IMG/VR virus record: IMGVR_UViG_2576861193_000002
Length of the DNA stretch: 64,000 nucleotides
From: a virus
Lineage: Duplodnaviria; Heunggongvirae; Uroviricota; Caudoviricetes
Direction: 5' to 3' (one strand)
The number at the start of each line of letters is the position of its first letter. Positions within the stretch are counted from its first letter, which is position 1. The notes beneath the pieces are model-generated. The model worked only from the letters and a program-made list of their open reading frames with translations. It ran no database searches and had not been told where the DNA came from. This document shows, piece by piece, positions 1 through 64,000 of the stretch. The translations under genes and the position numbers were made by a program.

Positions 1-98
1 ATCTGCGAACCCTGTCTGACTGCCTGAATACCGATGAATGGCCAGCTATTAAGACATTATCACTGCCCCGCTGGGCTAAGGAATATGCAAATGACTAA
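1..98 (+). CDS. recE: RecE (exonuclease VIII) C-terminal fragment; gene continues upstream of window
   Basis: Open frame from window edge ending ...[20 protein letters not shown]-stop; stop overlaps recT ATG; Rac recE-recT synteny. Confidence 0.55.
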
Positions 99-900
99 GC
101 AACCACCAATCGCAAAAGCCGATCTGCAAAAAACTCAGGGAAACCGTGCACCAGCAGCAGTTAAAAATAGCGACGTGATTAGTTTTATTAACCAGCCATC
201 AATGAAAGAGCAACTGGCAGCAGCTCTTCCACGCCATATGACGGCTGAACGTATGATCCGTATCGCCACCACAGAAATTCGTAAAGTTCCGGCGTTAGGA
301 AACTGTGACACTATGAGTTTTGTCAGTGCGATCGTACAGTGTTCACAGCTCGGACTTGAGCCAGGTAGCGCCCTCGGTCATGCATATTTACTGCCTTTTG
401 GTAATAAAAACGAAAAGAGCGGTAAAAAGAACGTTCAGCTAATCATTGGCTATCGCGGCATGATTGATCTGGCTCGCCGTTCTGGTCAAATCGCCAGCCT
501 GTCAGCCCGTGTTGTCCGTGAAGGTGACGAGTTTAGCTTCGAATTTGGCCTTGATGAAAAGTTAATACACCGCCCGGGAGAAAACGAAGATGCCCCGGTT
601 ACCCACGTCTATGCTGTCGCAAGACTGAAAGACGGAGGTACTCAGTTTGAAGTTATGACGCGCAAACAGATTGAGCTGGTGCGCAGCCTGAGTAAAGCTG
701 GTAATAACGGGCCGTGGGTAACTCACTGGGAAGAAATGGCAAAGAAAACGGCTATTCGTCGCCTGTTCAAATATCTGCCCGTATCAATTGAGATCCAGCG
801 TGCAGTATCAATGGATGAAAAGGAACCACTGACAATCGATCCTGCAGATTCCTCTGTATTAACCGGGGAATACAGTGTAATCGATAATTCAGAGGAATAA
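91..900 (+). CDS. recT: RecT ssDNA-annealing recombinase (Rac prophage)
   Basis: ORF 34..900; in-frame Met at 91 gives 269 aa [14 protein letters not shown]...; RecT family. Confidence 0.9.
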
Positions 901-956
901 TTCAGGCTGGCGGTGTAATGCACCGCCAACTTGAAATATTTTTTATGAGAAAAATT

Positions 957-1151
957 ATGAGATATGACAATGTTAAACCATGTCCATTTTGTGGTTGTCC
1001 ATCAGTAACGGTGAAAGCCATTTCAGGATATTACCGAGCGAAGTGTAACGGATGCGAATCCCGAACCGGTTATGGTGGAAGTGAAAAAGAAGCACTCGAA
1101 AGATGGAATAAACGAACCACTGGAAATAATAATGGAGGTGTTCATGTATAA
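957..1151 (+). CDS. ralR: Lar/RalR restriction-alleviation protein
   Basis: 64 aa MRYDNVKPCPFCGCPSV..., Cys-rich; internal start of ORF 918..1151. Confidence 0.8.
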   Translation: MRYDNVKPCPFCGCPSVTVKAISGYYRAKCNGCESRTGYGGSEKEALERWNKRTTGNNNGGVHV

Positions 1152-1353
1152 AATTACCGCCACTATTGAAAAGGAAGGTGGCACTCCTACTAACTGGACA
1201 AGATATTCAAAATCTAAACTAACGAAATCAGAATGCGAAAAAATGCTCTCAGGTAAAAAAGAAGCAGGCGTTTCCAGAGAGCAGAAAGTAAAACTGATAA
1301 ATTTTAATTGCGAGAAACTTCAGTCCTCGAGAATTGCATTGTATTCAAATTAA
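1144..1353 (+). CDS. ydaC: Rac small protein YdaC/RcbA
   Basis: 69 aa MYKITATIEKEGG...; internal start of ORF 1072..1353. Confidence 0.7.
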   Translation: MYKITATIEKEGGTPTNWTRYSKSKLTKSECEKMLSGKKEAGVSREQKVKLINFNCEKLQSSRIALYSN

Positions 1354-1431
1354 AACTTCATAGCTGATTATTAATAATCAACATCGGGCGTCAATTTCAG
1401 TCTAACATTGGCGCCTGCCAGAGGTGATGCG

Positions 1432-1647
1432 ATGGCACAAGTAATCTTTAATGAAGAGTGGATGGTTGAATACGGCCTGATGCTTCGCACTGGTCTGGGG
1501 GCCAGACAAATTGAAGCATACCGCCAGAACTGTTGGGTGGAGGGCTTCCACTTCAAACGAGTATCTCCTTTAGGTAAGCCAGACAGCAAACGAGGGATTA
1601 TCTGGTACAACTATCCAAAGATAAATCAGTTTATCAAAGACTCATGA
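1432..1647 (+). CDS. xisR: Rac excisionase XisR
   Basis: 71 aa [15 protein letters not shown]...; directly upstream of intR. Confidence 0.7.
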
Positions 1648-1648
1648 T

Positions 1649-2884
1649 ATGTCTAAATTACCAACAGGTGTCGAGATTAGAGGTAGATACATTCGCATCT
1701 GGTTCATGTTTCGAGGAAAACGATGTCGGGAAACATTAAAAGGCTGGGAGATTACAAACAGTAATATTAAAAAGGCCGGAAATTTAAGAGTGCTGGTAGT
1801 TCATGAAATAAACTCCGGTGAATTTGAGTATTTAAGACGTTTTCCCCAGTCCAGCACTGGGGCAAAAATGGTGACAACGAGAGTCATAAAAACGTTCGGA
1901 GAGCTTTGTGATATCTGGACAAAAATTAAAGAGACAGAGTTAACAACAAACACAATGAAGAAAACGAAATCACAATTAAAAACACTCAGAATAATAATTT
2001 GTGAAAGTACCCCGATATCACATATTCGTTATAGCGATATCTTAAACTACCGGAATGAACTGCTGCATGGAGAAACGCTTTACCTGGATAATCCAAGATC
2101 CAACAAAAAAGGAAGAACCGTGCGCACAGTTGATAACTATATCGCCCTGCTCTGTTCGCTGTTGCGTTTTGCGTATCAGTCGGGATTTATATCAACCAAA
2201 CCATTTGAAGGAGTAAAAAAATTACAGCGAAACAGAATAAAGCCTGATCCGTTATCTAAAACAGAATTCAATGCATTAATGGAAAGTGAAAAAGGACAGA
2301 GCCAGAACTTGTGGAAATTTGCCGTTTACTCAGGACTTCGTCACGGGGAACTGGCAGCTCTGGCGTGGGAGGATGTGGATCTCGAAAAGGGAATAGTGAA
2401 TGTCAGAAGAAACCTGACGATACTTGATATGTTCGGTCCCCCAAAAACAAATGCCGGGATCCGAACAGTAACACTACTGCAGCCTGCTCTTGAAGCACTG
2501 AAGGAGCAATACAAACTGACCGGGCATCATCGCAAAAGCGAAATCACCTTTTATCATCGGGAGTACGGCAGAACCGAAAAGCAAAAACTGCATTTTGTTT
2601 TCATGCCCAGGGTGTGTAACGGAAAACAAAAACCTTATTACTCGGTAAGCAGTTTGGGGGCAAGGTGGAATGCAGCAGTAAAACGTGCTGGTATTCGCCG
2701 CCGTAATCCGTACCATACGCGGCATACTTTTGCCTGCTGGCTGTTGACGGCAGGAGCGAACCCGGCATTTATAGCCAGCCAAATGGGGCATGAAACTGCG
2801 CAGATGGTGTATGAAATTTACGGTATGTGGATTGATGACATGAACGACGAACAGATAGCCATGTTGAATGCGCGGTTATCGTAG
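1649..2884 (+). CDS. intR: Rac prophage tyrosine integrase IntR
   Basis: 411 aa; C-terminal catalytic region (NPYHTRHTFACWLL ... MVYEIY) typical of tyrosine recombinases. Confidence 0.9.
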   Translation: MSKLPTGVEIRGRYIRIWFMFRGKRCRETLKGWEITNSNIKKAGNLRVLVVHEINSGEFEYLRRFPQSSTGAKMVTTRVIKTFGELCDIWTKIKETELTTNTMKKTKSQLKTLRIIICESTPISHIRYSDILNYRNELLHGETLYLDNPRSNKKGRTVRTVDNYIALLCSLLRFAYQSGFISTKPFEGVKKLQRNRIKPDPLSKTEFNALMESEKGQSQNLWKFAVYSGLRHGELAALAWEDVDLEKGIVNVRRNLTILDMFGPPKTNAGIRTVTLLQPALEALKEQYKLTGHHRKSEITFYHREYGRTEKQKLHFVFMPRVCNGKQKPYYSVSSLGARWNAAVKRAGIRRRNPYHTRHTFACWLLTAGANPAFIASQMGHETAQMVYEIYGMWIDDMNDEQIAMLNARLS

Positions 2885-2935
2885 TTGCAAAGTTTGCCCC
2901 CAATTTGCCCCACTTAGTACCAGAGAACTGAAATA

Positions 2936-3871
2936 ATGCAAGAAAATCAACAAATTACAAAGAAAGAACAATACAACCTGAACAAATTACAAAAACGTCT
3001 GCGTCGTAACGTGGGCGAAGCCATTGCTGACTTCAATATGATTGAAGAAGGCGATCGCATCATGGTTTGCCTCTCCGGGGGTAAAGACAGCTATACCATG
3101 CTGGAGATTCTGCGCAATTTGCAGCAAAGCGCGCCAATCAATTTTTCGCTGGTGGCTGTTAACCTCGATCAAAAGCAACCGGGCTTCCCGGAACACGTTC
3201 TGCCCGAGTATCTTGAAAAGCTGGGCGTTGAGTACAAGATTGTTGAAGAGAATACTTACGGTATCGTGAAAGAGAAGATTCCAGAGGGCAAAACCACTTG
3301 CTCACTGTGTTCTCGCCTTCGTCGCGGTATCCTTTATCGTACCGCAACGGAACTGGGGGCGACGAAGATCGCGTTGGGTCACCATCGTGACGATATCCTG
3401 CAAACGTTGTTCTTAAATATGTTCTACGGCGGTAAGATGAAAGGTATGCCTCCGAAACTGATGAGCGATGATGGCAAACATATCGTTATTCGTCCGCTGG
3501 CCTACTGCCGCGAGAAAGATATTCAGCGATTTGCCGATGCAAAAGCGTTCCCGATTATTCCGTGCAACCTGTGCGGTTCACAGCCTAACCTGCAACGTCA
3601 GGTGATTGCTGACATGTTGCGTGACTGGGATAAACGTTATCCAGGGCGTATCGAGACGATGTTCAGCGCGATGCAGAATGTGGTGCCGTCGCATCTGTGC
3701 GATACCAACCTGTTCGATTTCAAAGGCATCACCCACGGTTCTGAAGTGGTTAACGGGGGTGATCTGGCGTTTGATCGCGAAGAGATCCCACTACAACCGG
3801 CGTGCTGGCAGCCAGAAGAAGATGAAAATCAGTTGGATGAGTTACGGCTGAATGTGGTTGAAGTGAAATAA
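2936..3871 (+). CDS. ttcA: tRNA 2-thiocytidine biosynthesis protein TtcA
   Basis: 311 aa; PP-loop SGGKDS motif and CxxC pairs. Confidence 0.92.
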
Positions 3872-3875
3872 CCAG

Positions 3876-3957
3876 GATAGCGCCCGATGCGCAAGCGTAT
3901 CGGGCTACTCTTATGGAGGCCGGATAAGACGCGGCCAGCGTCGCATCCGGCAATCCC
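3876..3957. repeat. REP/BIME-type extragenic palindromes between convergent ttcA and dbpA
   Basis: GCCGGATAAGACGCGGCCAGCGTCGCATCCGGC-type imperfect palindromes. Confidence 0.5.
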
Positions 3958-3999
3958 GAATAAGATGTTTACTCTTGCACCCGGCAATTCAACATTTCA

Positions 4000-5373
4000 T
4001 TATTTTAATAACCGCACCCGGCACGTTTTTCCTTTAATCTTCCCGCCCTGTAACTGTTTCCATGCTTTATGAGCAACAGCCTGACGGACCGCGACATAGA
4101 CATGCGCCGGATGCACGGCGATTTTGCCAATATCTGCGCCATCAAGCCCGATATCTCCTGTCAGTGCACCTAATACATCACCCGGGCGCATTTTGGCTTT
4201 TTTCCCGCCATCGATACACAACGTTGCCATTTCTGCTTCCAGCGTCGCAATGGAACTATTAGCTGGCGGCGTTTGCCAGTTAAGTTTTATCTGCAACATG
4301 TCAGAAATGATATTGGCCCGCTGTGCTTCTTCCGGAGCACAGAAACTGATCGCCAGACCGCTATTTCCTGCACGAGCTGTACGACCGATGCGATGTACAT
4401 GAACTTCAGGGTCCCACGCCAGCTCAAAGTTCACCACCAGCTCAAGCGATTTAATATCCAGACCACGCGCAGCAACATCAGTCGCGACCAGTACACGGGC
4501 GCTACCGTTAGCAAAACGTACCAGGGTCTGATCGCGATCGCGTTGCTCCAAATCGCCGTGTAATGACAATGCACTTTGCCCTACTTCATTCAGCGCGTCG
4601 CAGACAGCCTGGCAATCTTTTTTGGTATTGCAAAACACCACGCAAGAGGATGGCTGATGCAAGCTTAATAACCGTTGCAACAGAGGAATTTTGCCTTTGC
4701 TGGATGTCTCATAAAATTGTTGTTCAATGGGTGGCAAAGCATCTGTTGAGTCAATTTCAATCGCCAAAGGATCGCGTTGCACTCGTCCGCTGATTGCAGC
4801 GATGGCTTCCGGCCAGGTTGCCGAAAACAGAAGCGTCTGTCGAGATGCAGGCGCAAAACGGATGACATCATCAATGGCATCGCTAAATCCCATATCCAGC
4901 ATGCGGTCGGCCTCATCCATCACCAGCGTATTCAACGCATCCAGTGATACCGTGCCTTTTTGCAGGTGATCCAGCAAACGCCCCGGCGTTGCCACGATAA
5001 TATGCGGCGCATGTTGCAACGAATCACGCTGCATACCGAACGGTTGACCACCGCACAACGTCAAAATTTTGGTATTTGGCAGAAAACGCGCCAGCCGACG
5101 CAATTCACCTGCCACCTGATCCGCCAGTTCACGCGTAGGACACAGCACTAAAGCCTGGGTTTGAAATAGCGACGCATCAATTTGCTGTAACAAGCCGAGG
5201 CCAAAAGCCGCCGTTTTGCCGCTGCCGGTTTTCGCCTGCACGCGAACATCTTTTCCGGCAAGGATCGCCGGAAGCGCGGCGGCCTGCACCGGCGTCATGG
5301 TTAAATAACCCAACTCATTAAGGTTCGTGAGTTGGGCGGGAGGCAAAACATTCAGGGTAGAAAAAGCGGTCAC
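4000..5373 (-). CDS. dbpA: ATP-dependent RNA helicase DbpA (DEAD-box)
   Basis: 457 aa; Walker A AKTGSGKT, DEAD box VMDEAD, SAT, HRIGRTAR motifs. Confidence 0.92.
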   Translation of the reverse strand: MTAFSTLNVLPPAQLTNLNELGYLTMTPVQAAALPAILAGKDVRVQAKTGSGKTAAFGLGLLQQIDASLFQTQALVLCPTRELADQVAGELRRLARFLPNTKILTLCGGQPFGMQRDSLQHAPHIIVATPGRLLDHLQKGTVSLDALNTLVMDEADRMLDMGFSDAIDDVIRFAPASRQTLLFSATWPEAIAAISGRVQRDPLAIEIDSTDALPPIEQQFYETSSKGKIPLLQRLLSLHQPSSCVVFCNTKKDCQAVCDALNEVGQSALSLHGDLEQRDRDQTLVRFANGSARVLVATDVAARGLDIKSLELVVNFELAWDPEVHVHRIGRTARAGNSGLAISFCAPEEAQRANIISDMLQIKLNWQTPPANSSIATLEAEMATLCIDGGKKAKMRPGDVLGALTGDIGLDGADIGKIAVHPAHVYVAVRQAVAHKAWKQLQGGKIKGKTCRVRLLK

Positions 5374-5402
5374 AATCTATTCTCGTGGTCATCGACGCAA
5401 AG

Positions 5403-5576
5403 TTAGCAGGCGCGTATCCTCGCAGATCTACGCTCACGATGCGACAATTTAATCGGTTCTTCATCGGGTGGTGGGTCAGGCATGGGTTGCGGGCGAGGGA
5501 TCGGATCGGGCACTGGAACAGGATCGCCAGGAATCGGTTCAGGGACAGGAATTTGCAAATAAATAAGTGTCGTCAT
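5403..5576 (-). CDS. small proline-rich hypothetical protein (57 aa)
   Basis: MTTLIYLQIPVPEPIPGDPVPVPDPIPRPQPMPDPPPDEE...; GAGGG RBS before ATG; below ORF-track size cutoff; coordinates approximate. Confidence 0.3.
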   Translation of the reverse strand: MTTLIYLQIPVPEPIPGDPVPVPDPIPRPQPMPDPPPDEEPIKLSHRERRSARIRAC

Positions 5577-5632
5577 ATTTCCCTCTGGTCATTGGGTGGA
5601 CTCTTAAAGGGTAGACGCTGATAAATAACAGG

Positions 5633-5662
5633 CAAAAAAAAGCCGACTCATCAAAGTCGGCG
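5633..5662 (-). terminator. rho-independent terminator downstream of zntB (possibly bidirectional)
   Basis: GCCGACTcatcaaaGTCGGC hairpin flanked by A-run on plus strand, T-run on minus. Confidence 0.5.
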
Positions 5663-5850
5663 TCGTACGAATCAATTGTGCTATGCAGTAATTCAAAAAA
5701 GGAAGTAAGACAATATGGAGCGCAACGCCCATCGCTTGACGTTGCATTCACCTGCAAGAGAGATATTGCCCTGAATGGGTAGAGAGTTTATTGACTTCGC
5801 TCAAACTTTGCGGCGTTTTTGTATACAGACAGCCGGAAAAATTGCTTTTG

Positions 5851-6855
<1,005 letters not shown>

Positions 6856-7088
6856 TTATTTTGTAGTCTAGCCTTCTGGCCCTGTTACGCAACATCTCAT
6901 CACCCCATTACCCTGAAATGATTAATAAAATTCTGTCTAAATTGAATACAAAAAGCAAAATGCTTTTCCGTATACAAACCGTGTGAAGTGTTAAATAGCG
7001 TCTATCATTATCAGAATTATCTGATCATATGACGTGGCTTTTTTGCGATCGGATAGCAACAAAAATTGATAAAAATAACGGGATCTCA

Positions 7089-7139
7089 ATGATTACGCAC
7101 AACTTCAATACCCTGGACTTACTCACCAGTCCTGTCTGG
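7089..7139 (+). pseudogene. dgcM: 5' fragment of diguanylate cyclase gene dgcM (codons 1-17), separated from rest of gene by prophage
   Basis: ATG then MITHNFNTLDLLTSPVW, frame ends 2 codons into prophage DNA; reading frame resumes at 62966 (VWIVSPFEEQ...). Confidence 0.6.
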
Positions 7140-7140
7140 A
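7132..7140. repeat. left junction repeat (candidate att core) CTGTCTGGA
   Basis: Same 9-mer at 62961-62969; both lie in dgcM reading frame. Confidence 0.5.
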
Positions 7141-7209
7141 ATGGTTAGCACTATTAATAATAATTTATAAAACAGTATGTTATAGTGCTTTTGTTTTTGG
7201 TTTTGGATA

Positions 7210-7232
7210 TTTGGTCACTATTTGGTACACAA
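7210..7232. repeat. 23-bp direct repeat TTTGGTCACTATTTGGTACACAA (candidate integrase arm-type site)
   Basis: 22/23 identical copy at 62798-62820 just upstream of int start. Confidence 0.45.
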
Positions 7233-7262
7233 AAAGAAACGAGGCGTTAGCCTCGTTTCGCG
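7226..7262 (-). terminator. terminator after tail-fibre gene (end of late operon)
   Basis: GAAACGAGGC-ttag-GCCTCGTTTC hairpin followed by T-run on minus strand. Confidence 0.45.
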
Positions 7263-7288
7263 CGGCGATGTTCTTCGCACATCACCTC

Positions 7289-9478
7289 TTATTCTTCGCT
7301 TCCGGTCAACTGCCGGACAAGCTCTTCAAGTTTTGTGATCCGTTCATCCATGACGGCAATGTTAGCTCGTAGGCTGGCATTCTCCCCTTCCAGTTCGGTG
7401 ACGCGGTTATCTGTTTCGTGTGCCACCTGGACAAGTAAGCCAGTCACTGCGGCATAATCAACATTGAGGTAACGCGATTCTTCGCGTAGCTCGTTGCCAT
7501 CAATGGTCGGCCCCTGCAACTCTTTGCCGTAATGAGTAAACGATCCAACAGCCTCCGGTAGCGCCTCCATAACCTCCTGAGCGATAACACCAGCGTAAGG
7601 CAGGCCGTTTTCCTTAAGGGTATAAGTGTACCCGTTCATTTTGCGGATGGCTTCAGTTGCGTTATTTATAACCTGAATGTTGTCTTTAAGGTCGCGATCA
7701 GATGATTGATTTACTGATAAGCAAGTAACGCTTCCAGACGCTTTAATATTTGTCACATCAAGTCTGTCGTTTGCAAAATTATATGAGATTGCTGTGCTTG
7801 TGCTTCCGGCATCATCATAATTGCTTTTATGAATAAACCAGTTTCCGCCATTAGCAATAAGGGTATAAGCTGGCGTGTTAGCCGGGCGATCTGTTTCATC
7901 AAATCTTATTGCAGGGTTAGCACTATTTATTTGCAAAGGTTTTTCAAGCGTTGATTTCAGTATCGCACTATCTACAATTAAATTACCTTCTGAGTTAAGG
8001 TTTAGATATTTTGAATCACCAGTTGAACCATTGTATACAAACCTTATTGTTAATTGACTTTTCCCTTCTGATAAAGTCTGAGCATACATATAAGCTGCAA
8101 GACGCAAATCGTCGTTAGTTGACAATAGTCTTGTGCGGAGGATTCCACTAGATGTGCCTACGTCTGTCGAATCACTATATTTATCAAGAAATAGACTATT
8201 AAGCTGAGGGCTATTATCCCTGCCCAACCCTAGATTAGTTCTGGCATTATCAAGGCTTGTCGCACCAGTGCCGCCTTGAGCAACGGCTAACGGTATCCAT
8301 TTTTTTTGCGTATCGCTGTAACAACCCCACGATGAGGCAGATAAACCAAGTCGCATAGAGTTGTCAGCGTTATATATCCATGTTTCGCTGCCCCACTCAC
8401 TAACCCTTTCGGTTGATACCATTTTTTTCCATGCGCTCCAACCTTGCCCGCCATACGACCTTCTGTAACTAATTTTCATATCGTTAAACAAATAATAGGT
8501 CTGCATGCACCCTTCTGAATCACCTGCGCCAGTTTTTTGCACTAACAATGAACCAGCAATCTGTATGGGGTAATTTAATTCAGGTTTTGCGTTTGCTGAT
8601 AATACTTGATGATAAAATCCTGCTGCGCTTCCTTTTAAGTCATCAAGATTCTGTCTATCGCTAAGGGTAGTTTTTGCATCATGCATAACCATTAGGTTTT
8701 TTCTGGCTTCTGCTGCGTTTCCAGCACCAGTACCGCCATACATAACGCCTAACTTAAGTGCCCCGGCGGTTGAATAAGCACCCCACCCAGCGTTATTAAC
8801 GAAGATGTAATTTTTATTTTCTCCGTCCCGCAACTGAGTTTCTTTTGAGGAACCACCATTTTGAAGCAAGCGATTTACTTCATCCTTGCGTGCGTGGCGT
8901 GTCCAGTTCTGGCCTGATGCTGCGACCCATGTATAAGTATAAAGTGATCGCGTAGACCAACCGACAAAGACGCCAGCATATGAAGGCGACGCATCCCGCT
9001 GACAGATAAATCCACTCAAAAATGATTCGCCAGCCGCTACGGAAGGAAAGCCCTTAGTCGTTTCCTTTATGCGCAAAAAGCCAACGTAAGAAGACGGATC
9101 GCCTGATATATCGACGCAATCTCGCGGCTCTGGACCCAAGCCAATATTGCTGCCATCTATTGCGCTTGATATTTCATCTTCCTTTTCCTGATAAAAACGA
9201 AGTGTTTCAGCTACATCCTGGGCAAGCCCATCAACTGAGATCGAATCAGAAAGCAGAATACTAAATTTTGTTCCGGCAGGGATGGCGGGGTTAGCCGCTG
9301 GCGTTACTGACAGTTCAGTACCGCTTTTAATTTCTGTGATGGTAAAGATCTGCACCGGATTGCCGATTGCAATGAGCGTGCAACCTACACGAATGAGAGA
9401 AAGCGGCGCGGAAAAGTTTGTTCCCGTGCCTGTAACAGTATTGCCATTAATGGCAATTGTTCCAGTTGTGTAAATCAT
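7289..9478 (-). CDS. side tail fibre/tailspike with C-terminal intramolecular chaperone (peptidase S74-like) domain
   Basis: 729 aa; C-terminal ...DLKDNIQVINNATEAIRKMNGYTYTLKENGLPYAGVIAQEVMEALPEAV... then coiled coil, resembling fibre self-cleaving chaperone domains. Confidence 0.75.
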   Translation of the reverse strand: MIYTTGTIAINGNTVTGTGTNFSAPLSLIRVGCTLIAIGNPVQIFTITEIKSGTELSVTPAANPAIPAGTKFSILLSDSISVDGLAQDVAETLRFYQEKEDEISSAIDGSNIGLGPEPRDCVDISGDPSSYVGFLRIKETTKGFPSVAAGESFLSGFICQRDASPSYAGVFVGWSTRSLYTYTWVAASGQNWTRHARKDEVNRLLQNGGSSKETQLRDGENKNYIFVNNAGWGAYSTAGALKLGVMYGGTGAGNAAEARKNLMVMHDAKTTLSDRQNLDDLKGSAAGFYHQVLSANAKPELNYPIQIAGSLLVQKTGAGDSEGCMQTYYLFNDMKISYRRSYGGQGWSAWKKMVSTERVSEWGSETWIYNADNSMRLGLSASSWGCYSDTQKKWIPLAVAQGGTGATSLDNARTNLGLGRDNSPQLNSLFLDKYSDSTDVGTSSGILRTRLLSTNDDLRLAAYMYAQTLSEGKSQLTIRFVYNGSTGDSKYLNLNSEGNLIVDSAILKSTLEKPLQINSANPAIRFDETDRPANTPAYTLIANGGNWFIHKSNYDDAGSTSTAISYNFANDRLDVTNIKASGSVTCLSVNQSSDRDLKDNIQVINNATEAIRKMNGYTYTLKENGLPYAGVIAQEVMEALPEAVGSFTHYGKELQGPTIDGNELREESRYLNVDYAAVTGLLVQVAHETDNRVTELEGENASLRANIAVMDERITKLEELVRQLTGSEE

Positions 9479-9612
9479 CGCAATGACTCCATTTTGTTAA
9501 TTAACGGAATAATTCTACCATTTTGTGATCTGTGTTGCATTTTATGCTTATACAAAATGTATATTATAATAAACAAAGCAACAAATACACACAATCTGAG
9601 TGGGGTGTACTA

Positions 9613-9831
9613 ATGAAAATGGTAACAATTATCGCTGTTGCGGCTATTCTGGTTGGTTGCGCTGACACTAATCGACACAACGGTCATTGTGCAACTAGCG
9701 CATACGGTGTCTGCTATGAAAGATGGGTTGATGGTGTAATGGTTCCTGCCGGGGAAATTTGTCGGGTGTATGATGGCACTGATGGCCATAGTGGCAAGAC
9801 TAGAGATTGCGGAAGTAAGGAGTGGTATTAA
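9613..9831 (+). CDS. small Cys-rich lipoprotein (candidate superinfection-exclusion / receptor-masking protein)
   Basis: Internal Met of ORF 9532..9831: MKMVTIIAVAAILVGC lipobox; 6 Cys in mature part; opposite strand to adjacent tail fibre. Confidence 0.55.
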   Translation: MKMVTIIAVAAILVGCADTNRHNGHCATSAYGVCYERWVDGVMVPAGEICRVYDGTDGHSGKTRDCGSKEWY

Positions 9832-10766
9832 TGGGTGCAGGTATATATATTGGGCTGAATGACGGACGCCCTGCAATGGAAATAACAAGCGGGTTGCGTG
9901 CGTTCTCACACGCTGGAGATTTCAATATTCAAAAGGCCGGGTTTTTGCAAAGTTTTTCCATAAAGGATTTAACTGGCGGAGATAAGTTTTTAATCCCAAA
10001 GGCAGGCGCTTACGCGTTTGAGCTTGACCGGGGCGTTGAAACATATTTTATATCAGGCTTTAGTGCTTCTGGTGGCACGGCAAGGATTTCAATTAGTGGT
10101 GAGAACGCATATTCTGATAGGATCACTAATTTTAGCGGTAGCGTGTTTGAGATAGCAAAGGCGTCTACTGGTGAGGGTATATTAGTTGCAGATAGCACAG
10201 GTTTTGCATCGATAACGACTAACGATACATTGATGTCATGTTTATGGGTTGGAAGTGTTAGCTTTACTGGGTCTTACACTATGCCAGTTGCTGGCGTTCC
10301 TTTCGGTAACTGGAGCAATAGCGGAGTTTCAGTTGAGTTTGACGGAAACAATAAATTGATCTGTACAAACACAAACACCTCTTCCACTGGTGACACATAT
10401 GGATCTGTGGCGATGAATTTGGCTATTTTTAGCAAATCACCGCCATCACCTGGCGACGGAATAACCATCATCAATAAAAATAATCAATGCGTGTTTTCAA
10501 CAAAACAAAGGCCATTGGTTGTTAAGGGATTTATAACGTTATCTAATAGTTATCAGAATATTGGTGACGCATTCTTCCCAATATTGAGATGCGGCTTTAA
10601 TACCAGAGCCATTAAAGCATACAAGGAGCTAAGATACAAAGGCATTATGATGTACAATGGGCAGGTGAAAAGCGGAACAGGATCAAGGATTGTCAGGTAT
10701 GAAATAGGTAACAGGCCGGATTTCTGTATAGGTATGAAGCTACCTTATTTGCCAGCAATTTATTAA
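9831..10766 (+). CDS. hypothetical Gly/Ser/Thr-rich beta protein, translationally coupled to lipoprotein
   Basis: AAGGAG RBS, ATG overlapping upstream stop (TAATG); 311 aa; no recognised motif. Confidence 0.5.
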   Translation: MGAGIYIGLNDGRPAMEITSGLRAFSHAGDFNIQKAGFLQSFSIKDLTGGDKFLIPKAGAYAFELDRGVETYFISGFSASGGTARISISGENAYSDRITNFSGSVFEIAKASTGEGILVADSTGFASITTNDTLMSCLWVGSVSFTGSYTMPVAGVPFGNWSNSGVSVEFDGNNKLICTNTNTSSTGDTYGSVAMNLAIFSKSPPSPGDGITIINKNNQCVFSTKQRPLVVKGFITLSNSYQNIGDAFFPILRCGFNTRAIKAYKELRYKGIMMYNGQVKSGTGSRIVRYEIGNRPDFCIGMKLPYLPAIY

Positions 10767-10806
10767 TAAAATTAGTTGCCCCAACCATTTGGCGGGGCAA
10801 CAGTTA

Positions 10807-13800
10807 TTACCAAACACCAATAATAATTTTACCACCACTAGGAAGATTTACCGTAATGCCGTTATTGTTAATAATTACCCGTCCGTCACTATTGCGTACA
10901 TCGAAATTTTGATTGCCTTTAACAATGACGTTACCCCTTACGGTGACTTCGTTGAATTGCGCCCATCCATCTTTGTTAATCATCCAACCTTTTGAGTCTT
11001 GAACAAATACGGTTGACTGGATTTGCTGCGCTATTTTTGCAGTACCGATAGATCCGTCTTTAATAAACGCTTCTTTAACATACATTGCATCATTGGTGGT
11101 ATAGAAAGGTGATGTGTATGTGCCGTTTGCTGCGGTCATCAACACGAAGCGGTCAACGAGGAAAATACACTGCGATTGAACGTTAGTGCCGCTACCAGTC
11201 AGCCCAAGAGACATACCTGTTGCATACTTCATGCCGTTGTTGTCGGTTGCCAGCTTGATAGAGTACGTCGCATCAACATTACCTTTGAAGTCGGTTAACG
11301 CTTTCGACGTCGTCTGTATCGCTGTTGTGTTCCCGTTAACGGTCACTGTTAGCTGATCGATTTTGCTTGATAATGCCTCGTCAGCCGTCGCCATTGCCTG
11401 CGACCATTCTGTAATATTTGAGTTTACAGAATCGAAAGACGCTGAGATCTGGCCAAATTTTTCCGCGCTTGATGCTTCATGCGTAGAAAGTGCCGTTGAC
11501 ACCTCTGATACCTTCGAATTAATCGTACTGGTAAGCGATGAGTTAAGACTACTGATTGCGTCAGTACGGGCCTTCGTTTCGTCTGCAATAGCCTTATCAA
11601 TACGGGTTACGTTACTTGTCACCTTACTATCAAGCGTGGAAATTGATGCGTTCACTCCGCTGATAGCCTGGGCGCGGGCGCTTGATTCGTCGGCAATAGC
11701 CTGATCCAGCCTGCTAACTTCAGATTCAGTGTTGTTTTCAAGCGTGCTAATACTTGCATTCACTCCACTGATAGCTTCAGTTCTTGCGCTTGTCTCATCT
11801 GCAATGGCTTTATCAAGACGGCTTATTCTTGAATCCGTTTTCTTGTCTAGCGCTGACACTGAGGCATTTACTCCGCTGATAGCCTCGCTGCGTGCGCTGG
11901 TTTCGTCTGCAATTGCCCTATCAAGGCGGTTGACGCTTGCTTCCGTCTTCCTATCAAGATCGGTGATCGATGCGTTTACGGAGCTAATGGCTTCCGCTGT
12001 GGCTTTTTTCTCCTCTGCTATAACATTGTCAATACGGTCAATTTGCGCGTTGGTTTCTTTGCGGCCTTTCTTGTATTGGGCCGTGAGAGTAACCCGCGTG
12101 TTGGTTTGAGCAATAGAGTTGTTGATAAGTGCGATTGAGGCGTTTTGCAGACTTGCTTTAGTCTGATTTATTTCGTCGCTGTTTTTGTCAACGTTATTTT
12201 CAACAGTGCCAAGCTCCGCGCTGATGCCCGATATTGCCTGTGCACGGGCGCTTGATTCATCTGCAATTGCCTGATCAAGACGTTTAACGCTGGCGTTTGT
12301 GCTATTTTCAAGCGTTGTTAAATCAGCTTTAACCTCTGTTATTGCGGCGCTTCTTGCCTGCGTTTCATCTGATATTGCTTTATCAAGACGGGAAACGCTC
12401 GCGTCAGTTTTGCTTTCAAGATTGCTTATTGAGGCGTTAACGTCGCTAATGGCCTGGGTGCGGGCACTGGTTTCATCTGCAACCGCTTGATCCAGTCTGC
12501 TTACTTCTGATTCTGTATTGTTTTCAAGTGTGCTAATACTTGCATTCACGCTACTGATAGCGTCTGTGCGTGCTTTTGTTTCGTCTGCTATCGCTTTATC
12601 AATGCGGTTAATGTTGCTTGTAACTTTGCCGTCAAGCGTGGAAATTGAGGTATTCACGCCGCTGATGGCTTCAGTTCTTGCACTGGTTTCATCTGCAATT
12701 GCCTGATCCAAGCGTTTTACGCTGGCGTCAGTTTTCTTGTCTAGCGTTGAAATACTTGCATTTACGTCGCTGATGGCTTGAGTCCGCGCGCTAGTCTCGT
12801 CAGCGATTGCTTGATCAAGGCGGTTAACGCTTGCGTCAGTTTTCTTATCAAGATTGCTTATTGAAGCGTTTACACCGTTAATAGCTTCAGCGCGGGCGCT
12901 GGCCTCGTCAGCTACTGCGCGCTGCACGTTAGAAATCTGACCTTTAAGGTTGGAGTCCATCGTATTCATTTCTGCTGTGATGGTTTCCAGTGATTCCGCT
13001 GTCGCTTTTTTCTCTTCAGCGATAACGTTGTCAATGCGGTCGATTTCCGCTTTAGTCTCTGTCCTGCCTTTCTTGTACTGAGCGGTAAGAGTTACGCGCG
13101 TGTTTGTCTGTGCAAGTGAGTTATTAATAAGAGCAAGTGACGCGTTTTGCAGGCTTGCTTTTGCTTGCGCCAGTTCGCTGCCAACTTTTTCGCTGGACAC
13201 TTCTAATGAGTCAATTCTTGCCTCATGCTGTCCAATATCATCGGCGTTTTCCTCAACCTTTTTATAAAGATCTTCCGTTTCTTTTTTCAGTGTGTCCGTA
13301 TCAGCTTTTATGGCCCCTGTTTCTGTGATTAGGCCGTCCGTATCAATCCTCAAATCGTCAGTGATGTTTGTCAGGTTGTCCGTGTCAACCCTCAAATCGT
13401 CAGTGATGTTTGTCAGGTTATCAGTTGCAGTTTTGAGGTTGTCGGTAGCAGTTTTAAGGTCATTTGTAGCGCTTTCGATAAGATCAGCGCGGTCGCCAAG
13501 ATCTTTAATGTCGCTAATCATCCCCTTAAACTGTTCTGAATTAATTACGTCTTTTGTGACGTAGTCGCTAATTTCATCGAAGTTTTCAGTTGGTTTGCCT
13601 GATGCCTCAACGAAATCTGACACGCCAAAAGCGTTACGTGTACGAATATAAACGTAATAGGTGTGCCCCGTGTTCATGCCGCCAAAAGTCCACTGATAGC
13701 CGCGCCCGGTAAACTGCGCTGATGTGGTTACTTTTGATGGATCTGTGATCTGGTTTTCACCTGCGAAGTAAAATTCGTATGCTGTATCAGTGGTCAGGGT

Positions 13801-15990
13801 TGTTTTGCTAATCGGATACACTGTTGCCTGGAAAACACCAGGAACCCAATTAACGCCGACCGGGGCCGCTGGTGCACCAATAACCAGGTCCACAATACTT
13901 TCCGCACCCTTCATGCCAGTGTCATTACGCCCGCGAATACCAAGCGTGTAGCTGCCAGTATCAAGGCCATAAAACTCATAGCGGTAATTCGTTGTTTCAT
14001 AAGTTGCCACCACGCGGCCTTCGGCGTTATATACGCGTATTTCAAAGGTCAGGCGATGCGTTGTCGTCTGTGTTTCCCATGTAGCGCGACATTGAACAGT
14101 TTCAGAACCAACATTTAACACCTTCAGGTTTTCAATGTTCGGCACGCGGAAGTGATTAAGCGTGTCGTTGTTTACCTCAAAGATTGCGCCTTCATCGACT
14201 ACAGCCTGTTTATGTGGGTCATGCTGTGCTGCCTCGATGGTGTACACGCTGTTGTTTTCAGTTTCTGCTACGCTGATGATTCGGCACAGGACGGGTTTTG
14301 CTGCGTCAGTTGATACAGCAAAAACAGTTCCGTTACGAATCCACGCGGGGGCGGCTGCAAGGGTGATATTGTTTCCGTTAACTCCGGTGATCTGGTGTTT
14401 TTTAAACTTGCCATCACTATCAAGTAAACTAATGGTATCGCCTGCGGCGATGTATTCCGAATCAACCTTATCTACCGTTATCACCTTGCCATTATTCGCC
14501 ACGATACGACCGCCAAAACGAGCGCCTGCGCGGTTATTGTCGAGTATCTCGATAATATCCCCAGGGGTGAAGTGAATTGCGTCGCGGGCCATTTTAAACG
14601 TGAATTTTGATGGTTCGCGTTTTGCTGTTTCTATCAGCCACTTGCCAGCGCGGTATGCCTGCCCGCGTGAAGTGCAACCGAAAGCCTCTAGCGTGGTTTC
14701 GTTATAACCATCGCGGGCGATCAATTCATCATCTGCCACGTATTCTTTTGATTGCTCCCAACCGTTTTCCGGGTCAGTCCATGACACGATAACTGCGTTG
14801 TAAGATTCTGCACGGGCAATACTTGAACGAGTAAACGCGCCATCAACAACGTTAGCATTCGTGATGGTAGCAATTGGATCTTGCGGTGCATCAATCATCA
14901 CCGTAAGGCGCTGCCCATCCCATAACGCGATACCACGGAACATGCCTGCGATATTGTCCAGTAAGTCGCGGGCGCTCATTTGCTCAGTTATGTAAGCATT
15001 AAGCGTCATGCGAGGTTCAAAGCCGCCGTAACCGTCGTTTACCAACTGGTCGCAGTATTGAGAAAGCGTATATAATGCGCCGTCGTCAACATCAATGTAA
15101 CCAGCATGACGTGCAAGCCCGAAACGTTCATTTTTAACCAGATACCGGAATAGCCACGCAGGGTTATTGGTGTACGCTTTTTTAAATCCACCTAGCCATA
15201 AACCTGAATACGTGCGCGTTTCAGGGTTATAGTTGTCAGGCACATCAACAATCAGTCCGCGCAGATGATAGGTGCGGGTAGGTGTATCAGTATACTGGTC
15301 ATGGTCAATTACAGCACCAGCTACAGCGGTATGAGGGTAAGACAGGTTATCGTCGATTATTTCGCTGTAGCTACTCCACCGCGTATCATTACGAAGAAGA
15401 TCGCTTTTGCTGTCTGCTGTTACGCGACGAACGCGAATATCAAACGGCTTTTCATCCGGCGCTTTGATAATGTGAGCTTCCAGATATTCACCGCTTTGTT
15501 TACCGGGACCAATGTGTATACCTTTAACCGGCGACCACGTAGAAGATGATGACGGTTTAACATCAACCACCAACATAACGGATGTATTATATTGATTGCC
15601 CTCATCATCTGACTGAACAAGAGCATCAACGCCAAGATTTAACCTTACGCGGGTAACGTTTGGATCTGAAACAGTCCTTATTATTGGCGTGTCGTGAGTT
15701 ACCTTTGCGTTGACAATAACGGTTGATTCGATGGCATTAAAACCATTAATCGGCGATTGGTCAGCCGTGCCGTTGCGCCAGGCTATACTAATCCCAGGAA
15801 TTGATGTGTTTCCGTTTGCGTCAGTGATAGGCGTGTCATTAAGCATTACGTTGTTTAATGGCGCATTCTGGTTAACTACTCCAAAAATTGGTCCTTCACT
15901 TAGAATATCTAAAACCCGATAAAATTGTTTATGAAACAAATTATCATTAAGCAAAGTTGGTGTTTTTGCTTTACCGCCGCCACTAGACAT
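10807..15990 (-). CDS. central tail fibre / host specificity protein J-like with ~650-aa tandem-repeat coiled-coil insertion
   Basis: 1727 aa; N-terminal ~850 aa resembles lambda J as recalled (YHLRG..V.NYNP.TR.YSG.W.G); aa ~870-1520 are 29-30 aa repeats (SARTQAISDVNASISTLDKKTDASVNRLDQAIADET). Confidence 0.85.
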   Translation of the reverse strand: MSSGGGKAKTPTLLNDNLFHKQFYRVLDILSEGPIFGVVNQNAPLNNVMLNDTPITDANGNTSIPGISIAWRNGTADQSPINGFNAIESTVIVNAKVTHDTPIIRTVSDPNVTRVRLNLGVDALVQSDDEGNQYNTSVMLVVDVKPSSSSTWSPVKGIHIGPGKQSGEYLEAHIIKAPDEKPFDIRVRRVTADSKSDLLRNDTRWSSYSEIIDDNLSYPHTAVAGAVIDHDQYTDTPTRTYHLRGLIVDVPDNYNPETRTYSGLWLGGFKKAYTNNPAWLFRYLVKNERFGLARHAGYIDVDDGALYTLSQYCDQLVNDGYGGFEPRMTLNAYITEQMSARDLLDNIAGMFRGIALWDGQRLTVMIDAPQDPIATITNANVVDGAFTRSSIARAESYNAVIVSWTDPENGWEQSKEYVADDELIARDGYNETTLEAFGCTSRGQAYRAGKWLIETAKREPSKFTFKMARDAIHFTPGDIIEILDNNRAGARFGGRIVANNGKVITVDKVDSEYIAAGDTISLLDSDGKFKKHQITGVNGNNITLAAAPAWIRNGTVFAVSTDAAKPVLCRIISVAETENNSVYTIEAAQHDPHKQAVVDEGAIFEVNNDTLNHFRVPNIENLKVLNVGSETVQCRATWETQTTTHRLTFEIRVYNAEGRVVATYETTNYRYEFYGLDTGSYTLGIRGRNDTGMKGAESIVDLVIGAPAAPVGVNWVPGVFQATVYPISKTTLTTDTAYEFYFAGENQITDPSKVTTSAQFTGRGYQWTFGGMNTGHTYYVYIRTRNAFGVSDFVEASGKPTENFDEISDYVTKDVINSEQFKGMISDIKDLGDRADLIESATNDLKTATDNLKTATDNLTNITDDLRVDTDNLTNITDDLRIDTDGLITETGAIKADTDTLKKETEDLYKKVEENADDIGQHEARIDSLEVSSEKVGSELAQAKASLQNASLALINNSLAQTNTRVTLTAQYKKGRTETKAEIDRIDNVIAEEKKATAESLETITAEMNTMDSNLKGQISNVQRAVADEASARAEAINGVNASISNLDKKTDASVNRLDQAIADETSARTQAISDVNASISTLDKKTDASVKRLDQAIADETSARTEAISGVNTSISTLDGKVTSNINRIDKAIADETKARTDAISSVNASISTLENNTESEVSRLDQAVADETSARTQAISDVNASISNLESKTDASVSRLDKAISDETQARSAAITEVKADLTTLENSTNASVKRLDQAIADESSARAQAISGISAELGTVENNVDKNSDEINQTKASLQNASIALINNSIAQTNTRVTLTAQYKKGRKETNAQIDRIDNVIAEEKKATAEAISSVNASITDLDRKTEASVNRLDRAIADETSARSEAISGVNASVSALDKKTDSRISRLDKAIADETSARTEAISGVNASISTLENNTESEVSRLDQAIADESSARAQAISGVNASISTLDSKVTSNVTRIDKAIADETKARTDAISSLNSSLTSTINSKVSEVSTALSTHEASSAEKFGQISASFDSVNSNITEWSQAMATADEALSSKIDQLTVTVNGNTTAIQTTSKALTDFKGNVDATYSIKLATDNNGMKYATGMSLGLTGSGTNVQSQCIFLVDRFVLMTAANGTYTSPFYTTNDAMYVKEAFIKDGSIGTAKIAQQIQSTVFVQDSKGWMINKDGWAQFNEVTVRGNVIVKGNQNFDVRNSDGRVIINNNGITVNLPSGGKIIIGVW

Positions 15991-16549
15991 ATAGACCCCC
16001 TGTTTCGTGTAATTTCGTGTATCCTGCGCCAGCTTTATTTAGCTCTTCAATCATGAATGACCGCCACGCGACGGCGGCATTAATAGCCATTTCAAGTCCA
16101 CCGCACGCTATAACGCTAAATGATTTACTAACTCTTTTGTCGTTATCAGCGGTGATACGTGCTCTAATAGATCTCCCTTCTGCGTGCCAACATATCCCAA
16201 ATGGCAATCCGCTCTCCCTTGTCGCGCGACCTATGGTCATATTTCTGGCGTTACCTTTTTTATCTGTTACGCGTATGTTATTGAATTTATTATTAAGCCC
16301 ATTACCATCAATGTGATCGATGATCTCACTGCGTTTTAATTTTCTGCCACTGCATAATTCGTAAACAATCCGGTGAGCATAATAGCGACGGCCCTTCCAT
16401 GTGATTTTCCAGTACTTATTGCCGCTTTTTGCCGCTACTATTTTTCCTGCCGCATCGCCAGTCCTCGCCGTTCTGCTGTTAGCGGTGACTTTCCACCTTA
16501 AACATGAAGGAGAATCTTCATCATAAACAAACAATTCAGACCAGTTCAC
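15983..16549 (-). CDS. HNH homing endonuclease with AP2 DNA-binding domain
   Basis: 188 aa; EIIDHIDGNGLNNKFNN HNH motif; inserted between tail genes I and J. Confidence 0.8.
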   Translation of the reverse strand: MNWSELFVYDEDSPSCLRWKVTANSRTARTGDAAGKIVAAKSGNKYWKITWKGRRYYAHRIVYELCSGRKLKRSEIIDHIDGNGLNNKFNNIRVTDKKGNARNMTIGRATRESGLPFGICWHAEGRSIRARITADNDKRVSKSFSVIACGGLEMAINAAVAWRSFMIEELNKAGAGYTKLHETGGLYV

Positions 16550-16561
16550 TGTAACCCCCTA

Positions 16562-17092
16562 TTAACTTACAACGTCTAAGGCGTCTCTGTTGTTACTTGT
16601 ATCTATGCCTAACGATCCGACGTTTGAACCTATTTTCATTTCACCCAACAGGATCGGCACTGGCCTACCCTGGCCTACCTTGTTTTCAATGCTGGTGTAG
16701 GTGTTGTTAGATATGGTGTTATCTTGTGCGCTTTCTGCTGATGTCTTTATCTTCATATTGCGAGACATGAAGATCGAGAACGCAACACTAACAACCGAAA
16801 CACCGATCAAAATCCAGCCTACAACGCCAATTCCTGCAATACCACCTTCCACCACTGGCGCAACAATGACTGTAGTCCCATCCGGGTATTTACTGTTAAC
16901 CGCTGCTGGCGCGGTCTTTTCGTCATAATCTTTCCCGGCAATTCGTAAGCGCAATGGTGTGTTTAAAAACGCCTTCTTGAACTCCTGATTCTGTGCGGTC
17001 AATAAGCCAAGTCCCTGCGCTGGCGTATCAACGTTTAAACACACCTTGCCGTAATATCTTCGAAGATTGCCCGTAAATCTAAATTTGAGCAT
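16562..17092 (-). CDS. tail tip assembly protein I-like
   Basis: 176 aa; position after K-like gene; Gly-rich TM segment; start uncertain (overlaps K). Confidence 0.6.
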   Translation of the reverse strand: MLKFRFTGNLRRYYGKVCLNVDTPAQGLGLLTAQNQEFKKAFLNTPLRLRIAGKDYDEKTAPAAVNSKYPDGTTVIVAPVVEGGIAGIGVVGWILIGVSVVSVAFSIFMSRNMKIKTSAESAQDNTISNNTYTSIENKVGQGRPVPILLGEMKIGSNVGSLGIDTSNNRDALDVVS

Positions 17093-17766
17093 TTGTCAGA
17101 TCTCCATATTGAATGCGTTTGTCTAACATAAGCGGGCCGCATTTGCTCGCGGCGGCTTAATAGTCCGGCATTGTCATGATGCAAAACGGTGTTATCTCCC
17201 AGGTAAATCATCGCGTGACATGGGTCAGCACCCTTAAACGGCTGACGGATAATCACGTCACCCGGCTGAATGCTTTGCGCGTCAACCATGAAAAACCCGT
17301 TCAATGGCAGGTTTTTTATATACAGGTTTTCCCCACGCAGCCACCACCCATCGTGGCGTTCAAAGTCCGGTAGATCCACGCCGCAAAGGTGATAGGCGTC
17401 ACGGAAAAGCGAGTAGCAGTCTGTTTTACCGTGCTCAAATTTACGACCTAACAGGTGAGCTACAGGGCGGAACTTTCTTACCCTGCCACCGGAACATAAA
17501 AACCACGGCAGGCCGGAAATAACTTGCTGTTGTCGATCCCGTGCTGACAATACTAATGAATTGTCAGTATGGGAGTGAAAAACTGCAGTTATAACGCCTA
17601 ATTCGTCAGCTTTGATATAATCGTCAGGCGAGATTTTAAAGCTGTTGTGAGGCGTTTCAGACACGTTTAAGCATGGGTAAAAATAATCGTTATCTATCAC
17701 CAGCCCGCACACCTCCTCTTCCTGGTGGGCTGCTGCATAGCGAATCATTTTATCTTCAAGTGCCAT
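17035..17766 (-). CDS. tail tip assembly protein K-like (NlpC/P60 + JAB/MPN)
   Basis: Internal start MALEDK... of ORF 17035..17862; HSH..D motif and Cys/His peptidase signature. Confidence 0.75.
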   Translation of the reverse strand: MALEDKMIRYAAAHQEEEVCGLVIDNDYFYPCLNVSETPHNSFKISPDDYIKADELGVITAVFHSHTDNSLVLSARDRQQQVISGLPWFLCSGGRVRKFRPVAHLLGRKFEHGKTDCYSLFRDAYHLCGVDLPDFERHDGWWLRGENLYIKNLPLNGFFMVDAQSIQPGDVIIRQPFKGADPCHAMIYLGDNTVLHHDNAGLLSRREQMRPAYVRQTHSIWRSDKCSNLDLRAIFEDITARCV

Positions 17767-17768
17767 AA

Positions 17769-18473
17769 TTAACCCACCTTGCTCGATCCAGGAAAACATG
17801 AAATTGGTAACGGATTCGGGCGCGGAAAACGCAAACGGCAACCGCTTAGGCGGTGGCTGCATTTGTCCATCCTTGGATCGTTGGTTGATTCGTCTTTATC
17901 GGTAGCTACAGGGCCGCCACTATATCCGCAACCGTCGCCGCGATACTGCCACTGGCAAACGTCAGCGAGAATTGTGCGCCCAGGGATAACAGCTTTATCA
18001 GCATCAATTGGCGTTGACAGTTCATATTGCACCTGGTCGGCTGTTTCTTCGCTCATCGCCTCAACGACGTAAAAAGATACAGCCTCAATAGATGGATCTG
18101 CATCTGGGTTGCCGTTGGGGAAGTTGATAGCGTCCAGGTATTTTACTTCCACCTGGCGGCGCGTAACCTTCATTCCTCGAAGGTCGTTAAAATCGTTATT
18201 CATCCCAGTGATTAGCCCGCCAATGTTGGCTACTACCATTTGGGGGCGTGAGTAAACGCCTTCGTTTTTCATTTCGAAGCCAGTCGCCTCGATTGGGTAG
18301 CTGTTGTAGGCCACTCCCTTCCAGATAACCGGGCCGTAATAGCCATTCGCGCCGGAATGGAAGCGGATAATCTCGCCACCCAGGGGCGTGAGGTCTAATT
18401 CAAACAAGTCAATTACCGCACCGACTCCGGCATCCACGGAATCAATAATCATTTCTGTAGGTATGCTGCGCAT
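17769..18473 (-). CDS. minor tail protein L-like
   Basis: 234 aa; CQWQYRGDGCGYSG Cys cluster as in lambda L. Confidence 0.8.
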   Translation of the reverse strand: MRSIPTEMIIDSVDAGVGAVIDLFELDLTPLGGEIIRFHSGANGYYGPVIWKGVAYNSYPIEATGFEMKNEGVYSRPQMVVANIGGLITGMNNDFNDLRGMKVTRRQVEVKYLDAINFPNGNPDADPSIEAVSFYVVEAMSEETADQVQYELSTPIDADKAVIPGRTILADVCQWQYRGDGCGYSGGPVATDKDESTNDPRMDKCSHRLSGCRLRFPRPNPLPISCFPGSSKVG

Positions 18474-18525
18474 TTTATCACCTTGTAATTTGTGATCGAC
18501 GTCACGCTAAATCATACCAAAACGG

Positions 18526-18554
18526 TTGATAGCGCTTTTTACAATATGTATATT
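18526..18554 (+). promoter_or_regulatory. sigma70-like promoter for plus-strand moron cassette
   Basis: TTGATA-17 bp-TATATT; overlaps palindrome TACAATATgtATATTGTA. Confidence 0.4.
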
Positions 18555-18570
18555 GTACTCAAAAGGAAGC

Positions 18571-18756
18571 ATGGTTAACAAAATGGCGCGGAGGTGTGAG
18601 ATGGTTGATAAGGTGTGGAGGTTGAAGGTATTCCTGGCGGATGGCAGGGAAATGACTGTAGCTCTGTATAAGGATGAAGGCGAGGCACTTACTGACGCGC
18701 TTTTACTCGCTGAAGACGAACGCGTTTTGGGGTACAGGATCGAACCCGTCAAATGA
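18571..18756 (+). CDS. moron hypothetical protein
   Basis: Internal Met of ORF 18526..18756; alternative start 18583. Confidence 0.4.
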   Translation: MVNKMARRCEMVDKVWRLKVFLADGREMTVALYKDEGEALTDALLLAEDERVLGYRIEPVK

Positions 18757-18768
18757 GGGTTTAACAAA

Positions 18769-19119
18769 ATGCAAAAATACAGCTTAGATGTGTGGACTGA
18801 TAAATGTGAATGGGAATGCATGGGCCTATTTGACACATATGCTGCGGCGCGTGATGAAGGTCGCGAATTACTTCTCTGTTGGTCTAACGCTCGTGATTTT
18901 GATATTACTCCGGTCCAAGTACCGGATAAGGTGGAAGAGATGAACCCTAAAGATATTGATGTTAGCTTCAATGTTAACTTTGCTGACTCTATGGATCAGT
19001 CTTGCCCTGGTGAAATACACGCAAAAGGTTTCCCCGCTGACGATCCAGAAGCAAAACGCGAATACGAAAAAGCGGCAAAAGATTTCTGTATCGACAATTT
19101 GTCTGCGTTCGATAAATAA
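18769..19119 (+). CDS. moron hypothetical protein (116 aa, acidic)
   Basis: ORF with GAGGG RBS; no recognised domain. Confidence 0.5.
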   Translation: MQKYSLDVWTDKCEWECMGLFDTYAAARDEGRELLLCWSNARDFDITPVQVPDKVEEMNPKDIDVSFNVNFADSMDQSCPGEIHAKGFPADDPEAKREYEKAAKDFCIDNLSAFDK

Positions 19120-19128
19120 GGCGGCAAC

Positions 19129-19377
19129 ATGGGGCGGCGCAATCACGGTGATTATGTGTACACGTTGAAACAGGCCGCCCGCCTCATCGGTTATCATGAG
19201 CACGAATTTATTGATTTGCTGATCGAGCGCGGGATTTTGTATCAGGTTTGTTTAACGCTGTACCCGAAAGCTAAGTACCTACAAGAAAAGTTATTCATCA
19301 TTATGACGGATGAAAACCAGGTCAATCACTCATTCGTCACTGATAAAGGCGTTAATTATCTGCGTGATAACTTATAG
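19129..19377 (+). CDS. moron hypothetical protein, possible HTH
   Basis: 82 aa; YTLKQAARLIGYHEHEFIDLLIERGIL helix-turn-helix-like. Confidence 0.45.
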   Translation: MGRRNHGDYVYTLKQAARLIGYHEHEFIDLLIERGILYQVCLTLYPKAKYLQEKLFIIMTDENQVNHSFVTDKGVNYLRDNL

Positions 19378-19530
19378 GTGACAGATTATAAAATAGAAGT
19401 TTTGGCGCTAATAATAATGGGACTGATAGTATTTGGCGTTCACGCTGTCGATTGGGACTGGGCGGCGATAGCCAATAACATGGCGCACGCTCACCCAATG
19501 AGTTTGATGTACATTAACTACTGACAAGAA

Positions 19531-19560
19531 AAACCCCGCACGAAGCGGGGTTGTTTTTAT
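19531..19560. terminator. bidirectional rho-independent terminator closing moron cassette
   Basis: AAAAACCCCGCacgaaGCGGGGTTGTTTTTAT: GC hairpin with A-run 5' and T-run 3'. Confidence 0.6.
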
Positions 19561-19754
19561 ACATCATCAACCAAAAATAAAACTTCCTTCCCTTCCCTGG
19601 ATCTGCACCCCACGTACCCATCACCCATATCATGTAGATACCAGGTATCGCCATTGTCAGCCTTTACAGTAAGGTCGTTGATCTCGTAGTCGTCAAATAA
19701 TGTAAAAGCGTCAGTTTTGTCCACTACACAAGTCCCGTACATATTAACCCCCAC
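19557..19754 (-). CDS. hypothetical small protein downstream of M
   Basis: 65 aa; start overlaps M stop; stop lies in terminator. Confidence 0.35.
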   Translation of the reverse strand: MGVNMYGTCVVDKTDAFTLFDDYEINDLTVKADNGDTWYLHDMGDGYVGCRSREGKEVLFLVDDV

Positions 19755-20107
19755 TAGCTGACAACTTGCTCAAATGTTGCGTTTAGCGTGTATACAGGCC
19801 CGTCCTTTGTCATACTCCAGCTACGGCAAACAAAAAGCCTTTGCACGCCATCCATAGACGGCGACCAGTAAAAAGCCTCGACAGCGCCGCGCGCCCTCAA
19901 GAATGCTTCTGCCTGGATCGCTACGTTCCCACCATCACCGCATCCTGCACTACTGCCTTTAAAGACCAGGGTGTAGCTATCAAGCAACGTGTTAATCCCT
20001 TTCGCCTGGCGCTGTTCATAACCATCACCAAGTTTAATGACAGATACGTTTGGTTCCCTGGTCACGCTGTAGCTTCTTTGCGGCGTCCATCTGAAAACTT
20101 CTGGCAT
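19754..20107 (-). CDS. minor tail protein M-like
   Basis: 117 aa; C-terminal ...TFEQVVS resembles lambda M ...EFEQVVN as recalled. Confidence 0.75.
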   Translation of the reverse strand: MPEVFRWTPQRSYSVTREPNVSVIKLGDGYEQRQAKGINTLLDSYTLVFKGSSAGCGDGGNVAIQAEAFLRARGAVEAFYWSPSMDGVQRLFVCRSWSMTKDGPVYTLNATFEQVVS

Positions 20108-20140
20108 GATTCCCCCTATAAGTTACATATTGCATACATC

Positions 20141-20181
20141 TTTACGCGCTTCTACGCGAAAAATGAGAAATTCATCACAAG
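20141..20181. repeat. conserved ~40-bp element (copy 1) upstream of M
   Basis: TTTACGCGcttCTACGCGAAAAATgAGAAAtTC; second copy at 32856-32893 upstream of portal. Confidence 0.5.
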
Positions 20182-20276
20182 AATTATAACCAGTTTACAA
20201 AATGGCTTCACATAAGGCGTGACAAGATGTATATAGTAAGCAAGAAGAAAAAGCAGTACCGACAAAGGGGGGCAAT

Positions 20277-20432
20277 ATGGAACGCTATGTGGTTGTGATG
20301 CTGAACAAAGCATTCGAACAGGTGGAAGTTGCGATTGTGAAGGGCTTTGATGATGCATTCAAATACGGTCAATTTATGATGAATGCGAAGGAAAATGAGT
20401 ACCGTGATTTCTTCCTAAAAGTAGTCAACTGA
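20277..20432 (+). CDS. small hypothetical protein (51 aa)
   Basis: AAGGGGGG RBS then ATG; MERYVVVMLNKAFEQ...; coordinates approximate. Confidence 0.3.
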   Translation: MERYVVVMLNKAFEQVEVAIVKGFDDAFKYGQFMMNAKENEYRDFFLKVVN

Positions 20433-20452
20433 TTGATTGCGTGGGGTGAGTT

Positions 20453-20707
20453 ATGAAATTGGTAATGATTGGCAAAAACCTGAAAGCTCAGAAAAACGCG
20501 CCGGAACATGTAGTTAAAAAAGCAAAGGAACTTTTGAACGCGTTTTTAAACAAGAATGCGTCACCCAAAAAATTGAAAGACGGTTACGGCTACGCCTTCC
20601 GCGCCAATTTAGACTGGCGAGTCTATAGCCAGGATCTGAAGGAGTGGGTGATTGTTGAACACCATAAATTCAATGAATTGTCTGGCGTTCGCGGTTGCCA
20701 TAAGTAA
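20453..20707 (+). CDS. hypothetical basic protein (84 aa)
   Basis: GGGGTGAG RBS; MKLVMIGKNLKAQKNAPEHVVKKAKELLNAF... Confidence 0.5.
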   Translation: MKLVMIGKNLKAQKNAPEHVVKKAKELLNAFLNKNASPKKLKDGYGYAFRANLDWRVYSQDLKEWVIVEHHKFNELSGVRGCHK

Positions 20708-20794
20708 GGCGGGATATGGATGACGATAAATTCACCCGGCGGGAGATCTGGAATATTTAGTTGGTGATTTTCGTGAGGGGATATATCTCGCGGA

Positions 20795-21754
20795 ATGGTC
20801 GGATATAAAATGGGTGTGATTATGGCGCGAAAAATGACACATGAAGAACATATTGCAGATATAGCAAATGTCAATCCTCGTGTTGATATTTTAGGAGAAA
20901 TTACAGGCTGCAATGATAAGGTGTCGTGTCGTTGCAGAGTTTGTAACCACAAATGGCGTACTACGCCGCACAGCCTTAAGGCTGGCAGGGGCTGCCCCGA
21001 ATGTAAAAGAACAAAGATAGCACGAATAAAACAACTATCACATAACGATCATGTTGCTGCAATTGCTAATGTTAATCCATTTGTTGAAGTGCTAGAAAAA
21101 ATTGTTAATGTAAAGAAAAAGATCGCATGTCGTTGTAATAATTGCAAAAACATATGGATGACTACGCCAAATGATCTCAAAAACGGTCACGGCTGTCCGA
21201 AATGCTCTGGCGTAGCGAAGCTGTCACATGAAGAGCAGATTGCAGCTATTGCGAAAGTTAACCAAAATGTTGATGTAATAGGCAATATTGTTAATGACAA
21301 AACAAAAGTATCATGCCGCTGCAAGGCTTGCGGTCATGTGTGGTCGGCTACGCCTAACGACCTTAAAAATGGGCGCGGCTGCCCGAAATGCGCGAAACGA
21401 GGGTTTTTATCCCACGAACACGGAAAACTTTACATCATGGTTGATGATCTTGAAGTGCCAACAATGATGAAAATCGGCGTGAGCGTTAAGGAGAACGAGC
21501 GAAGAAATAAAGTATTAAAAAGCGCACATAAAGCAGGTGTCAGAATCCCTGATTTGTATGTCGTGAAAACGTGGGTGGGGCCAACTGAAAAAGTACAAGA
21601 ATTAGAAAGCACGATGCATAAGGCTTTTAGCAATTATAAAATTAACTTCCCTGTAAAATTTGATGGCAGTAATGAATTTTTCTACTACAGGCCGGAAGTA
21701 TTCAGCATGGTAGAAAGTACATACAGTGATATTGTAAATAAAAATGCGGCATGA
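20795..21754 (+). CDS. triple zinc-ribbon + T5orf172 (GIY-YIG-like) domain protein
   Basis: Three ~57-aa repeats each with CRCxxC...GxGCPxC; C-terminus GKLYIMV..MKIGVS..ERRNKVL...ESTMHKAF...NEFF matches T5orf172 pattern. Confidence 0.6.
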   Translation: MVGYKMGVIMARKMTHEEHIADIANVNPRVDILGEITGCNDKVSCRCRVCNHKWRTTPHSLKAGRGCPECKRTKIARIKQLSHNDHVAAIANVNPFVEVLEKIVNVKKKIACRCNNCKNIWMTTPNDLKNGHGCPKCSGVAKLSHEEQIAAIAKVNQNVDVIGNIVNDKTKVSCRCKACGHVWSATPNDLKNGRGCPKCAKRGFLSHEHGKLYIMVDDLEVPTMMKIGVSVKENERRNKVLKSAHKAGVRIPDLYVVKTWVGPTEKVQELESTMHKAFSNYKINFPVKFDGSNEFFYYRPEVFSMVESTYSDIVNKNAA

Positions 21755-21794
21755 ATATTCAGCCCACCACCATTAGTGACGGGCTTATTCTTAG

Positions 21795-24002
21795 TTATCT
21801 TTTTCGTGGCTGTATAATCCCCCCGGGGCGCGTGCTCTGCTCCCTCACAACACCCATAGCAACCTTCTTCATCGTCTCTTGCAGTTTGGCGCTGTCCTGC
21901 TCGGTCCATCCGTTCTCGGCTGTTATGTTGATGGTAACAGGCATGTTGATGCCGCCACCGCCGCCAATGTCGCGATTTGGTATTACCCTGCCGTTGTCAC
22001 CCGGAATCATGTACTGCTCGCCGTTTCGAGATTGGAAGATCTCTGGCTTGCCGTGCTCGCCAACCCTATAAAGATTATTGCTATTAACCGCACCGCCGTT
22101 ATAACGAGCGCCAGCAAGCCCAAGCGCCTTAGCCCCAGCCACACCAGTGGCAAGACTCGTGCCCCCCACGGTCGCCGCTCCGCCCATCGTGGCAACGTTT
22201 GCCAGGTATGCAGGAGTGGCCCACGCAGATCCTAATGCAGTAGCCTCGGCTAGTGCTTTAGCTGTTGCCGCAGCGCTGGCGGCCTCACCGATCAATTGCT
22301 GTTTAACCCATTCAGCCCCCATTTGAACAAGTGTACCGATAACGGAGGAAAGGATTGTATTGCCAATGTTAGCCAGCGCCTGCTGCCAACTTTGAGTGCC
22401 GTTAACCAGGCCCACAAGCGCATTTGTTGCAGATCCTCCCATTGCATCAACGGTATCACCCAATAGTTTGTAGCTCATTGACTGTGCTTTATATCGCTCC
22501 CATTCAATGGAGATCATTTCTTGTGCGTGCGCTCTTTCTTGCTCCTTCATGTATTGCTCGGTAGCGCCAAGATCTTCCAGCATTTGCTTGCGTATGGTCC
22601 ATTCATTTTGCGCCTGCTGTATTGGGTCCAGCTCGCCGCGCTTCTGATCCAGTGATGAAATCATTTTGTCCCATTTTTCTTGCAGCCTATTGATCGGGTC
22701 GTTAATTTCTGCTAGAGTTTCGCGCAATTCATCACCAATTCCCTTCATTGCGCCTTTGTATTCAAGCATGGTTATTTTCCCGGCTTTAAAGGCTGCATCT
22801 ATGGCTTTTTGTGATTCAAGCGCTTTGCGCATTGCTGCTGAATCTTCGTTGTATGCATCTGAAATGCGCACACCCTGTTCCGCAAGGCGCTCGGCTTCTG
22901 ATTTGCCGGATTTTTTACCTTTGCCTTTATTACCCTTGCCACCAGGTTGAGGCTTAAATGTTATGCGACTTACACCAGCTTGCCCCGTGGGGAGAGTGGA
23001 AACAAATGGCTGTTCTCCATCGCCAAACCATCCAACCTGTTTTGCTTGAGCGCGGAACAAACTAAGCCCAGGCACTATACCCTCAAACGCCCCAGCCAAT
23101 AGCCACAATTTGTCAGTTAATGACGTGCTGTCGCTCGCCAGGGACTTAAACCAGCCGGATAATATTTGGACTTCACTAGAGATAGCTTGTATACCAGTAA
23201 CCACCAAATCGGACACGCCAAGCGTTTGATTTAGCGTGTCGATTAGCAGATCGAAGTTGTTTTTTAGCTCGTTAAATGCCTGATCTGTTGTTGTTGGCAG
23301 CTTTGCGAAGTCCTTCTCTATGTCTTCTGCGCCAGCAAGAATTGCGTTGGTAACATCCTCAGCGGTGAGCTTACCATCAAGCATTCTTGCGCGAAGTTCA
23401 CCCATCGAGATTCCCATTTGTTTGGATACGCGCCGCCACACCTCTGGCATGTTTTCAAGTACAGAGTTGTATTCTTCCGCGCGAACAATGCCGCCCGTCA
23501 GTGACTGCCCTAACTGGCGAAGTGCGTTTGACATTTCATCTGATGAGCTACCACCGATACGCCCTATTTTTTGAAGCGAGTCGGTAAGCTGCAATACCTG
23601 CTGACTTGTCGCACTGGTATCCTGAAGGCTGGCCTTCAGGCTTTCCCACAGCTTCCCGGTGCTTTGAACGCTCATCCCTGTACGATTCGATATCTGAATA
23701 ATCCCGTCAAAATTCGATTTTGCGTCAGCAATGCCACTCGACAGGCGCGTCACCCTGGCACGAAGCAGATTTACGTTATCCGCGATCTCCAGGAATTTTT
23801 TTGCAGCCATAACCATCATCCCAATGTTCACAGCTTTAGATAAATTACTTATTGTGGTGTTAAGTGACTTTACTGATTTATCGGTGCGTTTAGCGCCTTG
23901 CTCGATTTTATCAAACGAGTCTTCAGCCTTGCGTTGAGCTACAAGTAACCGTTCGGTTTTTGCGTCAACGGTATATTCGATCGTGCCTACATTTGTGGTC
24001 AT
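21795..24002 (-). CDS. tail tape measure protein
   Basis: 735 aa; alpha-helical, Gly/Ala-rich C-terminal segments; between G/T and M. Confidence 0.85.
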   Translation of the reverse strand: MTTNVGTIEYTVDAKTERLLVAQRKAEDSFDKIEQGAKRTDKSVKSLNTTISNLSKAVNIGMMVMAAKKFLEIADNVNLLRARVTRLSSGIADAKSNFDGIIQISNRTGMSVQSTGKLWESLKASLQDTSATSQQVLQLTDSLQKIGRIGGSSSDEMSNALRQLGQSLTGGIVRAEEYNSVLENMPEVWRRVSKQMGISMGELRARMLDGKLTAEDVTNAILAGAEDIEKDFAKLPTTTDQAFNELKNNFDLLIDTLNQTLGVSDLVVTGIQAISSEVQILSGWFKSLASDSTSLTDKLWLLAGAFEGIVPGLSLFRAQAKQVGWFGDGEQPFVSTLPTGQAGVSRITFKPQPGGKGNKGKGKKSGKSEAERLAEQGVRISDAYNEDSAAMRKALESQKAIDAAFKAGKITMLEYKGAMKGIGDELRETLAEINDPINRLQEKWDKMISSLDQKRGELDPIQQAQNEWTIRKQMLEDLGATEQYMKEQERAHAQEMISIEWERYKAQSMSYKLLGDTVDAMGGSATNALVGLVNGTQSWQQALANIGNTILSSVIGTLVQMGAEWVKQQLIGEAASAAATAKALAEATALGSAWATPAYLANVATMGGAATVGGTSLATGVAGAKALGLAGARYNGGAVNSNNLYRVGEHGKPEIFQSRNGEQYMIPGDNGRVIPNRDIGGGGGINMPVTINITAENGWTEQDSAKLQETMKKVAMGVVREQSTRPGGIIQPRKR

Positions 24003-24010
24003 GATTGCTA

Positions 24011-24080
24011 CTCCAGTTTTGTGATCTGTGTCTCTATTTTATACAAAATGGCTTTACTTCAGCGACTCCATTTTGTATAA
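24011..24080 (+). promoter_or_regulatory. regulatory region with perfect 12-bp inverted repeat TATACAAAATGG-N16-CCATTTTGTATA
   Basis: Upstream of plus-strand lipoprotein moron; TTTTGTGATCTGTGT box shared with 9518-9535. Confidence 0.45.
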
Positions 24081-24319
24081 GGAAGCCATAGGGAACAGTT
24101 AAGAAATCAAACAAAAACGAGGTGAATTATGAAAAGTTTAATCAACAAAATTCTGGTGGTTGCCATTGCTCTTGCAATCTGTGTGCACATGACCGTGCTT
24201 TACTGGCAAGCTCCAAATGCAATGCTCATGATGCAGATCGCAGGTCAAAAGGCGTTCATCCCTGGCTGGGGTGCGCTGGATGCTTTAATCCGCTGGTTTA
24301 TGGCTTAAAGGTGCTAATT

Positions 24320-24694
24320 ATGAAAAACGTATTAAAAGCCGCGCTGATTGGTGTTATTGCTCTGTCGCTCGCTGGGTGTGCAAGATCAACTGATTTTGTT
24401 AGGTTGGCTGATAATAAGTTGCAGGCTGGAATGACTTGCGAGCAGGTTACTAAAATCATGGGTGAGCCTCAAAGGATTGAGTATGACGGTAAGTACAGCT
24501 ATCACGTATGGTGGTCGGTAACAAGTACGGTAGGTTTTACATACATGGATGTTGAAGAGTTATCCCCTTCAAGGGTTATAGCGAAGTTTGATAATTGTAT
24601 TCTGAAAGAATGGAAAGATCGCAGCAAGGCGAAGACTGTATATGGCACAATTACTCACAGCTCACCAGGCGCTGCCGTCAAAGATTTCAATTAA
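24320..24694 (+). CDS. moron lipoprotein, possibly BamE/SmpA-OmlA-like fold
   Basis: Internal Met of ORF 24122..24694: MKNVLKAALIGVIALSLAGC lipobox; GMTCEQVTKIMGEP motif. Confidence 0.55.
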   Translation: MKNVLKAALIGVIALSLAGCARSTDFVRLADNKLQAGMTCEQVTKIMGEPQRIEYDGKYSYHVWWSVTSTVGFTYMDVEELSPSRVIAKFDNCILKEWKDRSKAKTVYGTITHSSPGAAVKDFN

Positions 24695-24700
24695 AGAAAG

Positions 24701-24727
24701 GCCCGGCTAATTCCGGGCTTTTTGTTC
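24701..24727 (+). terminator. rho-independent terminator after lipoprotein moron
   Basis: GCCCGGctaattCCGGGC + TTTTTGTTCTTT. Confidence 0.55.
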
Positions 24728-25399
24728 TTTGGATTTTTTTAGTCTTTCCAGCACCTCCATAGCCTCCCTCATTCCATCGTCATAAGCCTTTTTATCAAGC
24801 AATACATTTGGTCGTTTTTGTTTGTTTCTTGCTTCTTGCGGCGTTTTGGCGCGTACTGCGGCCCTGTATCCGGTCATTGTCATGCCCCATGCTTCTGATT
24901 CAGATAGCCCCAGGTGAGCAACGGCGGAGTAAACATATTCAAGGATGTCGAATGTTGGCTTGTACTCGCCTTCCTGGGTTGTGACCGTGTCTTCTTCTGG
25001 ACCGTCACCAATTAAACCGTGATACATACAGTGTTGCGCCAGTGTGATAACGTCGCTGGTGGGCATCAACCCAGGTTTTAGTCTCAACTTACCCGAAGGA
25101 GTGAAGCTGCATTCGCCCAATAACGGGCCTATTTCGTCCTCTGAGCAACATTTCAGGACGTGGATGGACGTTTGCACTAACTCACCATAACAACGCGCCA
25201 TAATGCGATTGCGGAGGTCTGGATCCGTTGGCAAACGCTGTGGGTATTTACCACCGTGCACAGTTGCGAAGTATTCAACTAATTCCCTGTCACTGCCGAC
25301 CTTAGCCATTGCAGCAAAGCAGGGGTTAAACACATACCGCCTGCCATCAACCACAACCGCAAATTGTCCTGTTCGAACATGGATCATAACTGTCACCAT
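24707..25399 (-). CDS. tail assembly chaperone (G/GT-like)
   Basis: 230 aa; position between major tail and tape measure genes; basic C-terminus. Confidence 0.5.
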   Translation of the reverse strand: MVTVMIHVRTGQFAVVVDGRRYVFNPCFAAMAKVGSDRELVEYFATVHGGKYPQRLPTDPDLRNRIMARCYGELVQTSIHVLKCCSEDEIGPLLGECSFTPSGKLRLKPGLMPTSDVITLAQHCMYHGLIGDGPEEDTVTTQEGEYKPTFDILEYVYSAVAHLGLSESEAWGMTMTGYRAAVRAKTPQEARNKQKRPNVLLDKKAYDDGMREAMEVLERLKKSKEQKARN

Positions 25400-25440
25400 A
25401 AAATAAAGGGGCCAAATGGCCCCGATGTTAATATTTACTG

Positions 25441-25917
25441 TTACACTGACGGAACGTCACCTACCGTGACCTTGCCAGCGCTTTCGCATTCAATGGACCA
25501 GGTGGACACATCATCGTTAGGGTCTTCTTCTTTGAATGAAGTGCAAAGGAACGGACCCTCAGTTACGTCAACCGGGGAAACAAGTTTAAGCCACACATAA
25601 GGTTGTGATCCGGTAGTTTCACCGGGGCTGACAACGTGGCGCTTCAGTTCTTTTTGGTTGTGGATTGCTTCGGTGCGGGATACGCCGTCACCAGAGAAAG
25701 AAACAGATTTGTAAGTTACCAATGATTCTTTCGTGTAGTCTGCTGATTTGTCAGCGGTGGCGTCTGCGGTTTCCCATTCTACGGAAAGCGATTTACCACG
25801 CATCATGCCTAACGCTTTATATGCTTCGTCATTAGGTTTCGCATTAGGGCAAGCGATAGCAAAGAATACAGCCACGTCGCGGCCCAAGAATGCGCCTTTT
25901 TCGCAAGTCTGAGACAT
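25441..25917 (-). CDS. major tail protein
   Basis: 158 aa; position upstream of chaperone/tape measure. Confidence 0.6.
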   Translation of the reverse strand: MSQTCEKGAFLGRDVAVFFAIACPNAKPNDEAYKALGMMRGKSLSVEWETADATADKSADYTKESLVTYKSVSFSGDGVSRTEAIHNQKELKRHVVSPGETTGSQPYVWLKLVSPVDVTEGPFLCTSFKEEDPNDDVSTWSIECESAGKVTVGDVPSV

Positions 25918-25929
25918 GTTTGTTACCTC

Positions 25930-26316
25930 TTATCTGGATATAATGGTTTGGAAAGCTACGGTAAAAATAAAGCGCCCTTCTCTCGTCTGCATTGCAGGAA
26001 TAGCGCCAACTGGCTTCATGTGTGTAATTTTATCAGTTTTATACTCTGTTATCATACTTTGCCGTATTGCGTCGGCGAGATCTTCCACTTCACTGATATT
26101 TGCGTCATTGCGCGCTGAAATAACCAGGATGCGGAAGTAGTCACGGGTTACCGCTTCTTCACCAGCCGCGCCGCCGTTTTGCTGTATGACAATATATCTG
26201 CTGTTATTCGAATTGGATCGCTCATTCCAGAAACGGGCCTGCAAAATATAACCTTCGTCGTACCCGTGGGATTTAATCCAATCCCTTATTTCGTCGTATA
26301 CTTCGCTGCGTTTCAT
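25930..26316 (-). CDS. tail terminator / tail completion protein
   Basis: 128 aa; synteny. Confidence 0.5.
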   Translation of the reverse strand: MKRSEVYDEIRDWIKSHGYDEGYILQARFWNERSNSNNSRYIVIQQNGGAAGEEAVTRDYFRILVISARNDANISEVEDLADAIRQSMITEYKTDKITHMKPVGAIPAMQTREGRFIFTVAFQTIISR

Positions 26317-26792
26317 GATTGTTTCGTCCAGTACCCAAGTTTAATCGTGTTCCAGATTTCATTGAAATTATCTGGTTCCTCGAACGCCTTGCGCAAAAAT
26401 TCCGGTTCCGCGTTCGGATCCCAGTAATAACCTTTCCCAGTACCGCCGCCGAACTCAATTACCTGTTTCGGTCCGAAATCTGAAAGGTTATTGGTTTTCC
26501 CGAAATGCTCGCGCGGCTGTCCCATTAATGTACCTGGCATGTCATGCACCCACTCAGCATAGCGGGCGGTATATCCAACCCTGAGACAAAGGCCGTTACC
26601 GTTTTTCTCAACTGTCTGGTACATACTGTTAATTAAAAACCCTGTATCAACTGGAGTCATTCCAGACGCAAGGCCAGAGGCAACATTGCCAACCATCCAT
26701 AGCACTTCATAAGTTTTTTTATCTGCTATATTCCTGATCTCTTCCGTCATTTTCATGCGGACGCGCCTGACGCCTTTTAGCGGCATAATCAA
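26313..26792 (-). CDS. HK97 gp10-like head-tail joining protein
   Basis: 159 aa; synteny and family resemblance. Confidence 0.55.
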   Translation of the reverse strand: MIMPLKGVRRVRMKMTEEIRNIADKKTYEVLWMVGNVASGLASGMTPVDTGFLINSMYQTVEKNGNGLCLRVGYTARYAEWVHDMPGTLMGQPREHFGKTNNLSDFGPKQVIEFGGGTGKGYYWDPNAEPEFLRKAFEEPDNFNEIWNTIKLGYWTKQS

Positions 26793-27178
26793 CCCCCTGT
26801 CACGATCTTATAATCCGGCGTGTCGTTAAACATGCTCATGTCCCATTCAACGACTCCGGTTATAAAGTTGGCCCCAGCCGCCAGCGGGTCAGCAATAGTA
26901 GTGGTGTCACCAGTGGCAAGCATCCAGCCTTTTTCCGGGCGCTGTACTGGCTGCATATCGTGAAGCAGTTCGGTATATACGGTTATTGTGTTGCTAACCT
27001 CATTCCCGTTTGCGTCTGTTGCGGTTCCGTCAGTGCGTTCCCATGCACAATCAATCAGGTATGGCGTTCCGTATACGTCGGAGTTTGTCCAGTCGTCACG
27101 CGTCACGGGGTAAATGGTGGCCAACGCTTTGTAGCTGAATCTCGCGATCTTACTCATAGCCATAGCTCCATTTAACAA
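26789..27178 (-). CDS. head closure / head-tail adaptor protein
   Basis: 129 aa; synteny. Confidence 0.5.
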   Translation of the reverse strand: MLNGAMAMSKIARFSYKALATIYPVTRDDWTNSDVYGTPYLIDCAWERTDGTATDANGNEVSNTITVYTELLHDMQPVQRPEKGWMLATGDTTTIADPLAAGANFITGVVEWDMSMFNDTPDYKIVTGG

Positions 27179-27335
27179 TTTTCGGATGGGTTTTCGCCAC
27201 GCGCGGGCAAAGAATCACCCATTCTCCAGCGTCATTAAGATATGCCGCCACCTGTCGCCCGGTATCAGTCTGCACCCATACGCGGGTAAACAGTTTTGGT
27301 AATAGCGGATCCGGTAATGTCAGGTCATTCCACAT
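27150..27335 (-). CDS. small head-tail connector-region protein
   Basis: 61 aa ORF between adaptor genes. Confidence 0.35.
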   Translation of the reverse strand: MWNDLTLPDPLLPKLFTRVWVQTDTGRQVAAYLNDAGEWVILCPRVAKTHPKIVKWSYGYE

Positions 27336-27337
27336 TG

Positions 27338-27724
27338 TTACATCCTCCCGCTTTTACCTATCCACAGCCCAGCGTGTGCGGTGTTTTCTGGATCCGGCGG
27401 AATCAGTTCTGCTGTGCAATGGTGTTTGTCCAGTGAGTAAAGCAACGAATAGGCTGCCTTCCATTTCTTATTGAAATCGACATAGCGGTAAGACTGGCTT
27501 GCACCGTTCGTGCCTGTGTGTGAGGAAACGTATTTATTCGCCTGTGTGAGTCCTAACAGTCCGATCAGATAAAGTTGAATTAATGTTGCAGTGGGGGCCG
27601 GATAGTTAGCATCAAGGCATTCGTTAACGCTGTTTGCCTGCTCCACCAGCAAGGATAAAACCACGTCTGGTATTTCAATTCCCTGACTTTCAAGATATTC
27701 CCGCGCCTGTTGTGTAGTAACCAT
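27338..27724 (-). CDS. gp6-like head-tail connector protein
   Basis: Internal start MVTTQQAREYLE...; first gene after capsid. Confidence 0.5.
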   Translation of the reverse strand: MVTTQQAREYLESQGIEIPDVVLSLLVEQANSVNECLDANYPAPTATLIQLYLIGLLGLTQANKYVSSHTGTNGASQSYRYVDFNKKWKAAYSLLYSLDKHHCTAELIPPDPENTAHAGLWIGKSGRM

Positions 27725-27744
27725 TTTGTTTTCTCCACATACAA

Positions 27745-27772
27745 AAAAAATCCCCGGCATTGCGCCGGGGAG
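27745..27772 (-). terminator. terminator/attenuator after major capsid gene
   Basis: CCCCGGCgcaatGCCGGGG hairpin + T-run on minus strand. Confidence 0.5.
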
Positions 27773-27789
27773 TTACAGGAAACGTTATA

Positions 27790-28842
27790 TTAGGAATTTT
27801 TGCCGTAAACGACTCCGGAACGGCCCAGCATGTCGCAGGTGATTTGTAAACCTTCGGCAGACATGATTTTGAAATTGTAGTTATCGGTAGGCATGGTGCG
27901 CGGTACAGGTACTACGCCAGTAGTCATACCGATCAGCGGGGTGATAACGTCACGACGGCGCTGATAAGCAATGATTTCGTTGCCTTTCAGTGCAAAGGTC
28001 TGGCGGATTTCACCAACCGGGGCGAACGGCATAACCGTATTGAGCACGCTGCCAACTACAGCACCGTTAACGATGTGCGGGCGGGCCAGGTTAGCCATGA
28101 TTTCAGGTGATACCCACATAACATCATATTTAGCAACGAAGTTATTGCGGGCCAGAACACCAAATTCACCAATGGTGAAGAAGTCGATCAGTGCGTCAAA
28201 TTTTGCAGTGGTCAGGTCAGTGGTCATGGTTAGTTGTTGGGTGTTTTTGTGGTTTTTAATACCCATAGCTTTATGACCATCAACCGCGATGTTTTCGTTA
28301 CCTTCCAGGTAGAAGTTAACGCGTTTTTTGTTGAATTTTTTCAGTTTCAGGCGCTGACTGTCCAGGGCGAGGTCAATACCTACAGTATTTAAGCCCTGAG
28401 CTAAACGCCAGTTAACACCGTAACCAGCTGCGAACATCGGGATCGGGTCGCCATCGCTGCCGTATTCGGTGTGATCAAAGCCGTGTGGCGCCTGACCATC
28501 CATAGACATTACGACTTCATCGTTGATGTCGCCGGATACGCTGTACATTTTCAGCGTTTTACCGATAGGCAGTACGGTTTGCACACCCATCAGGTCGTTG
28601 ACGATCTCAATACCGATTTCCTCGGTGTTCAGTTCGATGATCTGGTTATCAATTTCTTTCCAGAACTCTTTTGCGAAGCCACCAACAGCGTTACAGGCAA
28701 GCATTTCAGAAGTCATGTTTGCTTTGTTTGCTGCAATCATGGCGTCATGCTGAGCGTTGAAGATATTGCGCTGCGCCCACAGTTCGCTCCAATGACCCTG
28801 CATACGGGCGTTGGTAGCAAGGTTTTCTTTAGTAAAGTACAT
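27790..28842 (-). CDS. major capsid protein
   Basis: 350 aa; position after decoration and scaffold genes, followed by terminator. Confidence 0.8.
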   Translation of the reverse strand: MYFTKENLATNARMQGHWSELWAQRNIFNAQHDAMIAANKANMTSEMLACNAVGGFAKEFWKEIDNQIIELNTEEIGIEIVNDLMGVQTVLPIGKTLKMYSVSGDINDEVVMSMDGQAPHGFDHTEYGSDGDPIPMFAAGYGVNWRLAQGLNTVGIDLALDSQRLKLKKFNKKRVNFYLEGNENIAVDGHKAMGIKNHKNTQQLTMTTDLTTAKFDALIDFFTIGEFGVLARNNFVAKYDVMWVSPEIMANLARPHIVNGAVVGSVLNTVMPFAPVGEIRQTFALKGNEIIAYQRRRDVITPLIGMTTGVVPVPRTMPTDNYNFKIMSAEGLQITCDMLGRSGVVYGKNS

Positions 28843-28859
28843 GTTTTTCCCCTTTTAAA

Positions 28860-29282
28860 TTAAGCGACGCGAACGCGGATAAAGTCTTCCGCTTCCAGTC
28901 TTACGTCTTCCTGGCAGAATGCAATGGTTTTTGCCGATCCGCCGTCCACAGCAGAAGACAATTTAGCGCCATCTGACGCAAGGGCAATGGCTGCGCCTTT
29001 GGTGTAGGTTGCAGCAGGAACACGAAGAGCAAACTCACGCCCCTGTTCCACATAATCAGCAACAACCGTAGCATTAGCTGCGATTGCATCTGCAATGGTT
29101 TTACCTTCATGGAATGCTGGGTTAACGATATACAACTGCTCATTGTCAACATCAGCAGTGACCGCTTTAACGAATTTACCGCCCTGCAGTTTAACCAGTT
29201 CACCTGGTTTTAATTCAGCACCAGCGAGGCGGGTTTCGGTGATGGACTTGCCATCAATATTTACACGACGAAAACGAAACAT
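28860..29282 (-). CDS. head decoration protein (D-like)
   Basis: 140 aa Ala/Val-rich; directly upstream of capsid gene as in lambda D-E. Confidence 0.55.
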   Translation of the reverse strand: MFRFRRVNIDGKSITETRLAGAELKPGELVKLQGGKFVKAVTADVDNEQLYIVNPAFHEGKTIADAIAANATVVADYVEQGREFALRVPAATYTKGAAIALASDGAKLSSAVDGGSAKTIAFCQEDVRLEAEDFIRVRVA

Positions 29283-29298
29283 TGTGATCCCCTTTTAA

Positions 29299-38951: not shown

Positions 38952-39150
38952 TCAACATTTCTTCTTCCAGGTTAGCCGGACGTTTACGAAATACCCCGGC
39001 AAAAACCAGATCGTCGAGTAGGTCTTCACGCTTAAATAACCACTCTTTCATTATCACCCCGTCGTCACTGCGATACACGACGCCGTTTTTAAGAAAATAA
39101 AAAGTACTGGTGTTTGTCTGGAGGTATAGATCTTCGTAAACGTCCATGAT
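38899..39150 (-). CDS. hypothetical protein (Q-lysis island)
   Basis: Internal start MDVYEDLYLQ... of ORF 38899..39273. Confidence 0.4.
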   Translation of the reverse strand: MMDVYEDLYLQTNTSTFYFLKNGVVYRSDDGVIMKEWLFKREDLLDDLVFAGVFRKRPANLEEEMLIEVFQNENQGKLFPGER

Positions 39151-39151
39151 G

Positions 39152-39394
39152 TTAACCCTCGACCACTTCCAGCCCGCGCCCCTTGTCGCCAACGAAGTCG
39201 CCCAGGCTGAACGTATACGACCACGCCGGATTAATGTAGTGATCATCAGCGCCAGCGGCAATGAGGTCAGCACCGTTAATCATGCAAGTGACATTATCAC
39301 TATGAACGACGTCAACCACCTTACCAACAACCTGTTTCAATGACGGGTATCCGTGATCGTGCAAAAATTTGACTTTCATTAATCTGTCTCCCAA
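39152..39394 (-). CDS. hypothetical protein (Q-lysis island)
   Basis: 80 aa ORF. Confidence 0.4.
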   Translation of the reverse strand: MGDRLMKVKFLHDHGYPSLKQVVGKVVDVVHSDNVTCMINGADLIAAGADDHYINPAWSYTFSLGDFVGDKGRGLEVVEG

Positions 39395-39654
39395 CGTTCA
39401 ATACTGATTAAAAAATCCCGGATAGCGTGGCGCTCGTCGCGCGTTGGTTTGCGTTTCCGGTAGATCATGAAATCGAACCATGCTTTTTCCTGCTCAAAAT
39501 CCAGGTCGTAAGCAAGCGCCTCAATGTATCCGCATTCGTGATACTGGTACGCCACGCCAGCACGAACAAAAAAGCGGGTTTTATCCCGCTTGTGCTCATA
39601 GATACGCATATTTACCCCGTTATGCAGTTGTGTAGCTGTCAACCAGCTTTTCAT
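39379..39654 (-). CDS. hypothetical protein (Q-lysis island)
   Basis: 91 aa ORF. Confidence 0.4.
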   Translation of the reverse strand: MKSWLTATQLHNGVNMRIYEHKRDKTRFFVRAGVAYQYHECGYIEALAYDLDFEQEKAWFDFMIYRKRKPTRDERHAIRDFLISIERWETD

Positions 39655-39850
39655 CTTTCATTCTGGCAAGCTGTGCGATGTTCATCGTGTAGCCGCCATC
39701 AGAGAAAAGCAATTCGGCCGCAGCGCGACGAAAAGCAATATCATCATGGTTACGTGTCCATGTAGCGATCACAACGCGTTTCCCGTTAGTGGCGAACATA
39801 GACAATTCATTATCAACAACGTCGATAGCCTGCCAGATTTTTAATTCCAT
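39620..39850 (-). CDS. hypothetical protein (Q-lysis island)
   Basis: 76 aa ORF. Confidence 0.4.
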   Translation of the reverse strand: MELKIWQAIDVVDNELSMFATNGKRVVIATWTRNHDDIAFRRAAAELLFSDGGYTMNIAQLARMKDEKLVDSYTTA

Positions 39851-40206
39851 GATTTATCCCCGTAGATCTTGAATAGTTCGCGTTCTTCCAGATCTTCAAA
39901 TATCCCTATGTGCAGGTCACGCAGGCGGCGCATTGTGCGGAATCGTGGCCTGAACTCCTGGCTGCGTTTAATATACTTGCCACCAATTGAATAGATATGG
40001 CCGTATGAGTACCATCTATTCCCCACCCATATTTCATATTCCTTGCCTTCGTAATTGAATTTTATCGTTAGCTCGCCGACTTCAACTATTAACCCTTTGT
40101 CAATAATGTCATTGAGCATTTCGTCCCATTCTTTGAGGAATGGTTGTTGATAAAAACCAAAAAGCGTATTCACAGCATGGCAGAGGTAATCAATGATTAT
40201 TTGCAT
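39841..40206 (-). CDS. hypothetical protein (Q-lysis island)
   Basis: 121 aa ORF. Confidence 0.45.
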   Translation of the reverse strand: MQIIIDYLCHAVNTLFGFYQQPFLKEWDEMLNDIIDKGLIVEVGELTIKFNYEGKEYEIWVGNRWYSYGHIYSIGGKYIKRSQEFRPRFRTMRRLRDLHIGIFEDLEERELFKIYGDKSWN

Positions 40207-40210
40207 ATTG

Positions 40211-40423
40211 TCACCACATCATATAATAAACGTTCTCGTCAGCTAACATGTCAGCTACATCCTGCGTCATATGTCTGGCATTAAGGAAATAGTCATCACT
40301 ATGCCATTCCCTTACAAGCATGCGCGCCCATTTACGGCGCTGGCGCTTATTGCGTCGCAGATCATCAAAAGCCTTTAATGCTTTGTCATATGCCCTTACA
40401 AGGCGCTTACGGTTACTTTTCAT
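40211..40423 (-). CDS. hypothetical basic protein (Q-lysis island)
   Basis: Internal start of ORF 40211..40459; Arg/Lys-rich. Confidence 0.4.
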   Translation of the reverse strand: MKSNRKRLVRAYDKALKAFDDLRRNKRQRRKWARMLVREWHSDDYFLNARHMTQDVADMLADENVYYMMW

Positions 40424-40685
40424 CGCTATGATCCTGTAAACAGTCGTTATAGCCTTCAATGTATCCGGTTAATCCTGTATTACTTACTGACCATTCAGCC
40501 GAACGGCGTTTGATGGCCTTGTCCATAGTCATTTTGTCGCCTGGTCCGCCTGGCTCAATGTATTTTCTTAAATCCCTTGCTATCCACGCCCTTAATTGTT
40601 GCGTATCACCGCACAACCGCGCGGATAATGTCAGGTCATTAACCAGTTTTGCAAATAGATGTTCCTTTAATTTAGGCTTCATCAT
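40413..40685 (-). CDS. hypothetical protein translationally coupled to Q
   Basis: 90 aa; start overlaps Q stop. Confidence 0.45.
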   Translation of the reverse strand: MMKPKLKEHLFAKLVNDLTLSARLCGDTQQLRAWIARDLRKYIEPGGPGDKMTMDKAIKRRSAEWSVSNTGLTGYIEGYNDCLQDHSDEK

Positions 40686-41404
40686 TCACCCCGCGTCACT
40701 CGTTTAATTTCGTTGTCAGCCCGCGCCTCTTCTTTGAACAATTCGGCAATGGCGTCTTCATAGAAAGCCCGGTATTTCTTCCACCATGTTGATCGGCTTA
40801 CTGGAAAAACAAGCTGATTAACCGCCTGCCGAACAAGATCTACTGGGAAACGCGAGTACCCGCGCCCGCCGCAGTGCTGGCACGTTTTGAATACTGGCAT
40901 TTCCGCAGCTTCACTGGCTGCTTTATCCGGTACTTCGCCACGGCCCTTGCACTGTTTACAATGATTGAGAACTTTTCCATGCCCCTTGCATTTTTTGCAA
41001 AGGTGTTTTTCTCCGTAGTCGTCAAACGTAAATTTATATCCGCCGCACTCCATACAAGTTTTTTCCGTAGCGGCACTCTGGCAATAATCCCGAAACGCGA
41101 AAACGGCGACAAGAATAATGAGATCATTGCGTTGTGCCTCGTCCAGTTCCATAACGTATTTATAGTCTTTTGCCATAGCCTTTAAACGCTCTATAAGCAA
41201 AACTACGGCCTTATGTTTTTCGGCTTGTGATAGTTCCATCTTTCCCAGAAAAGCGCTATAACCAAGCTCTACGCGCGATTGCGCCATACCTGCGGCAGTT
41301 AGTGCATCCGTGGTATTAAGCGCATCCGGGGATGTGCCACGGCTTTCATCTGACAAACGCGGTGATTTTGGGAAGTGGAATTTAAGAATAGATTCCAGAT
41401 TCAT
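40682..41404 (-). CDS. antitermination protein Q (zinc-binding, 82/21-type)
   Basis: 240 aa; CxxC clusters (CMECGG, CKKCKGHG, CKQCKGRG, CQHCGGRG). Confidence 0.8.
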   Translation of the reverse strand: MNLESILKFHFPKSPRLSDESRGTSPDALNTTDALTAAGMAQSRVELGYSAFLGKMELSQAEKHKAVVLLIERLKAMAKDYKYVMELDEAQRNDLIILVAVFAFRDYCQSAATEKTCMECGGYKFTFDDYGEKHLCKKCKGHGKVLNHCKQCKGRGEVPDKAASEAAEMPVFKTCQHCGGRGYSRFPVDLVRQAVNQLVFPVSRSTWWKKYRAFYEDAIAELFKEEARADNEIKRVTRGE

Positions 41405-41586
41405 TATTTGCCCCCGTAACGAGCAATAAGGCGTTTACGATCAGAAATAGACTGGACTAACTTCCTCTCAAGCTCTTTCAATGCAAGCAATTCGCGCATA
41501 TGAAAAGCCTGGATTTGTCGGACTGTAGCTAAATCATGCTCGTCGCGCTGAATATCTATTTGCAGATCTTTAATTTCGTTTTTCAT
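41404..41586 (-). CDS. small coiled-coil hypothetical protein
   Basis: 60 aa ORF between rusA and Q. Confidence 0.4.
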   Translation of the reverse strand: MKNEIKDLQIDIQRDEHDLATVRQIQAFHMRELLALKELERKLVQSISDRKRLIARYGGK

Positions 41587-41990
41587 TGCTCACCCCACAT
41601 ATTCGTCGCGTATTCGTCAATATCCGGTAGCAGATCTCCGTGTTCGCGGATCTTAATAAACAAGCGTCCGCCTTTTACCTTCCGGCAGCGAACAATTTTT
41701 ATCGAGTCGATTTGCCCGTCATCCTCCCAGAATCCGGCATAAGTAAGGCTATCAAAAAGGCATTTAGGGATATTATCCAGATCTCTGATCCGGTTATCCG
41801 GCGGCGCGGCATAAATGGCGATTGCCAGTCGGCAAGGCAGGTTAATATTTAAATTTAATAGCTCGATGATGTCTCTTACTTGTTCCCTGTATTCTTTTCC
41901 AACCTTGCTGATATGGTGAAAACCTCGCGAATGTCGGTAATAGCGGTTATTCGATGGCGGGTAAGGTAGGCTAAATGTATATTCGTTCAT
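41583..41990 (-). CDS. rusA: Holliday junction resolvase RusA
   Basis: Internal start MNEYTFSLPYPPSNNRYYRHSRG...; RusA family signature. Confidence 0.8.
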   Translation of the reverse strand: MNEYTFSLPYPPSNNRYYRHSRGFHHISKVGKEYREQVRDIIELLNLNINLPCRLAIAIYAAPPDNRIRDLDNIPKCLFDSLTYAGFWEDDGQIDSIKIVRCRKVKGGRLFIKIREHGDLLPDIDEYATNMWGEQ

Positions 41991-42003
41991 GCTGCCTTTC
42001 TCC

Positions 42004-42480
42004 TTACTTCCCGTGATTTGGATGAAAACCATATTTAATTTCAGCTTCTTGTCTCGCTTTGATTGCGTCCTCCATTCTGTCGAATCTGCCTAAACTAATA
42101 CATTTATAATTTACCCAAATTTGCGAATGCCATTTCTTGCGCTCTTTATCCCAATAAACACCAATATAACCACTGGTATTGTTTTTGTTTTTTGGTCTAT
42201 TCTTCGCGTTCTCCTTGCCTAACACCAATCTAAAATTATTAAGCCTGTTATTGCTAGGGTCGTGATCCAAATGGTCTATCTCGTACCCTTCCTGGATCGG
42301 GCCGTTGTGCATTTCCCAAATAATACGGTGAGCTTTATACCATCTACCAAAAAGCCTAACGCGTATGCGACCAGTATCATTTGGACACCCAGCAATACTA
42401 CCGGCTTTCATTCTACCGCGTGACTTTTTCCATATCAGGTTAATACCATCGTAACAAAACCATTCGTGCCAGTTCATCAT
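42004..42480 (-). CDS. HNH homing endonuclease with AP2 domain
   Basis: EIDHLDHDPSNNRLNNFRLV; inserted between ninG and rusA. Confidence 0.8.
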   Translation of the reverse strand: MMNWHEWFCYDGINLIWKKSRGRMKAGSIAGCPNDTGRIRVRLFGRWYKAHRIIWEMHNGPIQEGYEIDHLDHDPSNNRLNNFRLVLGKENAKNRPKNKNNTSGYIGVYWDKERKKWHSQIWVNYKCISLGRFDRMEDAIKARQEAEIKYGFHPNHGK

Positions 42481-42495
42481 GCAATACACCCCCAA

Positions 42496-43110
42496 TCATG
42501 CGCATTGCGCTCTCTCCTTCCTTAATGTGTCTAATTTACGCTGATATATATTTATTATTTCTTTGCATTCTTCGATCGTCCATTTGTGAGTCTCGTTATT
42601 ATTTTCTAATGCCTCCACCCTTTCTAATCCTATTTTTTTTATTAAATTTATTCTGTATAACTCAACATTGCCGTCTAATACCTGATTGCAATGTCGGCAT
42701 TGTAGGTTTACGTTATCCTCGTTAAATCGAAGGTGTCCGGCTGCCGCTACTGTGCGCCAGTGTCCAGCATCAGCGCCGCATTGTTCGTAATAATAAGTCC
42801 CGCAAGATATACACGGCTGTCCTGCGTCACGCTCGCGTATATAAGCGTTAAAAACGTTTTGCGCCTGTTTAATCCAGTAGCTGCGCGGATTTAACTGCTT
42901 CCGCTTCCGGTTGCGTTCTTCCCGCTGGCTATCACGGTGTTTCTTCCGCTCCATAGCCTTCATAGCCTTTTCGCGATCGCGGCATAGCTGATCAAACTTC
43001 AGTTCTTCCAGACAATCATCGCTGCACCACGTTTGATTGTGATATTTAGGCTCAAAAAAAACGCCGCAGCACTTGCAACGGCGTTTTATGGGTTTTTTAG
43101 GGTTTTGCAT
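42496..43110 (-). CDS. ninG: NinG/Rap recombination protein
   Basis: Internal start MQNPKKPIKRRCKCCG...; PRSYWIKQAQ, CISCG, RTxAAA, NLQCRHCN resemble lambda NinG as recalled. Confidence 0.8.
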   Translation of the reverse strand: MQNPKKPIKRRCKCCGVFFEPKYHNQTWCSDDCLEELKFDQLCRDREKAMKAMERKKHRDSQREERNRKRKQLNPRSYWIKQAQNVFNAYIRERDAGQPCISCGTYYYEQCGADAGHWRTVAAAGHLRFNEDNVNLQCRHCNQVLDGNVELYRINLIKKIGLERVEALENNNETHKWTIEECKEIINIYQRKLDTLRKERAQCA

Positions 43111-43124
43111 AAAAACCACCCCGA

Positions 43125-43301
43125 TTATTTTTGATTTTCTGTTTCGTTCAGCCTTTCGGCGTGTCCGGCCCTTAGCCAATGATCTAAACATTCGTTGCAC
43201 TCGTTGCAGTCTCCTTTCTTCGTGCTGCATACATTGCACATTGCACGCATGACGCTCTCTCTTTCATAGTCGTCATGCCATTGGTAATTATCAAAAGGCA
43301 T
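43125..43301 (-). CDS. ninF: NinF-like small Cys-rich protein
   Basis: 58 aa MPFDNYQWHDDYERESVMRAMCNVC...; AGGAG-like RBS; below ORF-track cutoff. Confidence 0.45.
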   Translation of the reverse strand: MPFDNYQWHDDYERESVMRAMCNVCSTKKGDCNECNECLDHWLRAGHAERLNETENQK

Positions 43302-43379
43302 AATGCTCTCTCCTTTTCAGGTGATTTCTACGCATTTCAGCGCTGCCGGATTTTTAAAGAGCATCTTGCTTGTTTGAAG

Positions 43380-43458
43380 TATACAAAATGGATACATCAG
43401 AACAAGGTGAATAGCGCCATTATGTGATCCACATCACGCAATGACGCCATTTTGTAAA
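43380..43458. promoter_or_regulatory. intergenic regulatory region with TATACAAAATGG / CCATTTTGTAAA and TGTGATccacATCAC palindrome
   Basis: 12-mer shared with 24039, 24067, 50996. Confidence 0.4.
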
Positions 43459-43460
43459 TT

Positions 43461-44219
43461 TCAGTCCGGTAAAACGCGGTCATGGTTAGCCATGAATACA
43501 GCACGGGCAAAGCCGCGCGGAGTTAGTGAGCGTATCATCTTTGTTCGTTTCGTCCTGCCTCCTGTTTTCGCCCACCCAGGGTTATCACCAGAGTTAAGAT
43601 CCACAGGTCTGAAAAGCGGCTGTTTAAATCCGTTACCGCACCAAATACAAGTTTTCTTCGTGTACGCGTCTCGCGGCGGGTAAACATCAGGGAAAGCAGG
43701 ATGTTTGTCATCTTCAGGCAGGTAGCCACCGTAAGCGCACGGGTTGAAGATAAAATCAGGTTTACGCCATAGCGTTGACAGTGCGCCCACAGGATTTTCC
43801 ACCATCCACGGCACGTTGTGCATATCCGCCAGTTTTTCTACCAGTTTTGCGCTATTCGCCGCCTTCACCTGGAAGTCAGGATCTTTTTTCCGTTTATCAG
43901 CGAACCAGCGAGCGCCAGACACGGCGAGATCGTCGCACGGAGGCCACCCCATGATAATGTCAGGCTCTGGATAAACAGACAATTCAGGTGAGAACATTAC
44001 CAGGAAATGGCTGTCAATCCATACGTTAACGTATTCAATATTCGGATGAATGATTTTAACGCCTTCATAATCGCCGTGATTTGCGCCGTCATAGTTGAAG
44101 CAATAGCACTTATATCCTGCTTCCGCCCAATCTTTAACGGCGTACCCACTGCCGTCGTACAGCGACCAAACGACCCAATTTCTAAGCCAATTATTTAACC
44201 AATGTTTACCCCTTCTCAT
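43461..44219 (-). CDS. putative DNA cytosine-C5 methyltransferase-like protein
   Basis: 252 aa; LYDGSGY (motif I-like), GWPPC (PC motif), MVENPVGAL (ENV motif); short for a full enzyme. Confidence 0.5.
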   Translation of the reverse strand: MRRGKHWLNNWLRNWVVWSLYDGSGYAVKDWAEAGYKCYCFNYDGANHGDYEGVKIIHPNIEYVNVWIDSHFLVMFSPELSVYPEPDIIMGWPPCDDLAVSGARWFADKRKKDPDFQVKAANSAKLVEKLADMHNVPWMVENPVGALSTLWRKPDFIFNPCAYGGYLPEDDKHPAFPDVYPPRDAYTKKTCIWCGNGFKQPLFRPVDLNSGDNPGWAKTGGRTKRTKMIRSLTPRGFARAVFMANHDRVLPD

Positions 44220-44761
44220 TTTCTACCCTCAAACGTAAAATATCGGCGCATGATGATAGTGATCACCGTTACCGCCGCCATTTTTGAGATGAATTGCATT
44301 GCTGATATTTCCGGCATGAATGCCATAAACGATAGCGTCGGGAAAATTAACGCATCGCCAATGGCGGACGCTATATTTGCAGGCCAGCGCTTAGAATCGA
44401 AATCACCAGGCAAAACCAGGTAAACACCGCCAGAAATAAGCGCACCAGAAACAACAGCGACAAATGACGCAATTGCCACCATTCCCGCATCGTAATTTAT
44501 CATTACCGTTATTGCGCCAGCGGCGGCGCATGTTGTAGCAGACCACTTAAGACCGCCGTCATATAACAGAAAATCGCGGATCATCATATTGACACACACA
44601 GCGGCTACCGTGGTGATCGGAATTACCCACGGGCCGCAATGGTTAACAATAAGGTTGATGATCACGAAAACGGCGACATAAACACAGGCCAATAACCTGT
44701 CAATTGTCACCTTTTTCATTTGGGTCATACCTCTTATCGCGAATAGCTTCAGATCTGTCAA
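44216..44761 (-). CDS. integral membrane protein (5-6 TM)
   Basis: 181 aa hydrophobic. Confidence 0.5.
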   Translation of the reverse strand: MTDLKLFAIRGMTQMKKVTIDRLLACVYVAVFVIINLIVNHCGPWVIPITTVAAVCVNMMIRDFLLYDGGLKWSATTCAAAGAITVMINYDAGMVAIASFVAVVSGALISGGVYLVLPGDFDSKRWPANIASAIGDALIFPTLSFMAFMPEISAMQFISKMAAVTVITIIMRRYFTFEGRK

Positions 44762-45146
44762 AATTCAAATCAAGCCGAGTTGAAATACAACCACATTGAG
44801 GATTAAGAGCAGTGAACTGTTTTTTCTTTTGCTCTTCCTCATGATCGTTTAATATCTGCTCAGCTTTTAGTGCGCTGTAGCTAATCAAATCAACCAGACT
44901 ATCTGTTGGGTCGCTCCCATTGACCAAAATGGCCTCTAAACGCGCCTCCTTGAGACAAATCAACAGATCCCATACATCAAGTGGGGTTAAATTTGTCCCC
45001 TTTTTAGCGTTGTAAATAGTGGCTATTTTTGGCGCTGACTTTTCCTCTTTTCTGTCGTACCCGTTTTGTTTACCCCTTTGCTCTATTGTTTCCGCTGCAA
45101 GTCGTAATAAATCTGCCGCACTAGTCATTATCTTCACCTCTTGCAT
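44700..45146 (-). CDS. hypothetical protein
   Basis: 148 aa ORF. Confidence 0.4.
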   Translation of the reverse strand: MQEVKIMTSAADLLRLAAETIEQRGKQNGYDRKEEKSAPKIATIYNAKKGTNLTPLDVWDLLICLKEARLEAILVNGSDPTDSLVDLISYSALKAEQILNDHEEEQKKKQFTALNPQCGCISTRLDLNFDRSEAIRDKRYDPNEKGDN

Positions 45147-45660
45147 ATAGCTCTTTACGTGTTATCTGCGTGAAAATACATTCATGTCTGCACCGTGGAT
45201 GCCAGATCAAAAACAAGCTACCCTTATTGTTTCCGCTTGCTGGTTTCCCTGTCGCAGCATTGATAAACGCCAGCCGCCCGCGCGTGATTAATCGGCACTC
45301 GTTTGCCGTCTCCACGCCGTTCATGAACCAGCTAACAGAAATGTCAGCGGGCAATAACATTACGCAACCGATATGGTTTCTGCTGTGTTCAAGCGCCGCT
45401 TTATCAACGAATGGCCCCGGATTCGAATATGGCGGATTCATCCAGACATATTCGCCAGGCATTGCCACCGCTCCCCACGGATAATGCAGCGTGTCCATTT
45501 CTTCTGTTATATACCGAGGAACTAGCGCATTTTCCTTGTTTGCCGCCACGTCAGCGACAAATTCAAACTCGCGGTCCATTCCTCTGAAAACTGGTTTAGG
45601 CGTCTGCCATAGATCTTTAATTTCCTTAGGAGTGTGGCTGCCTCCAAAATCATTTTTCAT
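45121..45660 (-). CDS. DNA N6-adenine methyltransferase (phage Dam-type)
   Basis: 179 aa; NPPY motif (MNPPYS). Confidence 0.8.
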   Translation of the reverse strand: MKNDFGGSHTPKEIKDLWQTPKPVFRGMDREFEFVADVAANKENALVPRYITEEMDTLHYPWGAVAMPGEYVWMNPPYSNPGPFVDKAALEHSRNHIGCVMLLPADISVSWFMNGVETANECRLITRGRLAFINAATGKPASGNNKGSLFLIWHPRCRHECIFTQITRKELYARGEDND

Positions 45661-45669
45661 TACGCCCCC

Positions 45670-45960
45670 TTAGAAATAATCTTGTTCCGTCCCCCAACGG
45701 TTGTTTAAATACCCAACCAACCAGATAAAACGCTCAATGCTGATTAGCGGGGCAACCTTGCGATAATGCTTTTCTAATATCAGCCGCGTGGCTTTATCGC
45801 TGTAGCCGTTTCTTTCTACCTCCGCTTTGCAGGCAGAAAGCGCTGCTCGTGCGGCAGTTTTTACGGCGTTAAATTGCGGCTCTGACAGGTTGAATAAAGC
45901 CATTTTATAAATCATCAGTAGAATCAGCGAAAAAGAACCCAACAAATACACTAAAAGCAA
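45670..45960 (-). CDS. hypothetical protein
   Basis: 96 aa ORF; start ambiguous. Confidence 0.4.
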   Translation of the reverse strand: MLLVYLLGSFSLILLMIYKMALFNLSEPQFNAVKTAARAALSACKAEVERNGYSDKATRLILEKHYRKVAPLISIERFIWLVGYLNNRWGTEQDYF

Positions 45961-46147
45961 TAATGACCCTTAACATATAAAGCGCATCATCAGGTGATGG
46001 CATTTCTGGTAGTTCCCATGTAACAAAAGACACACCGCATAAAATTCCAATAAAAACAGTGGCTATACATGAAAATACGAAAAAAGAACAAAATAACCAG
46101 CCCACAATGAAGTCAATAAGTGCACGCATCATTTTAAACGTCCTCAA
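45905..46147 (-). CDS. small membrane protein
   Basis: 80 aa, two hydrophobic segments. Confidence 0.4.
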   Translation of the reverse strand: MRTFKMMRALIDFIVGWLFCSFFVFSCIATVFIGILCGVSFVTWELPEMPSPDDALYMLRVIIAFSVFVGFFFADSTDDL

Positions 46148-46337
46148 TCACACCGCCTTGCACGCGTTCATTAATGTCCCATGTGTGAGATTTGCATACT
46201 TCTTGATAATAGTGATCCGGCCTGCTGCCGAAATACCATTTACCACCCATATAAAAGTAAACGCCCGAAAAACTTCCGGGCGCTGCCTTTGTTGCTTCTT
46301 CTGGAATCTTCCAATCTTTATACTGTTTAAACTTCAT
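46134..46337 (-). CDS. hypothetical protein
   Basis: 67 aa ORF. Confidence 0.4.
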   Translation of the reverse strand: MKFKQYKDWKIPEEATKAAPGSFSGVYFYMGGKWYFGSRPDHYYQEVCKSHTWDINERVQGGVIEDV

Positions 46338-46518
46338 ACATTAACACCGCCTTTTTAAGTTCGCTTAATTCAAAGTGCATAAGACGAAAATGCTGTACAC
46401 CACCAACAATACTGACCTGATAAATATCACCAACGCAGTTATAGTAATAACAACCAAGTTGACCGATTCCGGCTAATTTAGCGTTATCCGGTATCATGTA
46501 TTCGCCAACCTTTTTCAT
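46327..46518 (-). CDS. hypothetical protein
   Basis: 63 aa ORF. Confidence 0.4.
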   Translation of the reverse strand: MKKVGEYMIPDNAKLAGIGQLGCYYYNCVGDIYQVSIVGGVQHFRLMHFELSELKKAVLMYEV

Positions 46519-46616
46519 AGATCACCTCATATGGTATTCAATAAACCACCTGATAAACAGGCATAAGGCAATAAAACCCCAGCAAATGCACATGAATAGT
46601 AGCGGATCGTCCATAG

Positions 46617-46925
46617 TTAAGCCTCGAATAATGCGTAGTCGAATTTGCCCAAATATCTTTCAAGACTGACTATCTCAATGCCATCAGAGCACCGCTTCCA
46701 CACAGACACCTGGTTTTCATTTTCCCGGAAGTGCATATTAGAAAGAACTTCATCGGCTGGATAGCTTTTCCCGGCGACGTAGGCATCGCTACCTACGCCG
46801 CCCTCAACGCAATAAAGCATTAATTCGCGAGCCATCTTGCTTTCCTCAGTGCTGTAAACCTTTGATTTCAGTTTACAAAACGGATACGCAATCACAACAC
46901 AAAATGTATATTTATGTGATCGCAA
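46617..46925 (-). CDS. hypothetical protein
   Basis: 102 aa ORF. Confidence 0.4.
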   Translation of the reverse strand: MRSHKYTFCVVIAYPFCKLKSKVYSTEESKMARELMLYCVEGGVGSDAYVAGKSYPADEVLSNMHFRENENQVSVWKRCSDGIEIVSLERYLGKFDYALFEA

Positions 46926-46933
46926 TCACGCTG

Positions 46934-47554
46934 TTAATGCAGTACACGTTTTTCCGGTTCCGGCATTGGCTGTGCGTTTTTCCGTGCATCATTAAGCACA
47001 GCGATAGCCGCCTGTACGCCTAAATCATTTGCACGCATATTATTTCCAACCATTTCGCCGTAAAACAATGGCATGATCGCCTTTACGTCTTCCTCTTTGT
47101 GACCTTCATCAATACACTTCTGCAATGCTTTAGCCTCAAATATTTCTTTCATTACGCTGCGCATAGAATACAATGCAACGCTACCCATATGATTTTCATC
47201 TAACGGGAAGATAACAGCGCTTCCGAACGCCAGCGGGTCAATTTCTTCCGGAACTGGTACGCGACCAAATTCCTCTTCCATTCGTTTTACGAAAGTAAGG
47301 CAGAAGACATAACGAGCTACAGCCGTTTTTTCTTCAGCGTTTAAAGACACATAATCGCGGATCGATGCGTCCATCATAATATCAACAATGTGTAACGCCA
47401 GATTCAAATCAGCGTCATACGCACCAGCATCCATATCTTTCAATACTTCGTGATAATCCTTCGTTTCCACTTCATGCAAACTTGCGTCTTCAGTGTAGCG
47501 AGTGATTAACATGCCTTCGCTGCCGAGTGAATAAGCTGTTTTGATGTCGTTCAT
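46934..47554 (-). CDS. hypothetical protein
   Basis: 206 aa ORF. Confidence 0.45.
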   Translation of the reverse strand: MNDIKTAYSLGSEGMLITRYTEDASLHEVETKDYHEVLKDMDAGAYDADLNLALHIVDIMMDASIRDYVSLNAEEKTAVARYVFCLTFVKRMEEEFGRVPVPEEIDPLAFGSAVIFPLDENHMGSVALYSMRSVMKEIFEAKALQKCIDEGHKEEDVKAIMPLFYGEMVGNNMRANDLGVQAAIAVLNDARKNAQPMPEPEKRVLH

Positions 47555-47567
47555 GATATTTATCCTT

Positions 47568-47900
47568 TTATAGTGGGGGATGCCATTTCATTTCAGTTTC
47601 TGGATTGAACGGGTTTCCTTCGCTTGAAAGGAATAAATCACGCGCCCGTTTTAGCTCTTCCTGGCTTATTTCAACTTCATCAATCTGACCGAACGATCCA
47701 GGCATCATCCGTTTTAAATCAGATAGCGGGCGCATAAGGCCGCAACCACGCAACAACATATCTAACGCGAACTGCCGCCGCCCTGCCGCATCATTAAAGC
47801 GCCGAGAATAAGGAACAACCACAATCCGGCGCTCGAACTCAATAAATAGCGATAGCTTGTTAGTTTCTGCATCATATGCTTTATGTAATTTAATTTTCAT
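47568..47900 (-). CDS. hypothetical protein
   Basis: 110 aa ORF. Confidence 0.45.
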   Translation of the reverse strand: MKIKLHKAYDAETNKLSLFIEFERRIVVVPYSRRFNDAAGRRQFALDMLLRGCGLMRPLSDLKRMMPGSFGQIDEVEISQEELKRARDLFLSSEGNPFNPETEMKWHPPL

Positions 47901-48081
47901 TTAACACCTCGACATATTGTTCAAGATGCCATTGACCCACCTCATCATCTTCCTCGTCAAATAATGTTACCTGGCCACCAGGCCCAAAAGAAAAGGCAGC
48001 TATGATAAATTTATACCCATACCACGTTCGGATCTTTTCGCCGCCTTTTAAATCTTTAACTTTTACCAATTTTATAGCCAT
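47890..48081 (-). CDS. hypothetical protein
   Basis: 63 aa ORF. Confidence 0.4.
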   Translation of the reverse strand: MAIKLVKVKDLKGGEKIRTWYGYKFIIAAFSFGPGGQVTLFDEEDDEVGQWHLEQYVEVLNEN

Positions 48082-48344
48082 ACGCCGTACATCCCATTCA
48101 GTCCGGCGAACAATTTCCGCCAGTGGTCTTCAACATAAGCCAGGAAAGGCTTAACGCGAACATTGCGTGCCTTAAGTTCAATCTTATCGAAGAAGATCGG
48201 CTCTATAATTGTCCCATCAAGGTATCTGACCAGGATCGGGCGCTCAATTTCTATATGTGCTTTGTTAAGCACAACAAGCCCAGGATCACTACGATATGCA
48301 GGCAAAACAACAAGATCGCCAGCTTTTGCATTCCACGGAGTCAT
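48072..48344 (-). CDS. hypothetical protein
   Basis: 90 aa ORF. Confidence 0.4.
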   Translation of the reverse strand: MTPWNAKAGDLVVLPAYRSDPGLVVLNKAHIEIERPILVRYLDGTIIEPIFFDKIELKARNVRVKPFLAYVEDHWRKLFAGLNGMYGVWL

Positions 48345-48581
48345 AACATCACCCCTTTACCAATAAGGCTAATCACCGCAGCCAGTGCGCCACAAAATAC
48401 AACCACAAACAGGAAGCAAATAATGCAAAACGCGACCGTCACAATATCCTTACCGACTTTCATGATTAACCTCACATGTTAGTAATGAGTTTAATGATCG
48501 CTACCGTGATATAAAGCGATACGCTGAGATACAGCACAGCGATAGATAAAGCCGCAAGCAATGCGGCAATTTTTGCAAGGT

Positions 48582-48806
48582 TCATTTGCCACCCTCCGCA
48601 ATGAACTTATTAAGCCACTTGTTGTTAGCCAGGCGTTCGGCATCTTCGCCGAATGATTTGCGGTTAATTAATTCCTGGCGAGTAGGCTGAGGCCACTTAT
48701 CCGTCCACCCGGCAGACGTATCGAACTCATACAGGCCGCCATCAAAAGTAACGTAGTCATCTGCTGTGTCAGGCATTTCTTTATCAACTTCTTTTTCTTC
48801 GATCAT
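48582..48806 (-). CDS. hypothetical protein
   Basis: 74 aa ORF. Confidence 0.4.
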   Translation of the reverse strand: MIEEKEVDKEMPDTADDYVTFDGGLYEFDTSAGWTDKWPQPTRQELINRKSFGEDAERLANNKWLNKFIAEGGK

Positions 48807-48820
48807 GATTTAATACCTCA

Positions 48821-49108
48821 TTAATCGTTAATAACCTGACCCATACGCCCGCGATATTTGCGCATACGTGGATCGACATATTCAGGCCAGTGCATATCCG
48901 GTTTTCTTTGCAGTGGGTAAAAACTTGCCTGCCAGTTGTCTAACCATATTTGTTTTGCGTACAGGTCACTAAATCTTTTCGCCATCCGATCCGCTGCCGT
49001 GCCGCATAAAAAAAGCCCATGATCTATTTGATCACGGGCTTCTTTTAATACTTGCTCTTTTGTTCGTGGTGGCGGTGGCGGTTTTAGATAATAACTCATC
49101 GCTAACAC
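48821..49108 (-). CDS. hypothetical protein
   Basis: 95 aa ORF. Confidence 0.4.
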   Translation of the reverse strand: MLAMSYYLKPPPPPRTKEQVLKEARDQIDHGLFLCGTAADRMAKRFSDLYAKQIWLDNWQASFYPLQRKPDMHWPEYVDPRMRKYRGRMGQVIND

Positions 49109-49115
49109 ATTGATT

Positions 49116-49535
49116 CTAAAAAGGAATATCGTCGTCGAAGTCCATCGGCGGCGGATTATTCCCGTTATTATTCTGCTGCTGCGGCGGCGCTTTCTGCTGC
49201 TGGCCTTGCTGCTGGCCTTGTTGGTTAACGTTCATAAATTCGAATTCGTTAACCGCCACTTCTACCGCCGTCCCCTTCGTGCCATCGTTCCGGTCAAACT
49301 GCCGAACATCCAGGCGACCGCTTACCACTATCTTTCCACCCTTGCGGATATGTGGCGCTAATTTTTCCGCACGCTCACCAAATACCAGACAAGTGATCCA
49401 CATTACCCGTTTATTATCACCGTAGCCATTCGTAACAGCCAACGGAAAACTACCAATCGCTTTCCCGTTTTGCGTGTAGCGAACTTCCATATCATTCCCG
49501 ATATTACCGCCCAGTGTGATTAAATTTAAACTCAT
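49116..49535 (-). CDS. ssb: single-stranded DNA-binding protein
   Basis: 139 aa; OB-fold, Gln/Gly-rich linker, acidic tail DFDDDIPF. Confidence 0.85.
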   Translation of the reverse strand: MSLNLITLGGNIGNDMEVRYTQNGKAIGSFPLAVTNGYGDNKRVMWITCLVFGERAEKLAPHIRKGGKIVVSGRLDVRQFDRNDGTKGTAVEVAVNEFEFMNVNQQGQQQGQQQKAPPQQQNNNGNNPPPMDFDDDIPF

Positions 49536-50176
49536 TAACCCATCTCCCCGTTAAGCTCCGCCTTGCGGATCCCATATACATCTTGCGCTTTCTGCCGTTG
49601 CTCTGAATTTTCAGGTAACAGCTTCCAACATTTACCGAATATTTCCCTTAGTGTTTTTTCGTCCTGAGCTTTCGCTGCCGCATCACAAAAACGTGCTAAC
49701 ACTTCATCAGGATTTGGTGGCGCTTTCTGCTGTTGTGGCTGTTGTTTTGGTGGGTTTTTCTGTTGGCGAGGCTGCTGGCCCGTCTGCTTACTGAAAGCAT
49801 CAGTATCCGCGTCTTTCGCATCATCTATGCAGAATAAGCCATTCAAGGCATATTTCCGCGCGTAACTTGACGTTGCTCCTGTTATTTGTCCCGCCGTCAT
49901 CCCTTTTAGCTCCAGCTCCTCCCTTGCGAATGCAGTTGCTGAAATTGAATCCTCACCGTCACTCACTGTTGCCGTAGCTTTCACGTAATAGCGATCACCG
50001 ATCAAAACAATATCATCACTGACCATCAACGTGATATTTTGAAGCAGTGGCTTAACCGCCTCTAAAATATCCTCCGCTGAGCGATAGCTGTACTTCCCGA
50101 AATTATTGTATTGCCCCTTTGGAGCGTTCAACGTTTGCTGAATCGTCCACAGCTTTTTGTGTAACTCTGTTTTCAC
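49535..50176 (-). CDS. erf: Erf-family ssDNA annealing recombinase
   Basis: 213 aa; LNAPKGQYNNFGKYSYRSAEDILEAVKPLL...IVLIGDRYYVKATAT resembles P22 Erf as recalled. Confidence 0.8.
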   Translation of the reverse strand: MKTELHKKLWTIQQTLNAPKGQYNNFGKYSYRSAEDILEAVKPLLQNITLMVSDDIVLIGDRYYVKATATVSDGEDSISATAFAREELELKGMTAGQITGATSSYARKYALNGLFCIDDAKDADTDAFSKQTGQQPRQQKNPPKQQPQQQKAPPNPDEVLARFCDAAAKAQDEKTLREIFGKCWKLLPENSEQRQKAQDVYGIRKAELNGEMG

Positions 50177-50325
50177 TCTTTGATCTCCTTCGCTGTTAGC
50201 ACTACATACAAGGCTTTATTTGCGGCGCTCCACATTTCGGCATCGTGAAGCATTTCCGCTACCGCAAGTTTGAATTGAAGCGCCTCAATGACCATAATGT
50301 CACCTCCGATTATTTACATTTTGTA

Positions 50326-50616
50326 TTAATGGTAACGGACTTTATCAAGGGGTTTTTCCCCTAACTGGCGTGGTTGCGTTGCGTGGTAGTAGTTGCCGCT
50401 TTCATTTTCCGTATACCATTTTACCGCTCCTTTGCGACGTTCTTTAATGCCATTGGGTTTGCATCTTTCCTCGTTTGCAAAGCGAATGGCTTTATCCACA
50501 TTGTCAGTTTTATTGATTGCAGGTGATGATTTTCTTTCGTTTTCTCTTTTTATTCTTCTGCGTTCCCTGGCATTCAGTTTACTGTCACATTTGCCGTACA
50601 TGATTGTAACCGTCAT
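50326..50616 (-). CDS. N-like transcription antiterminator
   Basis: 96 aa; N-terminal arginine-rich motif KLNARERRRIKRENERK; first gene after PL-like promoter. Confidence 0.5.
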   Translation of the reverse strand: MTVTIMYGKCDSKLNARERRRIKRENERKSSPAINKTDNVDKAIRFANEERCKPNGIKERRKGAVKWYTENESGNYYHATQPRQLGEKPLDKVRYH

Positions 50617-50672
50617 GATCTGATCTCCTTATATCCTTGATGATACTTGATAAAAAATCATCTTCGTTAATT

Positions 50673-50710
50673 GCCGCACTTCCAGCGGCTGACCAGATTT
50701 TTAATGAGCG
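50673..50710 (-). promoter_or_regulatory. candidate nutL (boxA-like CGCTCATTA + boxB-like hairpin)
   Basis: Minus strand: CGCTCATTAAAAAT then GCCGCuggaaguGCGGC stem-loop, between promoter and N-like gene. Confidence 0.35.
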
Positions 50711-50965
50711 GCTTAACATCTTTCAACTAATCCCGCAATCATCGCCGTTTCCGGTGTGACCCTGCTCACTCCAAGCAAGCTGACTCGTCGCCTTGCGTGC
50801 GGTTTCGTGGGGGATGTGACGCTTTAGACACCCCATGCGCCTTGTTATCAGTGCCGCTTTCGGTCCCCCATCGGGGAGTTACTCCACGGTTGACAAGGTG
50901 TTAAGCCTGATTTTTAAAGTACCAGGAAGGTGCTTTTTGTTTCCTGCCTCCTTCCTTTGACTCGA

Positions 50966-50994
50966 AATATACGCCACGTAAAACATCGAGTCAA
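50966..50994 (-). promoter_or_regulatory. PL-like early promoter
   Basis: Minus strand TTGACT-17 bp-TATATT; CCATTTTGTATA motif abuts -35. Confidence 0.45.
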
Positions 50995-51087
50995 TCCATT
51001 TTGTATACTTTTTTAAAATATTTTATATGACATTGATATTTAAACAATAAATAACGTTTTCTGTTTACGTTTTGGTGTTTTCCAGGC

Positions 51088-51112
51088 AAAGAAAAGCCGC
51101 CATCCGGCGGCT
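51088..51112 (-). terminator. terminator after repressor gene
   Basis: GCCGCCatccGGCGGC hairpin + T-run on minus strand, just after cI stop. Confidence 0.45.
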
Positions 51113-51117
51113 AGTGT

Positions 51118-51765
51118 TTATGGCAGGTTTACGATCTTCGCATCCACTACCACGCCTAAGATTTTTGATTCTGGATTCATAGGGATCGGCGGATACAGCG
51201 GATTCAGCGAACGCAAAAGTTTTCTACCTCCATCAATAATCAACTGTTTAAACGTCGGTATCTGCCCTTCCTCCAATTGGGCTATAACCAGTTTTCCGTC
51301 AATAGCTGGCGCGTGCGGATCGACAAGTATCATCGTCCCAGCTGGTATACTCAATCCTTGCGGCGCGTTCATTGATTCGCCTTTAGCTACCAGCCAATAA
51401 CTATCATCTGAACAAATAACGCTAGTAGTAACGTGTGGTAATGTTGATCGCCTTGCATCTTCCATATTGTTTACTACATCCTTCCAGTCAACAACCGGGT
51501 AACTGCCTAAATCACGCGGTGGCGCTCCAGGCAACGTGTTAGAAACAGAATCATCAATGACCATTCCATCATGTGTGACAGTGAACTGCCGACGCCCAAG
51601 CGCCCGCATAATCCGCGCAATGTCTTCAAGATTTGGCTCGCGGCGACCGTTAAGCCAGTGTGACAAGCCGCCTTTTGTGATCCCCATGAGATCTGCCAAT
51701 GAGTCCTGACTCATGCCCTGCGCCCGCATGAGTTGTTTTGCTAAGTCATACCATTTTGTTTTCAT
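51118..51765 (-). CDS. CI-like repressor (HTH + S24 LexA-like autopeptidase)
   Basis: 215 aa; N-terminal HTH; C-terminal S24 domain with GESM and catalytic Lys region. Confidence 0.85.
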   Translation of the reverse strand: MKTKWYDLAKQLMRAQGMSQDSLADLMGITKGGLSHWLNGRREPNLEDIARIMRALGRRQFTVTHDGMVIDDSVSNTLPGAPPRDLGSYPVVDWKDVVNNMEDARRSTLPHVTTSVICSDDSYWLVAKGESMNAPQGLSIPAGTMILVDPHAPAIDGKLVIAQLEEGQIPTFKQLIIDGGRKLLRSLNPLYPPIPMNPESKILGVVVDAKIVNLP

Positions 51766-51834
51766 GTCGCTACCCTATAATCTAAAAAATTTTGATGCAA
51801 GTCACAAAATGTAATTTTCAATCCTTGACCTGTT

Positions 51835-51862
51835 AACGCCATTCTGTAAACTTGCAGACAAG
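51835..51862 (+). promoter_or_regulatory. PR-like promoter divergent from repressor gene
   Basis: TTGACC-16 bp-TAAACT; overlaps GCCATTCTGTAAAC operator-like motif. Confidence 0.3.
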
Positions 51863-51930
51863 GTAAGTCCATAGTTGCAATGATGCAAGGAAAAAGATAA
51901 GGGAAAGCACAAAAGGCACATACCTTAAAA

Positions 51931-51963
51931 GCTCTTTAAAAATCCGGTGTCGCTGCGAAGCGA
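51931..51963 (+). promoter_or_regulatory. candidate nutR (boxA-like + GNRA hairpin)
   Basis: GCTCTTTAAAAAT then UCGCU-GCGA-AGCGA stem-loop; parallels candidate nutL. Confidence 0.3.
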
Positions 51964-52071
51964 AAAACAAATATCACGCAACGGCGGGATCTGTTCAGCG
52001 GTCAGTCACTGCTATCTAATGCTAATTGGATACCCGCCAGCGCGTTCACTCTAACCATAGGAGAAAGAAAC

Positions 52072-52317
52072 ATGTATTACGTTCGCAAGGCTTTTGATAT
52101 TCGCCTGAATAACAATGATCATGTGCAAAAACTCATCTTAATTGCACTGGCAACAAAGGCCGGATGCAACGGCAAAAGCGAAGTAACGCCGGAAGAAATC
52201 GCTGAAATGTGCGAAATTCCGTTACGTGACACTATCTCTGCACTGCATCAACTGAAAAGAAGCGGCCTAATCAGTCAGCTGCCAGGTTTCTTCTGTGTTT
52301 ATAAGTTAATGTTTTAG
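52072..52317 (+). CDS. winged-helix DNA-binding protein (early regulator)
   Basis: 81 aa; AGGAGA RBS; first gene of rightward operon. Confidence 0.5.
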   Translation: MYYVRKAFDIRLNNNDHVQKLILIALATKAGCNGKSEVTPEEIAEMCEIPLRDTISALHQLKRSGLISQLPGFFCVYKLMF

Positions 52318-52323
52318 TTCGTC

Positions 52324-53325
52324 ATGAGGTTAATGCTTATGAGTATGCGGCTAATGGTAGAAGTCTTCCATACTGAGGTCGGCAACCCAATGCACAAACT
52401 GGTGCTGTTAAAGTTGGCTGATAACGCTAACGATAACGGAGAGTGTTACCCTTCTTACCAGCACATAGCGAAGCAATGCGAAATAAACAAAAGCACGGCA
52501 ATGAGAGCAATCGAGGCTCTTTGCAAAAAAGGTTTGTTACTAAAACAGCCTCGATATTTAATCGGAGGGAAAGAACAAACGAGCAATTTCTATGTAATCG
52601 TTTTACCTTCACTGTCAGGTAGTGGCACAAAGCAACCGGGGGTAGTGGCAGAGAGCAACCAGGGTAGTGGCACAAAGCAACCGGGGGTAGTGGCAGAGAG
52701 CAACCCTAATCAGTCATATATAACCAGTAAAGAGAACATTAAAGATATACCCCCTTGTATCCCCCCAGAAGAAAAACATGTCAATCAGGATGGCGTAAAC
52801 GAAGCGGCATTGCGTTGCCTTGCCTTCTACAACGACAAGGCAGGATGCAAATATCGTGATGCAAAACCATTCATCGAACTACTGACAGAAACAAAAACAC
52901 GTAAAGCGTATACGGAGGATGAGATCACATTAGTGATTGAGTGGGCTTTAACTCAATGGCGTAACCGTGGTGGAACACCTAAGCCTATCAACATTTGCAG
53001 GGTAACTAAGTTTGATGGGTATCTTGCTGATGCTGAACAATGGCGCAAGCTGTCAGCCACTGCAAACGCTGCCGACGTAGTGGAAGCATTTAACAGCACG
53101 TTTGATGGCCTGTTGCCACCTACTGAACTGGATCGGGATCTTGAACGAAAGATCTATGCGTTCACTGACTACCTGAAAGACAAAAGCATTAACGGCTTTG
53201 TCGCCTACTTCGAAACGTTCAAAAACACGGCTTCAGATTTTTACTTAGGCAATGGCTTTACTGCGACACTTGATTTCCTGCTTAAACCAAAAACGCTACG
53301 TGATACACGCGCTGGCGCTCTTTGA
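52324..53325 (+). CDS. replication initiator O-like protein
   Basis: 333 aa; N-terminal winged-helix; internal linker encoded by iteron repeats. Confidence 0.6.
   Translation: MRLMLMSMRLMVEVFHTEVGNPMHKLVLLKLADNANDNGECYPSYQHIAKQCEINKSTAMRAIEALCKKGLLLKQPRYLIGGKEQTSNFYVIVLPSLSGSGTKQPGVVAESNQGSGTKQPGVVAESNPNQSYITSKENIKDIPPCIPPEEKHVNQDGVNEAALRCLAFYNDKAGCKYRDAKPFIELLTETKTRKAYTEDEITLVIEWALTQWRNRGGTPKPINICRVTKFDGYLADAEQWRKLSATANAADVVEAFNSTFDGLLPPTELDRDLERKIYAFTDYLKDKSINGFVAYFETFKNTASDFYLGNGFTATLDFLLKPKTLRDTRAGAL
52619..52705. repeat. four ~19-bp iterons inside O-like gene (candidate origin)
   Basis: GTAGTGGCA(CAA/GAG)AGCAACC four times at 22-23 bp spacing; coordinates approximate. Confidence 0.5.
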
Positions 53326-53457
53326 CCAACCACGATCCGAAAAAACCCAAAATAACACGCAAAACAAGCTCGCTAGCGAGATAAATCGCATGTAGTGCTA
53401 CACTTGCATGCCTTTTGCGATTAGCTCGTTAGAGAGCGTTTTAGAGAGGATTTCAAA

Positions 53458-53559
53458 ATGGACGGTAAACGCGTTTTCGCCCTGGCTTTTGCCATCGCCG
53501 CTGCAATAGCTGTTAACGTCGCCTTGTTCGGCGGTTTGTTCCTTCTCGTTAATCCATAA
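53458..53559 (+). CDS. small hydrophobic peptide (33 aa)
   Basis: GAGAGG RBS; MDGKRVFALAFAIAAAIAVNVALFGGLFLLVNP; below ORF cutoff. Confidence 0.25.
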   Translation: MDGKRVFALAFAIAAAIAVNVALFGGLFLLVNP

Positions 53560-53678
53560 CCTACCTACCAGTCTGTAAATCAAAAATTAGCCACCTGAGA
53601 GCGTCTATAACGCAATAAGACACTGCAACCTGTGCAAACTGGTTACGCGGTGGGATTTTTGCGTTGTAGAGCGTTTTA

Positions 53679-55760
53679 TTGATTGTATATATGCAAAAGC
53701 AAATTACTAAATACGAGGTATTAATGATGTCTAGATATTTTGTATCGATAAGAGGAAGTAAATTTTTTGCAAAAATTGATGAAGGAATGGTGTTTATGCG
53801 GAAGCGTAAATATCAAACGTGGGATCGTTGTGGTAAAAAAAGCGAGTTTGTACGCGCGGTGGCCGGTGGCTATTGGAAGGAAATAACAGCGGCGGAAGCT
53901 GGCGATTTTAAGTACGCTGATTGCAGCCAGTGCGCGGAGAACTGGCCTGAATTATTTGATTATCATCCTGATGGGTATCTGATTAGCAAGGTTAAGCGGG
54001 GTACGGGAAAGAGTTTAATTAAACCTGGCGGTATAATTCGCGGAACAGTAAGTTCTCAGGGAAATTTATATATTGGTATAAATGGTCATTATTATCAATT
54101 ATCTCGCGTAGTATATGAAATGTTTAACGGCCCTATTCCTGATGGTTACGTGATAAAGAATGATAATAAGTCATGCACAAAAATAGAAAACCTGAAATTA
54201 ATATCACGGAACGGAAAAATAACAAAGCATAATGTTATTGGTAAAAGCGGAATCAGAGGTGTTTATTGGAATAAGAAAAATAATAAATGGATGGCAAATG
54301 TTAGTTACGATTATTTAGGTTGTTTCGATAATATCAACGACGCAATAAACGCGTGTATCATGGGTGAAATTAAACGTTACGGCAGGCAAATGAACCACTT
54401 CCCTGATTATATCTCACCAGAGGAAGAGGAGCGCATTAAACAGCGTTATTATGAAGGTGACGAAATGAAACAGATCAAAATTAACACTAAACCTCCTGAA
54501 CCTGAATTTAAATACAACACATTCAGGTTTAAAAAGCGCGATATTAGAATCAACGGAAACAATTATATAAGCCTGGTAGATCTATTCCGGGCGATGGGTG
54601 GAAGTAGTAGCGAGCAGTTCAGGCAGCAGATCGACAAATTCGAAGATGTTCCGGTGTTTGATTATTTCCTTAACCGTGGCGAGGACTACGAAGACGAATA
54701 CTTTGCACCTCCGTTAATGGCGCAAATGTTCGTACAGCGGTTGGGCAACGCTTGCGACGGCGTGGAACTGCTTAACACTTACATTGCATATTGCAACGTC
54801 ATGGCGGCAGCAGATGACCAGGCTGATAGCGGGCAGGTGGAAGACCTGAAAGGCCAAGTGAAAGCGGCTTGCGGCAAGATCAAGGAACTGGAACAGGAGA
54901 ACAGGGAAAAACAATCGACTATCGATCAAATCACTCGAGATAAAGCGCAAGCAACGTTGTACGACCTCAATAGCTATTACCGAAAATATATCGACGAGTG
55001 CGCTGAACGCATGAGGGTTGAACATCAACGCGACAACATGGAGGGGCAGATCAGCGAATTGCAGGGACTGCTTAACGTGGCAAGAGAGGATCGCAATAAC
55101 TATCAAGATCGGGCGAACTACTGGAACCATCAATATAACCAGGCAAATAAAGCATTTGGGGAGGAACAGGATAAACGCCAGAAATTAGAAAGAGAAAACG
55201 ACAACCTGGTAAAAACTAATTGCGAACTACGCCAAAAACTCAACGCTGCAAATGACGAAGACGCAAAAGCGAAAGCTGCGGCAGACAAACAAACAATCAA
55301 CGACCTTCGCGCAGATCTGGAGGAAGCAAAAGAAACAATCAATGCGCAACAACAGGAGGCACGCAACAAGGCTCTGGCTATCAAGGGATATCAGCTTAAA
55401 GTGGCAGAACTTGAGGACGATAAACGGGAACTGCAAAACAATCTGAATATCTTGCAAACTGGTCATAATATCCTGCTGGATCGCTACAACAAGCTAACTG
55501 CTCGCAACATGCGCCGCCGCGCAGCACAAAAACGGTATATGGGTGATCTGCACAATAACCACGTAACTGATACGCTTGAGTGGATGCAGGCAATAAAAGG
55601 TGCTGGCGACTATTACAAACAACGCCAACAGCGCAACCAGGAGCGTTATCGTAAGCTGATAATGGCATTGCAAGACAAAGTAAAAGAATTGCTGTACCGC
55701 CTCGATAAAAAGCCAGAAGGCGGATTCTTTAGCAAGGTTAAAGGTTTATTTAACCATTGA
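53679..55760 (+). CDS. multidomain protein: degenerate HNH-AP2 module + KilA-N/Bro-N-like domain + ~300-aa coiled coil
   Basis: 693 aa; AP2-like SGIRGVYWNKKNNKWMANVSY; HNH His positions replaced; FRFKKRDIRINGNNYISLVDLFRAMGG; heptad-rich C-terminus; start uncertain. Confidence 0.55.
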   Translation: MIVYMQKQITKYEVLMMSRYFVSIRGSKFFAKIDEGMVFMRKRKYQTWDRCGKKSEFVRAVAGGYWKEITAAEAGDFKYADCSQCAENWPELFDYHPDGYLISKVKRGTGKSLIKPGGIIRGTVSSQGNLYIGINGHYYQLSRVVYEMFNGPIPDGYVIKNDNKSCTKIENLKLISRNGKITKHNVIGKSGIRGVYWNKKNNKWMANVSYDYLGCFDNINDAINACIMGEIKRYGRQMNHFPDYISPEEEERIKQRYYEGDEMKQIKINTKPPEPEFKYNTFRFKKRDIRINGNNYISLVDLFRAMGGSSSEQFRQQIDKFEDVPVFDYFLNRGEDYEDEYFAPPLMAQMFVQRLGNACDGVELLNTYIAYCNVMAAADDQADSGQVEDLKGQVKAACGKIKELEQENREKQSTIDQITRDKAQATLYDLNSYYRKYIDECAERMRVEHQRDNMEGQISELQGLLNVAREDRNNYQDRANYWNHQYNQANKAFGEEQDKRQKLERENDNLVKTNCELRQKLNAANDEDAKAKAAADKQTINDLRADLEEAKETINAQQQEARNKALAIKGYQLKVAELEDDKRELQNNLNILQTGHNILLDRYNKLTARNMRRRAAQKRYMGDLHNNHVTDTLEWMQAIKGAGDYYKQRQQRNQERYRKLIMALQDKVKELLYRLDKKPEGGFFSKVKGLFNH

Positions 55761-55841
55761 AGCCGTATAACCACGCAATTTATGTCGTCGTGGCGTCAAT
55801 TTCCTGAATGAATATACATTCAGTAAACCGGAGAATATACA

Positions 55842-56525
55842 ATGAGTGACTTAATGGTTTTTGATGCTGTTAAGATGAATAGTCTTGAAATTGCAGAATT
55901 AACGGGAAGTGATCACAAGGATATTAAACGGAGTATTTACAGACTGATTAAGAAGGGAATAATTCAAAATTCGCCAATGGCGAAAGTTGAGAATAAACAA
56001 TCACTTAGCCCTAATAGATTTTCTGATGTTTACGTCTTTGAGGGCGAGCAAGGAAAACGAGATAGTATCATTGTCGTTGCTCAAAACTGCCCTGAATTTA
56101 CGGCGCGGCTTGTTGATCGCTGGCAGGAACTTGAAAAACGGGTACAGCAAAACTCTCCTGCAATTCCTCAAACATTAAGCGAAGCGTTGCGCCTTGCTGC
56201 CGATCTTGCTGAGGAAAAGGAACGGCTTGCGCTGGTTAATAAGGAACTTGCGCCAAAAGCGGCTGTATGTGACGCGATAGTCAAAAACGATATGCACCGC
56301 ACGGCTTCAGAGGTAGCTAAACCGCTGGGAATGTCAGCCGTAAAATTAAACAGAAAACTTTCGGCTGTTGGTGTTTACGATCTTCGCTGTCGCCGCCGTG
56401 TATTCAGTCAGTGGTTTATTGATGAGGGGTACGGTGAAATGAGGGTAACTCACGATGGATATGAGCAGGCTGTATTCACTGCTAAAGGACAAGTATGGAT
56501 CACTGAGCTTTTAACTTGTAACTAA
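55842..56525 (+). CDS. antirepressor-like protein (Rha/Ant N-terminal + KilAC-like C-terminal)
   Basis: 227 aa; domain architecture typical of phage antirepressors. Confidence 0.6.
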   Translation: MSDLMVFDAVKMNSLEIAELTGSDHKDIKRSIYRLIKKGIIQNSPMAKVENKQSLSPNRFSDVYVFEGEQGKRDSIIVVAQNCPEFTARLVDRWQELEKRVQQNSPAIPQTLSEALRLAADLAEEKERLALVNKELAPKAAVCDAIVKNDMHRTASEVAKPLGMSAVKLNRKLSAVGVYDLRCRRRVFSQWFIDEGYGEMRVTHDGYEQAVFTAKGQVWITELLTCN

Positions 56526-56559
56526 GTATACAATTTGTTATTCGCGAGGAAATGACACT

Positions 56560-57678
56560 ATGTCACAAAGAAAGATCAGCGATGAACAGCTAATCGCTGA
56601 ATATAACAACGGTTTAACGTACAAGCAGATCGCTGAAAAATATGGCATGTCAAAACGCAACGTCGAACGCCTGGGCGCAAAACTGGCGAAACGCGGTTTA
56701 TTATCAACGCGCCGCGCTCCTGGTTTTGGTGTCAATGGCGAGTCGTTGCTAGTCGATAAGAACGGCAATGTGATCATGCGTTGGATTAAAACAGCCCGTG
56801 ACCGCGACGAAATGGAACAGTTAATGGAAGCGGCCCGCGACGCTTTCACGGATGAAATACCACGCGCGGAGGCTGTGCCAGTGCCTGAAATTGATTTTCA
56901 AAAAAGCCTGGCCCTTTATCCGGTGTTTGATCTGCATATCGGGGCTCTTGCCCATAAAGCTGAATGCGGTGAGAGCTACGACACTGGGATCGCTGAACGC
57001 GTGCTAAATAACTTCTTTGATTATGCTGTTGGCGCTGCTCCTATGAGTGAAAAAGCAGTCTTACTTCTCGGTGGCGACCTGCTTCACACTGACGGATTGT
57101 TACCAGTGACGCCATCAAGCAATCACGTTCTTGATTGCGATTCGCGCTACGCAAAACTTGTTTATGTGGCGATCCGGTCTGTCCGGCGGGCGGTCGGAAA
57201 GATGTTGCTAAATCATAAGGATGTGGAAATCCAGGTGTTATCAGGGAATCATGACCAGTCTGGTATGATTTGGCTACGTGCGGCGCTGGCGGCTTTTTAC
57301 GAAGATGAACCGCGCGTGACGGTTGATGTGTCACCTGCTATTGTCCACCACACACAGTACGGCAAAACATTCCTTGCTTACCACCACGGGCACACTATCA
57401 AAAAGCCGGAAAATTTATTGTCTGCTTGCGTCTCTGACTGGCGGGAAGACTTTGGCAAGTCTGCTGCGGTTTACGCTCATTGCGGGCACTGGCACCATCA
57501 ACGGCTAATCGAATCATCGTTAGGCGTTGTTGAGTATCACGGCACGTTAGCGGGTAAAGACGCTTACTCAACTAATGGCGGCTGGCGGTCGCGGCGTCTG
57601 GCAGCGGTTATTATTTACAGCCAGGATCATGGGGAGATCGGGCGCTTTGTTTATTACCCTGAATTTTCCATTTTGTAA
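56560..57678 (+). CDS. calcineurin-like metallophosphoesterase with N-terminal HTH
   Basis: 372 aa; FDLHIG, GGDLLHTD, GNHD, GHWHH motifs; N-terminal LTYKQIAEKYGMSKRNVERL. Confidence 0.55.
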   Translation: MSQRKISDEQLIAEYNNGLTYKQIAEKYGMSKRNVERLGAKLAKRGLLSTRRAPGFGVNGESLLVDKNGNVIMRWIKTARDRDEMEQLMEAARDAFTDEIPRAEAVPVPEIDFQKSLALYPVFDLHIGALAHKAECGESYDTGIAERVLNNFFDYAVGAAPMSEKAVLLLGGDLLHTDGLLPVTPSSNHVLDCDSRYAKLVYVAIRSVRRAVGKMLLNHKDVEIQVLSGNHDQSGMIWLRAALAAFYEDEPRVTVDVSPAIVHHTQYGKTFLAYHHGHTIKKPENLLSACVSDWREDFGKSAAVYAHCGHWHHQRLIESSLGVVEYHGTLAGKDAYSTNGGWRSRRLAAVIIYSQDHGEIGRFVYYPEFSIL

Positions 57679-57696
57679 ACATGAGGTAATGACATA

Positions 57697-64000: not shown

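What the first reader, a model, noticed from the sequence alone, without database searches (positions are those of the whole stretch)
7089..7232. Prophage is integrated inside the coding sequence of the diguanylate cyclase gene dgcM
The first 17 codons of dgcM (MITHNFNTLDLLTSPVW) lie at 7089-7139. The reading frame resumes at 62966 (VWIVSPFEEQLIYANSAAKLLMQDL...). The same 9-mer CTGTCTGGA sits at both junctions (7132-7140 and 62961-62969). 23-bp direct repeats (7210-7232, 62798-62820) lie just inside each end, consistent with arm-type sites of the adjacent P4-type integrase. Lysogeny would therefore inactivate a c-di-GMP cyclase.
Basis: partly seen in the sequence, partly recalled or inferred. 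Interest (0 to 1): 0.6.

Follow-up and report, generated by a model that had tools for sequence, protein, structure and literature searches.

The report
Known mEp021-type prophage splitting dgcM
A complete 55.8-kb temperate phage of the published mEp021 (mEpimmI) group sits exactly inside the start of the E. coli biofilm-signalling gene dgcM. This insertion site, and this very prophage (E. coli strain FBP1), were already described in a 2025 paper, so the finding is correct but ordinary.

Summary
dgcM codons 1-17 lie at 7089-7139 and the rest of the gene resumes at 62963. The 9-mer CTGTCTGGA occurs only at the two junctions. Deleting 7141-62969 gives a sequence 100% identical over 1001 nt to intact K-12 dgcM.

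The insert is an intact prophage of the mEpimmI group:
- Its integrase is 98.8% identical to that of mEp021, and its repressor 98%.
- All but two of the 52 mEp021 genes compared have a full-length or partial counterpart, with no stop codons.

The mEp021 GenBank record is linearised exactly at this core. Metagenomic phage contigs show the contiguous attP. About 20 of 5426 complete E. coli genomes carry relatives at the same site.

The two 23-mers match at 22 of 23 positions. They are conserved at both arms even in relatives that integrate elsewhere, which supports the arm-site reading.

Integration in the 5' end of ydaM (= dgcM) was published and PCR-verified for mEp021 (PMC11893012). The window is the end of contig AYKC01000020.1, which is that paper's prophage "FBP1".

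- dgcM is cut a second time, by IS1 at 63948.
- RefSeq annotates dgcM in lysogens as intact, using ATC starts.

Loss of DgcM function is inferred, not tested. Verdict: already known, low interest.

The parts
7089..7139 (+). dgcM (ydaM) 5' fragment, codons 1-17. After the junction it reads on into phage DNA as ...VW-NG-stop.
   Evidence: The composite is 100% identical to K-12 dgcM.
7132..7140 (+). Left copy of the 9-bp att core CTGTCTGGA.
   Evidence: only two copies in the window. mEp021 record starts with its reverse complement TCCAGACAG.
7141..62960 (.). mEpimmI-group prophage (prophage 'FBP1'). The insertion is 55,829 bp when one core copy is counted.
   Evidence: About 77% of its length aligns with mEp021, almost all of it collinear, at 82-97% nucleotide identity. 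50 of 52 mEp021 CDS have a counterpart without stop codons (45 over their full length, 5 partial or paralogous); two have no true counterpart (MTase: no hit; HNH gene 10: only a 26% paralogous match). The window is identical to the end of contig AYKC01000020.1, which is listed in PMC11893012.
7210..7232 (+). Far-arm copy of the 23-mer TTTGGTCACTATTTGGTACACAA: two tandem 11-bp units, the candidate arm-type Int sites.
   Evidence: It is conserved in integrase types Ia, Ib and II.
7236..7259 (-). Intrinsic terminator of the tail-fibre gene. It marks the outer limit of attP on this side.
   Evidence: the hairpin is conserved in all relatives.
7289..9478 (-). Tail fibre / tail tip gene, the last phage gene at this end. 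It carries a Peptidase_S74 chaperone domain.
   Evidence: Only the N-terminal 108 aa resemble mEp021 gp82.
51118..51765 (-). Immunity-I repressor (Rep021-like).
   Evidence: 98% identical over all 198 aa of the mEp021 repressor.
61400..61630 (+). 76-aa helix-turn-helix protein overlapping the 3' end of int: candidate excisionase / recombination directionality factor (inferred).
   Evidence: HTH_23 hit. 98.7% identical to mEp021 gp02.
61570..62784 (-). Tyrosine integrase, 404 aa, type Ib of PMC11893012, with P4-type architecture.
   Evidence: Arm-DNA-bind_3 73.7 bits and Phage_integrase 76.6 bits. 98.8% identical to mEp021 Int.
62798..62820 (+). Int-side copy of the 23-mer (TTTGGTCACGATTTGGTACACAA). 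It ends 12 nt upstream of the int start codon, so it could also serve in int autoregulation.
62829..62856 (+). Two GAACGGAT direct repeats 20 bp apart (62829-62836 and 62849-62856), between the arm site and the core. They are mostly conserved in types Ia and Ib (window, mEp021, STEC308 and Ecol_244 differ by one or two bases in each copy). They are possible accessory-protein sites (inferred).
62961..62969 (+). Right copy of the att core CTGTCTGGA.
62963..63947 (+). dgcM body from codon 16 to codon 343: PAS domains and the first 91 of 161 GGDEF profile positions, including GGEEF.
63948..64000 (+). Left end of an IS1 element that truncates dgcM. The window and the contig end here.
   Evidence: Identical to the end of the annotated IS1A in E. 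coli PI24. The dgcM match stops at 63947 in all E. coli genomes.

Best explanation
The window is the last 64 kb of contig AYKC01000020.1 from E. coli strain FBP1. A temperate siphovirus of the mEpimmI group (archetype mEp021) has integrated here through its type Ib tyrosine integrase.

How the integration works:
- Int recombines a roughly 300-bp attP with an attB that lies within codons 15-18 of dgcM (ydaM).
- attP consists of the core CTGTCTGGA flanked by two direct 23-bp double arm sites, about 70-90 bp away on one side and about 140-160 bp away on the other.
- Strand exchange within the 9-bp identity duplicates the core.

Consequences for dgcM:
- The sigma-S-dependent dgcM promoter and the first 17 codons stay on one side. 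They now encode a 19-aa peptide.
- The PAS-PAS-GGDEF body is left 55.8 kb away, facing the int promoter region, with no promoter, ribosome-binding site or canonical start codon.
- Lysogens are therefore expected to be dgcM-null. DgcM activates MlrA at the csgD promoter, so they should also be impaired in curli and biofilm matrix induction.
- Precise excision would restore the gene.
- In this strain an IS1 additionally truncates the GGDEF domain, so dgcM would stay dead even after excision.

Status of the steps:
- Shown: the precise insertion, the identity of the phage, attP/attB/attL/attR, the domain make-up of Int, and conservation of the arm repeats.
- Inferred: Int binding to the 23-mers, the role of the 76-aa HTH protein as excisionase, and the loss of DgcM function and of the curli phenotype.
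For: Precise insertion
- The composite empty site is 100% identical over 1001 nt to K-12 dgcM-zntB.
- The core is unique to the two junctions.

Identity of the phage
- Int is 98.8% identical to mEp021 Int.
- The genome aligns with mEp021 over about 77% of its length, almost all of it collinear.
- All structural, lysis, replication and regulatory genes are present without stop codons. The repressor is 98% and the Gp17 antiterminator 100% identical.

Attachment sites
- The mEp021 record starts at TCCAGACAG and ends where the window's left junction begins.
- IMG/VR phage contigs carry the contiguous attP: far 23-mer at -278, core at -185 and near 23-mer at -37 from the int ATG. Two other contigs show the dgcM junction.
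- About 20 of 5426 complete E. coli genomes have the same left junction and 16 the same right junction.

Arm sites
- The 23-mers are conserved in types Ia and Ib. They are also conserved in type II phages (mEp010, MagusPhagus), whose cores and targets differ.
- Between type Ib and type II integrases, the arm-binding domain is 67% identical and the core-binding region only 34.5%.
- Pfam finds Arm-DNA-bind_3 plus Phage_integrase.

Literature
- PMC11893012 reports ydaM as the main att locus and PCR-verifies it in W3110(mEp021). It lists AYKC01000020.1 as prophage FBP1, integrase group Ib.
- The window is identical to the end of that contig.
- YdaM is described as essential for csgD expression in PMC3874044.
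Against: - No phenotype of dgcM lysogens has been measured, here or in PMC11893012. That paper contains no curli or biofilm assay.
- RefSeq annotates dgcM in lysogens as an intact CDS of 398 or 393 aa, but only by invoking ATC start codons.
- A truncated product starting at TTG 63023 or ATG 63026 (about residue 39) cannot be excluded if there is read-through transcription.
- Binding of Int to the 23-mers is unproven. The int-side copy ends 12 nt upstream of the int start codon and could equally be an operator.
- The simple promoter scan found nothing in 62700-63100, not even the int promoter. Its silence is therefore weak evidence.
Confidence: 0.93

Rival explanations
1. dgcM remains functional in lysogens. 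The phage end would supply transcription and a start codon, either the ATC starts used by RefSeq or an internal TTG/ATG near residue 39. The insertion would then only swap or trim the N-terminus, as phages e14 and 21 do for the 3' end of icd.
For: PGAP annotates non-pseudo dgcM CDSs of 398 aa (STEC308) and 393 aa (Ecol_244) that start at or just before the junction. An ORF from TTG 63023 exists in the window.
Against: - The in-frame stretch between the stop at 62942 and the junction contains no ATG, GTG or TTG. The annotated starts are ATC, which is not a recognised E. coli initiation codon.
- No promoter-like site faces dgcM in 62700-63100, and int is transcribed away from it.
- The phage-side sequence next to the core differs between types Ia and Ib, so no conserved replacement N-terminus exists.
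- In this strain IS1 removes the end of the GGDEF domain anyway.
Confidence: 0.05
2. The prophage acts as a reversible genetic switch (active lysogeny). Regulated, non-lytic excision in particular conditions would restore dgcM and curli production, and re-integration would turn them off.
For: Excision at the 9-bp core would restore dgcM exactly. The prophage is intact, with int and a candidate excisionase. A faint band for episomal mEp021 was seen in lysogen cultures in PMC11893012. Another temperate phage family targets mlrA, the partner gene in the same csgD switch.
Against: There are no data on regulated excision. The faint episomal band is what spontaneous induction gives for any temperate phage. 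Relatives with other integrases use abgT or mppA, so the target is not tied to c-di-GMP. In this strain IS1 makes restoration impossible.
Confidence: 0.07
3. The 23-mers are not integrase arm sites. They would instead bind another protein, for example the 76-aa HTH protein or a host factor, or act as an operator for int transcription.
For: The int-side copy ends 12 nt upstream of the int start codon, a typical operator position. An identical 22-mer lies just upstream of integrase genes with an unrelated N-terminal domain (DUF6538) in two marine alphaproteobacterial MAG contigs.
Against: - The two copies lie in direct orientation on both sides of the core at lambda-like distances.
- Each is a tandem pair of 11-bp units.
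- They co-vary with the conserved Arm-DNA-bind_3 domain, while the cores and core-binding regions diverge.
- The far-arm copy is not next to any promoter and follows a terminator.
- The two roles are not exclusive, since P4 Int also autoregulates (own knowledge).
Confidence: 0.15

Closest known systems
mEp021 / mEpimmI prophages integrated in ydaM (PMC11893012, Front Microbiol 2025)
   Same: Same phage group, same integrase type (Ib), same core, same attB in the 5' end of ydaM/dgcM. The window's prophage is the 'FBP1' entry of that paper.
   Different: Nothing essential. The paper does not describe the 23-bp arm repeats, an excisionase, the IS1 in FBP1's dgcM or any biofilm phenotype.
Stx-converting prophages inserted in mlrA (yehV) of E. 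coli O157:H7
   Same: A temperate phage interrupts a gene of the same DgcM-PdeR-MlrA module that switches on csgD. Prophage insertion in mlrA limits curli and biofilm (PMC3874044).
   Different: A different phage family, integrase and target gene. For mlrA the phenotype is documented; for dgcM it is only inferred.
Active-lysogeny elements (Listeria phi10403S in comK; B. subtilis SPbeta in spsM and skin in sigK) - from own knowledge
   Same: attB lies inside a coding sequence, and precise excision restores the gene.
   Different: There is no evidence here for regulated, non-lytic excision. The target varies among close relatives (abgT, mppA).
Phage P4 integrase and its attP - from own knowledge
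   Same: Arm-DNA-bind_3 N-terminal domain plus tyrosine recombinase catalytic domain. Direct arm repeats lie on both sides of the core, and a small HTH protein is encoded next to int.
   Different: P4 targets the 3' end of a tRNA gene with a longer core. Here the target is a protein-coding gene with a 9-12 bp core, and no tRNA gene is present in the window. The best matches outside the mEpimmI group reach only 31-46% identity.
e14 and phage 21 in icd - from own knowledge
   Same: Site-specific integration inside a housekeeping coding sequence.
   Different: Those phages carry a substitute 3' end that keeps icd intact. The mEpimmI phage end provides no substitute 5' end for dgcM.

Membership tests
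mEpimmI phage group (PMC11893012) | Immunity-I repressor (Rep021-type, highly conserved in the group) | tested here: met
   Window 51121-51714 is 98% identical over all 198 aa of the mEp021 repressor.
mEpimmI phage group (PMC11893012) | BLASTn homology to mEp021 (the authors' criterion: coverage of at least 60% and identity of at least 70%) with conserved gene order | tested here: met
   About 43 kb of 55.8 kb aligns at 82-97% identity, almost all of it collinear. 50 of 52 CDS have a counterpart without stop codons (45 over their full length, 5 partial or paralogous); two have no true counterpart (MTase: no hit; HNH gene 10: only a 26% paralogous match).
mEpimmI phage group (PMC11893012) | Gp17 N-like antiterminator | tested here: met
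   100% identical over 96 aa.
mEpimmI phage group (PMC11893012) | Type I integrase paired with an att site in the 5' region of ydaM | tested here: met
   Int is 98.8% identical to mEp021 Int. The core lies in dgcM codons 15-18. The contig is listed by the authors as FBP1, group Ib.
P4-type tyrosine integrases | C-terminal tyrosine recombinase catalytic domain with the R...HxxR...H...Y residues | tested here: met
   PF00589 scores 76.6 bits against a cut-off of 27.1. The motifs CRVGE, HDLRRT, GHS and VYDKY are visible in the translation.
P4-type tyrosine integrases | N-terminal Arm-DNA-bind_3 (former DUF4102) domain | tested here: met
   PF13356 scores 73.7 bits against a cut-off of 27, covering residues 2-88.
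P4-type tyrosine integrases | Arm-type repeats in attP that are bound by the N-terminal domain | tested here: inconclusive
   Conserved direct 23-mers lie on both arms and co-vary with the conserved N-terminal domain. Binding itself cannot be tested with these tools.
Prophage-mediated gene disruption / active lysogeny | attB inside a coding sequence, and precise excision restores the ORF | tested here: met
   In silico excision gives 100% identity to intact dgcM.
Prophage-mediated gene disruption / active lysogeny | Regulated excision without lysis that switches the host gene back on | not testable with these tools
   No data. In this strain IS1 at 63948 would keep dgcM broken.

The most novel reading that the evidence does not exclude
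mEpimmI lysogeny would be a selected, possibly reversible, way of switching off the DgcM-PdeR-MlrA-CsgD curli/biofilm switch. This would parallel Stx phages in mlrA: two unrelated temperate phage families converging on the same c-di-GMP module. Conditional excision would restore matrix production.
Probability: 0.08. Interest if true: 0.55.

Novelty: already known. Interest (0 to 1): 0.12.

Why it matters
DgcM is the local c-di-GMP source that activates MlrA at the csgD promoter, so a phage that lands in it should make lysogens curli- and matrix-deficient. Such phages are reported to be as common as lambdoid phages in human faeces and occur in about 0.4% of complete E. coli genomes, so this could contribute to natural variation in biofilm formation.

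The insertion site is already published, however. What remains open is only the phenotype, which is untested, and the mechanistic detail of attP.

One practical point follows. RefSeq annotation of lysogens shows dgcM as intact through ATC starts, so gene-presence surveys of c-di-GMP genes will miss these knock-outs.

Tried and rejected
- Replacement 5' end for dgcM. I looked for a phage-supplied substitute start. There is an in-frame stop at 62942 and only ACA CTA CGA ATC GTT ACT before the core, so no canonical start exists. The RefSeq 'intact' dgcM CDSs in lysogens rest on ATC starts. I reject them as annotation artefacts.
- Outward promoter at the int end. None was found, but the scan is crude.
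- tRNA target typical of P4-like integrases. No tRNA gene is present in the window.
- IHF consensus (WATCAANNNNTTR) in the reconstructed attP. No match.
- Core-type inverted repeats around the core in attB or attP. Nothing convincing.
- Scan of one genome per species (genome contigs) for the 22-mer arm motif, to learn the host range. It found only two marine alphaproteobacterial MAG contigs with no similarity to the window, so it says nothing about host range.
- IS1/dgcM junction in complete E. coli genomes. No genome has it, so the IS1 event is strain-specific.
- Suspicion that the window came from Shigella, raised by the IS1. Rejected: it is E. coli FBP1.

Full report
**Observation**

The sequence is as described.
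- dgcM starts at 7089, and codons 1-17 (MITHNFNTLDLLTSPVW) run to 7139. The frame then reads AAT GGT TAG in foreign DNA.
- CTGTCTGGA is at 7132-7140 and 62961-62969 and nowhere else on either strand of the window.
- From 62963 the dgcM frame continues (VWIVSPFEEQLIYANSAAKLLMQDL...).
- I joined 6640-7140 to 62970-63469, which removes 55,829 bp including one core copy. The resulting 1001 nt match K-12 MG1655 in a single 100% identical piece. 5355 of 5426 complete E. coli genomes cover at least 80% of it in one place.
- The insertion is therefore precise, and the 9-bp repeat is the duplicated crossover region rather than a coincidence.

Two small corrections apply. The V codon starts at 62963, not 62966. 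The two 23-mers (7210-7232 and 62798-62820) are 22/23 identical.

**What the insert is**

The integrase (61570-62784, minus strand, 404 aa) is 98.8% identical to that of Enterobacteria phage mEp021 and Escherichia phage mEp515.
- The structural half of the insert matches only the six mEp phages and MagusPhagus in the phage collection.
- Against the whole mEp021 genome, about 77% of the prophage aligns at 82-97% nucleotide identity, almost all of it collinear, with a few replaced modules.
- 50 of the 52 mEp021 CDS tested have a counterpart without stop codons. 45 of these are matched over their full length and 5 are partial or paralogous.
  - Full length: integrase, HTH gp02, DnaB, replication protein, cro-like HTH, repressor (98%), Gp17 antiterminator (100%), Erf, Q, holin, terminase, portal, the head and tail genes and the 1727-aa J protein.
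  - Partial or paralogous: the tail tip protein gp82 is matched only over its N-terminal 108 aa. The lysozyme is 56% identical and is matched over residues 1-158 of 163. The Zn-ribbon gene 12 and hypothetical gene 08 are matched only in part, gene 12 at a different genomic position.
  - No true counterpart: the methyltransferase has no hit, and HNH gene 10 has only a 26% paralogous match.
- It is therefore an apparently intact immunity-I (mEpimmI) prophage.

**Attachment sites**

- The mEp021 GenBank record begins with TCCAGACAGTAACGATTCG..., the reverse complement of the window's right junction. It ends ...CACTAATCAT where the window has ...GCTAACCAT next to the left core copy. The record is thus linearised exactly at the core.
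- Six IMG/VR phage contigs carry the uninterrupted attP. Relative to the int ATG, the far 23-mer is at about -278, the core at about -185 and the near 23-mer at about -37. Two other contigs show the prophage-dgcM junction.
- Among complete E. coli genomes, 20 share the left junction and 16 the right junction, about 55 kb apart.
- The identity block is 9 bp in the window and in mEp021. It is 12 bp (GTCCTGTCTGGA) in the type Ia prophage of Ecol_244 and in type Ia attP contigs, and 12 bp (CTGTCTGGATTG) in STEC308.
- The block common to all is CTGTCTGGA, so strand exchange must occur within it.

**The 23-mers**

- Each is a tandem pair of 11-bp units: TTTGGTCAC(G/T)A followed by TTTGGTACACAA.
- The pair is conserved in position and orientation in types Ib and Ia. 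It is also conserved in mEp010 and MagusPhagus. Their integrases are only 51% identical, and according to the literature they integrate in abgT. The remainder of attP in those phages is unrelated.
- Between the window's Int and mEp010 Int, residues 1-90 (Arm-DNA-bind_3) are 67% identical. Residues 91-200, the core-binding region, are 34.5% identical, and the catalytic domain is 54%.
- This is the pattern expected if the N-terminal domain reads the conserved 23-mers while the core-binding domain has diverged with the target.
- This supports the arm-site interpretation but is not proof of binding.
- The int-side copy ends 12 nt upstream of the int start codon and may also serve autoregulation.
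- A further direct repeat, GAACGGAT at 62829 and 62849, lies between the arm site and the core. It is mostly conserved in types Ia and Ib. It is a candidate site for the 76-aa HTH protein encoded at 61400-61630, which is my candidate excisionase. Both assignments are inferences.

**Consequence for dgcM**

- The native promoter and 17 codons now end in a 19-aa ORF.
- The PAS/GGDEF body is 55.8 kb away and faces the int regulatory region.
- In frame upstream of the right core there is a stop codon at 62942-62944 and no ATG, GTG or TTG. The first canonical in-frame starts are TTG 63023 and ATG 63026, near residue 39.
- No promoter-like site was found.
PMC11893012 says the insertion 'disrupts' ydaM but reports no biofilm assay.
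- RefSeq annotates dgcM in lysogens (STEC308, Ecol_244) as ordinary CDSs of 398 and 393 aa. By the alignment these start at ATC codons at or next to the junction. I regard them as annotation artefacts that hide the disruption.

**Second hit**

- The dgcM match stops at 63947 in every E. coli genome.
- The last 53 nt of the window are identical to the terminal repeat end of an annotated IS1A.
- DgcM (410 aa) is thus also cut after residue 343, inside the GGDEF domain; 91 of 161 profile positions remain.
- No complete E. coli genome has IS1 at this position.
- In this strain dgcM would stay broken even after prophage excision.

**Provenance and prior knowledge**

- The exact integrase protein is on record only on NCBI contig AYKC01000020.1.
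- The 5431-nt end of that contig is 100% identical to window 58570-64000, and both end at the same base.
- PMC11893012 (Front Microbiol 2025) lists AYKC01000020.1 as prophage FBPI/FBP1 from a pig-faeces E. coli isolated in the Netherlands. It places it in integrase group Ib (Table 1, Table 2).
- That paper reports that most mEpimmI prophages sit in the 5'-terminal region of ydaM. It verifies attL, attR, attB and attP by PCR in W3110(mEp021) and notes the 3-bp difference between motifs Ia and Ib.
- The finding, and this very instance, are therefore already published.

**Context and comparison**

- The left flank is the K-12-like region: recT, ralR with the RalA sRNA, and intR of the Rac prophage, then ttcA, dbpA, the FnrS sRNA and zntB.
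- The closest functional analogue is Stx prophage insertion in mlrA, which limits curli and biofilm in O157:H7. YdaM and MlrA are both required for csgD expression (PMC3874044).
- It is tempting to note that two phage families hit partner genes of one switch. The abgT and mppA targets of close relatives argue against selection for the c-di-GMP target as such.

**Verdict**

Novelty: already known. The residual new details are minor:
- the arm-site architecture and its co-variation with the Int domains;
- the IS1 second hit in dgcM;
- the ATC-start annotation artefact.

Interest is low.

Noticed in passing
window 63948-64000: The end of an IS1 element truncates dgcM after codon 343, inside the GGDEF domain. 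The contig and the window end within the IS. No complete RefSeq E. coli genome has IS1 at this position.
   Followed up: yes
L004 (Ecol_244) 500-991; L006 (STEC308) 495-1001: RefSeq/PGAP annotates dgcM in lysogens as an intact, non-pseudo CDS (393 and 398 aa). It does so by starting at ATC codons at or next to the att core, which hides the prophage disruption from gene-content surveys.
   Followed up: partly
L030 4100-4121 (-) and L031 6215-6236 (+): The same 22-mer (TTTGGTCACNNTTTGGTACACA) occurs in two marine alphaproteobacterial MAG contigs (Robiginitomaculum, Marinicaulis). There too it lies just upstream of an integrase start codon and forms part of three tandem 11-bp units. Those integrases have a DUF6538 N-terminus and no detectable similarity to the window's Int. 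About one hit is expected by chance in 596 Gb, so this may be a chance match among arm-type tandem repeats, but the position is striking.
   Followed up: partly
window 1-2884: The end of a second, Rac-type prophage lies only 4.2 kb from the dgcM prophage. It comprises recT (34-900), ralR with the antisense RalA sRNA (1150-1328, Rfam 225 bits) and the intR-like integrase (1649-2884), next to ttcA.
   Followed up: partly
window 5638-5755 (-): FnrS sRNA (Rfam RF01796, 134.8 bits) lies between dbpA and zntB.
   Followed up: no
window 52618-52705: A 23-bp unit is repeated 3.9 times (also readable as 45 bp x 2) inside the phage replication-protein gene (52324-53325). It is also present in mEp021 and looks like origin iterons.
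   Followed up: no
L011 (E. coli PI24) 530-1300: Another strain has an IS1A inserted just upstream of the dgcM start codon, and strain 600029 has a similar insertion. dgcM is therefore hit independently by different mobile elements.
   Followed up: no
window 15983-16549 (-): An HNH endonuclease gene is wedged between the tail assembly gene I and the J gene. It is 100% identical in protein to mEp021 gp78, although the neighbouring genes are 95-96% identical.
   Followed up: no
window 11756-12912 and 13336-13470: The 1727-aa J (host specificity) gene contains internal 108-bp, 42-bp and 21-bp tandem repeats.
   Followed up: no

What the first reader, a model, noticed from the sequence alone, without database searches (positions are those of the whole stretch)
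9489..10766. Cys-rich lipoprotein and coupled 311-aa protein transcribed divergently next to the tail-fibre gene
A 72-aa lipoprotein (lipobox LVGC, six Cys in the mature part) with its own promoter-like region lies immediately beside, and on the opposite strand to, the receptor-binding fibre gene. That arrangement is the one recalled for receptor-masking superinfection-exclusion lipoproteins such as T5 Llp and phi80/N15 Cor. It is translationally coupled (TAATG) to a Gly/Ser/Thr-rich protein of unknown function, suggesting a two-component surface module.
Basis: partly seen in the sequence, partly recalled or inferred. Interest (0 to 1): 0.5.

Follow-up and report, generated by a model that had tools for sequence, protein, structure and literature searches.

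The report
Phage LptD receptor-binder plus exclusion lipoprotein
This gene pair in an E. coli prophage is a known phage host-recognition cassette: a tail-tip protein that most likely binds the bacterial LptD channel, plus a small lipoprotein that blocks that receptor from inside so infected cells cannot be re-infected.

Summary
Both genes are real: a 72-aa lipoprotein (9613-9831) and a 311-aa protein (9831-10766), overlapping by one base (TAATG). They lie between a lateral tail-fibre gene and the J tail-tip gene of an mEp021-like prophage inserted beside zntB in E. coli.

The lipoprotein is 96% identical to Lpp021 (gp81) of phage mEp021, which has been shown to exclude mEp021 and mEp515 when expressed from a plasmid. 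It belongs to Pfam PF24052 and is 51% identical to Rtp45, whose cryo-EM structure shows it bound to the periplasmic face of LptDE.

The 311-aa protein is not a second host-surface component. It is DUF6453, the dedicated receptor-binding protein of small siphoviruses that target LptD. It is 64% identical over its full length to the Rtp44/AugustePiccard protein, and its only significant solved-structure match is the Oekolampad receptor-binding protein bound to LptDE.

So the exclusion idea is right, but the "two-component surface module" is wrong.

- **Minor errors:** the mature lipoprotein has five Cys, not six, and the promoter-like region is no better than chance.
- **Open point:** the mEp021 paper reports OmpA dependence and credits J. 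Homology predicts LptD, which was untestable in Keio strains because lptD is essential.

This is a new member of a known kind, of low to moderate interest.

The parts
9479..9612 (+). 134-bp spacer between the divergent lateral-fibre gene and the cassette. It contains a perfect -10 hexamer TATAAT at 9565-9570 with a weak -35, and the lipoprotein RBS GGGTG at 9603-9607. Bases 9479 to about 9563 are backbone shared with LamB-type mEp phages. The exchangeable cassette begins at about 9564.
   Evidence: Sequence. No consensus promoter found. The best candidate is no better than shuffles. Alignment with mEp021 and mEp010 shows the mosaic breakpoint. 132/134 bases are identical to mEp021. RBS as annotated in MH706966.
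9613..9831 (+). Superinfection-exclusion lipoprotein of the Rtp45 / Lpp021 family (72 aa). Signal peptide is residues 1-15, lipobox LVGC, lipidated Cys16. Cys26 and Cys34 correspond to the Rtp45 Cys30-Cys38 disulfide. There is an extra Cys50/Cys66 pair.
   Evidence: PF24052, 104 bits against a cut-off of 27. 96% identical to mEp021 gp81. 51% to Rtp45 and 42% to the Oekolampad protein. PDB 9rps_D, E 5.4e-20. dN/dS 0.06.
9831..10766 (+). Receptor-binding protein of the tail tip (311 aa, DUF6453; Rtp44 / AugustePiccard bas01_0028 / Oekolampad RBP family). Predicted to bind the extracellular face of LptD.
   Evidence: PF20051, 346 bits against a cut-off of 25. 96% identical to mEp021 gp80. 64% full-length to Rtp44 and to bas01_0028. 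PDB 9rpt_C, E 1.2e-44. AF2 model with pLDDT 80.6 whose sole significant fold hit is 9rpt_C, E 5.9e-15, TM 0.81.
10775..10801 (.). GC-rich hairpin (GTTGCCCC...GGGGCAAC) in the 40-bp gap between the convergent receptor-binding-protein and J genes. Likely a bidirectional terminator; the T-run lies on the minus-strand side.
   Evidence: MFE -17.3 kcal/mol, z -3.4. The equivalent site is annotated as a terminator in mEp021. The simple terminator scan missed it.
10807..15990 (-). J-like central tail-tip protein (1727 aa). Its C-terminus (...GITVNLPSGGKIIIGVW) matches the C-termini of the J proteins of Rtp and Oekolampad, which carry a separate LptD-binding protein. Presumed docking site for the 311-aa protein.
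   Evidence: Pfam J domains and Phage_Tail_Tip at residues 1557-1691. blastp of the C-terminal ~230-260 aa gives 32-35% identity to Rtp43 and Bas18 J. LamB-type mEp010 J instead carries a 124-aa C-terminal extension.
7289..9478 (-). Lateral tail-fibre gene (729 aa) with a C-terminal intramolecular chaperone domain (Peptidase_S74). It is context rather than part of the cassette. The order fibre / exclusion lipoprotein / receptor-binding protein / J is the same as in Oekolampad.
   Evidence: Pfam and PHROG hits. Oekolampad gene order. Only the N-terminal 108 aa are shared with mEp021 gp82.

Best explanation
The locus is the host-recognition and self-exclusion cassette of a temperate mEp021-like siphovirus.

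The 311-aa DUF6453 protein is a virion protein. It docks non-covalently on the C-terminal tip of J and inserts into the extracellular side of the outer-membrane LPS translocon LptD(E). This gives irreversible adsorption and triggers DNA ejection.

The 72-aa protein encoded just upstream is translationally coupled to it. It is exported by Sec, lipidated at Cys16, and sorted by Lol to the inner leaflet of the outer membrane (Ala at +2). There it binds the periplasmic face of LptDE and pushes a hairpin up the barrel lumen, so that extracellular loop 4 is displaced and the receptor-binding protein can no longer bind. Infected or lysogenic cells, and the debris they leave, then stop adsorbing phages that use this receptor.

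Status of each step:
- Shown here: family membership of both proteins, gene order, coupling, the signal peptide and lipobox, and purifying selection.
- Shown by others on close or family homologues: exclusion by Lpp021; the Rtp45-LptDE and RBP(Oekolampad)-LptDE structures; LptD dependence of AugustePiccard, Oekolampad, FritzHoffmann and OzMSK.
- Inferred: that this particular allele targets LptD, that the receptor-binding protein docks on J, and when and from which promoter the pair is expressed.
For: Lipoprotein:
- PF24052 at E 3.9e-30.
- 69/72 identical to mEp021 Lpp021, which excludes mEp021 and mEp515 (PMC11893012).
- Its only PDB hit is Rtp45 in the LptDE complex (9rps_D, E 5.4e-20); mechanism in PMC12685063.
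- The Rtp45 disulfide cysteines and the VPAGE hairpin motif are conserved.

311-aa protein:
- DUF6453 at E 2.5e-103.
- 64% identity at 100% coverage to Rtp44 and to AugustePiccard bas01_0028. Resistance to AugustePiccard maps to lptD (PMC8594841).
- Identity to Rtp44 is spread over every 25-aa block (40-80%), not confined to the N-terminal base.
- PDB 9rpt_C, E 1.2e-44. The AF2 model hits only 9rpt_C (E 5.9e-15, TM 0.81).

Architecture:
- Gene order is identical to Oekolampad (fibre | exclusion lipoprotein, receptor-binding protein | J) and to Rtp (1-nt overlap, convergent with J).
- 23 of 24 DUF6453 loci carry the lipoprotein immediately upstream.
- The J C-terminus resembles that of Rtp and Oekolampad J. 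The LamB-dependent sister phage mEp010 has a C-terminally extended J, a different lipoprotein and no receptor-binding-protein gene. This is the pattern described for this locus in PMC8594841 and in bioRxiv 10.64898/2026.04.02.716166.
Against: - The only wet-lab receptor data for this allele group point elsewhere. mEp021 and mEp515 plate at about 1e2 PFU/mL on a Keio ompA mutant, and the authors assign recognition to J. LptD was never tested, because lptD is essential.
- Identity to the structurally characterised proteins is moderate: 36% to the Oekolampad receptor-binding protein and 51% to Rtp45.
- The one Oekolampad contact residue named in the paper's main text (Gln299) lies in a loop that is two residues shorter here.
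- The lipoprotein carries an extra Cys pair that is absent from Rtp45.
- No convincing promoter was found, so expression in the lysogen is unproven.
- The 'virion structural protein' label for mEp021 gp80 comes from the GenBank record. I could not find the mass-spectrometry table in the text available to me.
Confidence: 0.8

Rival explanations
1. The architecture is the same, but the cassette has been retargeted. In the mEp021 clade the DUF6453 protein binds OmpA, alone or together with LptD, and the lipoprotein masks OmpA. The family would then not be restricted to LptD.
For: An ompA knockout reduces mEp021 and mEp515 plating to about 1e2 PFU/mL, and both phages carry this cassette. The temperate-clade lipoproteins differ from all virulent-phage ones by an extra Cys pair.
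Against: - The protein is 64% identical over its full length to the AugustePiccard/Rtp protein, with identity spread evenly. Verified LptD binders share as little as 33-39% identity with each other.
- The published mechanisms need a wide barrel lumen: the receptor-binding protein inserts deeply, and the Rtp45 hairpin rises through the lumen. OmpA's 8-stranded barrel has no such lumen (established knowledge).
- mEp021 and mEp515 also share the same 449-aa lateral fibre gp82, so OmpA dependence can equally be assigned to that fibre.
- Dual-receptor siphoviruses with an LptD-binding protein are already known: Bas01 needs NupG plus LptD.
Confidence: 0.12
2. One reading: both proteins are made for the host cell surface and act together as a two-component exclusion or masking module.
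For: The genes are tightly coupled. The PHROG family label for the 311-aa protein is 'membrane protein / moron'.
Against: - The 311-aa protein has no signal peptide and no transmembrane segment.
- A homologue binds LptDE from the outside as the phage's receptor-binding protein.
- mEp021 gp80 is annotated as a virion structural protein.
- The lipoprotein alone is sufficient for exclusion in mEp021.
- The same pair occurs in strictly virulent phages, at the position of the receptor-binding-protein locus.
Confidence: 0.03
3. The lipoprotein excludes at a step after adsorption, by blocking DNA entry as Cor or SieA-type proteins have been proposed to do, rather than by receptor masking.
For: The mEp021 paper only measured plating, not adsorption, and mentions both possibilities.
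Against: The family member Rtp45 is seen bound to the receptor itself, with a steric rationale for blocking the receptor-binding protein. The gene is always coupled to the matching receptor-binding-protein allele.
Confidence: 0.05

Closest known systems
mEp021 gp81 (Lpp021, type-A lipoprotein) and gp80 ('virion structural protein'), phage MH706966
   Same: 95.7% nucleotide identity across the whole locus. Proteins are 96% identical (69/72 and 299/311). Same J length and same prophage family (mEpimmI). Lpp021 has been shown experimentally to exclude mEp021 and mEp515.
   Different: Three substitutions are clustered at lipoprotein residues 42, 43 and 46, and there are twelve in the receptor-binding protein. 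The lateral fibre differs: 729 aa here against 449 aa, with only the first 108 aa shared. The mEp021 paper links the system to OmpA and J and does not discuss gp80 or LptD.
Rtp45 / Rtp44 of phage Rtp, and the AugustePiccard (Bas01) homologues
   Same: Same two families (PF24052 and DUF6453). Same 1-nt overlap and same convergent position after J. The receptor-binding protein has the same length (311 aa) and 64% identity; the lipoprotein is 51% identical, with the disulfide cysteines conserved. The Rtp45-LptDE cryo-EM structure gives the exclusion mechanism.
   Different: Those phages are virulent Drexlerviridae with a J of about 1136 aa. Here the phage is temperate and J is 1727 aa with a long repeat region. 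The lipoprotein here has two further cysteines (C50, C66).
Oekolampad (Bas18) receptor-binding protein and exclusion lipoprotein bas18_0026 (PDB 9rpt, 9rpw, 9rqi)
   Same: Identical four-gene layout: lateral fibre (-), exclusion lipoprotein (+), receptor-binding protein (+), J (-). Same fold (TM 0.81).
   Different: Only 36% and 42% identity. There is a 2-nt gap rather than an overlap. Several loops differ in length.
T5 Llp with pb5 (FhuA)
   Same: Same logic: a dedicated receptor-binding protein at the tail tip, plus a small periplasm-facing lipoprotein that binds the same outer-membrane receptor and prevents binding. The two genes are adjacent (PMC12685063 introduction).
   Different: No sequence or fold relationship was detected. 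The receptor is different. Llp acts by long-range allostery, whereas Rtp45 physically displaces a loop. In T5 the two genes are divergent rather than co-transcribed (own knowledge).
Cor of phi80 / N15 / T1 / mEp167
   Same: A small exclusion lipoprotein encoded beside the tail-tip genes.
   Different: The only similarity is in the signal peptide (phrog_1119, E 0.011, residues 1-31). Cor acts on FhuA-dependent phages.

Membership tests
Rtp45-type superinfection-exclusion lipoprotein (Pfam PF24052 Phage_lipoprotein) | Profile match above the curated threshold over the whole protein | tested here: met
   104.1 bits against a cut-off of 27; residues 1-71 align to model positions 5-80 of 80. phmmer to PDB 9rps_D gives E 5.4e-20.
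Rtp45-type superinfection-exclusion lipoprotein (Pfam PF24052 Phage_lipoprotein) | Type II signal peptide with a lipobox, and a +2 residue compatible with outer-membrane sorting | tested here: met
   MKMVTIIAVAAILVG|CAD: lipobox LVGC, Ala at +2, hydrophobic core with Kyte-Doolittle 3.0. This is sequence inspection only; no dedicated predictor was available.
Rtp45-type superinfection-exclusion lipoprotein (Pfam PF24052 Phage_lipoprotein) | Conserved disulfide pair (Rtp45 Cys30-Cys38) and hairpin motif | tested here: met
   Cys26 and Cys34 align with Rtp45 Cys30 and Cys38. G41, V44, P45, G47, G55, G58, S68, E70 and W71 are invariant across four family members.
Rtp45-type superinfection-exclusion lipoprotein (Pfam PF24052 Phage_lipoprotein) | Encoded immediately upstream of, and coupled to, the DUF6453 receptor-binding-protein gene next to J | tested here: met
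   1-nt overlap here. The same holds in Rtp and in 23 of 24 loci surveyed.
Rtp45-type superinfection-exclusion lipoprotein (Pfam PF24052 Phage_lipoprotein) | Confers exclusion of the cognate phage; binds the periplasmic face of LptDE | not testable with these tools
   Exclusion is reported for the 96%-identical Lpp021 (PMC11893012). LptDE binding has been shown only for Rtp45 (PMC12685063).
LptD-targeting receptor-binding protein of small siphoviruses (DUF6453, PF20051) | Profile match above threshold over the full length | tested here: met
   345.9 bits against a cut-off of 25; residues 4-291 align to model positions 1-290 of 291.
LptD-targeting receptor-binding protein of small siphoviruses (DUF6453, PF20051) | [quoted passage not shown] | tested here: met
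   64% identity and 100% coverage to AugustePiccard bas01_0028. 64% to Rtp44 and 36% to the Oekolampad protein.
LptD-targeting receptor-binding protein of small siphoviruses (DUF6453, PF20051) | Fold of the Oekolampad receptor-binding protein (double beta-sandwich) | tested here: met
   The AF2 model (pLDDT 80.6, pTM 0.81) is all-beta. Foldseek against the PDB gives 9rpt_C at E 5.9e-15, probability 1.00, TM 0.81; the next hit has E 0.056.
LptD-targeting receptor-binding protein of small siphoviruses (DUF6453, PF20051) | Located in the variable locus directly downstream of gpJ, with a J that ends in the short docking-type C-terminus rather than a receptor-binding extension | tested here: met
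   40 bp from the J stop, convergent. The J C-terminus aligns with Rtp43 and Bas18 J to the last residue. LamB-type mEp010 J carries 124 extra residues.
LptD-targeting receptor-binding protein of small siphoviruses (DUF6453, PF20051) | Infection depends on LptD | not testable with these tools
   No data exist for this clade. The published ompA phenotype of mEp021 and mEp515 neither tests nor excludes it.
T5 Llp family | Sequence or structural homology to Llp | tested here: not met
   The only Pfam hit at E<=0.1 is PF24052. The only PDB chain at E<=10 is Rtp45.
Cor (phi80/N15/T1) family | Homology of the mature protein to Cor | tested here: not met
   phrog_1119 at E 0.011, covering residues 1-31 only, which is the signal peptide and lipobox.

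The most novel reading that the evidence does not exclude
The OmpA dependence published for mEp021 and mEp515 might be a property of this cassette. That is, a DUF6453 receptor-binding protein and an Rtp45-like lipoprotein with an extra disulfide would have been retargeted from LptD to OmpA, or would require both.

This would be the first receptor switch seen within a protein family so far tied to LptD 'without exception'. It would also be the first phage lipoprotein known to mask OmpA.

A milder variant is that lysogens constitutively wedge a lipoprotein into the essential LptDE translocon, with consequences for outer-membrane permeability.
Probability: 0.12. Interest if true: 0.6.

Novelty: new member of a known kind. 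Interest (0 to 1): 0.27.

Why it matters
The cassette type is well described, so the main value is correct annotation. The 311-aa 'DUF6453 / membrane protein / hypothetical protein' should be read as the phage's terminal receptor-binding protein, and the small ORF as its cognate exclusion lipoprotein. That small ORF is mis-started at 95 aa in the source assembly and left uncalled in a related prophage.

Two modest points go beyond that.

First, the LptD cassette has so far been discussed for virulent small siphoviruses. Here it sits in a temperate, gut-prevalent phage group. It is rare there, found in 1 of 5,426 complete E. coli genomes.

Second, it gives a concrete, cheap test that could revise the published receptor assignment (OmpA via J) for mEp021-type phages. 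LptD may be the terminal receptor and OmpA a primary or lateral-fibre receptor. LptD is essential and is an antibiotic and phage-steering target, so a lysogen-borne protein that remodels it is of some applied interest.

Tried and rejected
- **Promoter:** the consensus scan found nothing in the spacer. My relaxed scan found only TTTATG-18-TATAAT, no better than 57% of shuffles. I therefore do not claim a promoter.
- **Terminator:** the simple scan missed the hairpin because its loop is too long. Folding supports it.
- **Other libraries:** NCBIfam gave only noise (TraV at E 0.064; a flagellar rod protein at E 0.069), and PADLOC gave nothing. The GenBank note 'putative FlgL' for mEp021 gp80 has no support.
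- **Mass-spectrometry evidence:** I searched the mEp021 paper's supplements for evidence that gp80 is in virions and found nothing in the files held. Virion location therefore rests on the GenBank label and on homology.
- **Prophage distribution:** the scan of one genome per species returned a single locus, a 46.7-kb contig in a Nitratidesulfovibrio assembly that looks like a coliphage genome. It was uninformative.
- **Assigning OmpA dependence:** I compared mEp021 with mEp515 to see whether OmpA tracks with the fibre or with the cassette. They share both, so there is no discrimination.
- **Contact residues:** mapping LptD-contact residues was not possible, because only Gln299 of the Oekolampad protein is named in the text and no coordinates were available.
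- **Lipoprotein structure:** not attempted, because the authors of the Rtp45 structure report that AlphaFold models of it, and of its complex, are wrong.
Full report
**What is in the sequence.** The + strand between 9479 and 10806 carries two ORFs.
- The first runs from ATG 9613 to TAA 9829-9831 and encodes 72 aa: MKMVTIIAVAAILVGCADTNRHNGHCATSAYGVCYERWVDGVMVPAGEICRVYDGTDGHSGKTRDCGSKEWY.
- The second starts at ATG 9831, sharing one base with that stop codon (TAATG), and ends at 10766 (311 aa).
- Shine-Dalgarno-like sequences precede both: GGGTG at 9603-9607 and AGGAG at 9818-9822.
- On one side, 134 bp away and divergent, is a 729-aa tail-fibre gene (7289-9478, minus strand) with a Peptidase_S74 chaperone domain.
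- On the other side, 40 bp away and convergent, is a 1727-aa J-type tail-tip gene (10807-15990, minus strand).
- A GC-rich hairpin at 10775-10801 (-17.3 kcal/mol, z -3.4) sits between the convergent genes.

- The lipobox LVGC and the signal peptide are as described.
- The mature lipoprotein has five cysteines counting the lipidated Cys16, so four free ones, not six.
- The protein is 29.9% Gly+Ser+Thr.
- The promoter claim is not supported statistically. The consensus scan finds nothing in the spacer. A perfect TATAAT at 9565-9570 is paired with a 3/6 -35 hexamer, which 57% of shuffles match or beat.
- Both ORFs are clearly real genes. Against their mEp021 alleles, dN/dS is 0.06 and 0.13 at dS 0.31 and 0.15.

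**Where the window comes from.**
- Bases 1-7140 are E. coli chromosome: the Rac region, ttcA, dbpA and zntB, at 99.8-100% identity to many genomes.
- From about 7200 onward the window is a prophage. The tail-tip and fibre region compared with phage mEp021 (MH706966) is about 95% identical: 95.7% nucleotide identity over 9400-10900, and the J proteins are 94.8% identical. mEp021 is the archetype of the temperate 'mEpimmI' coliphages.
- The exact protein is recorded in the draft assembly GCA_000511525.1.

**The lipoprotein.**
- It matches Pfam PF24052 (Phage_lipoprotein) at 104 bits against a threshold of 27.
- It is 69/72 identical to mEp021 gp81. Negrete-Mendez et al. (PMC11893012) cloned gp81 as 'Lpp021' and showed that expressing it from a plasmid prevents plating of mEp021 and mEp515.
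- Its only match among all PDB chains is Rtp45 (9rps_D, E 5.4e-20). It is 51% identical to Rtp45 and 42% to the equivalent Oekolampad protein.
- The cysteines that form the Rtp45 Cys30-Cys38 disulfide are conserved (Cys26 and Cys34 here), as is the VPAGE hairpin motif.
- Dunbar et al. (PMC12685063) solved Rtp45 bound to LptDE. It sits on the periplasmic face between LptE and LptM and sends a hairpin up the barrel lumen. This displaces extracellular loop 4 by up to 20 Å, which blocks the phage's receptor-binding protein.
- Ala at +2 fits sorting to the outer membrane.
- There is no homology to T5 Llp or to Cor. The only Cor signal is E 0.011 over the signal peptide.

**The 311-aa protein.**
- It is DUF6453 (PF20051) at 346 bits against a threshold of 25, and 299/311 identical to mEp021 gp80.
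- It has no signal peptide and no hydrophobic segment.
- It is 64% identical, over the full length and at the same length, to Rtp44 and to AugustePiccard bas01_0028. That identity is spread through every 25-residue block.
- An AlphaFold2 model (pLDDT 80.6, pTM 0.81, all-beta) finds only 9rpt_C in the PDB (E 5.9e-15, TM 0.81). The next hit is at E 0.056.
- LptD dependence has been shown experimentally for family members that share only 33-39% identity with one another: AugustePiccard, Oekolampad, FritzHoffmann and OzMSK.

**Architecture.**
- The layout matches the 'bona fide RBP locus downstream of gpJ' described by Maffei et al. (PMC8594841) and confirmed at scale in bioRxiv 10.64898/2026.04.02.716166.
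- Oekolampad has exactly the same four-gene order: lateral fibre (-), exclusion lipoprotein (+), receptor-binding protein (+), J (-).
- Rtp has rtp45 and rtp44 overlapping by one base and convergent with J.
- In 23 of 24 loci that encode a DUF6453 protein, an Rtp45-like lipoprotein ORF lies directly upstream, with a 1-nt overlap in 17 and a 2-nt gap in 6.
- The J protein here ends ...GITVNLPSGGKIIIGVW. Rtp43 ends ...GITVNLPNGGRVVVGTF and Bas18 J ends ...GVNVPLPGGGRVKVGTW.
- The LamB-dependent sister phage mEp010 has a J that is 77-81% identical up to residue 1704 and then carries a 124-aa extension. It has an unrelated lipoprotein and no separate receptor-binding-protein gene.
- The mosaic junction with mEp010 on the upstream side falls at about 9563, right at the -10-like hexamer.

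**Most likely mechanism.**
- The 311-aa protein is assembled on the tip of J and binds LptD, giving irreversible adsorption.
- The co-translated lipoprotein is lipidated, sorted to the outer membrane, and jams LptDE from the periplasmic side. The cell and its debris then no longer adsorb phages carrying this receptor-binding protein.
- Coupling guarantees that whenever the 'key' is made, the 'lock' is disabled.
- Family membership, layout and export signals are shown here. Exclusion, and the structural mechanism, are shown by others on homologues. LptD specificity of this allele, docking on J, and the timing and promoter of expression are inferred.

**The unresolved conflict.**
- The mEp021 paper reports that mEp021 and mEp515 need OmpA, with residual plating of about 1e2 PFU/mL on a Keio ompA strain. 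It attributes recognition to J and does not discuss gp80.
- lptD is essential and absent from the Keio set, so it was never tested.
- mEp021 and mEp515 also share an identical 449-aa lateral fibre, gp82. The window prophage shares only the first 108 residues of that fibre.
- OmpA could therefore be the lateral-fibre or primary receptor, and LptD the terminal one. This would parallel Bas01, which needs both NupG and LptD.
- I put about 0.8 on LptD being the target of this cassette, and about 0.12 on a genuine retargeting to OmpA.

**Distribution.**
- The cassette is rare in E. coli chromosomes. Only one of 5,426 complete genomes carries it, at 95.5% identity, while 14 others share only the conserved first ~85 bp of the spacer.
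- Related alleles at 80-93% identity exist in other E. coli assemblies.
- One of these (L029) is a different prophage with a 1144-aa J. Its lipoprotein ORF is present, with the same extra Cys pair, but was not called by the annotators.

**Verdict.**
- The exclusion interpretation is right, and has already been shown experimentally on a 96%-identical homologue.
- The 'two-component surface module' is wrong: the partner is the phage's receptor-binding protein.
- The locus is a new, temperate-phage member of the known LptD receptor-binding and exclusion cassette. Interest is low to moderate, and lies mainly in the testable disagreement with the published OmpA/J assignment.

Noticed in passing
window 9532-9831; L028 3714-4001; L029 6780-7001: The lipoprotein gene is inconsistently annotated. 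In the source assembly it is called as 95 aa from ATG 9544, which would bury the signal peptide behind a 23-residue extension. In the related prophage L029 it is not called at all. Homologues and the RBS support ATG 9613 (72 aa).
   Followed up: partly
window 9758-9760 and 9806-9808 (Cys50, Cys66); L029 6780-7001: Lipoproteins of the temperate clade (window, mEp021, L029) carry two extra cysteines (GEICRVYDG ... RDCGSKEW). All 20 virulent-phage homologues have Asp/Val and Tyr/His at those positions. This suggests a second disulfide specific to this clade.
   Followed up: partly
window 9736-9750 (lipoprotein residues 42, 43, 46): All three amino-acid differences from mEp021 Lpp021 (V42A, M43K, A46S) cluster next to the conserved VPAGE hairpin motif. 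In Rtp45 the hairpin enters the LptD lumen.
   Followed up: no
window 9479-9570 compared with L004 (mEp010): The mosaic junction between the conserved mEpimmI backbone and the exchangeable cassette lies at about 9563, exactly at the -10-like hexamer. Fourteen other E. coli genomes share only the first ~85 bp of the spacer.
   Followed up: partly
window 7289-9478: The lateral fibre is a three-way mosaic. The N-terminal 108 aa are shared with mEp021 gp82 (92%). The C-terminal 153 aa, including the S74 chaperone, are shared with mEp010_118 (86%). The middle part is only distantly related to either.
   Followed up: partly
window 10807-15990, especially 11756-13470: J is unusually long (1727 aa) because of a coiled-coil-like region built from degenerate 108-nt (36-aa) repeats plus 42- and 21-nt repeats. 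Virulent phages with the same cassette have J proteins of about 1140 aa, and so does prophage L029.
   Followed up: partly
window 15983-16549: A 188-aa ORF overlapping the start of J corresponds to the 'putative HNH endonuclease' inserted between the tail assembly gene I and J in mEp021. Rtp also has an HNH gene inside its tail module.
   Followed up: no
window 1-7200: The prophage is inserted just downstream of zntB, next to the Rac remnant (intR, recT, ttcA) and dbpA. Homology to prophage-free genomes stops at about 7140.
   Followed up: partly
L005 (NZ_VSMK01000220.1, 46,669 bp): The only hit among species-representative genomes is a 46.7-kb contig in a Nitratidesulfovibrio liaohensis assembly. 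It carries a Drexlerviridae-type lipoprotein and DUF6453 cassette identical to IMG/VR coliphage loci, so it is probably a contaminating coliphage genome.
   Followed up: no
L001 1980-2915 (mEp021 gp80): The GenBank note 'putative flagellar hook-associated protein FlgL' and the PHROG label 'membrane protein / moron' for this family have no support in Pfam, NCBIfam, PDB sequence or fold searches.
   Followed up: yes

What the first reader, a model, noticed from the sequence alone, without database searches (positions are those of the whole stretch)
15983..42495. Three free-standing HNH-AP2 homing endonuclease paralogs at three module junctions of one prophage
Near-identical architectures (HNH motif DH.D..NN...N plus AP2 domain) sit between tail genes I and J (15983..16549), between endolysin and Rz (36642..37163), and between ninG and rusA (42004..42480). 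Each is wedged between conserved genes with overlapping or abutting stops and starts, as expected for mobile homing insertions. Three copies plus a degenerate fourth in one prophage is unusual.
Basis: partly seen in the sequence, partly recalled or inferred. Interest (0 to 1): 0.6.

Follow-up and report, generated by a model that had tools for sequence, protein, structure and literature searches.

The report
Three homing endonuclease genes in prophage
An E. coli prophage of the mEp021 group carries three separately acquired selfish HNH-AP2 "homing endonuclease" genes slotted between essential phage genes, which is a clear but ordinary example of a well-known kind of mobile gene.

Summary
Three intact ORFs lie between tail genes I/J (H1, 15983..16549), endolysin/Rz (H2, 36642..37163) and NinG/RusA (H3, 42004..42480). 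Each has a significant HNH_3 domain with the catalytic D-H…N…N motif and an AP2-like C-terminus. A fourth, catalytically dead module sits inside a 693-aa ORF (53679..55760).

The homing interpretation is well supported by comparison with relatives:
- All three genes are present or absent among close relatives, with clean junctions.
- H1 is 99.5–100% identical in nucleotides across eight other phages and prophages whose flanking genes are 84–95% identical. The first ~110 nt of J next to it look co-converted.
- The H1 and H2 lineages keep the same junction across several genera.
- The NinG/RusA junction holds three different HNH-AP2 genes in different E. coli prophages.
- dN/dS is below 1 for all three.

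The three are not recent paralogs. They are about 30% identical and were acquired independently. Multi-copy carriage is common in phages (about 3,000 of 50,697 phage records have homologues, up to 5 per genome). However, having all three of these sites filled is rare within this phage group.

HNH-AP2 free-standing homing endonucleases are a described family, and H1 is already annotated in mEp021. Cleavage and homing were not tested. Verdict: new members of a known kind, low-to-moderate interest.

The parts
15983..16549 (-). H1: HNH-AP2 free-standing endonuclease gene (188 aa) between tail assembly I (16562..17092) and host-specificity J (10807..15990). Its stop overlaps the J start.
   Evidence: ORF. 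HNH_3 E = 1.6e-9. phrog_99. AF2 model and fold hits to I-HmuI and AP2. Annotated 'putative HNH endonuclease' in mEp021.
15986..16557 (-). Site-1 insert block (572 bp). It replaces the 13-14 nt I-J spacer of empty alleles and carries its own RBS (TAGGGGGTTACAGTG) plus a new RBS for J (CAGGGGGTCTATATG).
   Evidence: blastn breakpoints against mEp044. Junction sequences.
15880..15990 (-). First ~110 nt of J. It is nearly invariant among HNH-occupied alleles and carries 14 fixed, mostly synonymous, differences from all 8 empty alleles. Inferred to be a co-conversion tract and a candidate cleavage-resistant target flank.
   Evidence: within-class diversity of occupied alleles is 0-0.014, and divergence from empty alleles is 0.22-0.42.
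36642..37163 (-). H2: HNH-AP2 endonuclease gene (173 aa) between endolysin and Rz. Its start overlaps the endolysin stop, its stop overlaps the Rz start, and its C-terminus ...CEGGTWTR* mimics the endolysin C-terminus ...CEWGEKWTR* of empty alleles.
37153..37644 (-). Endolysin allele linked to H2. It matches mEp021 at about 97% nt up to codon ~9 (breakpoint about 37620) and then at only about 55% nt (56% aa). It is shared by other H2-carrying prophages (100% and 75% aa). Together with H2 it forms a ~910-bp non-homologous block (36670..37579).
   Evidence: Phage_lysozyme Pfam hit.
42004..42480 (-). H3: HNH-AP2 endonuclease gene (158 aa; alternative TTG start at 42495) between NinG (42496..43110) and RusA (41583..41990).
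   Evidence: (HNH_3 E = 2.4e-18; AP2 E = 2.9e-7).
42007..42518 (-). Site-3 insert block (~512 bp) relative to the empty NinG/RusA ATGA overlap. The NinG C-terminus is rebuilt (…LRKERAQCA*), TAAGGA is repeated at both ends, and the original TAAGGAGAAAGGCAGC is retained ahead of rusA.
53949..54392 (+). Degenerate fourth HNH-AP2 module (aa ~91-238 of the 693-aa ORF 53679..55760). The catalytic His and Asn residues are lost, and the module is fused to a long coiled-coil C-terminal region in the early/replication operon.
   Evidence: HMM hit E = 7e-19. HNH_3 E = 1.3e-9 and partial AP2. Sequence. Both relatives that cover the motif also lack the His.

Best explanation
The window holds an E. coli prophage of the mEp021 ('mEpimmI') group. 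The prophage has independently acquired three free-standing homing endonuclease genes (HEGs) of the HNH(N)-AP2 family, which is I-HmuI-like (Pfam HNH_3, phrog_99).

Proposed mechanism (inferred, not shown): each protein uses its C-terminal AP2 domain, plus an N-terminal beta-rich region, to recognise a specific sequence at or near the matching junction of HEG-less relatives. Its beta-beta-alpha-metal HNH site then nicks or cuts that DNA. This would happen when two related phage genomes replicate in one cell, through co-infection or induction of a polylysogen. Recombinational repair from the HEG-carrying genome then copies the HEG and some adjacent sequence into the cut genome.

Each cassette is built to be harmless. 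It sits exactly between two genes of an operon. It brings its own ribosome-binding site and recreates the RBS or start overlap of the downstream gene. It is therefore transcribed with the tail (H1), lysis (H2) and nin (H3) genes.

Shown here: the domain architecture, the intact catalytic motif, precise presence/absence with clean junctions, very recent spread of H1 across diverged backbones with an adjacent co-converted J segment, junction-specific lineages for H1 and H2, repeated independent invasion of the NinG/RusA junction, and purifying selection.

Inferred: actual cleavage, the target sequences, and the homing event itself.

The fourth module is an inactivated relative, either decayed or co-opted as a DNA-binding domain.
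For: - Architecture: HNH_3 in all three and phrog_99. The catalytic columns are invariant across 26 relatives. The H1 model has pLDDT 88.5. Its top Foldseek hit is I-HmuI 1U3E (E = 9e-4, prob 0.99), followed by AP2 hits (3IGM target-normalised TM 0.50; Toxoplasma mitoribosomal chains at prob 0.98-1.0).
- Presence/absence: site 1 is occupied in 2 of 7 related phages and 0 of 33 related prophages in complete E. coli genomes. Site 2 is occupied in 0 of 7 and 0 of 35. Site 3 holds the same gene in 0 of 7 phages and 3 of 35 prophages (clonal STEC strains).
- Clean junctions with recreated RBS and overlaps.
- Recent lateral spread: H1 is 99.5-100% nt identical in eight other loci whose L, K, I and J genes are 84-95% identical. 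Synonymous codon differences are 0-3 of 189 in H1, against 19-39 of 177 in I and 37-54 of 200 in J.
- Co-conversion signature: the first ~110 nt of J are invariant among occupied alleles, with 14 fixed differences from 8 empty alleles. There are no fixed differences in the 3' end of I.
- Site specificity: H1 relatives at 71%, 55% and 48% identity (E. coli, Salmonella, Cronobacter) all lie between I and J. H2 relatives at 84%, 72%, 59% and 56% (E. coli, Yersinia, Morganella phage) all lie between lysozyme and spanin.
- Independent invasions: three different HNH-AP2 genes (47-52% aa identity) occupy the NinG/RusA junction.
- Purifying selection: dN/dS is <=0.04, 0.24 and 0.33.
- Composition: the inserts have slightly lower GC than their neighbours.
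- Literature: HNH-AP2 is a described HEG family with multi-copy carriage and degeneration (PMC2248197). HEGs sit at exchange boundaries, and distinct HEGs can share a locus (PMC10448857).
Against: - No cleavage or homing was tested, and bioinformatics alone cannot show that a given nuclease gene actively homes (a point also made in PMC10448857).
- The H1 loci were retrieved by exact protein identity, which biases the sample towards identical genes. The synonymous-site comparison reduces this bias but does not remove it.
- At site 2 the HNH gene moved together with about 430 bp of a foreign endolysin allele. Ordinary mosaic recombination could produce that without any nuclease.
- In one relative (L030) the endolysin is 99.6% nt identical to the window while the HNH gene is only 85%. 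This is the opposite of the site-1 pattern and is unexplained.
- H3 shows no excess conservation over its flanks in the only close comparison (97.9% against 94.9-97.7%).
- AP2 is below Pfam's cut-off in all three proteins.
Confidence: 0.8

Rival explanations
1. Passive cargo. The HNH genes are moron-like inserts that spread only by ordinary homologous or illegitimate recombination at gene boundaries, which is standard phage mosaicism. Their nuclease activity would give no drive.
For: Site 2 is a 910-bp mosaic block that includes most of a foreign endolysin gene. Other variable non-HEG morons lie in the same phage group, for example in the region between the tape-measure gene and gpM. H3 shows no excess conservation over its flanks.
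Against: H1 is essentially identical across backbones that are 5-16% diverged, with a sharply bounded tract. Passive mosaicism does not predict such a sweep of one small gene. Lineages keep the same junction across genera and different phage types. The same junction was hit repeatedly by different members of one nuclease family. The catalytic motif is conserved and dN/dS is below 1.
Confidence: 0.1
2. Domesticated nucleases with a role for the phage. One possibility is exclusion of competing related phages, that is, cutting rival genomes, with marker exclusion as the selected trait. Another is a role in DNA processing. Homing would then be a by-product.
For: There is purifying selection. The genes sit in late and nin operons and so should be expressed during lytic growth. 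The literature notes HEG domestication, and HK97-type HNH proteins work with terminase (PMC10448857 discussion).
Against: The genes are absent from most close relatives, so they are not needed for the phage life cycle. None lies next to the terminase (34392..34877 and 32911..34395), unlike HK97-type packaging HNH genes. Exclusion of rivals by cutting them is mechanistically the same act as homing, so this is more a difference of emphasis than a separate mechanism.
Confidence: 0.07
3. Inactive relics. The genes were homing endonucleases, are now fixed at their sites, and have lost activity while they decay (the late stage of the HEG life cycle).
For: The fourth module shows that such decay happens in this genome. 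Degeneration after insertion is described for HNH-AP2 genes (PMC2248197).
Against: The ORFs are full length, the catalytic residues are invariant, dN/dS is 0.04-0.33, and H1 shows signs of very recent spread.
Confidence: 0.03

Closest known systems
HNH(N)-AP2 free-standing homing endonucleases of phages (Magnani et al. 2004 family; examples in Xanthomonas phages Xp10/OP1/Xop411, T1, Rtp, T5; 'IPA-HNH' of ICP1)
   Same: They share an N-terminal HNH_3/HNN nuclease without zinc-binding Cys dyads and a C-terminal AP2 DNA-binding domain. They are free-standing ORFs between genes, occur in several copies per genome, vary in presence among relatives, and are accompanied by degenerate copies (PMC2248197; PMC10448857).
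   Different: These sit in a temperate E. coli prophage, whereas most documented cases are virulent phages. For the Xanthomonas phages the authors inferred sequence-independent, scattered insertion. Here the H1 and H2 lineages are strictly tied to one junction across genera.
I-HmuI (SPO1 intron-encoded HNH homing endonuclease, PDB 1U3E)
   Same: It is the best structural match to the H1 model and the best solved-structure sequence match for H1 and H3 in the HNH region. It belongs to the same HNH_3 class. From published work on I-HmuI, it acts as a site-specific nicking enzyme.
   Different: I-HmuI is encoded in a group I intron and uses a helix-turn-helix C-terminal domain. The genes here are free-standing (Rfam found no intron) and have an AP2-like C-terminus. 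Sequence similarity is weak (E = 0.006-0.03).
T4 free-standing HEGs (Seg and Mob families) and intronless homing / marker exclusion
   Same: They are free-standing nuclease genes placed between essential genes. They spread to HEG-less relatives during co-infection with co-conversion of flanking markers. The J 5' tract at site 1 fits this pattern.
   Different: Seg proteins are GIY-YIG enzymes, and Mob proteins are HNH with zinc-finger DNA-binding domains rather than AP2. Homing of the genes here has not been demonstrated.
HK97-type terminase-associated HNH endonucleases
   Same: They are small phage HNH proteins in the late region.
   Different: Those are conserved next to the terminase and cos site and are needed for packaging. 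The three genes here are not next to the terminase and are absent from most close relatives.

Membership tests
HNH-AP2 free-standing homing endonucleases (Pfam HNH_3 + AP2; phrog_99) | HNH_3 beta-beta-alpha-metal nuclease domain with catalytic His and conserved Asn residues | tested here: met
   HNH_3 is above the Pfam cut-off in H1, H2 and H3 (37.7, 52.0 and 65.9 bits against 24.8). D78, H79, N87, N91, N100 and N103 are invariant in 26 sequences. The feature is NOT met by the fourth module, where the His and Asn residues are replaced.
HNH-AP2 free-standing homing endonucleases (Pfam HNH_3 + AP2; phrog_99) | C-terminal AP2 DNA-binding domain (three-stranded sheet plus helix) | tested here: inconclusive
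   All three are below Pfam's cut-off: H3 31.1 bits against 33.3 (E = 2.9e-7), H2 E = 0.086, H1 no hit. Supporting evidence: close relatives have precomputed PF00847. The H1 model shows strands 119-122, 127-133 and 139-145 plus helix 152-172. Foldseek hits the AP2 domain 3IGM (target-normalised TM 0.50, prob 0.44) and Toxoplasma mitoribosomal chains (prob 0.98-1.0), which I take to be ApiAP2-type from my own knowledge, since the tool output does not label them. The domain is likely present but not proven by a curated threshold.
HNH-AP2 free-standing homing endonucleases (Pfam HNH_3 + AP2; phrog_99) | Free-standing ORF between genes, not inside an intron or intein | tested here: met
   Each ORF lies between two complete genes. 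Rfam finds no group I or II intron in the window.
HNH-AP2 free-standing homing endonucleases (Pfam HNH_3 + AP2; phrog_99) | Sporadic presence/absence among closely related genomes at a precise site | tested here: met
HNH-AP2 free-standing homing endonucleases (Pfam HNH_3 + AP2; phrog_99) | Evidence of lateral spread with co-conversion of flanking sequence | tested here: met
   Met for H1 only: 99.5-100% nt identity against 84-95% in the flanks, and a J 5' tract with 14 fixed differences from empty alleles. For H2 a linked endolysin allele is compatible with this but ambiguous. No such signal is available for H3.
HNH-AP2 free-standing homing endonucleases (Pfam HNH_3 + AP2; phrog_99) | Site-specific cleavage or nicking of the HEG-less allele and nuclease-dependent homing | not testable with these tools
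   This needs enzyme assays and phage crosses.
HK97-type packaging HNH endonucleases | Conserved position next to terminase/cos and presence in all members of the phage group | tested here: not met
   The terminase genes are at 32911..34877. None of the three HNH genes adjoins them, and all three are missing from most relatives.
Intron- or intein-encoded HNH endonucleases (I-HmuI type) | Location inside a self-splicing intron or in frame within a host protein | tested here: not met
   There is no intron RNA family hit, and the flanking genes are intact and separate.

The most novel reading that the evidence does not exclude
In temperate enterobacterial phages, distinct HNH-AP2 lineages may each 'own' one gene junction (I|J, endolysin|spanin, NinG|RusA). 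They may also be a main cause of the mosaic breakpoints seen there. This would extend the 'nucleases occupy boundaries of genetic exchange' idea from virulent phages to lambda-like prophages. The mEp021 x mEp044 pair in E. coli K-12 would make a ready experimental system. Separately, the catalytically dead fourth module fused to a coiled-coil protein could be a co-opted sequence-specific DNA-binding regulator.
Probability: 0.35. Interest if true: 0.45.

Novelty: new member of a known kind. Interest (0 to 1): 0.3.

Why it matters
The finding adds little that is conceptually new. HNH-AP2 homing endonuclease genes, their multi-copy carriage and their decay are all described.

Its value is as a clean natural example in a genetically tractable temperate coliphage group. 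One gene (H1) appears to have swept very recently through diverged backbones and carried about 110 nt of the J gene with it. A second (H2) is linked to a foreign endolysin allele. One junction (NinG/RusA) has been invaded at least three times.

This gives defined occupied and empty allele pairs (mEp021 or mEp515 against mEp044, mEp013, mEp010 or mEp554). These pairs could be used to test homing, to map target sites, and to ask how far such genes shape prophage mosaicism.

For annotation, it warns that the divergent endolysin and the 5' end of J in such prophages may be hitch-hiking segments.

Tried and rejected
- I looked for further HNH copies by phmmer and hmmsearch against six-frame ORFs of the window. 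Only the three genes and the fused fourth module were found.
- I considered a GCC-box-like GGCGGC motif as a shared AP2 target. It occurs at the J start and upstream of rusA. At site 3, however, GGCGGC and GGCAGC both occur among empty alleles, so no inference was drawn.
- I considered the packaging-HNH role and rejected it on position and on absence from relatives.
- I considered intron or intein encoding. Rfam gave no hit and the flanking genes are intact.
- The promoter scan around sites 2 and 3 gave no more sites than shuffled sequence (16 found against 15.6 expected). Terminator-like sites were modestly above the shuffled mean (13 against 8.1), and none was linked to the inserts, so no independent transcription units are claimed.
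- The PDB sequence search hit for H1 to the designed repeat protein 7ONG is a summed-repeat artefact and was ignored.
- The mEpimmI genome paper was searched for HNH and homing and does not mention them.
- Two literature searches for earlier descriptions of HEGs at these specific junctions found nothing specific.


Full report
**What is there.** The window is E. coli DNA. Its left flank (Rac remnant, ttcA, dbpA) is 100% identical to complete E. coli genomes. The exact H2 and H3 proteins occur on contig AYKC01000020.1 of GCA_000511525.1. From about 7.0 to 62.8 kb lies a prophage related at 84-94% nucleotide identity to phage mEp021 and its relatives mEp515, mEp044, mEp013, mEp010, mEp554 and MagusPhagus. 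This is the Nus-dependent non-lambdoid 'mEpimmI' group (PMC11893012).

- H1, 15983..16549, lies between tail assembly I and host-specificity J.
- H2, 36642..37163, lies between the endolysin and Rz.
- H3, 42004..42480, lies between NinG and RusA.

The neighbours were confirmed by Pfam and by the annotation of relatives.

**Domain content.** All three proteins have a significant Pfam HNH_3 domain and fall in phrog_99 'HNH endonuclease'. The catalytic D-H…N…N columns are invariant in an alignment of 26 relatives.

The AP2 domain is below Pfam's cut-off in all three. H3 scores 31.1 bits against 33.3, H2 has E = 0.086, and H1 has no hit. It is supported in other ways. Close relatives of H1 and H2 carry precomputed AP2 hits. 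The AlphaFold model of H1 (pLDDT 88.5) ends in three strands and a long helix. Foldseek returns I-HmuI (1U3E) as the best match, followed by AP2 hits: the Plasmodium AP2 domain 3IGM and Toxoplasma mitoribosomal chains that I take to be ApiAP2-type.

The three proteins are only 28-37% identical to one another. They share an architecture, not a recent origin.

**The fourth copy.** A profile of the three proteins finds one more match, in residues ~91-238 of a 693-aa ORF on the plus strand (53679..55760). Its nuclease motif is destroyed: 'IKNDN…TK' stands where the others have 'IDH.D…NN'. It is fused to a long coiled-coil region. It has only five relatives in 5.8 billion proteins, and the named ones are from E. 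coli. Both relatives that cover the motif also lack the catalytic His.

**Presence and absence.**
- Site 1: mEp021 and mEp515 carry H1. Five other related phages do not, and neither do any of 33 related prophages in complete E. coli genomes.
- Site 2: none of 7 phages and none of 35 prophages carries H2.
- Site 3: none of 7 phages carries H3. Three clonal STEC genomes carry the same gene (97% aa). Two other genomes carry different HNH-AP2 genes (47% and 52% aa) at the same junction. Thirty are empty.

**Junctions.**
- Site 1: a 572-bp block replaces the 13-14 nt I-J spacer. It brings an RBS for H1 and a new RBS for J.
- Site 2: the H2 start overlaps the endolysin stop. The H2 C-terminus (…CEGGTWTR*) copies the endolysin C-terminus of empty alleles (…CEWGEKWTR*), which preserves the overlap with the Rz start.
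- Site 3: the NinG C-terminus is rebuilt and the original sequence ahead of rusA is kept. The three different HNH genes found at this junction were inserted at slightly different points within about 20 nt.

Rfam finds no intron in the window. Promoter-like sites around sites 2 and 3 are no more frequent than in shuffled sequence. The genes are therefore probably read through with their operons.

**Evidence for recent lateral spread (H1).** The exact H1 protein is listed in 38 index blocks. In every place shown it sits between I and J. Across eight such loci the H1 gene is 99.5-100% identical in nucleotides to the window, while L, K, I and J are 84-95% identical.

These loci were retrieved by protein identity, so I also compared synonymous changes only. 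There are 0-3 of 189 codons in H1, against 19-39 of 177 in I and 37-54 of 200 in J.

The low-variation tract runs from about 27 nt upstream of H1 to about 90-110 nt into J. I then compared 9 occupied alleles with 8 empty ones. The 3' end of I has no fixed differences. The first 107 nt of J has 14, mostly synonymous, and occupied alleles are nearly invariant there. This asymmetric tract is what co-conversion during homing, or selection for a cleavage-resistant target, would leave.

**Junction-specific lineages.** H1 relatives at 71% (E. coli), 55% (Salmonella) and 48% (Cronobacter) identity all lie between I and J. H2 relatives at 84% and 72% (E. coli), 59% (Yersinia, in a different phage type) and 56% (Morganella phage) all lie directly after a phage lysozyme gene. 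A spanin-type gene (Rz or DUF2570) follows in the E. coli and Yersinia loci, and an unannotated ORF follows in the Morganella phage.

At site 2 the endolysin allele travels with the HNH gene. The window endolysin matches mEp021 at about 97% nt up to codon ~9 and then at only about 55% nt (56% aa). HNH-carrying relatives have the window-type endolysin at 100% and 75% aa.

One oddity remains. In relative L030 the endolysin is 99.6% nt identical to the window, but the HNH gene is only 85%.

**Selection and composition.** dN/dS is ≤0.04 for H1 against its 71% relative, 0.24 for H2 and 0.33 for H3. The genes are therefore maintained and are not decaying. All three are slightly AT-richer than their neighbours.

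**How common is this.** tblastn finds homologues of H2 or H3 in about 3,000 of 50,697 phage records. There are up to 5 places per genome, and many are already annotated 'homing endonuclease' or 'AP2 domain protein'. mEp515 has three places.

Other members of the group carry HNH genes at further sites: in the region between the tape-measure gene and gpM, and upstream of NinG. The literature describes HNH(N)-AP2 as a family of free-standing homing endonucleases. Xanthomonas phages carry 6-8 copies, T1, Rtp and T5 carry several, and the genes degenerate after insertion (PMC2248197). HEGs also sit at boundaries of genetic exchange, and distinct HEGs can share one locus (PMC10448857).

So several copies in one phage is not unusual in general. 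Occupancy of all three of these junctions in one prophage is rare within the mEp group.

**Conclusion.** The best explanation is three independently acquired, junction-specific, free-standing HNH-AP2 homing endonuclease genes plus one dead derivative (confidence about 0.8). The architecture, the polymorphism, the H1 sweep, the J tract, the lineage-to-site fidelity and purifying selection are shown here. Cleavage, target sequences and homing are inferred.

The rival explanations are less likely but are not excluded without experiments. They are passive mosaic cargo, domesticated competition nucleases and inactive relics.

This is a new member of a known kind. H1 is already annotated as a putative HNH endonuclease in mEp021, although the group's genome paper does not discuss it.

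Noticed in passing
window 20795..21754 (+): A 319-aa ORF has three CapR/DUF4379 zinc-finger repeats and a T5orf172 (GIY-YIG-type) nuclease domain. This is the other class of putative phage homing endonuclease. It lies on the opposite strand between the tape-measure gene and gpM. At the same region mEp021 has split CapR and T5orf172 ORFs, while mEp515 and another prophage have HNH_3 genes.
   Followed up: partly
window 53679..55760 (+): This 693-aa early-region ORF fuses a catalytically dead HNH-AP2 module to a long coiled coil. It has only five relatives in the 5.8-billion-protein collection, and the named ones are from E. coli. It may be a co-opted DNA-binding protein. Relatives of the phage group have unrelated sequence at this position.
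   Followed up: partly
L030:2020-3019 versus window 36642..37644: In one related prophage the endolysin is 99.6% nt identical to the window, but the adjacent HNH gene is only 85% identical. This is the reverse of the site-1 pattern. It may reflect turnover of HNH alleles within a fixed endolysin background, and it is unexplained.
   Followed up: no
L016:704-1192, L017:661-1188, L018:1922-2398 and 3420-3947: Three different HNH-AP2 genes occupy the NinG/RusA junction in different E. coli prophages. They were inserted at slightly different points. The STEC308 prophage has yet another HNH gene upstream of NinG.
   Followed up: yes
window 10807..15990 (-): The J tail-tip protein (1727 aa) contains a long run of coiled-coil-like repeats (…VNASISTLD…ADETSAR…). 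Its length varies from 1393 to 1820 aa among relatives.
   Followed up: no
window 1..6900 and 61570..64000: The prophage lies between zntB (CorA family, 5851..6834) and a PAS-GGDEF gene (63023..63952), with its integrase at 61570..62784. The left flank holds a Rac prophage remnant (recT, xisR, intR) with the RalA antitoxin sRNA (1150..1328) and the FnrS sRNA (5638..5755).
   Followed up: partly

What the first reader, a model, noticed from the sequence alone, without database searches (positions are those of the whole stretch)
18526..19560. Self-contained moron cassette between M and L with its own promoter and bidirectional terminator
A near-consensus promoter (TTGATA-17-TATATT), three plus-strand ORFs (one with an HTH-like segment) and a strong GC hairpin flanked by A- and T-runs are inserted against the direction of the tail operon. 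This is the classic moron structure, predicted to be expressed from the lysogen.
Basis: seen in the sequence. Interest (0 to 1): 0.45.

Follow-up and report, generated by a model that had tools for sequence, protein, structure and literature searches.

The report
Accessory gene cassette in tail operon
A small, self-contained block of four accessory genes with its own promoter and terminator sits backwards inside the tail genes of an E. coli prophage; this is an ordinary phage "moron", its function is unknown and its expression is untested.

Summary
The window carries an E. coli prophage of the mEp021/mEpimmI group. Its tail operon runs on the minus strand. Between L (17769-18473) and M (19754-20107) lies a plus-strand unit: promoter TTGATA-17-TATATT, four ORFs rather than three, and a hairpin of about -16.7 kcal/mol on either strand.

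Across 52 relatives the -10 is invariant and the -35 nearly so, while the promoter-proximal spacer varies freely. An upstream CRP-consensus-like palindrome keeps its half-sites while its centre varies.

OrfA, OrfB and OrfC are under purifying selection. OrfC is a stand-alone KilAC domain with a winged-helix-like model. OrfA and the OrfB N-domain are paralogous and hypervariable. OrfD has lost its ATG in this window.

One relative has deleted the cassette. A sister clade has M and L adjacent, or unrelated backward cargo at the same junction.

The moron anatomy is therefore supported. Expression in the lysogen and gene function were not tested. The cassette is near-universal in the group and already annotated as hypothetical proteins, so it is not a recent insertion. 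I rate it a new member of a known kind, of low to moderate interest.

The parts
18491..18506 (.). Palindrome TGTGATCGACGTCACG, matching the CRP consensus TGTGA-N6-TCACA at 9 of 10 core positions. Its centre at 18498.5 lies about -62 from the predicted transcription start.
   Evidence: In 39 unique relatives the half-sites are almost invariant (p-distance 0.009 and 0.056) while the central 4 nt vary freely (0.377). TGTGA-N6-TCAC occurs 4 times in the window against 0.41 expected. As an RNA hairpin it is weak: -2.9 kcal/mol, z -0.4.
18517..18525 (+). CCAAAACGG, a variant of the over-represented 9-mer ACAAAAYGG, directly abutting the -35 hexamer.
   Evidence: ACAAAAYGG occurs 16 times against 1.7 expected. 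The same element abuts -35-like hexamers at 20197, 24043, 46875 and 50996(-). It is conserved in relatives.
18526..18554 (+). Sigma-70-type promoter TTGATA-17-TATATT, with a predicted transcription start near 18561.
   Evidence: 10/12 match to consensus. The -10 is invariant (p-distance 0.000) and the -35 nearly so (0.05), while the 5' part of the spacer (0.245) and the start-proximal region (0.203) vary, across 52 sequences. Activity was not tested.
18541..18553 (+). 13-mer ACAATATGTATAT (3' part of the spacer plus the -10), shared with other plus-strand promoters of the prophage. It lies within the near-palindrome TACAATAT-gt-ATATTGTA (18540-18557).
   Evidence: ACAANATGTATAT matches exactly at 9552, 18541, 20222 and 46899, all on the + strand. 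There are 6 hits at one mismatch or fewer against 0.44 expected, reached by 0 of 100 shuffles. The right half of the palindrome is G/T polymorphic in relatives.
18574..18586 (+). Conserved 5'-UTR block GTTAACAAAATGG. It marks the left boundary of cargo exchange and the left end of the deletion in L044.
   Evidence: p-distance 0.023. It is retained even where the downstream orfA is replaced or deleted.
18601..18756 (+). orfA, 51 aa, ribosome-binding site GGAGG at 18590-18594. Small predicted beta-beta-alpha-beta domain; hypervariable alleles.
   Evidence: phrog_29559 at E 7e-25, function unknown. dN/dS 0.13. Start inferred from relatives. hhalign to the OrfB N-domain gives 86% probability, E 5e-6. 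Nucleotide p-distance is 0.25-0.30 against about 0.1 in L.
18769..19119 (+). orfB, 116 aa. The N-domain (residues 1-52) is variable; the C-terminal tail (about residues 70-116) is conserved.
19129..19377 (+). orfC, 82 aa. Stand-alone ANT/KilAC domain protein, the most conserved gene of the cassette.
19378..19524 (+). orfD, a remnant or variant of a 45-aa single-pass membrane peptide (MKIEVLALIIMGLIVFGVHA... in relatives). Here only a GTG without a Shine-Dalgarno sequence is in frame.
   Evidence: Relatives have AGGTG-N7-ATG. The window lost the G of the ATG by a 1-nt deletion. Synonymous differences between relatives indicate a real gene in the family.
19532..19552 (.). Bidirectional intrinsic-terminator-like hairpin: 8-bp GC-rich stem with GTTTTT downstream on + and TTTTCTT downstream on -.
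   Evidence: The stem is retained in most of the aligned relatives (two carry a stem mismatch), and some have a flipped loop. It is annotated as a terminator in the mEp records: on both strands in mEp021 and on the late-operon strand in mEp013, mEp515 and mEp010.
19557..19742 (-). o65, a 61-aa gene downstream of M on the late-operon strand. It ends at the same terminator and belongs to the same insertion/deletion block.
   Evidence: phrog_3249. dN/dS 0.09. Deleted together with orfA-D in L044.

Best explanation
The segment 18491-19552 is an autonomous accessory operon, a multi-gene moron, embedded backwards between tail genes L and M of an mEp021-type (mEpimmI) prophage.

How it most likely works (all steps below are inferred):
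- Host sigma-70 RNA polymerase starts at the near-consensus promoter, around 18561.
- A dimeric DNA-binding protein probably modulates it at the palindrome centred about 62 bp upstream. The palindrome fits host CRP-cAMP in a class-I-like position.
- The transcript covers orfA, orfB, orfC and (in relatives) orfD, and stops at the hairpin. The cassette therefore does not produce antisense RNA against o65 and M.
- Late tail transcription comes from the opposite side. It must read through the same hairpin, presumably as antiterminated polymerase, because the phage group encodes a Q-like regulator.
- The promoter carries no recognisable link to the late operon, so the cassette is expected to be on whenever host polymerase sees the DNA: in the lysogen and immediately after infection.

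What the products are likely to do:
- OrfC is a stand-alone KilAC domain with a winged-helix-like fold. It would either bind DNA as a regulator or, like the KilAC domain of Listeria AriS, damp RecA/SOS signalling.
- OrfA and the N-domain of OrfB are paralogous, hypervariable small domains. OrfB also has a conserved C-terminal tail. I read this as a variable specificity part joined to a conserved partner-binding part.
- OrfD is a small membrane peptide.

Shown here: the anatomy, the conservation pattern, coding status, presence/absence polymorphism and domain assignments. Inferred: promoter activity, the CRP involvement, the timing of expression and every protein function.
For: Identity and context:
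- The region is 94% identical to phage mEp013, with the same gene order in 7 phage records.
- The host flank is 100% E. coli dbpA-zntB.

Promoter:
- 10/12 match to consensus.
- Footprint across 52 sequences: -10 p-distance 0.000, -35 0.05, spacer 5' part 0.245, start region 0.203.

Palindrome:
- Half-sites 0.009 and 0.056 against centre 0.377.
- 4 copies in the window against 0.41 expected, all four also present in mEp021.
- The RNA-hairpin alternative is weak.

Terminator: -16.7 and -16.6 kcal/mol, z -4.2 on both strands.

Genes: dN/dS 0.04-0.14 for A, B, C and o65; OrfD is conserved in relatives.

Moron criteria:
- GC 0.44 against 0.51 for L and M.
- 41 of 42 related contigs carry the cassette and one (L044) has it cleanly deleted.
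- In the sister clade 15 loci have M and L adjacent, and 21 have unrelated inserts of 178-1301 bp at the same junction; most of the twelve representatives read carry + strand cargo.

Shared promoter motif with the plus-strand lipoprotein gene. Its mEp021 and mEp010 counterparts exclude superinfecting phage when expressed (PMC11893012).

Q-like regulator annotated in mEp021.

KilAC: Pfam hit, fold, and SOS inhibition by an isolated KilAC domain in PMC9043618.

OrfA/OrfB: paralogy, a natural fusion protein P0051, and a hypervariable segment with p-distance 0.25-0.38 against about 0.1 in the flanks.
Against: - There is no transcription data of any kind. A 10/12 consensus match is not above chance in this AT-rich region.
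- The promoter block is retained in L044, the variant that lacks the genes. Part of its conservation could therefore serve L expression. A 9/12 minus-strand promoter-like site, TTGTTA-18-TACAAT (18581..18552), overlaps it.
- The distance from the palindrome to the -35 hexamer differs by 1 bp between two allele groups, which is not ideal for strict class-I CRP phasing. A phage regulator could equally be the binder.
- The repeated 9-mer also occurs near the probable early promoters. If it is a repressor operator, the cassette would be off in the lysogen.
- No defence, anti-defence or toxin family matches OrfA-D.
Confidence: 0.6

Rival explanations
1. Anti-defence or early-infection cassette. The promoter matters mainly in the first minutes after DNA entry. 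OrfA and OrfB would be inhibitors of host or prophage defence systems, diversifying in an arms race. Expression in the lysogen would be incidental.
For: orfA and the orfB N-domain are about three times more divergent than the flanking tail genes, yet they are under purifying selection within allele classes. They are small, acidic, orphan proteins whose named homologue clusters all come from E. coli or its phages. The conserved, probably disordered tail plus helix of OrfB looks like a binding motif. The promoter needs no phage factor.
Against: No match to any known family. Backward placement inside the late operon is typical of lysogen-expressed morons (PMC3594210). Genes for early anti-defence usually sit near the genome end that enters first, or in early operons; this last point is from general knowledge and was not tested here.
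Confidence: 0.2
2. An antirepressor or secondary immunity module in the style of P22 immI. The cassette would be held off in the lysogen by a regulator binding the palindromic or repeated motifs at its promoter. When released, OrfC (KilAC) would antagonise the prophage repressor or another repressor.
For: KilAC is a signature domain of P1/P7 Ant-type antirepressors (Pfam; PMC9043618). PGAP and the mEp021 authors label orfC 'antirepressor'. The -10 lies in a near-palindrome, TACAATAT-gt-ATATTGTA. The 9-mer at the promoter recurs near the probable early promoters next to the repressor gene. The location in the late region parallels P22 immI (from memory).
Against: OrfC lacks the N-terminal Bro-N, AntA or pRha domain found in characterised Ant and AriS proteins. 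No Arc- or Mnt-type ribbon-helix-helix or other repressor gene is found in the cassette. The right half of the palindrome is polymorphic in half of the relatives. The single tested function of an isolated KilAC domain is SOS inhibition, not antirepression.
Confidence: 0.12
3. The conserved 'promoter block' is mainly a control region for L-K-I-J, acting as an internal minus-strand promoter or a translation/RNA element. The plus-strand ORFs would then be weakly expressed passengers.
For: L044 keeps the 110-bp block although orfA-D and o65 are gone. A minus-strand site, TTGTTA-18-TACAAT, overlaps the block; its -35 lies in the conserved GTTAACAAAATGG, and the G/T polymorphism keeps TACAAT or TAAAAT. 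The hairpin is at least as good a terminator for the late strand, so L might need its own start.
Against: The sister clade has M and L adjacent with no such block. The conservation pattern fits the plus-strand hexamers exactly, with an invariant TATATT. OrfA-C are clearly under selection. The minus-strand match is only 9/12, which is a chance-level score. A Q-like antiterminator is available for read-through.
Confidence: 0.08

Closest known systems
Morons of lambdoid phages (HK97 gene 15 in the tail operon; lambda bor and lom), as defined by Juhala/Hendrix and reviewed in PMC3594210
   Same: It is extra DNA at a fixed point of a conserved late operon. It has its own sigma-70-like promoter and intrinsic terminator, its GC is lower than the neighbours', and it is present or absent among relatives.
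   Different: It has four genes instead of one. It is near-universal in its phage group rather than sporadic. It is paired with a small late-strand gene (o65) that shares the terminator. Its promoter belongs to a family of related promoters within the same prophage. Expression from the prophage has not been shown.
AriS of Listeria phage phi10403S and other ANT/KilAC (PF03374) proteins such as P1/P7 Ant
   Same: OrfC matches the KilAC model above the curated threshold. An isolated KilAC domain is active on its own in Listeria, where it inhibits SOS, probably via RecA (PMC9043618).
   Different: OrfC is only 82 aa and has no N-terminal AntA, Bro-N or pRha domain. It is very divergent, with 4 representatives at E<1e-3 in 1.84 billion proteins. 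It comes from an enterobacterial phage. No activity was tested.
P22 immI region (mnt, arc, ant) inside the late operon
   Same: It would be a separately promoted regulatory cassette with an 'antirepressor'-labelled gene, embedded among late structural genes. A palindrome overlaps the promoter.
   Different: There is no homologue of P22 Ant, Arc or Mnt. The orientation is opposite to late transcription. No repressor gene was identified.
mEp021 genes gp71-gp74 and their equivalents in mEp013, mEp515, mEp010 and MagusPhagus (GenBank annotations)
   Same: These are orthologous cassettes with the same order and terminator, 88-94% nucleotide identity over 17700-20200 in the seven phage records.
   Different: mEp021 carries one extra ORF (gp72). 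In this window orfD has lost its ATG. The published description of the group (PMC11893012) does not use the word 'moron' and mentions 'promoter' only for the Ptac expression vector, so the cassette and its promoter are not discussed there.
Class I CRP-dependent promoters (for example lac P1, CRP centred at -61.5)
   Same: TGTGA-N6-TCACG matches 9 of 10 core positions. The half-sites are invariant with a free centre. The centre lies about -62 from the predicted start.
   Different: The transcription start is only predicted. One allele group has the site 1 bp further away. The core promoter is already near consensus, so CRP would not be strictly needed. CRP binding was not tested.

Membership tests
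Moron (Juhala/Hendrix; PMC3594210) | Extra DNA relative to related phages at the same position of a syntenic operon | tested here: met
   L044 lacks orfA-D and o65, leaving a 131-bp M-L gap. In the sister clade M and L are adjacent in 15 loci, and unrelated inserts occupy the junction in 21.
Moron (Juhala/Hendrix; PMC3594210) | Own promoter | tested here: inconclusive
   At the sequence level there is a 10/12 consensus match and a phylogenetic footprint with invariant hexamers and a variable spacer. Promoter activity cannot be tested with these tools.
Moron (Juhala/Hendrix; PMC3594210) | Own intrinsic terminator | tested here: met
   The hairpin at 19532-19552 folds at -16.7 kcal/mol (z -4.2), has T-runs on both strands, and its stem is retained in most aligned relatives. 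This is sequence-level evidence only.
Moron (Juhala/Hendrix; PMC3594210) | Base composition different from the neighbouring genes | tested here: met
   GC is 0.440 for the cassette against 0.513 (L), 0.511 (M) and 0.498 (H). The difference is modest, because the whole prophage is 0.457.
Moron (Juhala/Hendrix; PMC3594210) | Expression from the repressed prophage | not testable with these tools
   No transcript data are available. It needs RNA-seq, 5'-RACE or a reporter fusion in a lysogen.
ANT/KilAC domain proteins (PF03374) | Match to the family profile above the curated threshold | tested here: met
   OrfC scores 29.9 bits against a cutoff of 25.3, E 7.4e-7, covering profile positions 23-105 of 108.
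Ant/AriS-type antirepressors | Two-domain architecture: N-terminal AntA/AntB, Bro-N or pRha domain plus C-terminal KilAC | tested here: not met
   OrfC is 82 aa and consists of KilAC only. No such N-terminal domain is found in OrfA or OrfB.
Ant/AriS-type antirepressors | Antirepressor or SOS-inhibiting activity | not testable with these tools
   This was shown for the KilAC domain of Listeria AriS only (PMC9043618).
P22 immI-type module | Ant homologue together with Arc/Mnt ribbon-helix-helix repressors | tested here: not met
   No Pfam or PHROG hit of that kind. The OrfB N-domain is predicted beta-beta-alpha-beta, and OrfA aligns to it as a paralogue.
Class I CRP-dependent promoter | CRP consensus TGTGA-N6-TCACA | tested here: met
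   TGTGATCGACGTCACG matches 9 of 10 core positions. The half-sites are invariant in 39 unique relatives.
Class I CRP-dependent promoter | Site centred near -61.5 (or one or more helical turns further) from the transcription start, and dependence on CRP-cAMP | tested here: inconclusive
   The centre at 18498.5 is -62.5 from a predicted start at 18561. It is one base further in the second allele group. The start site and CRP dependence are unknown.
Known defence systems and toxin-antitoxin families | Match to PADLOC, Pfam or NCBIfam models | tested here: not met
   No hits for OrfA-D or o65.

The most novel reading that the evidence does not exclude
The stand-alone KilAC protein OrfC is made in the lysogen from a promoter tuned by CRP-cAMP. 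It damps RecA/SOS signalling, as the KilAC domain of Listeria AriS does. This would explain why most mEpimmI prophages are not UV-inducible although their repressor carries a LexA-like S24 autocleavage domain.

In the same reading, the hypervariable OrfA/OrfB pair is a specificity module. The cassette would also be one member of a prophage-wide set of backward-facing accessory units and early promoters that share one promoter module (ACAAAAYGG, then the -35, then ACAAnATG-TATAT) and are therefore co-regulated.
Probability: 0.12. Interest if true: 0.6.

Novelty: new member of a known kind. Interest (0 to 1): 0.3.

Why it matters
Morons are how temperate phages carry genes that change the host, for example by superinfection exclusion, virulence or stress responses. 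mEpimmI phages are reported to be as common in the human gut collection as lambdoid phages (PMC11893012). Their accessory genes are all 'hypothetical'.

If the cassette is expressed in lysogens, it offers a compact system for three questions:
- What does an isolated KilAC domain do in E. coli? A testable candidate is suppression of SOS-dependent induction.
- Why does a pair of paralogous mini-proteins diversify three times faster than the tail genes around it?
- Does host CRP or a phage factor coordinate several backward-facing cassettes through a shared promoter module?

If it is not expressed, it is simply one more annotated block of small phage ORFs.

Tried and rejected
1. RecA mimicry by OrfB. 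phmmer gave RecA C-domain hits at E 0.011, but they disappeared with a family profile. I treat this as chance.
3. Defence, toxin or named families. Scans of PADLOC, NCBIfam, Pfam and PHROGs gave nothing informative for OrfA, OrfB, OrfD or o65.
4. Known RNA families in 17500-22000. There were none at E up to 1.
5. The CRP-like palindrome as an RNA hairpin or nut boxB. It folds at only -2.9 kcal/mol, no better than shuffles. The real nut-like boxA/boxB elements lie elsewhere.
6. The perfect palindrome TACAATAT-gt-ATATTGTA as a conserved operator. Its right half is G/T polymorphic in about half of the relatives, so only the left part plus the -10 is constrained.
7. ACAAAATGG at 18578 as the true orfA start (MARRC...). 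The ATG is ACG or ATA in some relatives. Codon 6 varies like a spacer between the Shine-Dalgarno sequence and the start codon. Divergent alleles start at the equivalent of 18601.
8. Homology of OrfA to the 51-aa protein upstream of the ParE-like gene. hhalign gave no signal.
9. Literature. The mEpimmI paper does not discuss this cassette, its promoter or late transcription. The Gp17 antitermination paper is not in the searchable library.
10. A deep search for OrfC relatives found only 4 representatives, so no broad family alignment could be built. The structure model rests on 8 close sequences.
Full report
**What is in the sequence**

The window holds an E. coli prophage whose tail genes run on the minus strand:
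- tape measure, 21795-24002;
- M, 19754-20107 (PF05939);
- L, 17769-18473 (PF05100);
- K, I, an HNH endonuclease and J further left.

Between L and M, on the plus strand, the reported elements are present. TTGATA (18526-18531) is separated by 17 nt from TATATT (18549-18554). The hairpin AACCCCGC-acgaa-GCGGGGTT (19532-19552) is followed by GTTTTT on the plus strand and TTTTCTT on the minus strand.

The hairpin folds at -16.7 and -16.6 kcal/mol on the two strands, z about -4.2, and none of 200 shuffles does as well.

A promoter-like match is not in itself better than chance: 11 sites were found in 7 kb against 12.4 expected.

There are four plus-strand ORFs, not three:
- orfA, 18601-18756, 51 aa, with GGAGG six bases upstream;
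- orfB, 18769-19119, 116 aa;
- orfC, 19129-19377, 82 aa;
- orfD, 19378-19524.

A 61-aa minus-strand gene, o65 (19557-19742), follows M and ends at the same hairpin.

**Identity of the element**

The region 17700-20200 is 88-94% identical to seven phage records, led by mEp013 and mEp021, with the same gene order. In those records the cassette genes are annotated as hypothetical proteins, or as 'putative antirepressor' in mEp021, and the hairpin is annotated as a terminator.

The host flank is 100% identical to E. coli dbpA-zntB. This fits the ydaM integration site reported for mEp021 (PMC11893012).

mEp021 is annotated with a Q-like late regulator. Read-through of the hairpin by antiterminated late transcription is therefore plausible, but it is inferred.

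The paper describing the group does not use the word 'moron' and mentions 'promoter' only for the Ptac expression vector. It notes only that a KilAC-like protein is close to core in 48 genomes, and that most of these phages are not UV-inducible.

**Is it an insertion?**

I fetched 80 viral contigs encoding relatives of L and located M, L and the cassette proteins in each.
- Among contigs with L at 85% identity or more, and with both genes present, 41 of 42 have a 1.2-1.9 kb M-L gap containing cassette genes.
- One, L044, has a 131-bp gap.

Alignment shows a clean deletion in L044. It runs from just after GTTAACAAAAT (about 18585) to the start codon of o65 (about 19742). It removes orfA-D, the hairpin and o65 but keeps the promoter block.

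In the next clade (L about 70% identical), 15 loci have M and L adjacent, with only a hairpin between them. Another 21 carry inserts of 178-1301 bp. In the twelve representatives read, most inserts hold unrelated plus-strand cargo ORFs (58-268 aa), usually with a small minus-strand ORF after M. The M/L junction is thus a recurrent site for backward-facing cargo.

GC is 0.44 in the cassette against 0.51 in L and M. These are the classical moron criteria (PMC3594210).

The cassette is nevertheless an old, near-universal feature of this phage group, not a recent arrival in this prophage.

**Evidence that the promoter is real**

In 52 homologous sequences (39 unique) the mean pairwise differences are:

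| Segment | p-distance |
|---|---|
| -10 hexamer | 0.000 |
| -35 hexamer | 0.05 |
| 3' part of the spacer | 0.035 |
| 5' part of the spacer | 0.245 |
| region around the predicted start | 0.203 |

For comparison, dS is 0.36-0.74 in the neighbouring genes. This is the footprint expected of a working sigma-70 promoter.

Upstream, TGTGATCGACGTCACG (18491-18506) matches the CRP consensus at 9 of 10 core positions.
- Its half-sites are nearly invariant (0.009 and 0.056), while the four central bases vary freely (0.377).
- TGTGA-N6-TCAC occurs four times in the window against 0.41 expected, reached by 0 of 100 shuffles.
- All four copies are also present in mEp021.
- As RNA the palindrome is no more stable than shuffles. 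A DNA-binding dimer is therefore the better reading.
- Its centre lies about 62 bp upstream of the predicted start, close to the class-I CRP position. The start is only predicted, and one allele group has one extra base.

**A promoter family**

The 13-mer ACAANATGTATAT (3' part of the spacer plus the -10) occurs exactly at 9552, 18541, 20222 and 46899, all on the plus strand. There are 6 hits at one mismatch or fewer against 0.44 expected, reached by 0 of 100 shuffles.

The first three copies lie just upstream of backward-facing units:
- the lipoprotein gene at about 9613, whose mEp021 and mEp010 counterparts exclude superinfecting phage (PMC11893012);
- this cassette;
- a second cassette between M and the tape measure gene.

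A 9-mer, ACAAAAYGG, occurs 16 times against 1.7 expected. Several copies are start-codon contexts. Others abut -35-like hexamers at 20197, 24043, 46875 and 50996(-), and as CCAAAACGG at 18517.

I could not identify the factor involved, if there is one. The element also sits at the probable early promoters near the repressor gene. A repressor operator therefore cannot be excluded, and this is the main threat to the 'on in the lysogen' prediction.

**The genes**

*Coding status.* orfA, orfB, orfC and o65 have dN/dS of 0.13, 0.14, 0.04 and 0.09, so they are real genes.

*OrfC.* It matches Pfam ANT/KilAC above the curated cutoff. It is the most conserved product, at 89-100% identity.
- It is isolated in sequence space, with four representatives at E<1e-3 among 1.84 billion proteins.
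- An isolated KilAC domain of Listeria AriS inhibits the SOS response, probably through RecA (PMC9043618).

*OrfB.* It has 57 homologue clusters; every one that carries a source name is from E. coli or a phage, and none has a Pfam domain.
- Its N-domain (residues 1-52, beta-beta-alpha-beta, pLDDT about 94) is variable.
- Its C-terminal tail is conserved but modelled with low confidence.

*OrfA.* It aligns to the OrfB N-domain with 86% probability, E 5e-6. One homologue, P0051, is a natural fusion of an OrfA-like domain with OrfB.

*Divergence along the cassette.* Nucleotide p-distance is:
- 0.25-0.38 over orfA and the orfB N-domain;
- 0.04-0.11 over the orfB tail and orfC (0.15 in the two windows at the orfC boundaries);
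- about 0.1 in L.

*OrfD.* In relatives it is a 45-aa single-pass membrane peptide with an AGGTG ribosome-binding site. In this window a 1-nt deletion removed its ATG.

*Extra cargo.* Some relatives carry additional small genes between orfC and orfD or beyond the hairpin. This is typical of an accreting accessory locus.

**Most likely mechanism and rivals**

The best-supported model is an autonomous accessory operon.
- It is read by host polymerase from a near-consensus promoter, probably modulated at the upstream palindrome.
- It stops at a hairpin that shields M and o65 from antisense RNA.
- That hairpin is overridden on the other strand only by antiterminated late transcription.

Such a promoter should fire in lysogens and right after infection. 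I put 0.6 on this anatomy and logic. The protein functions are much less certain.

Rivals:
- an early anti-defence cassette (0.2), favoured by the hypervariable OrfA/OrfB segment;
- an immI-like antirepressor module that is repressed in lysogens (0.12);
- a control region that mainly serves L (0.08), suggested by retention of the block in L044 and by an overlapping 9/12 minus-strand promoter-like site.

**Comparison with known systems and verdict**

This is a moron in the Juhala/Hendrix sense on every criterion that sequence can test. Expression from the prophage remains untested.

It contains a KilAC-domain protein but does not have the two-domain architecture of characterised Ant or AriS proteins. 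It lacks Arc/Mnt-type partners, so I do not file it under antirepressor systems.

The cassette is already deposited and annotated as hypothetical genes in several phage genomes. I rate it a new member of a known kind, of low to moderate interest.

The points that go beyond the ordinary, all testable, are:
- the CRP-like site;
- the promoter motifs shared across backward-facing units;
- the stand-alone KilAC protein, in a phage group reported as largely non-UV-inducible.

Noticed in passing
window 20108-21794 (+ strand): A second backward-facing cassette lies between M and the tape measure gene. It holds a 51-aa ORF (20277-20432), a ParE-like toxin domain protein (20453-20707, PF24732) and a 319-aa protein with three CapR/treble-clef zinc fingers plus T5orf172 (20795-21754). 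Its promoter-like site is ACAAAATGG-C-TTCACA-17-TATATA. The content varies between relatives: an HNH gene or small ORFs replace the 319-aa gene.
   Followed up: partly
window 24003-24706: A third backward-facing gene (24122-24694, 190 aa, no family match) lies between the tape measure gene and the upstream tail gene. It is preceded by ACAAAATGG-C-TTTACT-17-TATAAG, set in an inverted repeat TACAAAATGG...CCATTTTGTA, and by a CRP-like half-palindrome TGTGATCTGTGTCTCT.
   Followed up: partly
window 9479-9831: A lipoprotein gene (about 9613-9831, signal LVGC) lies downstream of J on the + strand. It is the counterpart of the Lpp superinfection-exclusion proteins tested in PMC11893012. Its upstream region carries the same 13-mer (ACAAAATGTATAT at 9552) and two inverted copies of ACAAAATGG.
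   Followed up: partly
window 43423, 46915, 50755 (and 18491): There are four CRP-consensus-like palindromes (TGTGA-N6-TCAC) in the prophage against 0.41 expected. Those at 18491 and 46915 lie in gene-free stretches; 43423 and 50755 lie near the nut-like boxA/boxB sites, and in mEp021 their counterparts fall within an annotated terminator and within gp16. All four copies are also present in mEp021. The binder could be host CRP or a phage factor.
   Followed up: partly
window 46875-46930 (+ strand): A promoter-like module, ACAAAACGG-ATACGC-17-TATATT, is followed directly by TGTGATCGCAATCACG. It points antisense to the early operon, between the homologues of mEp021 gp25 and gp26. It may be an antisense or small-RNA promoter.
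   Followed up: no
window 18552-18581 (- strand): A minus-strand promoter-like site, TTGTTA-18-TACAAT (9/12), has a -10 that overlaps the plus-strand -10. Together they form the near-palindrome TACAATAT-gt-ATATTGTA. The G/T polymorphism in relatives keeps TACAAT or TAAAAT. It could be a back-to-back promoter feeding L-K-I-J.
   Followed up: partly
L044 (IMGVR_UViG_3300045988_076424), locus 3869-4001: This is a natural deletion variant. orfA-D, the hairpin and o65 are gone, the promoter block is kept, and the block now faces the 3' end of M directly.
   Followed up: yes
L055-L090 (viral contigs with L about 70% identical): In the sister clade a strong late-strand terminator hairpin (GCCACC-cgga-GGTGGC followed by T7) sits immediately before the L ribosome-binding site, even where M and L are adjacent. 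Variable cargo is inserted between it and M, for example a 268-aa protein in L078 and a 154-aa protein in L074.
   Followed up: partly
window 19378-19390: The orfD start codon was lost by a 1-nt deletion (TTATGAAAAT in relatives, TTATAAAAT here). Seven other relatives have ATG changed to ATA. The small membrane peptide may be dispensable or may use a non-canonical start.
   Followed up: yes
window 15983-16549 (- strand): An HNH_3 endonuclease gene is inserted between tail genes I and J. It is present in mEp021 and mEp515 and absent in mEp013, mEp010 and the E. coli prophages examined, so it is probably a free-standing homing endonuclease.
   Followed up: no
window about 43365(-), about 50705(-), about 51935(+): Nut-like elements are present: boxA GCTCTTTAAAAAT or CGCTCATTAAAAAT followed by a short hairpin. 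Their positions match nutR2, nutR1 and nutL as described for mEp021.
   Followed up: no
L018, L023, L029, L026, L043 (between orfC and orfD): Some relatives carry extra cargo. One item is a 69-aa ORF (MLKYDGQK...). Another is a second tiny membrane peptide (MDKVIENVLVVAGAIAIVYAF..). L018 also has an ORF beyond the hairpin. The cassette accretes small genes.
   Followed up: no

What the first reader, a model, noticed from the sequence alone, without database searches (positions are those of the whole stretch)
20141..21794. Moron island inside the tail operon (between M and tape measure) encoding a triple zinc-ribbon + T5orf172 nuclease-like protein
A ~1.6 kb AT-rich block on the opposite strand to the tail genes carries two small ORFs and a 319-aa protein. 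That protein has three tandem ~57-aa zinc-ribbon repeats (CRCxxC...GxGCPxC) fused to a C-terminal domain matching the T5orf172/GIY-YIG-like pattern. I do not recognise this architecture as a described system; T5orf172 domains recur in defence islands, so this is a candidate phage-carried exclusion or defence gene.
Basis: partly seen in the sequence, partly recalled or inferred. Interest (0 to 1): 0.7.

Follow-up and report, generated by a model that had tools for sequence, protein, structure and literature searches.

The report
Zinc-finger T5orf172 homing-type nuclease gene
The gene is real. It is an ordinary member of a described class of selfish phage nuclease genes (T5orf172 homing endonucleases with tandem zinc-finger DNA-binding units), sitting in a variable slot of a temperate coliphage's tail operon; nothing here shows it to be a new defence system.

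Summary
A moderately AT-rich block (41% GC) lies antisense between tail gene M and the tape-measure gene. It carries a 51-aa ORF, an 84-aa ParE-like ORF, and a protein with three 62-67-aa zinc-ribbon units plus a C-terminal T5orf172 domain. That domain models as a GIY-YIG nuclease fold.

The architecture is not undescribed. Barth, Dunham and Seed (2023) report T5orf172 homing endonuclease genes with repeated CapR/DUF723/DUF4379 zinc fingers, lying beside essential genes at boundaries of genetic exchange.

The window is an mEp021-like temperate coliphage. In relatives the same slot is empty, holds a homolog (intact or split), or holds an HNH endonuclease. Homologs also sit in the replication module of the same phage family. 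In virulent Vequintavirus phages they lie between nrdD and nrdG, annotated there as putative homing endonuclease.

A 1.25-kb cassette is 96-100% identical to one other contig and is flanked by zones of 58-74% identity. Both domains are under purifying selection.

The ParE-like pair is an independent, conserved module.

Verdict: a new member of a known kind. Nuclease activity, target site and homing are inferred, not shown. A role in excluding related phages remains possible.

The parts
20108..21794 (+). Antisense island between the start of tail gene M and the stop of the tape-measure gene. The left part (to about 20771) is conserved in all relatives; the right part is variable cargo.
20277..20432 (+). 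51-aa ORF, candidate partner (antitoxin position) of the ParE-like gene. Conserved in all relatives.
   Evidence: phrog_29810 E=1.5e-34; no Pfam hit; present
20453..20707 (+). 84-aa ParE-like toxin-domain protein. Its 3' half exists as two alleles among relatives.
   Evidence: PF24732 32.9 bits against cut-off 24.4; RefSeq name 'ParE family toxin-like protein' in relatives; allele pattern
20716..20808 (+). Remnant of a conserved 30-aa ORF, broken here by TAG at 20758-20760. The left junction of the nuclease cassette lies in or just after it.
   Evidence: junction alignment; sequence
20822..21754 (+). Nuclease gene, 310 aa from the start shared with relatives (longest ORF starts at 20795, 319 aa). 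Three zinc-ribbon units followed by a T5orf172 domain.
20831..21019 (+). Zinc-ribbon unit 1. Candidate ligands C47, C50, C67, C70 (319-aa numbering).
21032..21217 (+). Zinc-ribbon unit 2. Candidate ligands C114, C117, C134, C137.
   Evidence: 92-98% nt identity to L014 while units 1 and 3 are mostly 58-84%
21218..21406 (+). Zinc-ribbon unit 3. Candidate ligands C176, C179, C196, C199.
21392..21751 (+). T5orf172 / GIY-YIG-fold nuclease domain. Family-invariant residues include Y213, K226, G228, R236, E271, H275, E294.
21753..21790 (.). Hairpin between the convergent stops of the nuclease gene and the tape-measure gene; a plausible bidirectional terminator. Each cassette type in relatives carries its own version.
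   Evidence: fold -13.9 (+) and -17.2 (-) kcal/mol, z -2.3 and -2.9; alignment; terminators annotated at this spot in relatives
21795..22100 (-). 3' end of the tape-measure gene: hypervariable, mosaic zone abutting the cassette. Candidate target or co-conversion zone.
   Evidence: 65-85% identity in all comparisons, then a jump to 100% at 22100; the last 100 nt co-vary with the slot occupant

Best explanation
The 310-aa protein is a free-standing homing-type endonuclease of the T5orf172 branch of the GIY-YIG superfamily.

Proposed mechanism, all inferred:
1. Its three zinc-ribbon units act as beads on a string that together recognise a DNA site.
2. The C-terminal T5orf172 domain cuts nearby.
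3. The likely target is the nuclease-free allele of the same locus in related phages, in or near the last few hundred bases of the tape-measure gene or the small-ORF region.
4. When a carrier (prophage or co-infecting phage) meets a related genome lacking the gene, the cut is repaired from the carrier. This copies the cassette and short flanking tracts into the recipient.

What is shown: domain content, predicted fold, conservation, selection, sporadic and multi-locus distribution, and cassette-like identity pattern.

What is inferred: DNA cleavage, the target site, homing itself, and when the gene is expressed.

The 51-aa/ParE-like pair upstream is a separate, conserved module of the island whose transcription unit the nuclease gene has joined.
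For: Domains and fold:
- Three DUF4379/CapR zinc fingers plus T5orf172 above the Pfam cut-off.
- phrog_681 'endonuclease' E=7e-59.

Literature:
- The same architecture and genomic behaviour are described for T5orf172 homing endonuclease genes in PMC10448857. That includes interchangeability of HEG classes at one locus and frequent association with tape-measure genes.
- A T5orf172 domain (Odn) cleaves DNA in vitro, and the activity is abolished by E180A (PMC8263062).
- The CapR cysteines are needed for its repressor function, read by the authors as DNA binding.

Sporadic occupancy of the slot in relatives found independently of the nuclease gene (for strain E21845/O/A):
- None: mEp010, mEp044, mEp554, MagusPhagus and 5 of 5 E. 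coli prophages whose region was opened.
- Intact homolog: mEp013.
- Split homolog: mEp021.
- HNH_3 endonuclease: mEp515. E. coli E21845/O/A also has an HNH-motif protein listed beside the ParE-like gene in the hit table; its region was not opened.

Other loci:
- In the replication module of the same phage family, the gene is present in 12 of 35 E. coli genomes. Elsewhere that slot is empty or holds BRO/KilAC/Rha/DUF559 genes.
- About 27 records of 130-145 kb (those opened are Vequintavirus) carry a nuclease domain 57-68% identical. In the two opened, the gene lies between nrdD and nrdG, annotated 'putative homing endonuclease' in one.

Cassette signature:
- 20700-21950 is 96-100% identical to contig L007.
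- It is flanked by 58-64% identity on the left and 68-74% on the right, against a background of about 90%.
- The last 100 nt of the tape-measure gene co-vary with the slot occupant.

Selection:
- dN/dS is 0.07-0.23 in both domains where dS could be estimated.
- R236, E271, E294 and all candidate zinc ligands are invariant in the family.
Against: - No cleavage, target site or homing event is shown for this protein or, to my knowledge, for any close homolog. Barth et al. themselves note that homing cannot be inferred from sequence alone.
- Sequence-profile searches do not link the domain to solved GIY-YIG structures. Which invariant Glu is catalytic is therefore unresolved.
- The hypervariability of the tape-measure 3' end could reflect selection on tail or injection functions rather than nuclease activity.
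- The gene lies antisense to the late operon in a moron-like island, without a clear promoter of its own. Expression timing is unknown.
- In the replication-module slot, the DNA-binding array diversifies strongly at a fixed locus (2, 3 or 6 units). This is not what a simple fixed-target homing gene predicts.
Confidence: 0.68

Rival explanations
1. Domesticated or dual-use exclusion nuclease. The protein is expressed from the prophage as a moron and cuts incoming competitor genomes (related phages or satellites). This benefits the lysogen or prophage rather than spreading the gene, as with Odn of ICP1.
For: - Antisense moron-like placement downstream of a ParE-like pair.
- Weak PADLOC candidate match, PDC-S57, 2.5e-5.
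- Precedent of T5orf172 nucleases repurposed against satellites.
- Strong diversification of the DNA-binding array at fixed loci.
Against: - Odn-type proteins carry a binding domain copied from their target's initiator (RepA_N). Here the array is the generic zinc-finger type typical of the HEGs.
- The closest nuclease domains occur in virulent phages beside nrd genes.
- An HNH endonuclease occupies the same slot elsewhere, which fits selfish interchangeability.
- There is no match to a validated defence model.
Confidence: 0.2
2. CapR-like DNA-binding regulator. The zinc-finger array binds a promoter, for example in the tail operon, and the nuclease domain is vestigial.
For: - CapR homology domain hits, E=6.8e-15.
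- CapR is a repressor derived from such genes.
- The gene is located inside the late operon.
Against: - The T5orf172 domain is retained.
- It is under purifying selection, dN/dS 0.07-0.23.
- Its GIY-YIG-type residues are invariant.
- CapR itself lacks the nuclease domain.
Confidence: 0.06
3. A three-gene toxin-antitoxin-nuclease defence operon, in which the 51-aa ORF, the ParE-like ORF and the nuclease work together.
For: The three ORFs lie on the same strand with tight spacing. Toxin-antitoxin modules and nucleases both recur in defence islands (general knowledge).
Against: - The pair occurs without the nuclease in at least nine relatives.
- The nuclease occurs without the pair in the replication module and in Vequintavirus.
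- A broken 30-aa ORF lies between the pair and the nuclease gene.
Confidence: 0.03

Closest known systems
T5orf172 homing endonuclease genes of vibriophage ICP1 and other phages (e.g. Gp165, Gp174; Barth, Dunham and Seed 2023, PMC10448857; Netter et al., 10.1101/2020.11.28.402263)
   Same: - N-terminal CapR/DUF723/DUF4379-type zinc finger(s), often repeated, followed by a C-terminal T5orf172 domain.
- Located beside essential genes, including tape-measure genes.
- Positioned at boundaries of sequence identity.
- Other HEG classes found at the same locus.
- Recombination between repeats.
   Different: - The host is a temperate mEp021-like coliphage; the paper does not use the words temperate, prophage or lysogen.
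- The gene sits in an antisense island of the tail operon behind a ParE-like pair.
- The zinc motif is CxxC-16-CxxC rather than CapR's CxxC-24/26-CxC.
Odn (ICP1 Gp88), origin-directed T5orf172 nuclease (PMC8263062)
   Same: A T5orf172 nuclease domain fused to an N-terminal DNA-binding domain. Nuclease activity is demonstrated and depends on a conserved Glu.
   Different: Odn's binding domain is a RepA_N domain copied from its satellite target. It is a domesticated anti-satellite weapon. No such target-derived domain is present here.
Free-standing GIY-YIG homing endonucleases of T4 (Seg proteins) and the intron-encoded I-TevI
   Different: Domain order is reversed: the catalytic domain is C-terminal here. 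The motifs read LYI...KIG instead of GIY...YIG. There is no detectable sequence similarity. The binding module is a tandem array of 62-67-aa zinc ribbons.
CapR of the PLE satellite
   Same: Homologous zinc-finger DNA-binding domain (PF21817).
   Different: CapR has no nuclease domain and acts as a repressor of the helper phage's capsid operon.
ParDE-type toxin-antitoxin pairs (for the two small ORFs)
   Same: A small upstream ORF followed by an 84-aa ParE-like toxin-domain protein.
   Different: The partner is only 51 aa with no recognisable antitoxin domain. Neither toxicity nor neutralisation has been tested.

Membership tests
T5orf172-type homing endonuclease genes with zinc-finger DNA-binding domains | T5orf172 (or MUG113) domain above the Pfam gathering score | tested here: met
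   PF10544 24.1 bits against 20; PF13455 22.9 against 22.3
T5orf172-type homing endonuclease genes with zinc-finger DNA-binding domains | GIY-YIG superfamily fold of the nuclease domain | tested here: met
T5orf172-type homing endonuclease genes with zinc-finger DNA-binding domains | Conserved catalytic Arg and Glu | tested here: inconclusive
   R236, E271 and E294 are invariant in 52 and 17 family sequences. Residue-by-residue equivalence to I-TevI R27/E75 or Odn E180 could not be established
T5orf172-type homing endonuclease genes with zinc-finger DNA-binding domains | N-terminal CapR/DUF723/DUF4379 zinc-finger domain(s), often repeated | tested here: met
   Three stretches of PF14311 and PF21817. 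DUF723 is listed for close homologs. Arrays have 2-8 units across the family
T5orf172-type homing endonuclease genes with zinc-finger DNA-binding domains | Sporadic presence or absence at one locus among close relatives; same gene family at other loci and in unrelated phages | tested here: met
T5orf172-type homing endonuclease genes with zinc-finger DNA-binding domains | Site-specific cleavage of the gene-free allele and super-Mendelian inheritance (homing) | not testable with these tools
   Only indirect evidence: a cassette of 96-100% identity between zones of 58-74% identity, and flanking alleles that co-vary with the slot occupant
Known anti-phage defence systems (PADLOC models) | Match to a model of a validated system | tested here: not met
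   Only PDC-S57 (22 bits, 2.5e-5) and PDC-S54 (0.007), both unvalidated candidates, matching only the T5orf172 part
Known anti-phage defence systems (PADLOC models) | Residence in host defence islands rather than in phage core modules | tested here: not met
   All contexts seen are phage tail, replication or nrd modules, including virulent phages
Known anti-phage defence systems (PADLOC models) | Protection phenotype | not testable with these tools
   Needs plaque assays
CapR-like domesticated repressors | Zinc-finger domain alone, nuclease domain lost | tested here: not met
   The T5orf172 domain is present and under purifying selection
Canonical GIY-YIG homing endonucleases (I-TevI/Seg type) | N-terminal GIY-YIG domain (Pfam GIY-YIG) followed by a C-terminal DNA-binding domain | tested here: not met
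   No PF01541 hit at E<=1. The nuclease domain is C-terminal and the order is reversed. Only the fold is shared
ParDE-type toxin-antitoxin pair (ORFs 20277..20432 and 20453..20707) | ParE-fold toxin domain | tested here: met
   PF24732 32.9 bits against 24.4
ParDE-type toxin-antitoxin pair (ORFs 20277..20432 and 20453..20707) | Recognisable antitoxin upstream; toxicity neutralised by it | not tested
   The 51-aa ORF has no Pfam, NCBIfam or PADLOC hit. The phenotype needs experiments

The most novel reading that the evidence does not exclude
The 62-67-aa zinc-ribbon units may form a modular, recombination-shuffled DNA-recognition code. The scaffold is invariant. About ten hypervariable positions lie between and just before the two CxxC knuckles. 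Arrays have 2-8 units, and the units change ordinal position between arrays. Such a code would let these nucleases be retargeted quickly. In a prophage-expressed copy like this one, the same cut would both spread the gene and exclude nuclease-free relatives. It would then be a selfish element doubling as a superinfection-exclusion device.
Probability: 0.2. Interest if true: 0.65.

Novelty: new member of a known kind. Interest (0 to 1): 0.3.

Why it matters
The gene itself is ordinary. The locus is a tidy natural experiment. Closely related, culturable temperate coliphages carry different contents at the same position between M and the tape-measure gene:
- mEp013 carries an intact T5orf172 gene.
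- mEp021 carries a split one.
- mEp515 carries an HNH gene.
- mEp010, mEp044, mEp554 and MagusPhagus carry none.

That makes homing, co-conversion of an essential tail gene and possible exclusion directly testable in E. coli K-12 for a nuclease class so far studied mainly in vibriophage ICP1.

The same nuclease domain is shared with virulent Vequintavirus phages. This shows gene flow between temperate and virulent coliphages.

The large set of natural zinc-ribbon arrays, with hypervariable positions in a fixed scaffold, could be mined for DNA-recognition rules.

Tried and rejected
- Foldseek of the whole-protein model against the PDB was uninformative because the model is multi-domain (pTM 0.48). 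The top hit was a trypanosome DUF4379 mitoribosome assembly factor; Slx1 appeared only at rank 16.
- Family profiles against PDB sequences found only the trypanosome DUF4379 proteins, and nothing for the nuclease domain.
- hhalign of the nuclease-domain profile against the I-TevI catalytic domain was not significant (probability 0.1). The only aligned stretch puts R236 on R27. I do not use this as evidence.
- NCBIfam gave only sub-threshold HypA matches, caused by the zinc knuckles.
- The promoter and terminator scan found no + strand promoter at its thresholds. By eye there is TTCACA-17-TATATA at 20207-20235 upstream of the 51-aa ORF. It is unverified.
- The paper on the mEp immunity-I group (PMC11893012) does not discuss these genes.
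- The idea of a three-gene toxin-antitoxin-nuclease system was rejected. The ParE-like pair and the nuclease gene occur independently of each other.
- The start codon at 20795 was rejected in favour of 20822. Relatives start at the equivalent Met, one behind a GGAGGG ribosome-binding site, and 20795 lies inside the remnant of the upstream 30-aa ORF.
Full report
**What is there**

The window between 17 and 26 kb is a lambda-like tail operon on the minus strand. It runs I, K, L, a 65-aa gene, M (19754..20107) and the tape-measure gene (21795..24002). Between M and the tape-measure gene, the plus strand carries three features:
- a 51-aa ORF (20277..20432);
- an 84-aa ORF with a ParE-like toxin domain (20453..20707; PF24732, 32.9 bits against a cut-off of 24.4);
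- a long ORF, 20795..21754.

The block is moderately AT-rich. GC is 41.3%, against 51.1% for M, 49.8% for the tape-measure gene and 45.9% for the window.

The long ORF has three stretches of the DUF4379 treble-clef zinc finger (E=1.7e-18) and three of the CapR homology domain (E=6.8e-15). It also has a C-terminal T5orf172 domain (24.1 bits against 20) and a MUG113 match (22.9 against 22.3). It matches phrog_681 'endonuclease' at 7e-59.

The repeats are 67, 62 and 63 aa long and 45-52% identical to each other. Their nucleotide periods are 201 and 186.

**The gene's likely start**

Aligning the left junction with seven relatives shows that homologs start at the Met equivalent to window 20822 (MARKMTHEE). 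One of them has a GGAGGG ribosome-binding site. The upstream part of the longest ORF overlaps the remnant of a conserved 30-aa ORF. In this window that ORF is broken by a TAG at 20758-20760. The protein is most likely 310 aa. I keep the 319-aa numbering below for comparability; subtract 9 to convert.

**Fold and conserved residues**

With a 52-sequence family alignment, AlphaFold2 gives a mean pLDDT of 85.8 for the whole protein and a pTM of 0.48, so the domains are confident but their arrangement is not. Each repeat is predicted as a helix, a small sheet and a short helix.

- HIGLE, 6.7;
- I-TevI catalytic domain, 5.4;
- the AtGRXS16 N-terminal domain, 5.0;
- the restriction enzyme PD-T4-3, 4.8;
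- Eco29kI, 4.6;
- T4 EndoII and UvrC lower down.

In the family alignment the following are invariant:
- G210 and Y213, in 'GKLYIM', the GIY position;
- K226 and G228, in 'MKIGVS', the YIG position;
- R236, E271, H275 and E294.

Which Glu corresponds to the catalytic Glu of I-TevI or Odn could not be settled. Sequence profiles do not reach any solved GIY-YIG structure, and an hhalign against I-TevI was not significant.

**Selection**

Against five homologs, dN/dS is 0.07-0.23 for both the zinc-finger part and the nuclease part, wherever dS could be estimated. dS was saturated for the zinc-finger part against mEp013 and Vequintavirus. The homologs range from 97% identical to a virulent-phage copy. 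This is a working gene, not a decaying one.

**What is already known about this architecture**

The architecture is not undescribed.

Netter et al. (10.1101/2020.11.28.402263) showed that CapR is a repressor encoded by the PLE satellite of Vibrio cholerae. It is homologous to the N-terminal zinc-finger domain of a set of ICP1 phage proteins that end in a T5orf172 domain, which the authors interpret as homing endonucleases. Mutating the conserved cysteines impairs CapR's repression, which the authors read as impaired DNA binding.

Barth et al. 2021 (PMC8263062) showed that a T5orf172 protein, Odn, cleaves DNA in vitro, and that an E180A change abolishes the activity.

Barth, Dunham and Seed 2023 (PMC10448857) surveyed phages and reported the following:
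- 200 of 229 T5orf172 homing endonuclease genes carry at least one CapR, DUF723 or DUF4379-type zinc finger (the text mostly writes 'DUF4397').
- Many carry several, 'beads on a string'.
- Repeats recombine.
- The genes sit next to or inside essential genes, tape-measure genes among them.
- They mark boundaries of genetic exchange.
- Different nuclease classes can replace each other at one locus.

Every one of these points is seen here.

**The phage and the slot**

The window is an mEp021-like (immunity-I, Nus-dependent, non-lambdoid) temperate coliphage. It shows 89% coverage at 89% identity to mEp013 over 20 kb.

All relatives carry the 51-aa ORF, the ParE-like ORF and the 30-aa ORF in the M-to-tape-measure gap. 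What follows varies.

| Content of the slot | Genomes |
|---|---|
| Nothing but one or two small ORFs | mEp010, mEp044, mEp554, MagusPhagus; E. coli strains 190, WCHEC025970, M15, RM9245, STEC308 |
| 436-aa homolog with more zinc-finger units (Pfam reports four stretches) | mEp013 |
| Homolog split into a 158-aa zinc-finger ORF and a 157-aa T5orf172 ORF | mEp021 |
| HNH_3 endonuclease | mEp515 |
| HNH-motif protein listed next to the ParE-like gene in the hit table (region not opened) | E. coli E21845/O/A |

Two further carriers (contigs L007 and L014) were found by searching with the protein itself, so they do not count towards frequency.

**Other places where the family sits**

The same phage family has a second variable slot in its replication module, between the initiator (Lin1244 or HTH_36 type) and a 372-aa gene upstream of DnaB.
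- In 35 complete E. coli genomes with that module, 12 hold a zinc-ribbon/T5orf172 gene.
- Others hold BRO, KilAC, Rha or DUF559 genes, or nothing.
- Copies found there have 2, 3 or 6 units.
- In this window the slot holds a 693-aa HNH_3 protein and a Rha/KilAC protein.

Outside this phage family, the nuclease domain is 57-68% identical in about 27 phage records of 130-145 kb (one record is a 35-kb fragment). Some of these are deposited under Campylobacter phage names. In the two I opened, both Vequintavirus, the gene lies between nrdD and nrdG. One is annotated 'putative homing endonuclease', and it sits next to an intron-borne nuclease gene in nrdD. The full-length proteins align at 44% identity over 287 residues.

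A gene family that appears in three unrelated genomic settings, in both temperate and virulent phages, and is present or absent among near-identical genomes behaves as a mobile gene.

**Cassette signature**

Against contig L007, the window is 96-100% identical from about 20700 to 21950. That block covers the end of the 30-aa ORF, the nuclease gene, the hairpin and the last 150 nt or so of the tape-measure gene.
- The 200 nt to the left are 58-64% identical.
- The 150 nt to the right are 68-74% identical.
- The background is about 90%.

Against mEp013 and contig L014, identity in the tape-measure gene is 65-80% for 21800-22100 and then jumps to 100% at 22100.

Within the last 100 nt of the tape-measure gene, alleles fall into three classes that follow the slot occupant:
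- T5orf172 carriers are 67-97% identical to each other.
- Empty sites are 90% identical to each other.
- The HNH carrier is 47-66% identical to everything.
- Identity between classes is 47-69%.

Further in, the relationships reshuffle over stretches of about 100 nt. This is the pattern expected around a homing nuclease's cut site and its co-conversion tracts. Selection on the tape-measure C-terminus could contribute and cannot be separated here.

**The DNA-binding array**

In 121 family members, arrays have 2 (17 proteins), 3 (50), 4 (41), 5 (9), 6 (3) or 8 (1) units.

In 395 unique units:
- The scaffold is nearly fixed: H4, I11, N15, E19, I24, K30, V31, W42, P46, L49, K50, G52, G54 and P56.
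- Four cysteines are essentially invariant, at unit positions 35, 38, 55 and 58, giving CxxC-16-CxxC.
- The first Cys of 'CRC' is 93% conserved.
- Positions 27, 28, 39, 43-45, 47, 48, 51 and 53 carry 2.4-3.5 bits of entropy.

Units also move as modules. Unit 2 of the window is 92-98% identical in DNA to unit 2 of L014, while units 1 and 3 are mostly 58-84%. Outside close relatives, the best matches of each window unit occupy other ordinal positions in arrays of other lengths.

The zinc-ribbon array is very widespread as a module. There are 18,068 representative proteins at E<=1e-3, many of them 500-1100 aa.

**Mechanism, and how sure**

The best-supported reading (about 0.68) is a free-standing homing-type endonuclease. 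The zinc-ribbon units read a DNA site. The T5orf172 domain cuts the nuclease-free allele of the locus in a related genome. Recombinational repair then copies the cassette with short flanks.

Shown: domains, fold, conservation, selection, distribution and cassette pattern.

Inferred: cleavage, target, homing and timing of expression.

No + strand promoter passes the scan. The gene probably rides on the island's transcript. A hairpin at 21753-21790 could terminate both convergent transcripts.

**Rivals**

1. A domesticated or dual-use exclusion nuclease (0.2). The moron-like antisense placement, the Odn precedent and array diversification at fixed loci speak for it. The generic HEG-type binding array, the virulent-phage homologs next to nrd genes, the HNH gene in the same slot and the lack of any validated defence match speak against it.

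2. A CapR-like regulator (0.06). This is contradicted by the conserved nuclease domain.

3. A three-gene toxin-antitoxin-nuclease system (0.03). This is contradicted because the ParE-like pair and the nuclease gene occur independently of each other.

**Verdict**

This is a new member of a known kind. Interest is modest for the gene itself. The locus is a convenient E. coli K-12 test bed for T5orf172 homing, and the family is a rich source of natural zinc-ribbon arrays.

Noticed in passing
window 18526..19377 (+): A second antisense island lies between tail gene L and the 65-aa/M genes. It has a 76-aa ORF, a 116-aa ORF (phrog_38567) and an 82-aa KilAC/ANT-like ORF (PF03374, 7e-7). It is conserved in all mEp021-like relatives.
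   Followed up: partly
window 24122..24694 (+): A third antisense island lies just upstream of the tape-measure gene. From an internal Met the ORF reads MKNVLKAALIGVIALSLAGC, a lipoprotein signal with a lipobox. It matches phrog_18614 at 2.8e-54. The cargo at this spot differs between relatives. It may be an exclusion-type lipoprotein; this was not tested.
   Followed up: no
window 53679..56525 (+): The replication-module slot, where 12 of 35 related E. coli prophages carry a zinc-ribbon/T5orf172 gene, here holds a 693-aa protein with an HNH_3 domain (1.3e-9), a weak AP2 match and a long coiled coil. It is followed by a 227-aa Rha+KilAC protein. This is a second nuclease-type accessory gene in the same phage.
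   Followed up: partly
window 20716..20808 (+): A 30-aa ORF conserved after the ParE-like gene in all relatives is interrupted by a TAG at 20758-20760 in this window only. The near-identical cassette in contig L007 has TGG there.
   Followed up: partly
window 20500..20700 (+): The 3' half of the ParE-like gene exists as two alleles. The window is 98-99% identical to MagusPhagus there, about 80-84% to mEp515, and only 52-64% to mEp013, mEp021, mEp554 and contigs L007 and L014. The 5' half is 80-97% identical to all of them.
   Followed up: no
window 21795..24002 (-): The tape-measure protein is 735 aa here, in mEp013 and in contigs L007 and L014. It is about 780 aa in MagusPhagus, mEp554, mEp010, mEp044 and mEp021. 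The central parts of the two types do not align by blastn. This implies two tape-measure types, and probably two tail lengths, within one phage group.
   Followed up: no
L005 (phage mEp021) 3186..3662 and 4047..4520: The mEp021 copy of the nuclease gene at the same slot is split. A 158-aa zinc-finger ORF and a 157-aa T5orf172 ORF are separated by about 380 nt. This could be gene decay or a two-part form.
   Followed up: partly
L021 (phage WalterGehring) 1..3375: In Vequintavirus the T5orf172 homolog sits directly after an nrdD gene that is itself split by an intron carrying another putative homing endonuclease. Two nuclease genes of different classes lie side by side.
   Followed up: no
PDB 6yxx_E2, 6sga_Fd: The only solved structures with DUF4379 domains are trypanosomatid mitoribosome assembly factors. 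No phage or bacterial zinc-ribbon unit of this type has a solved structure.
   Followed up: no
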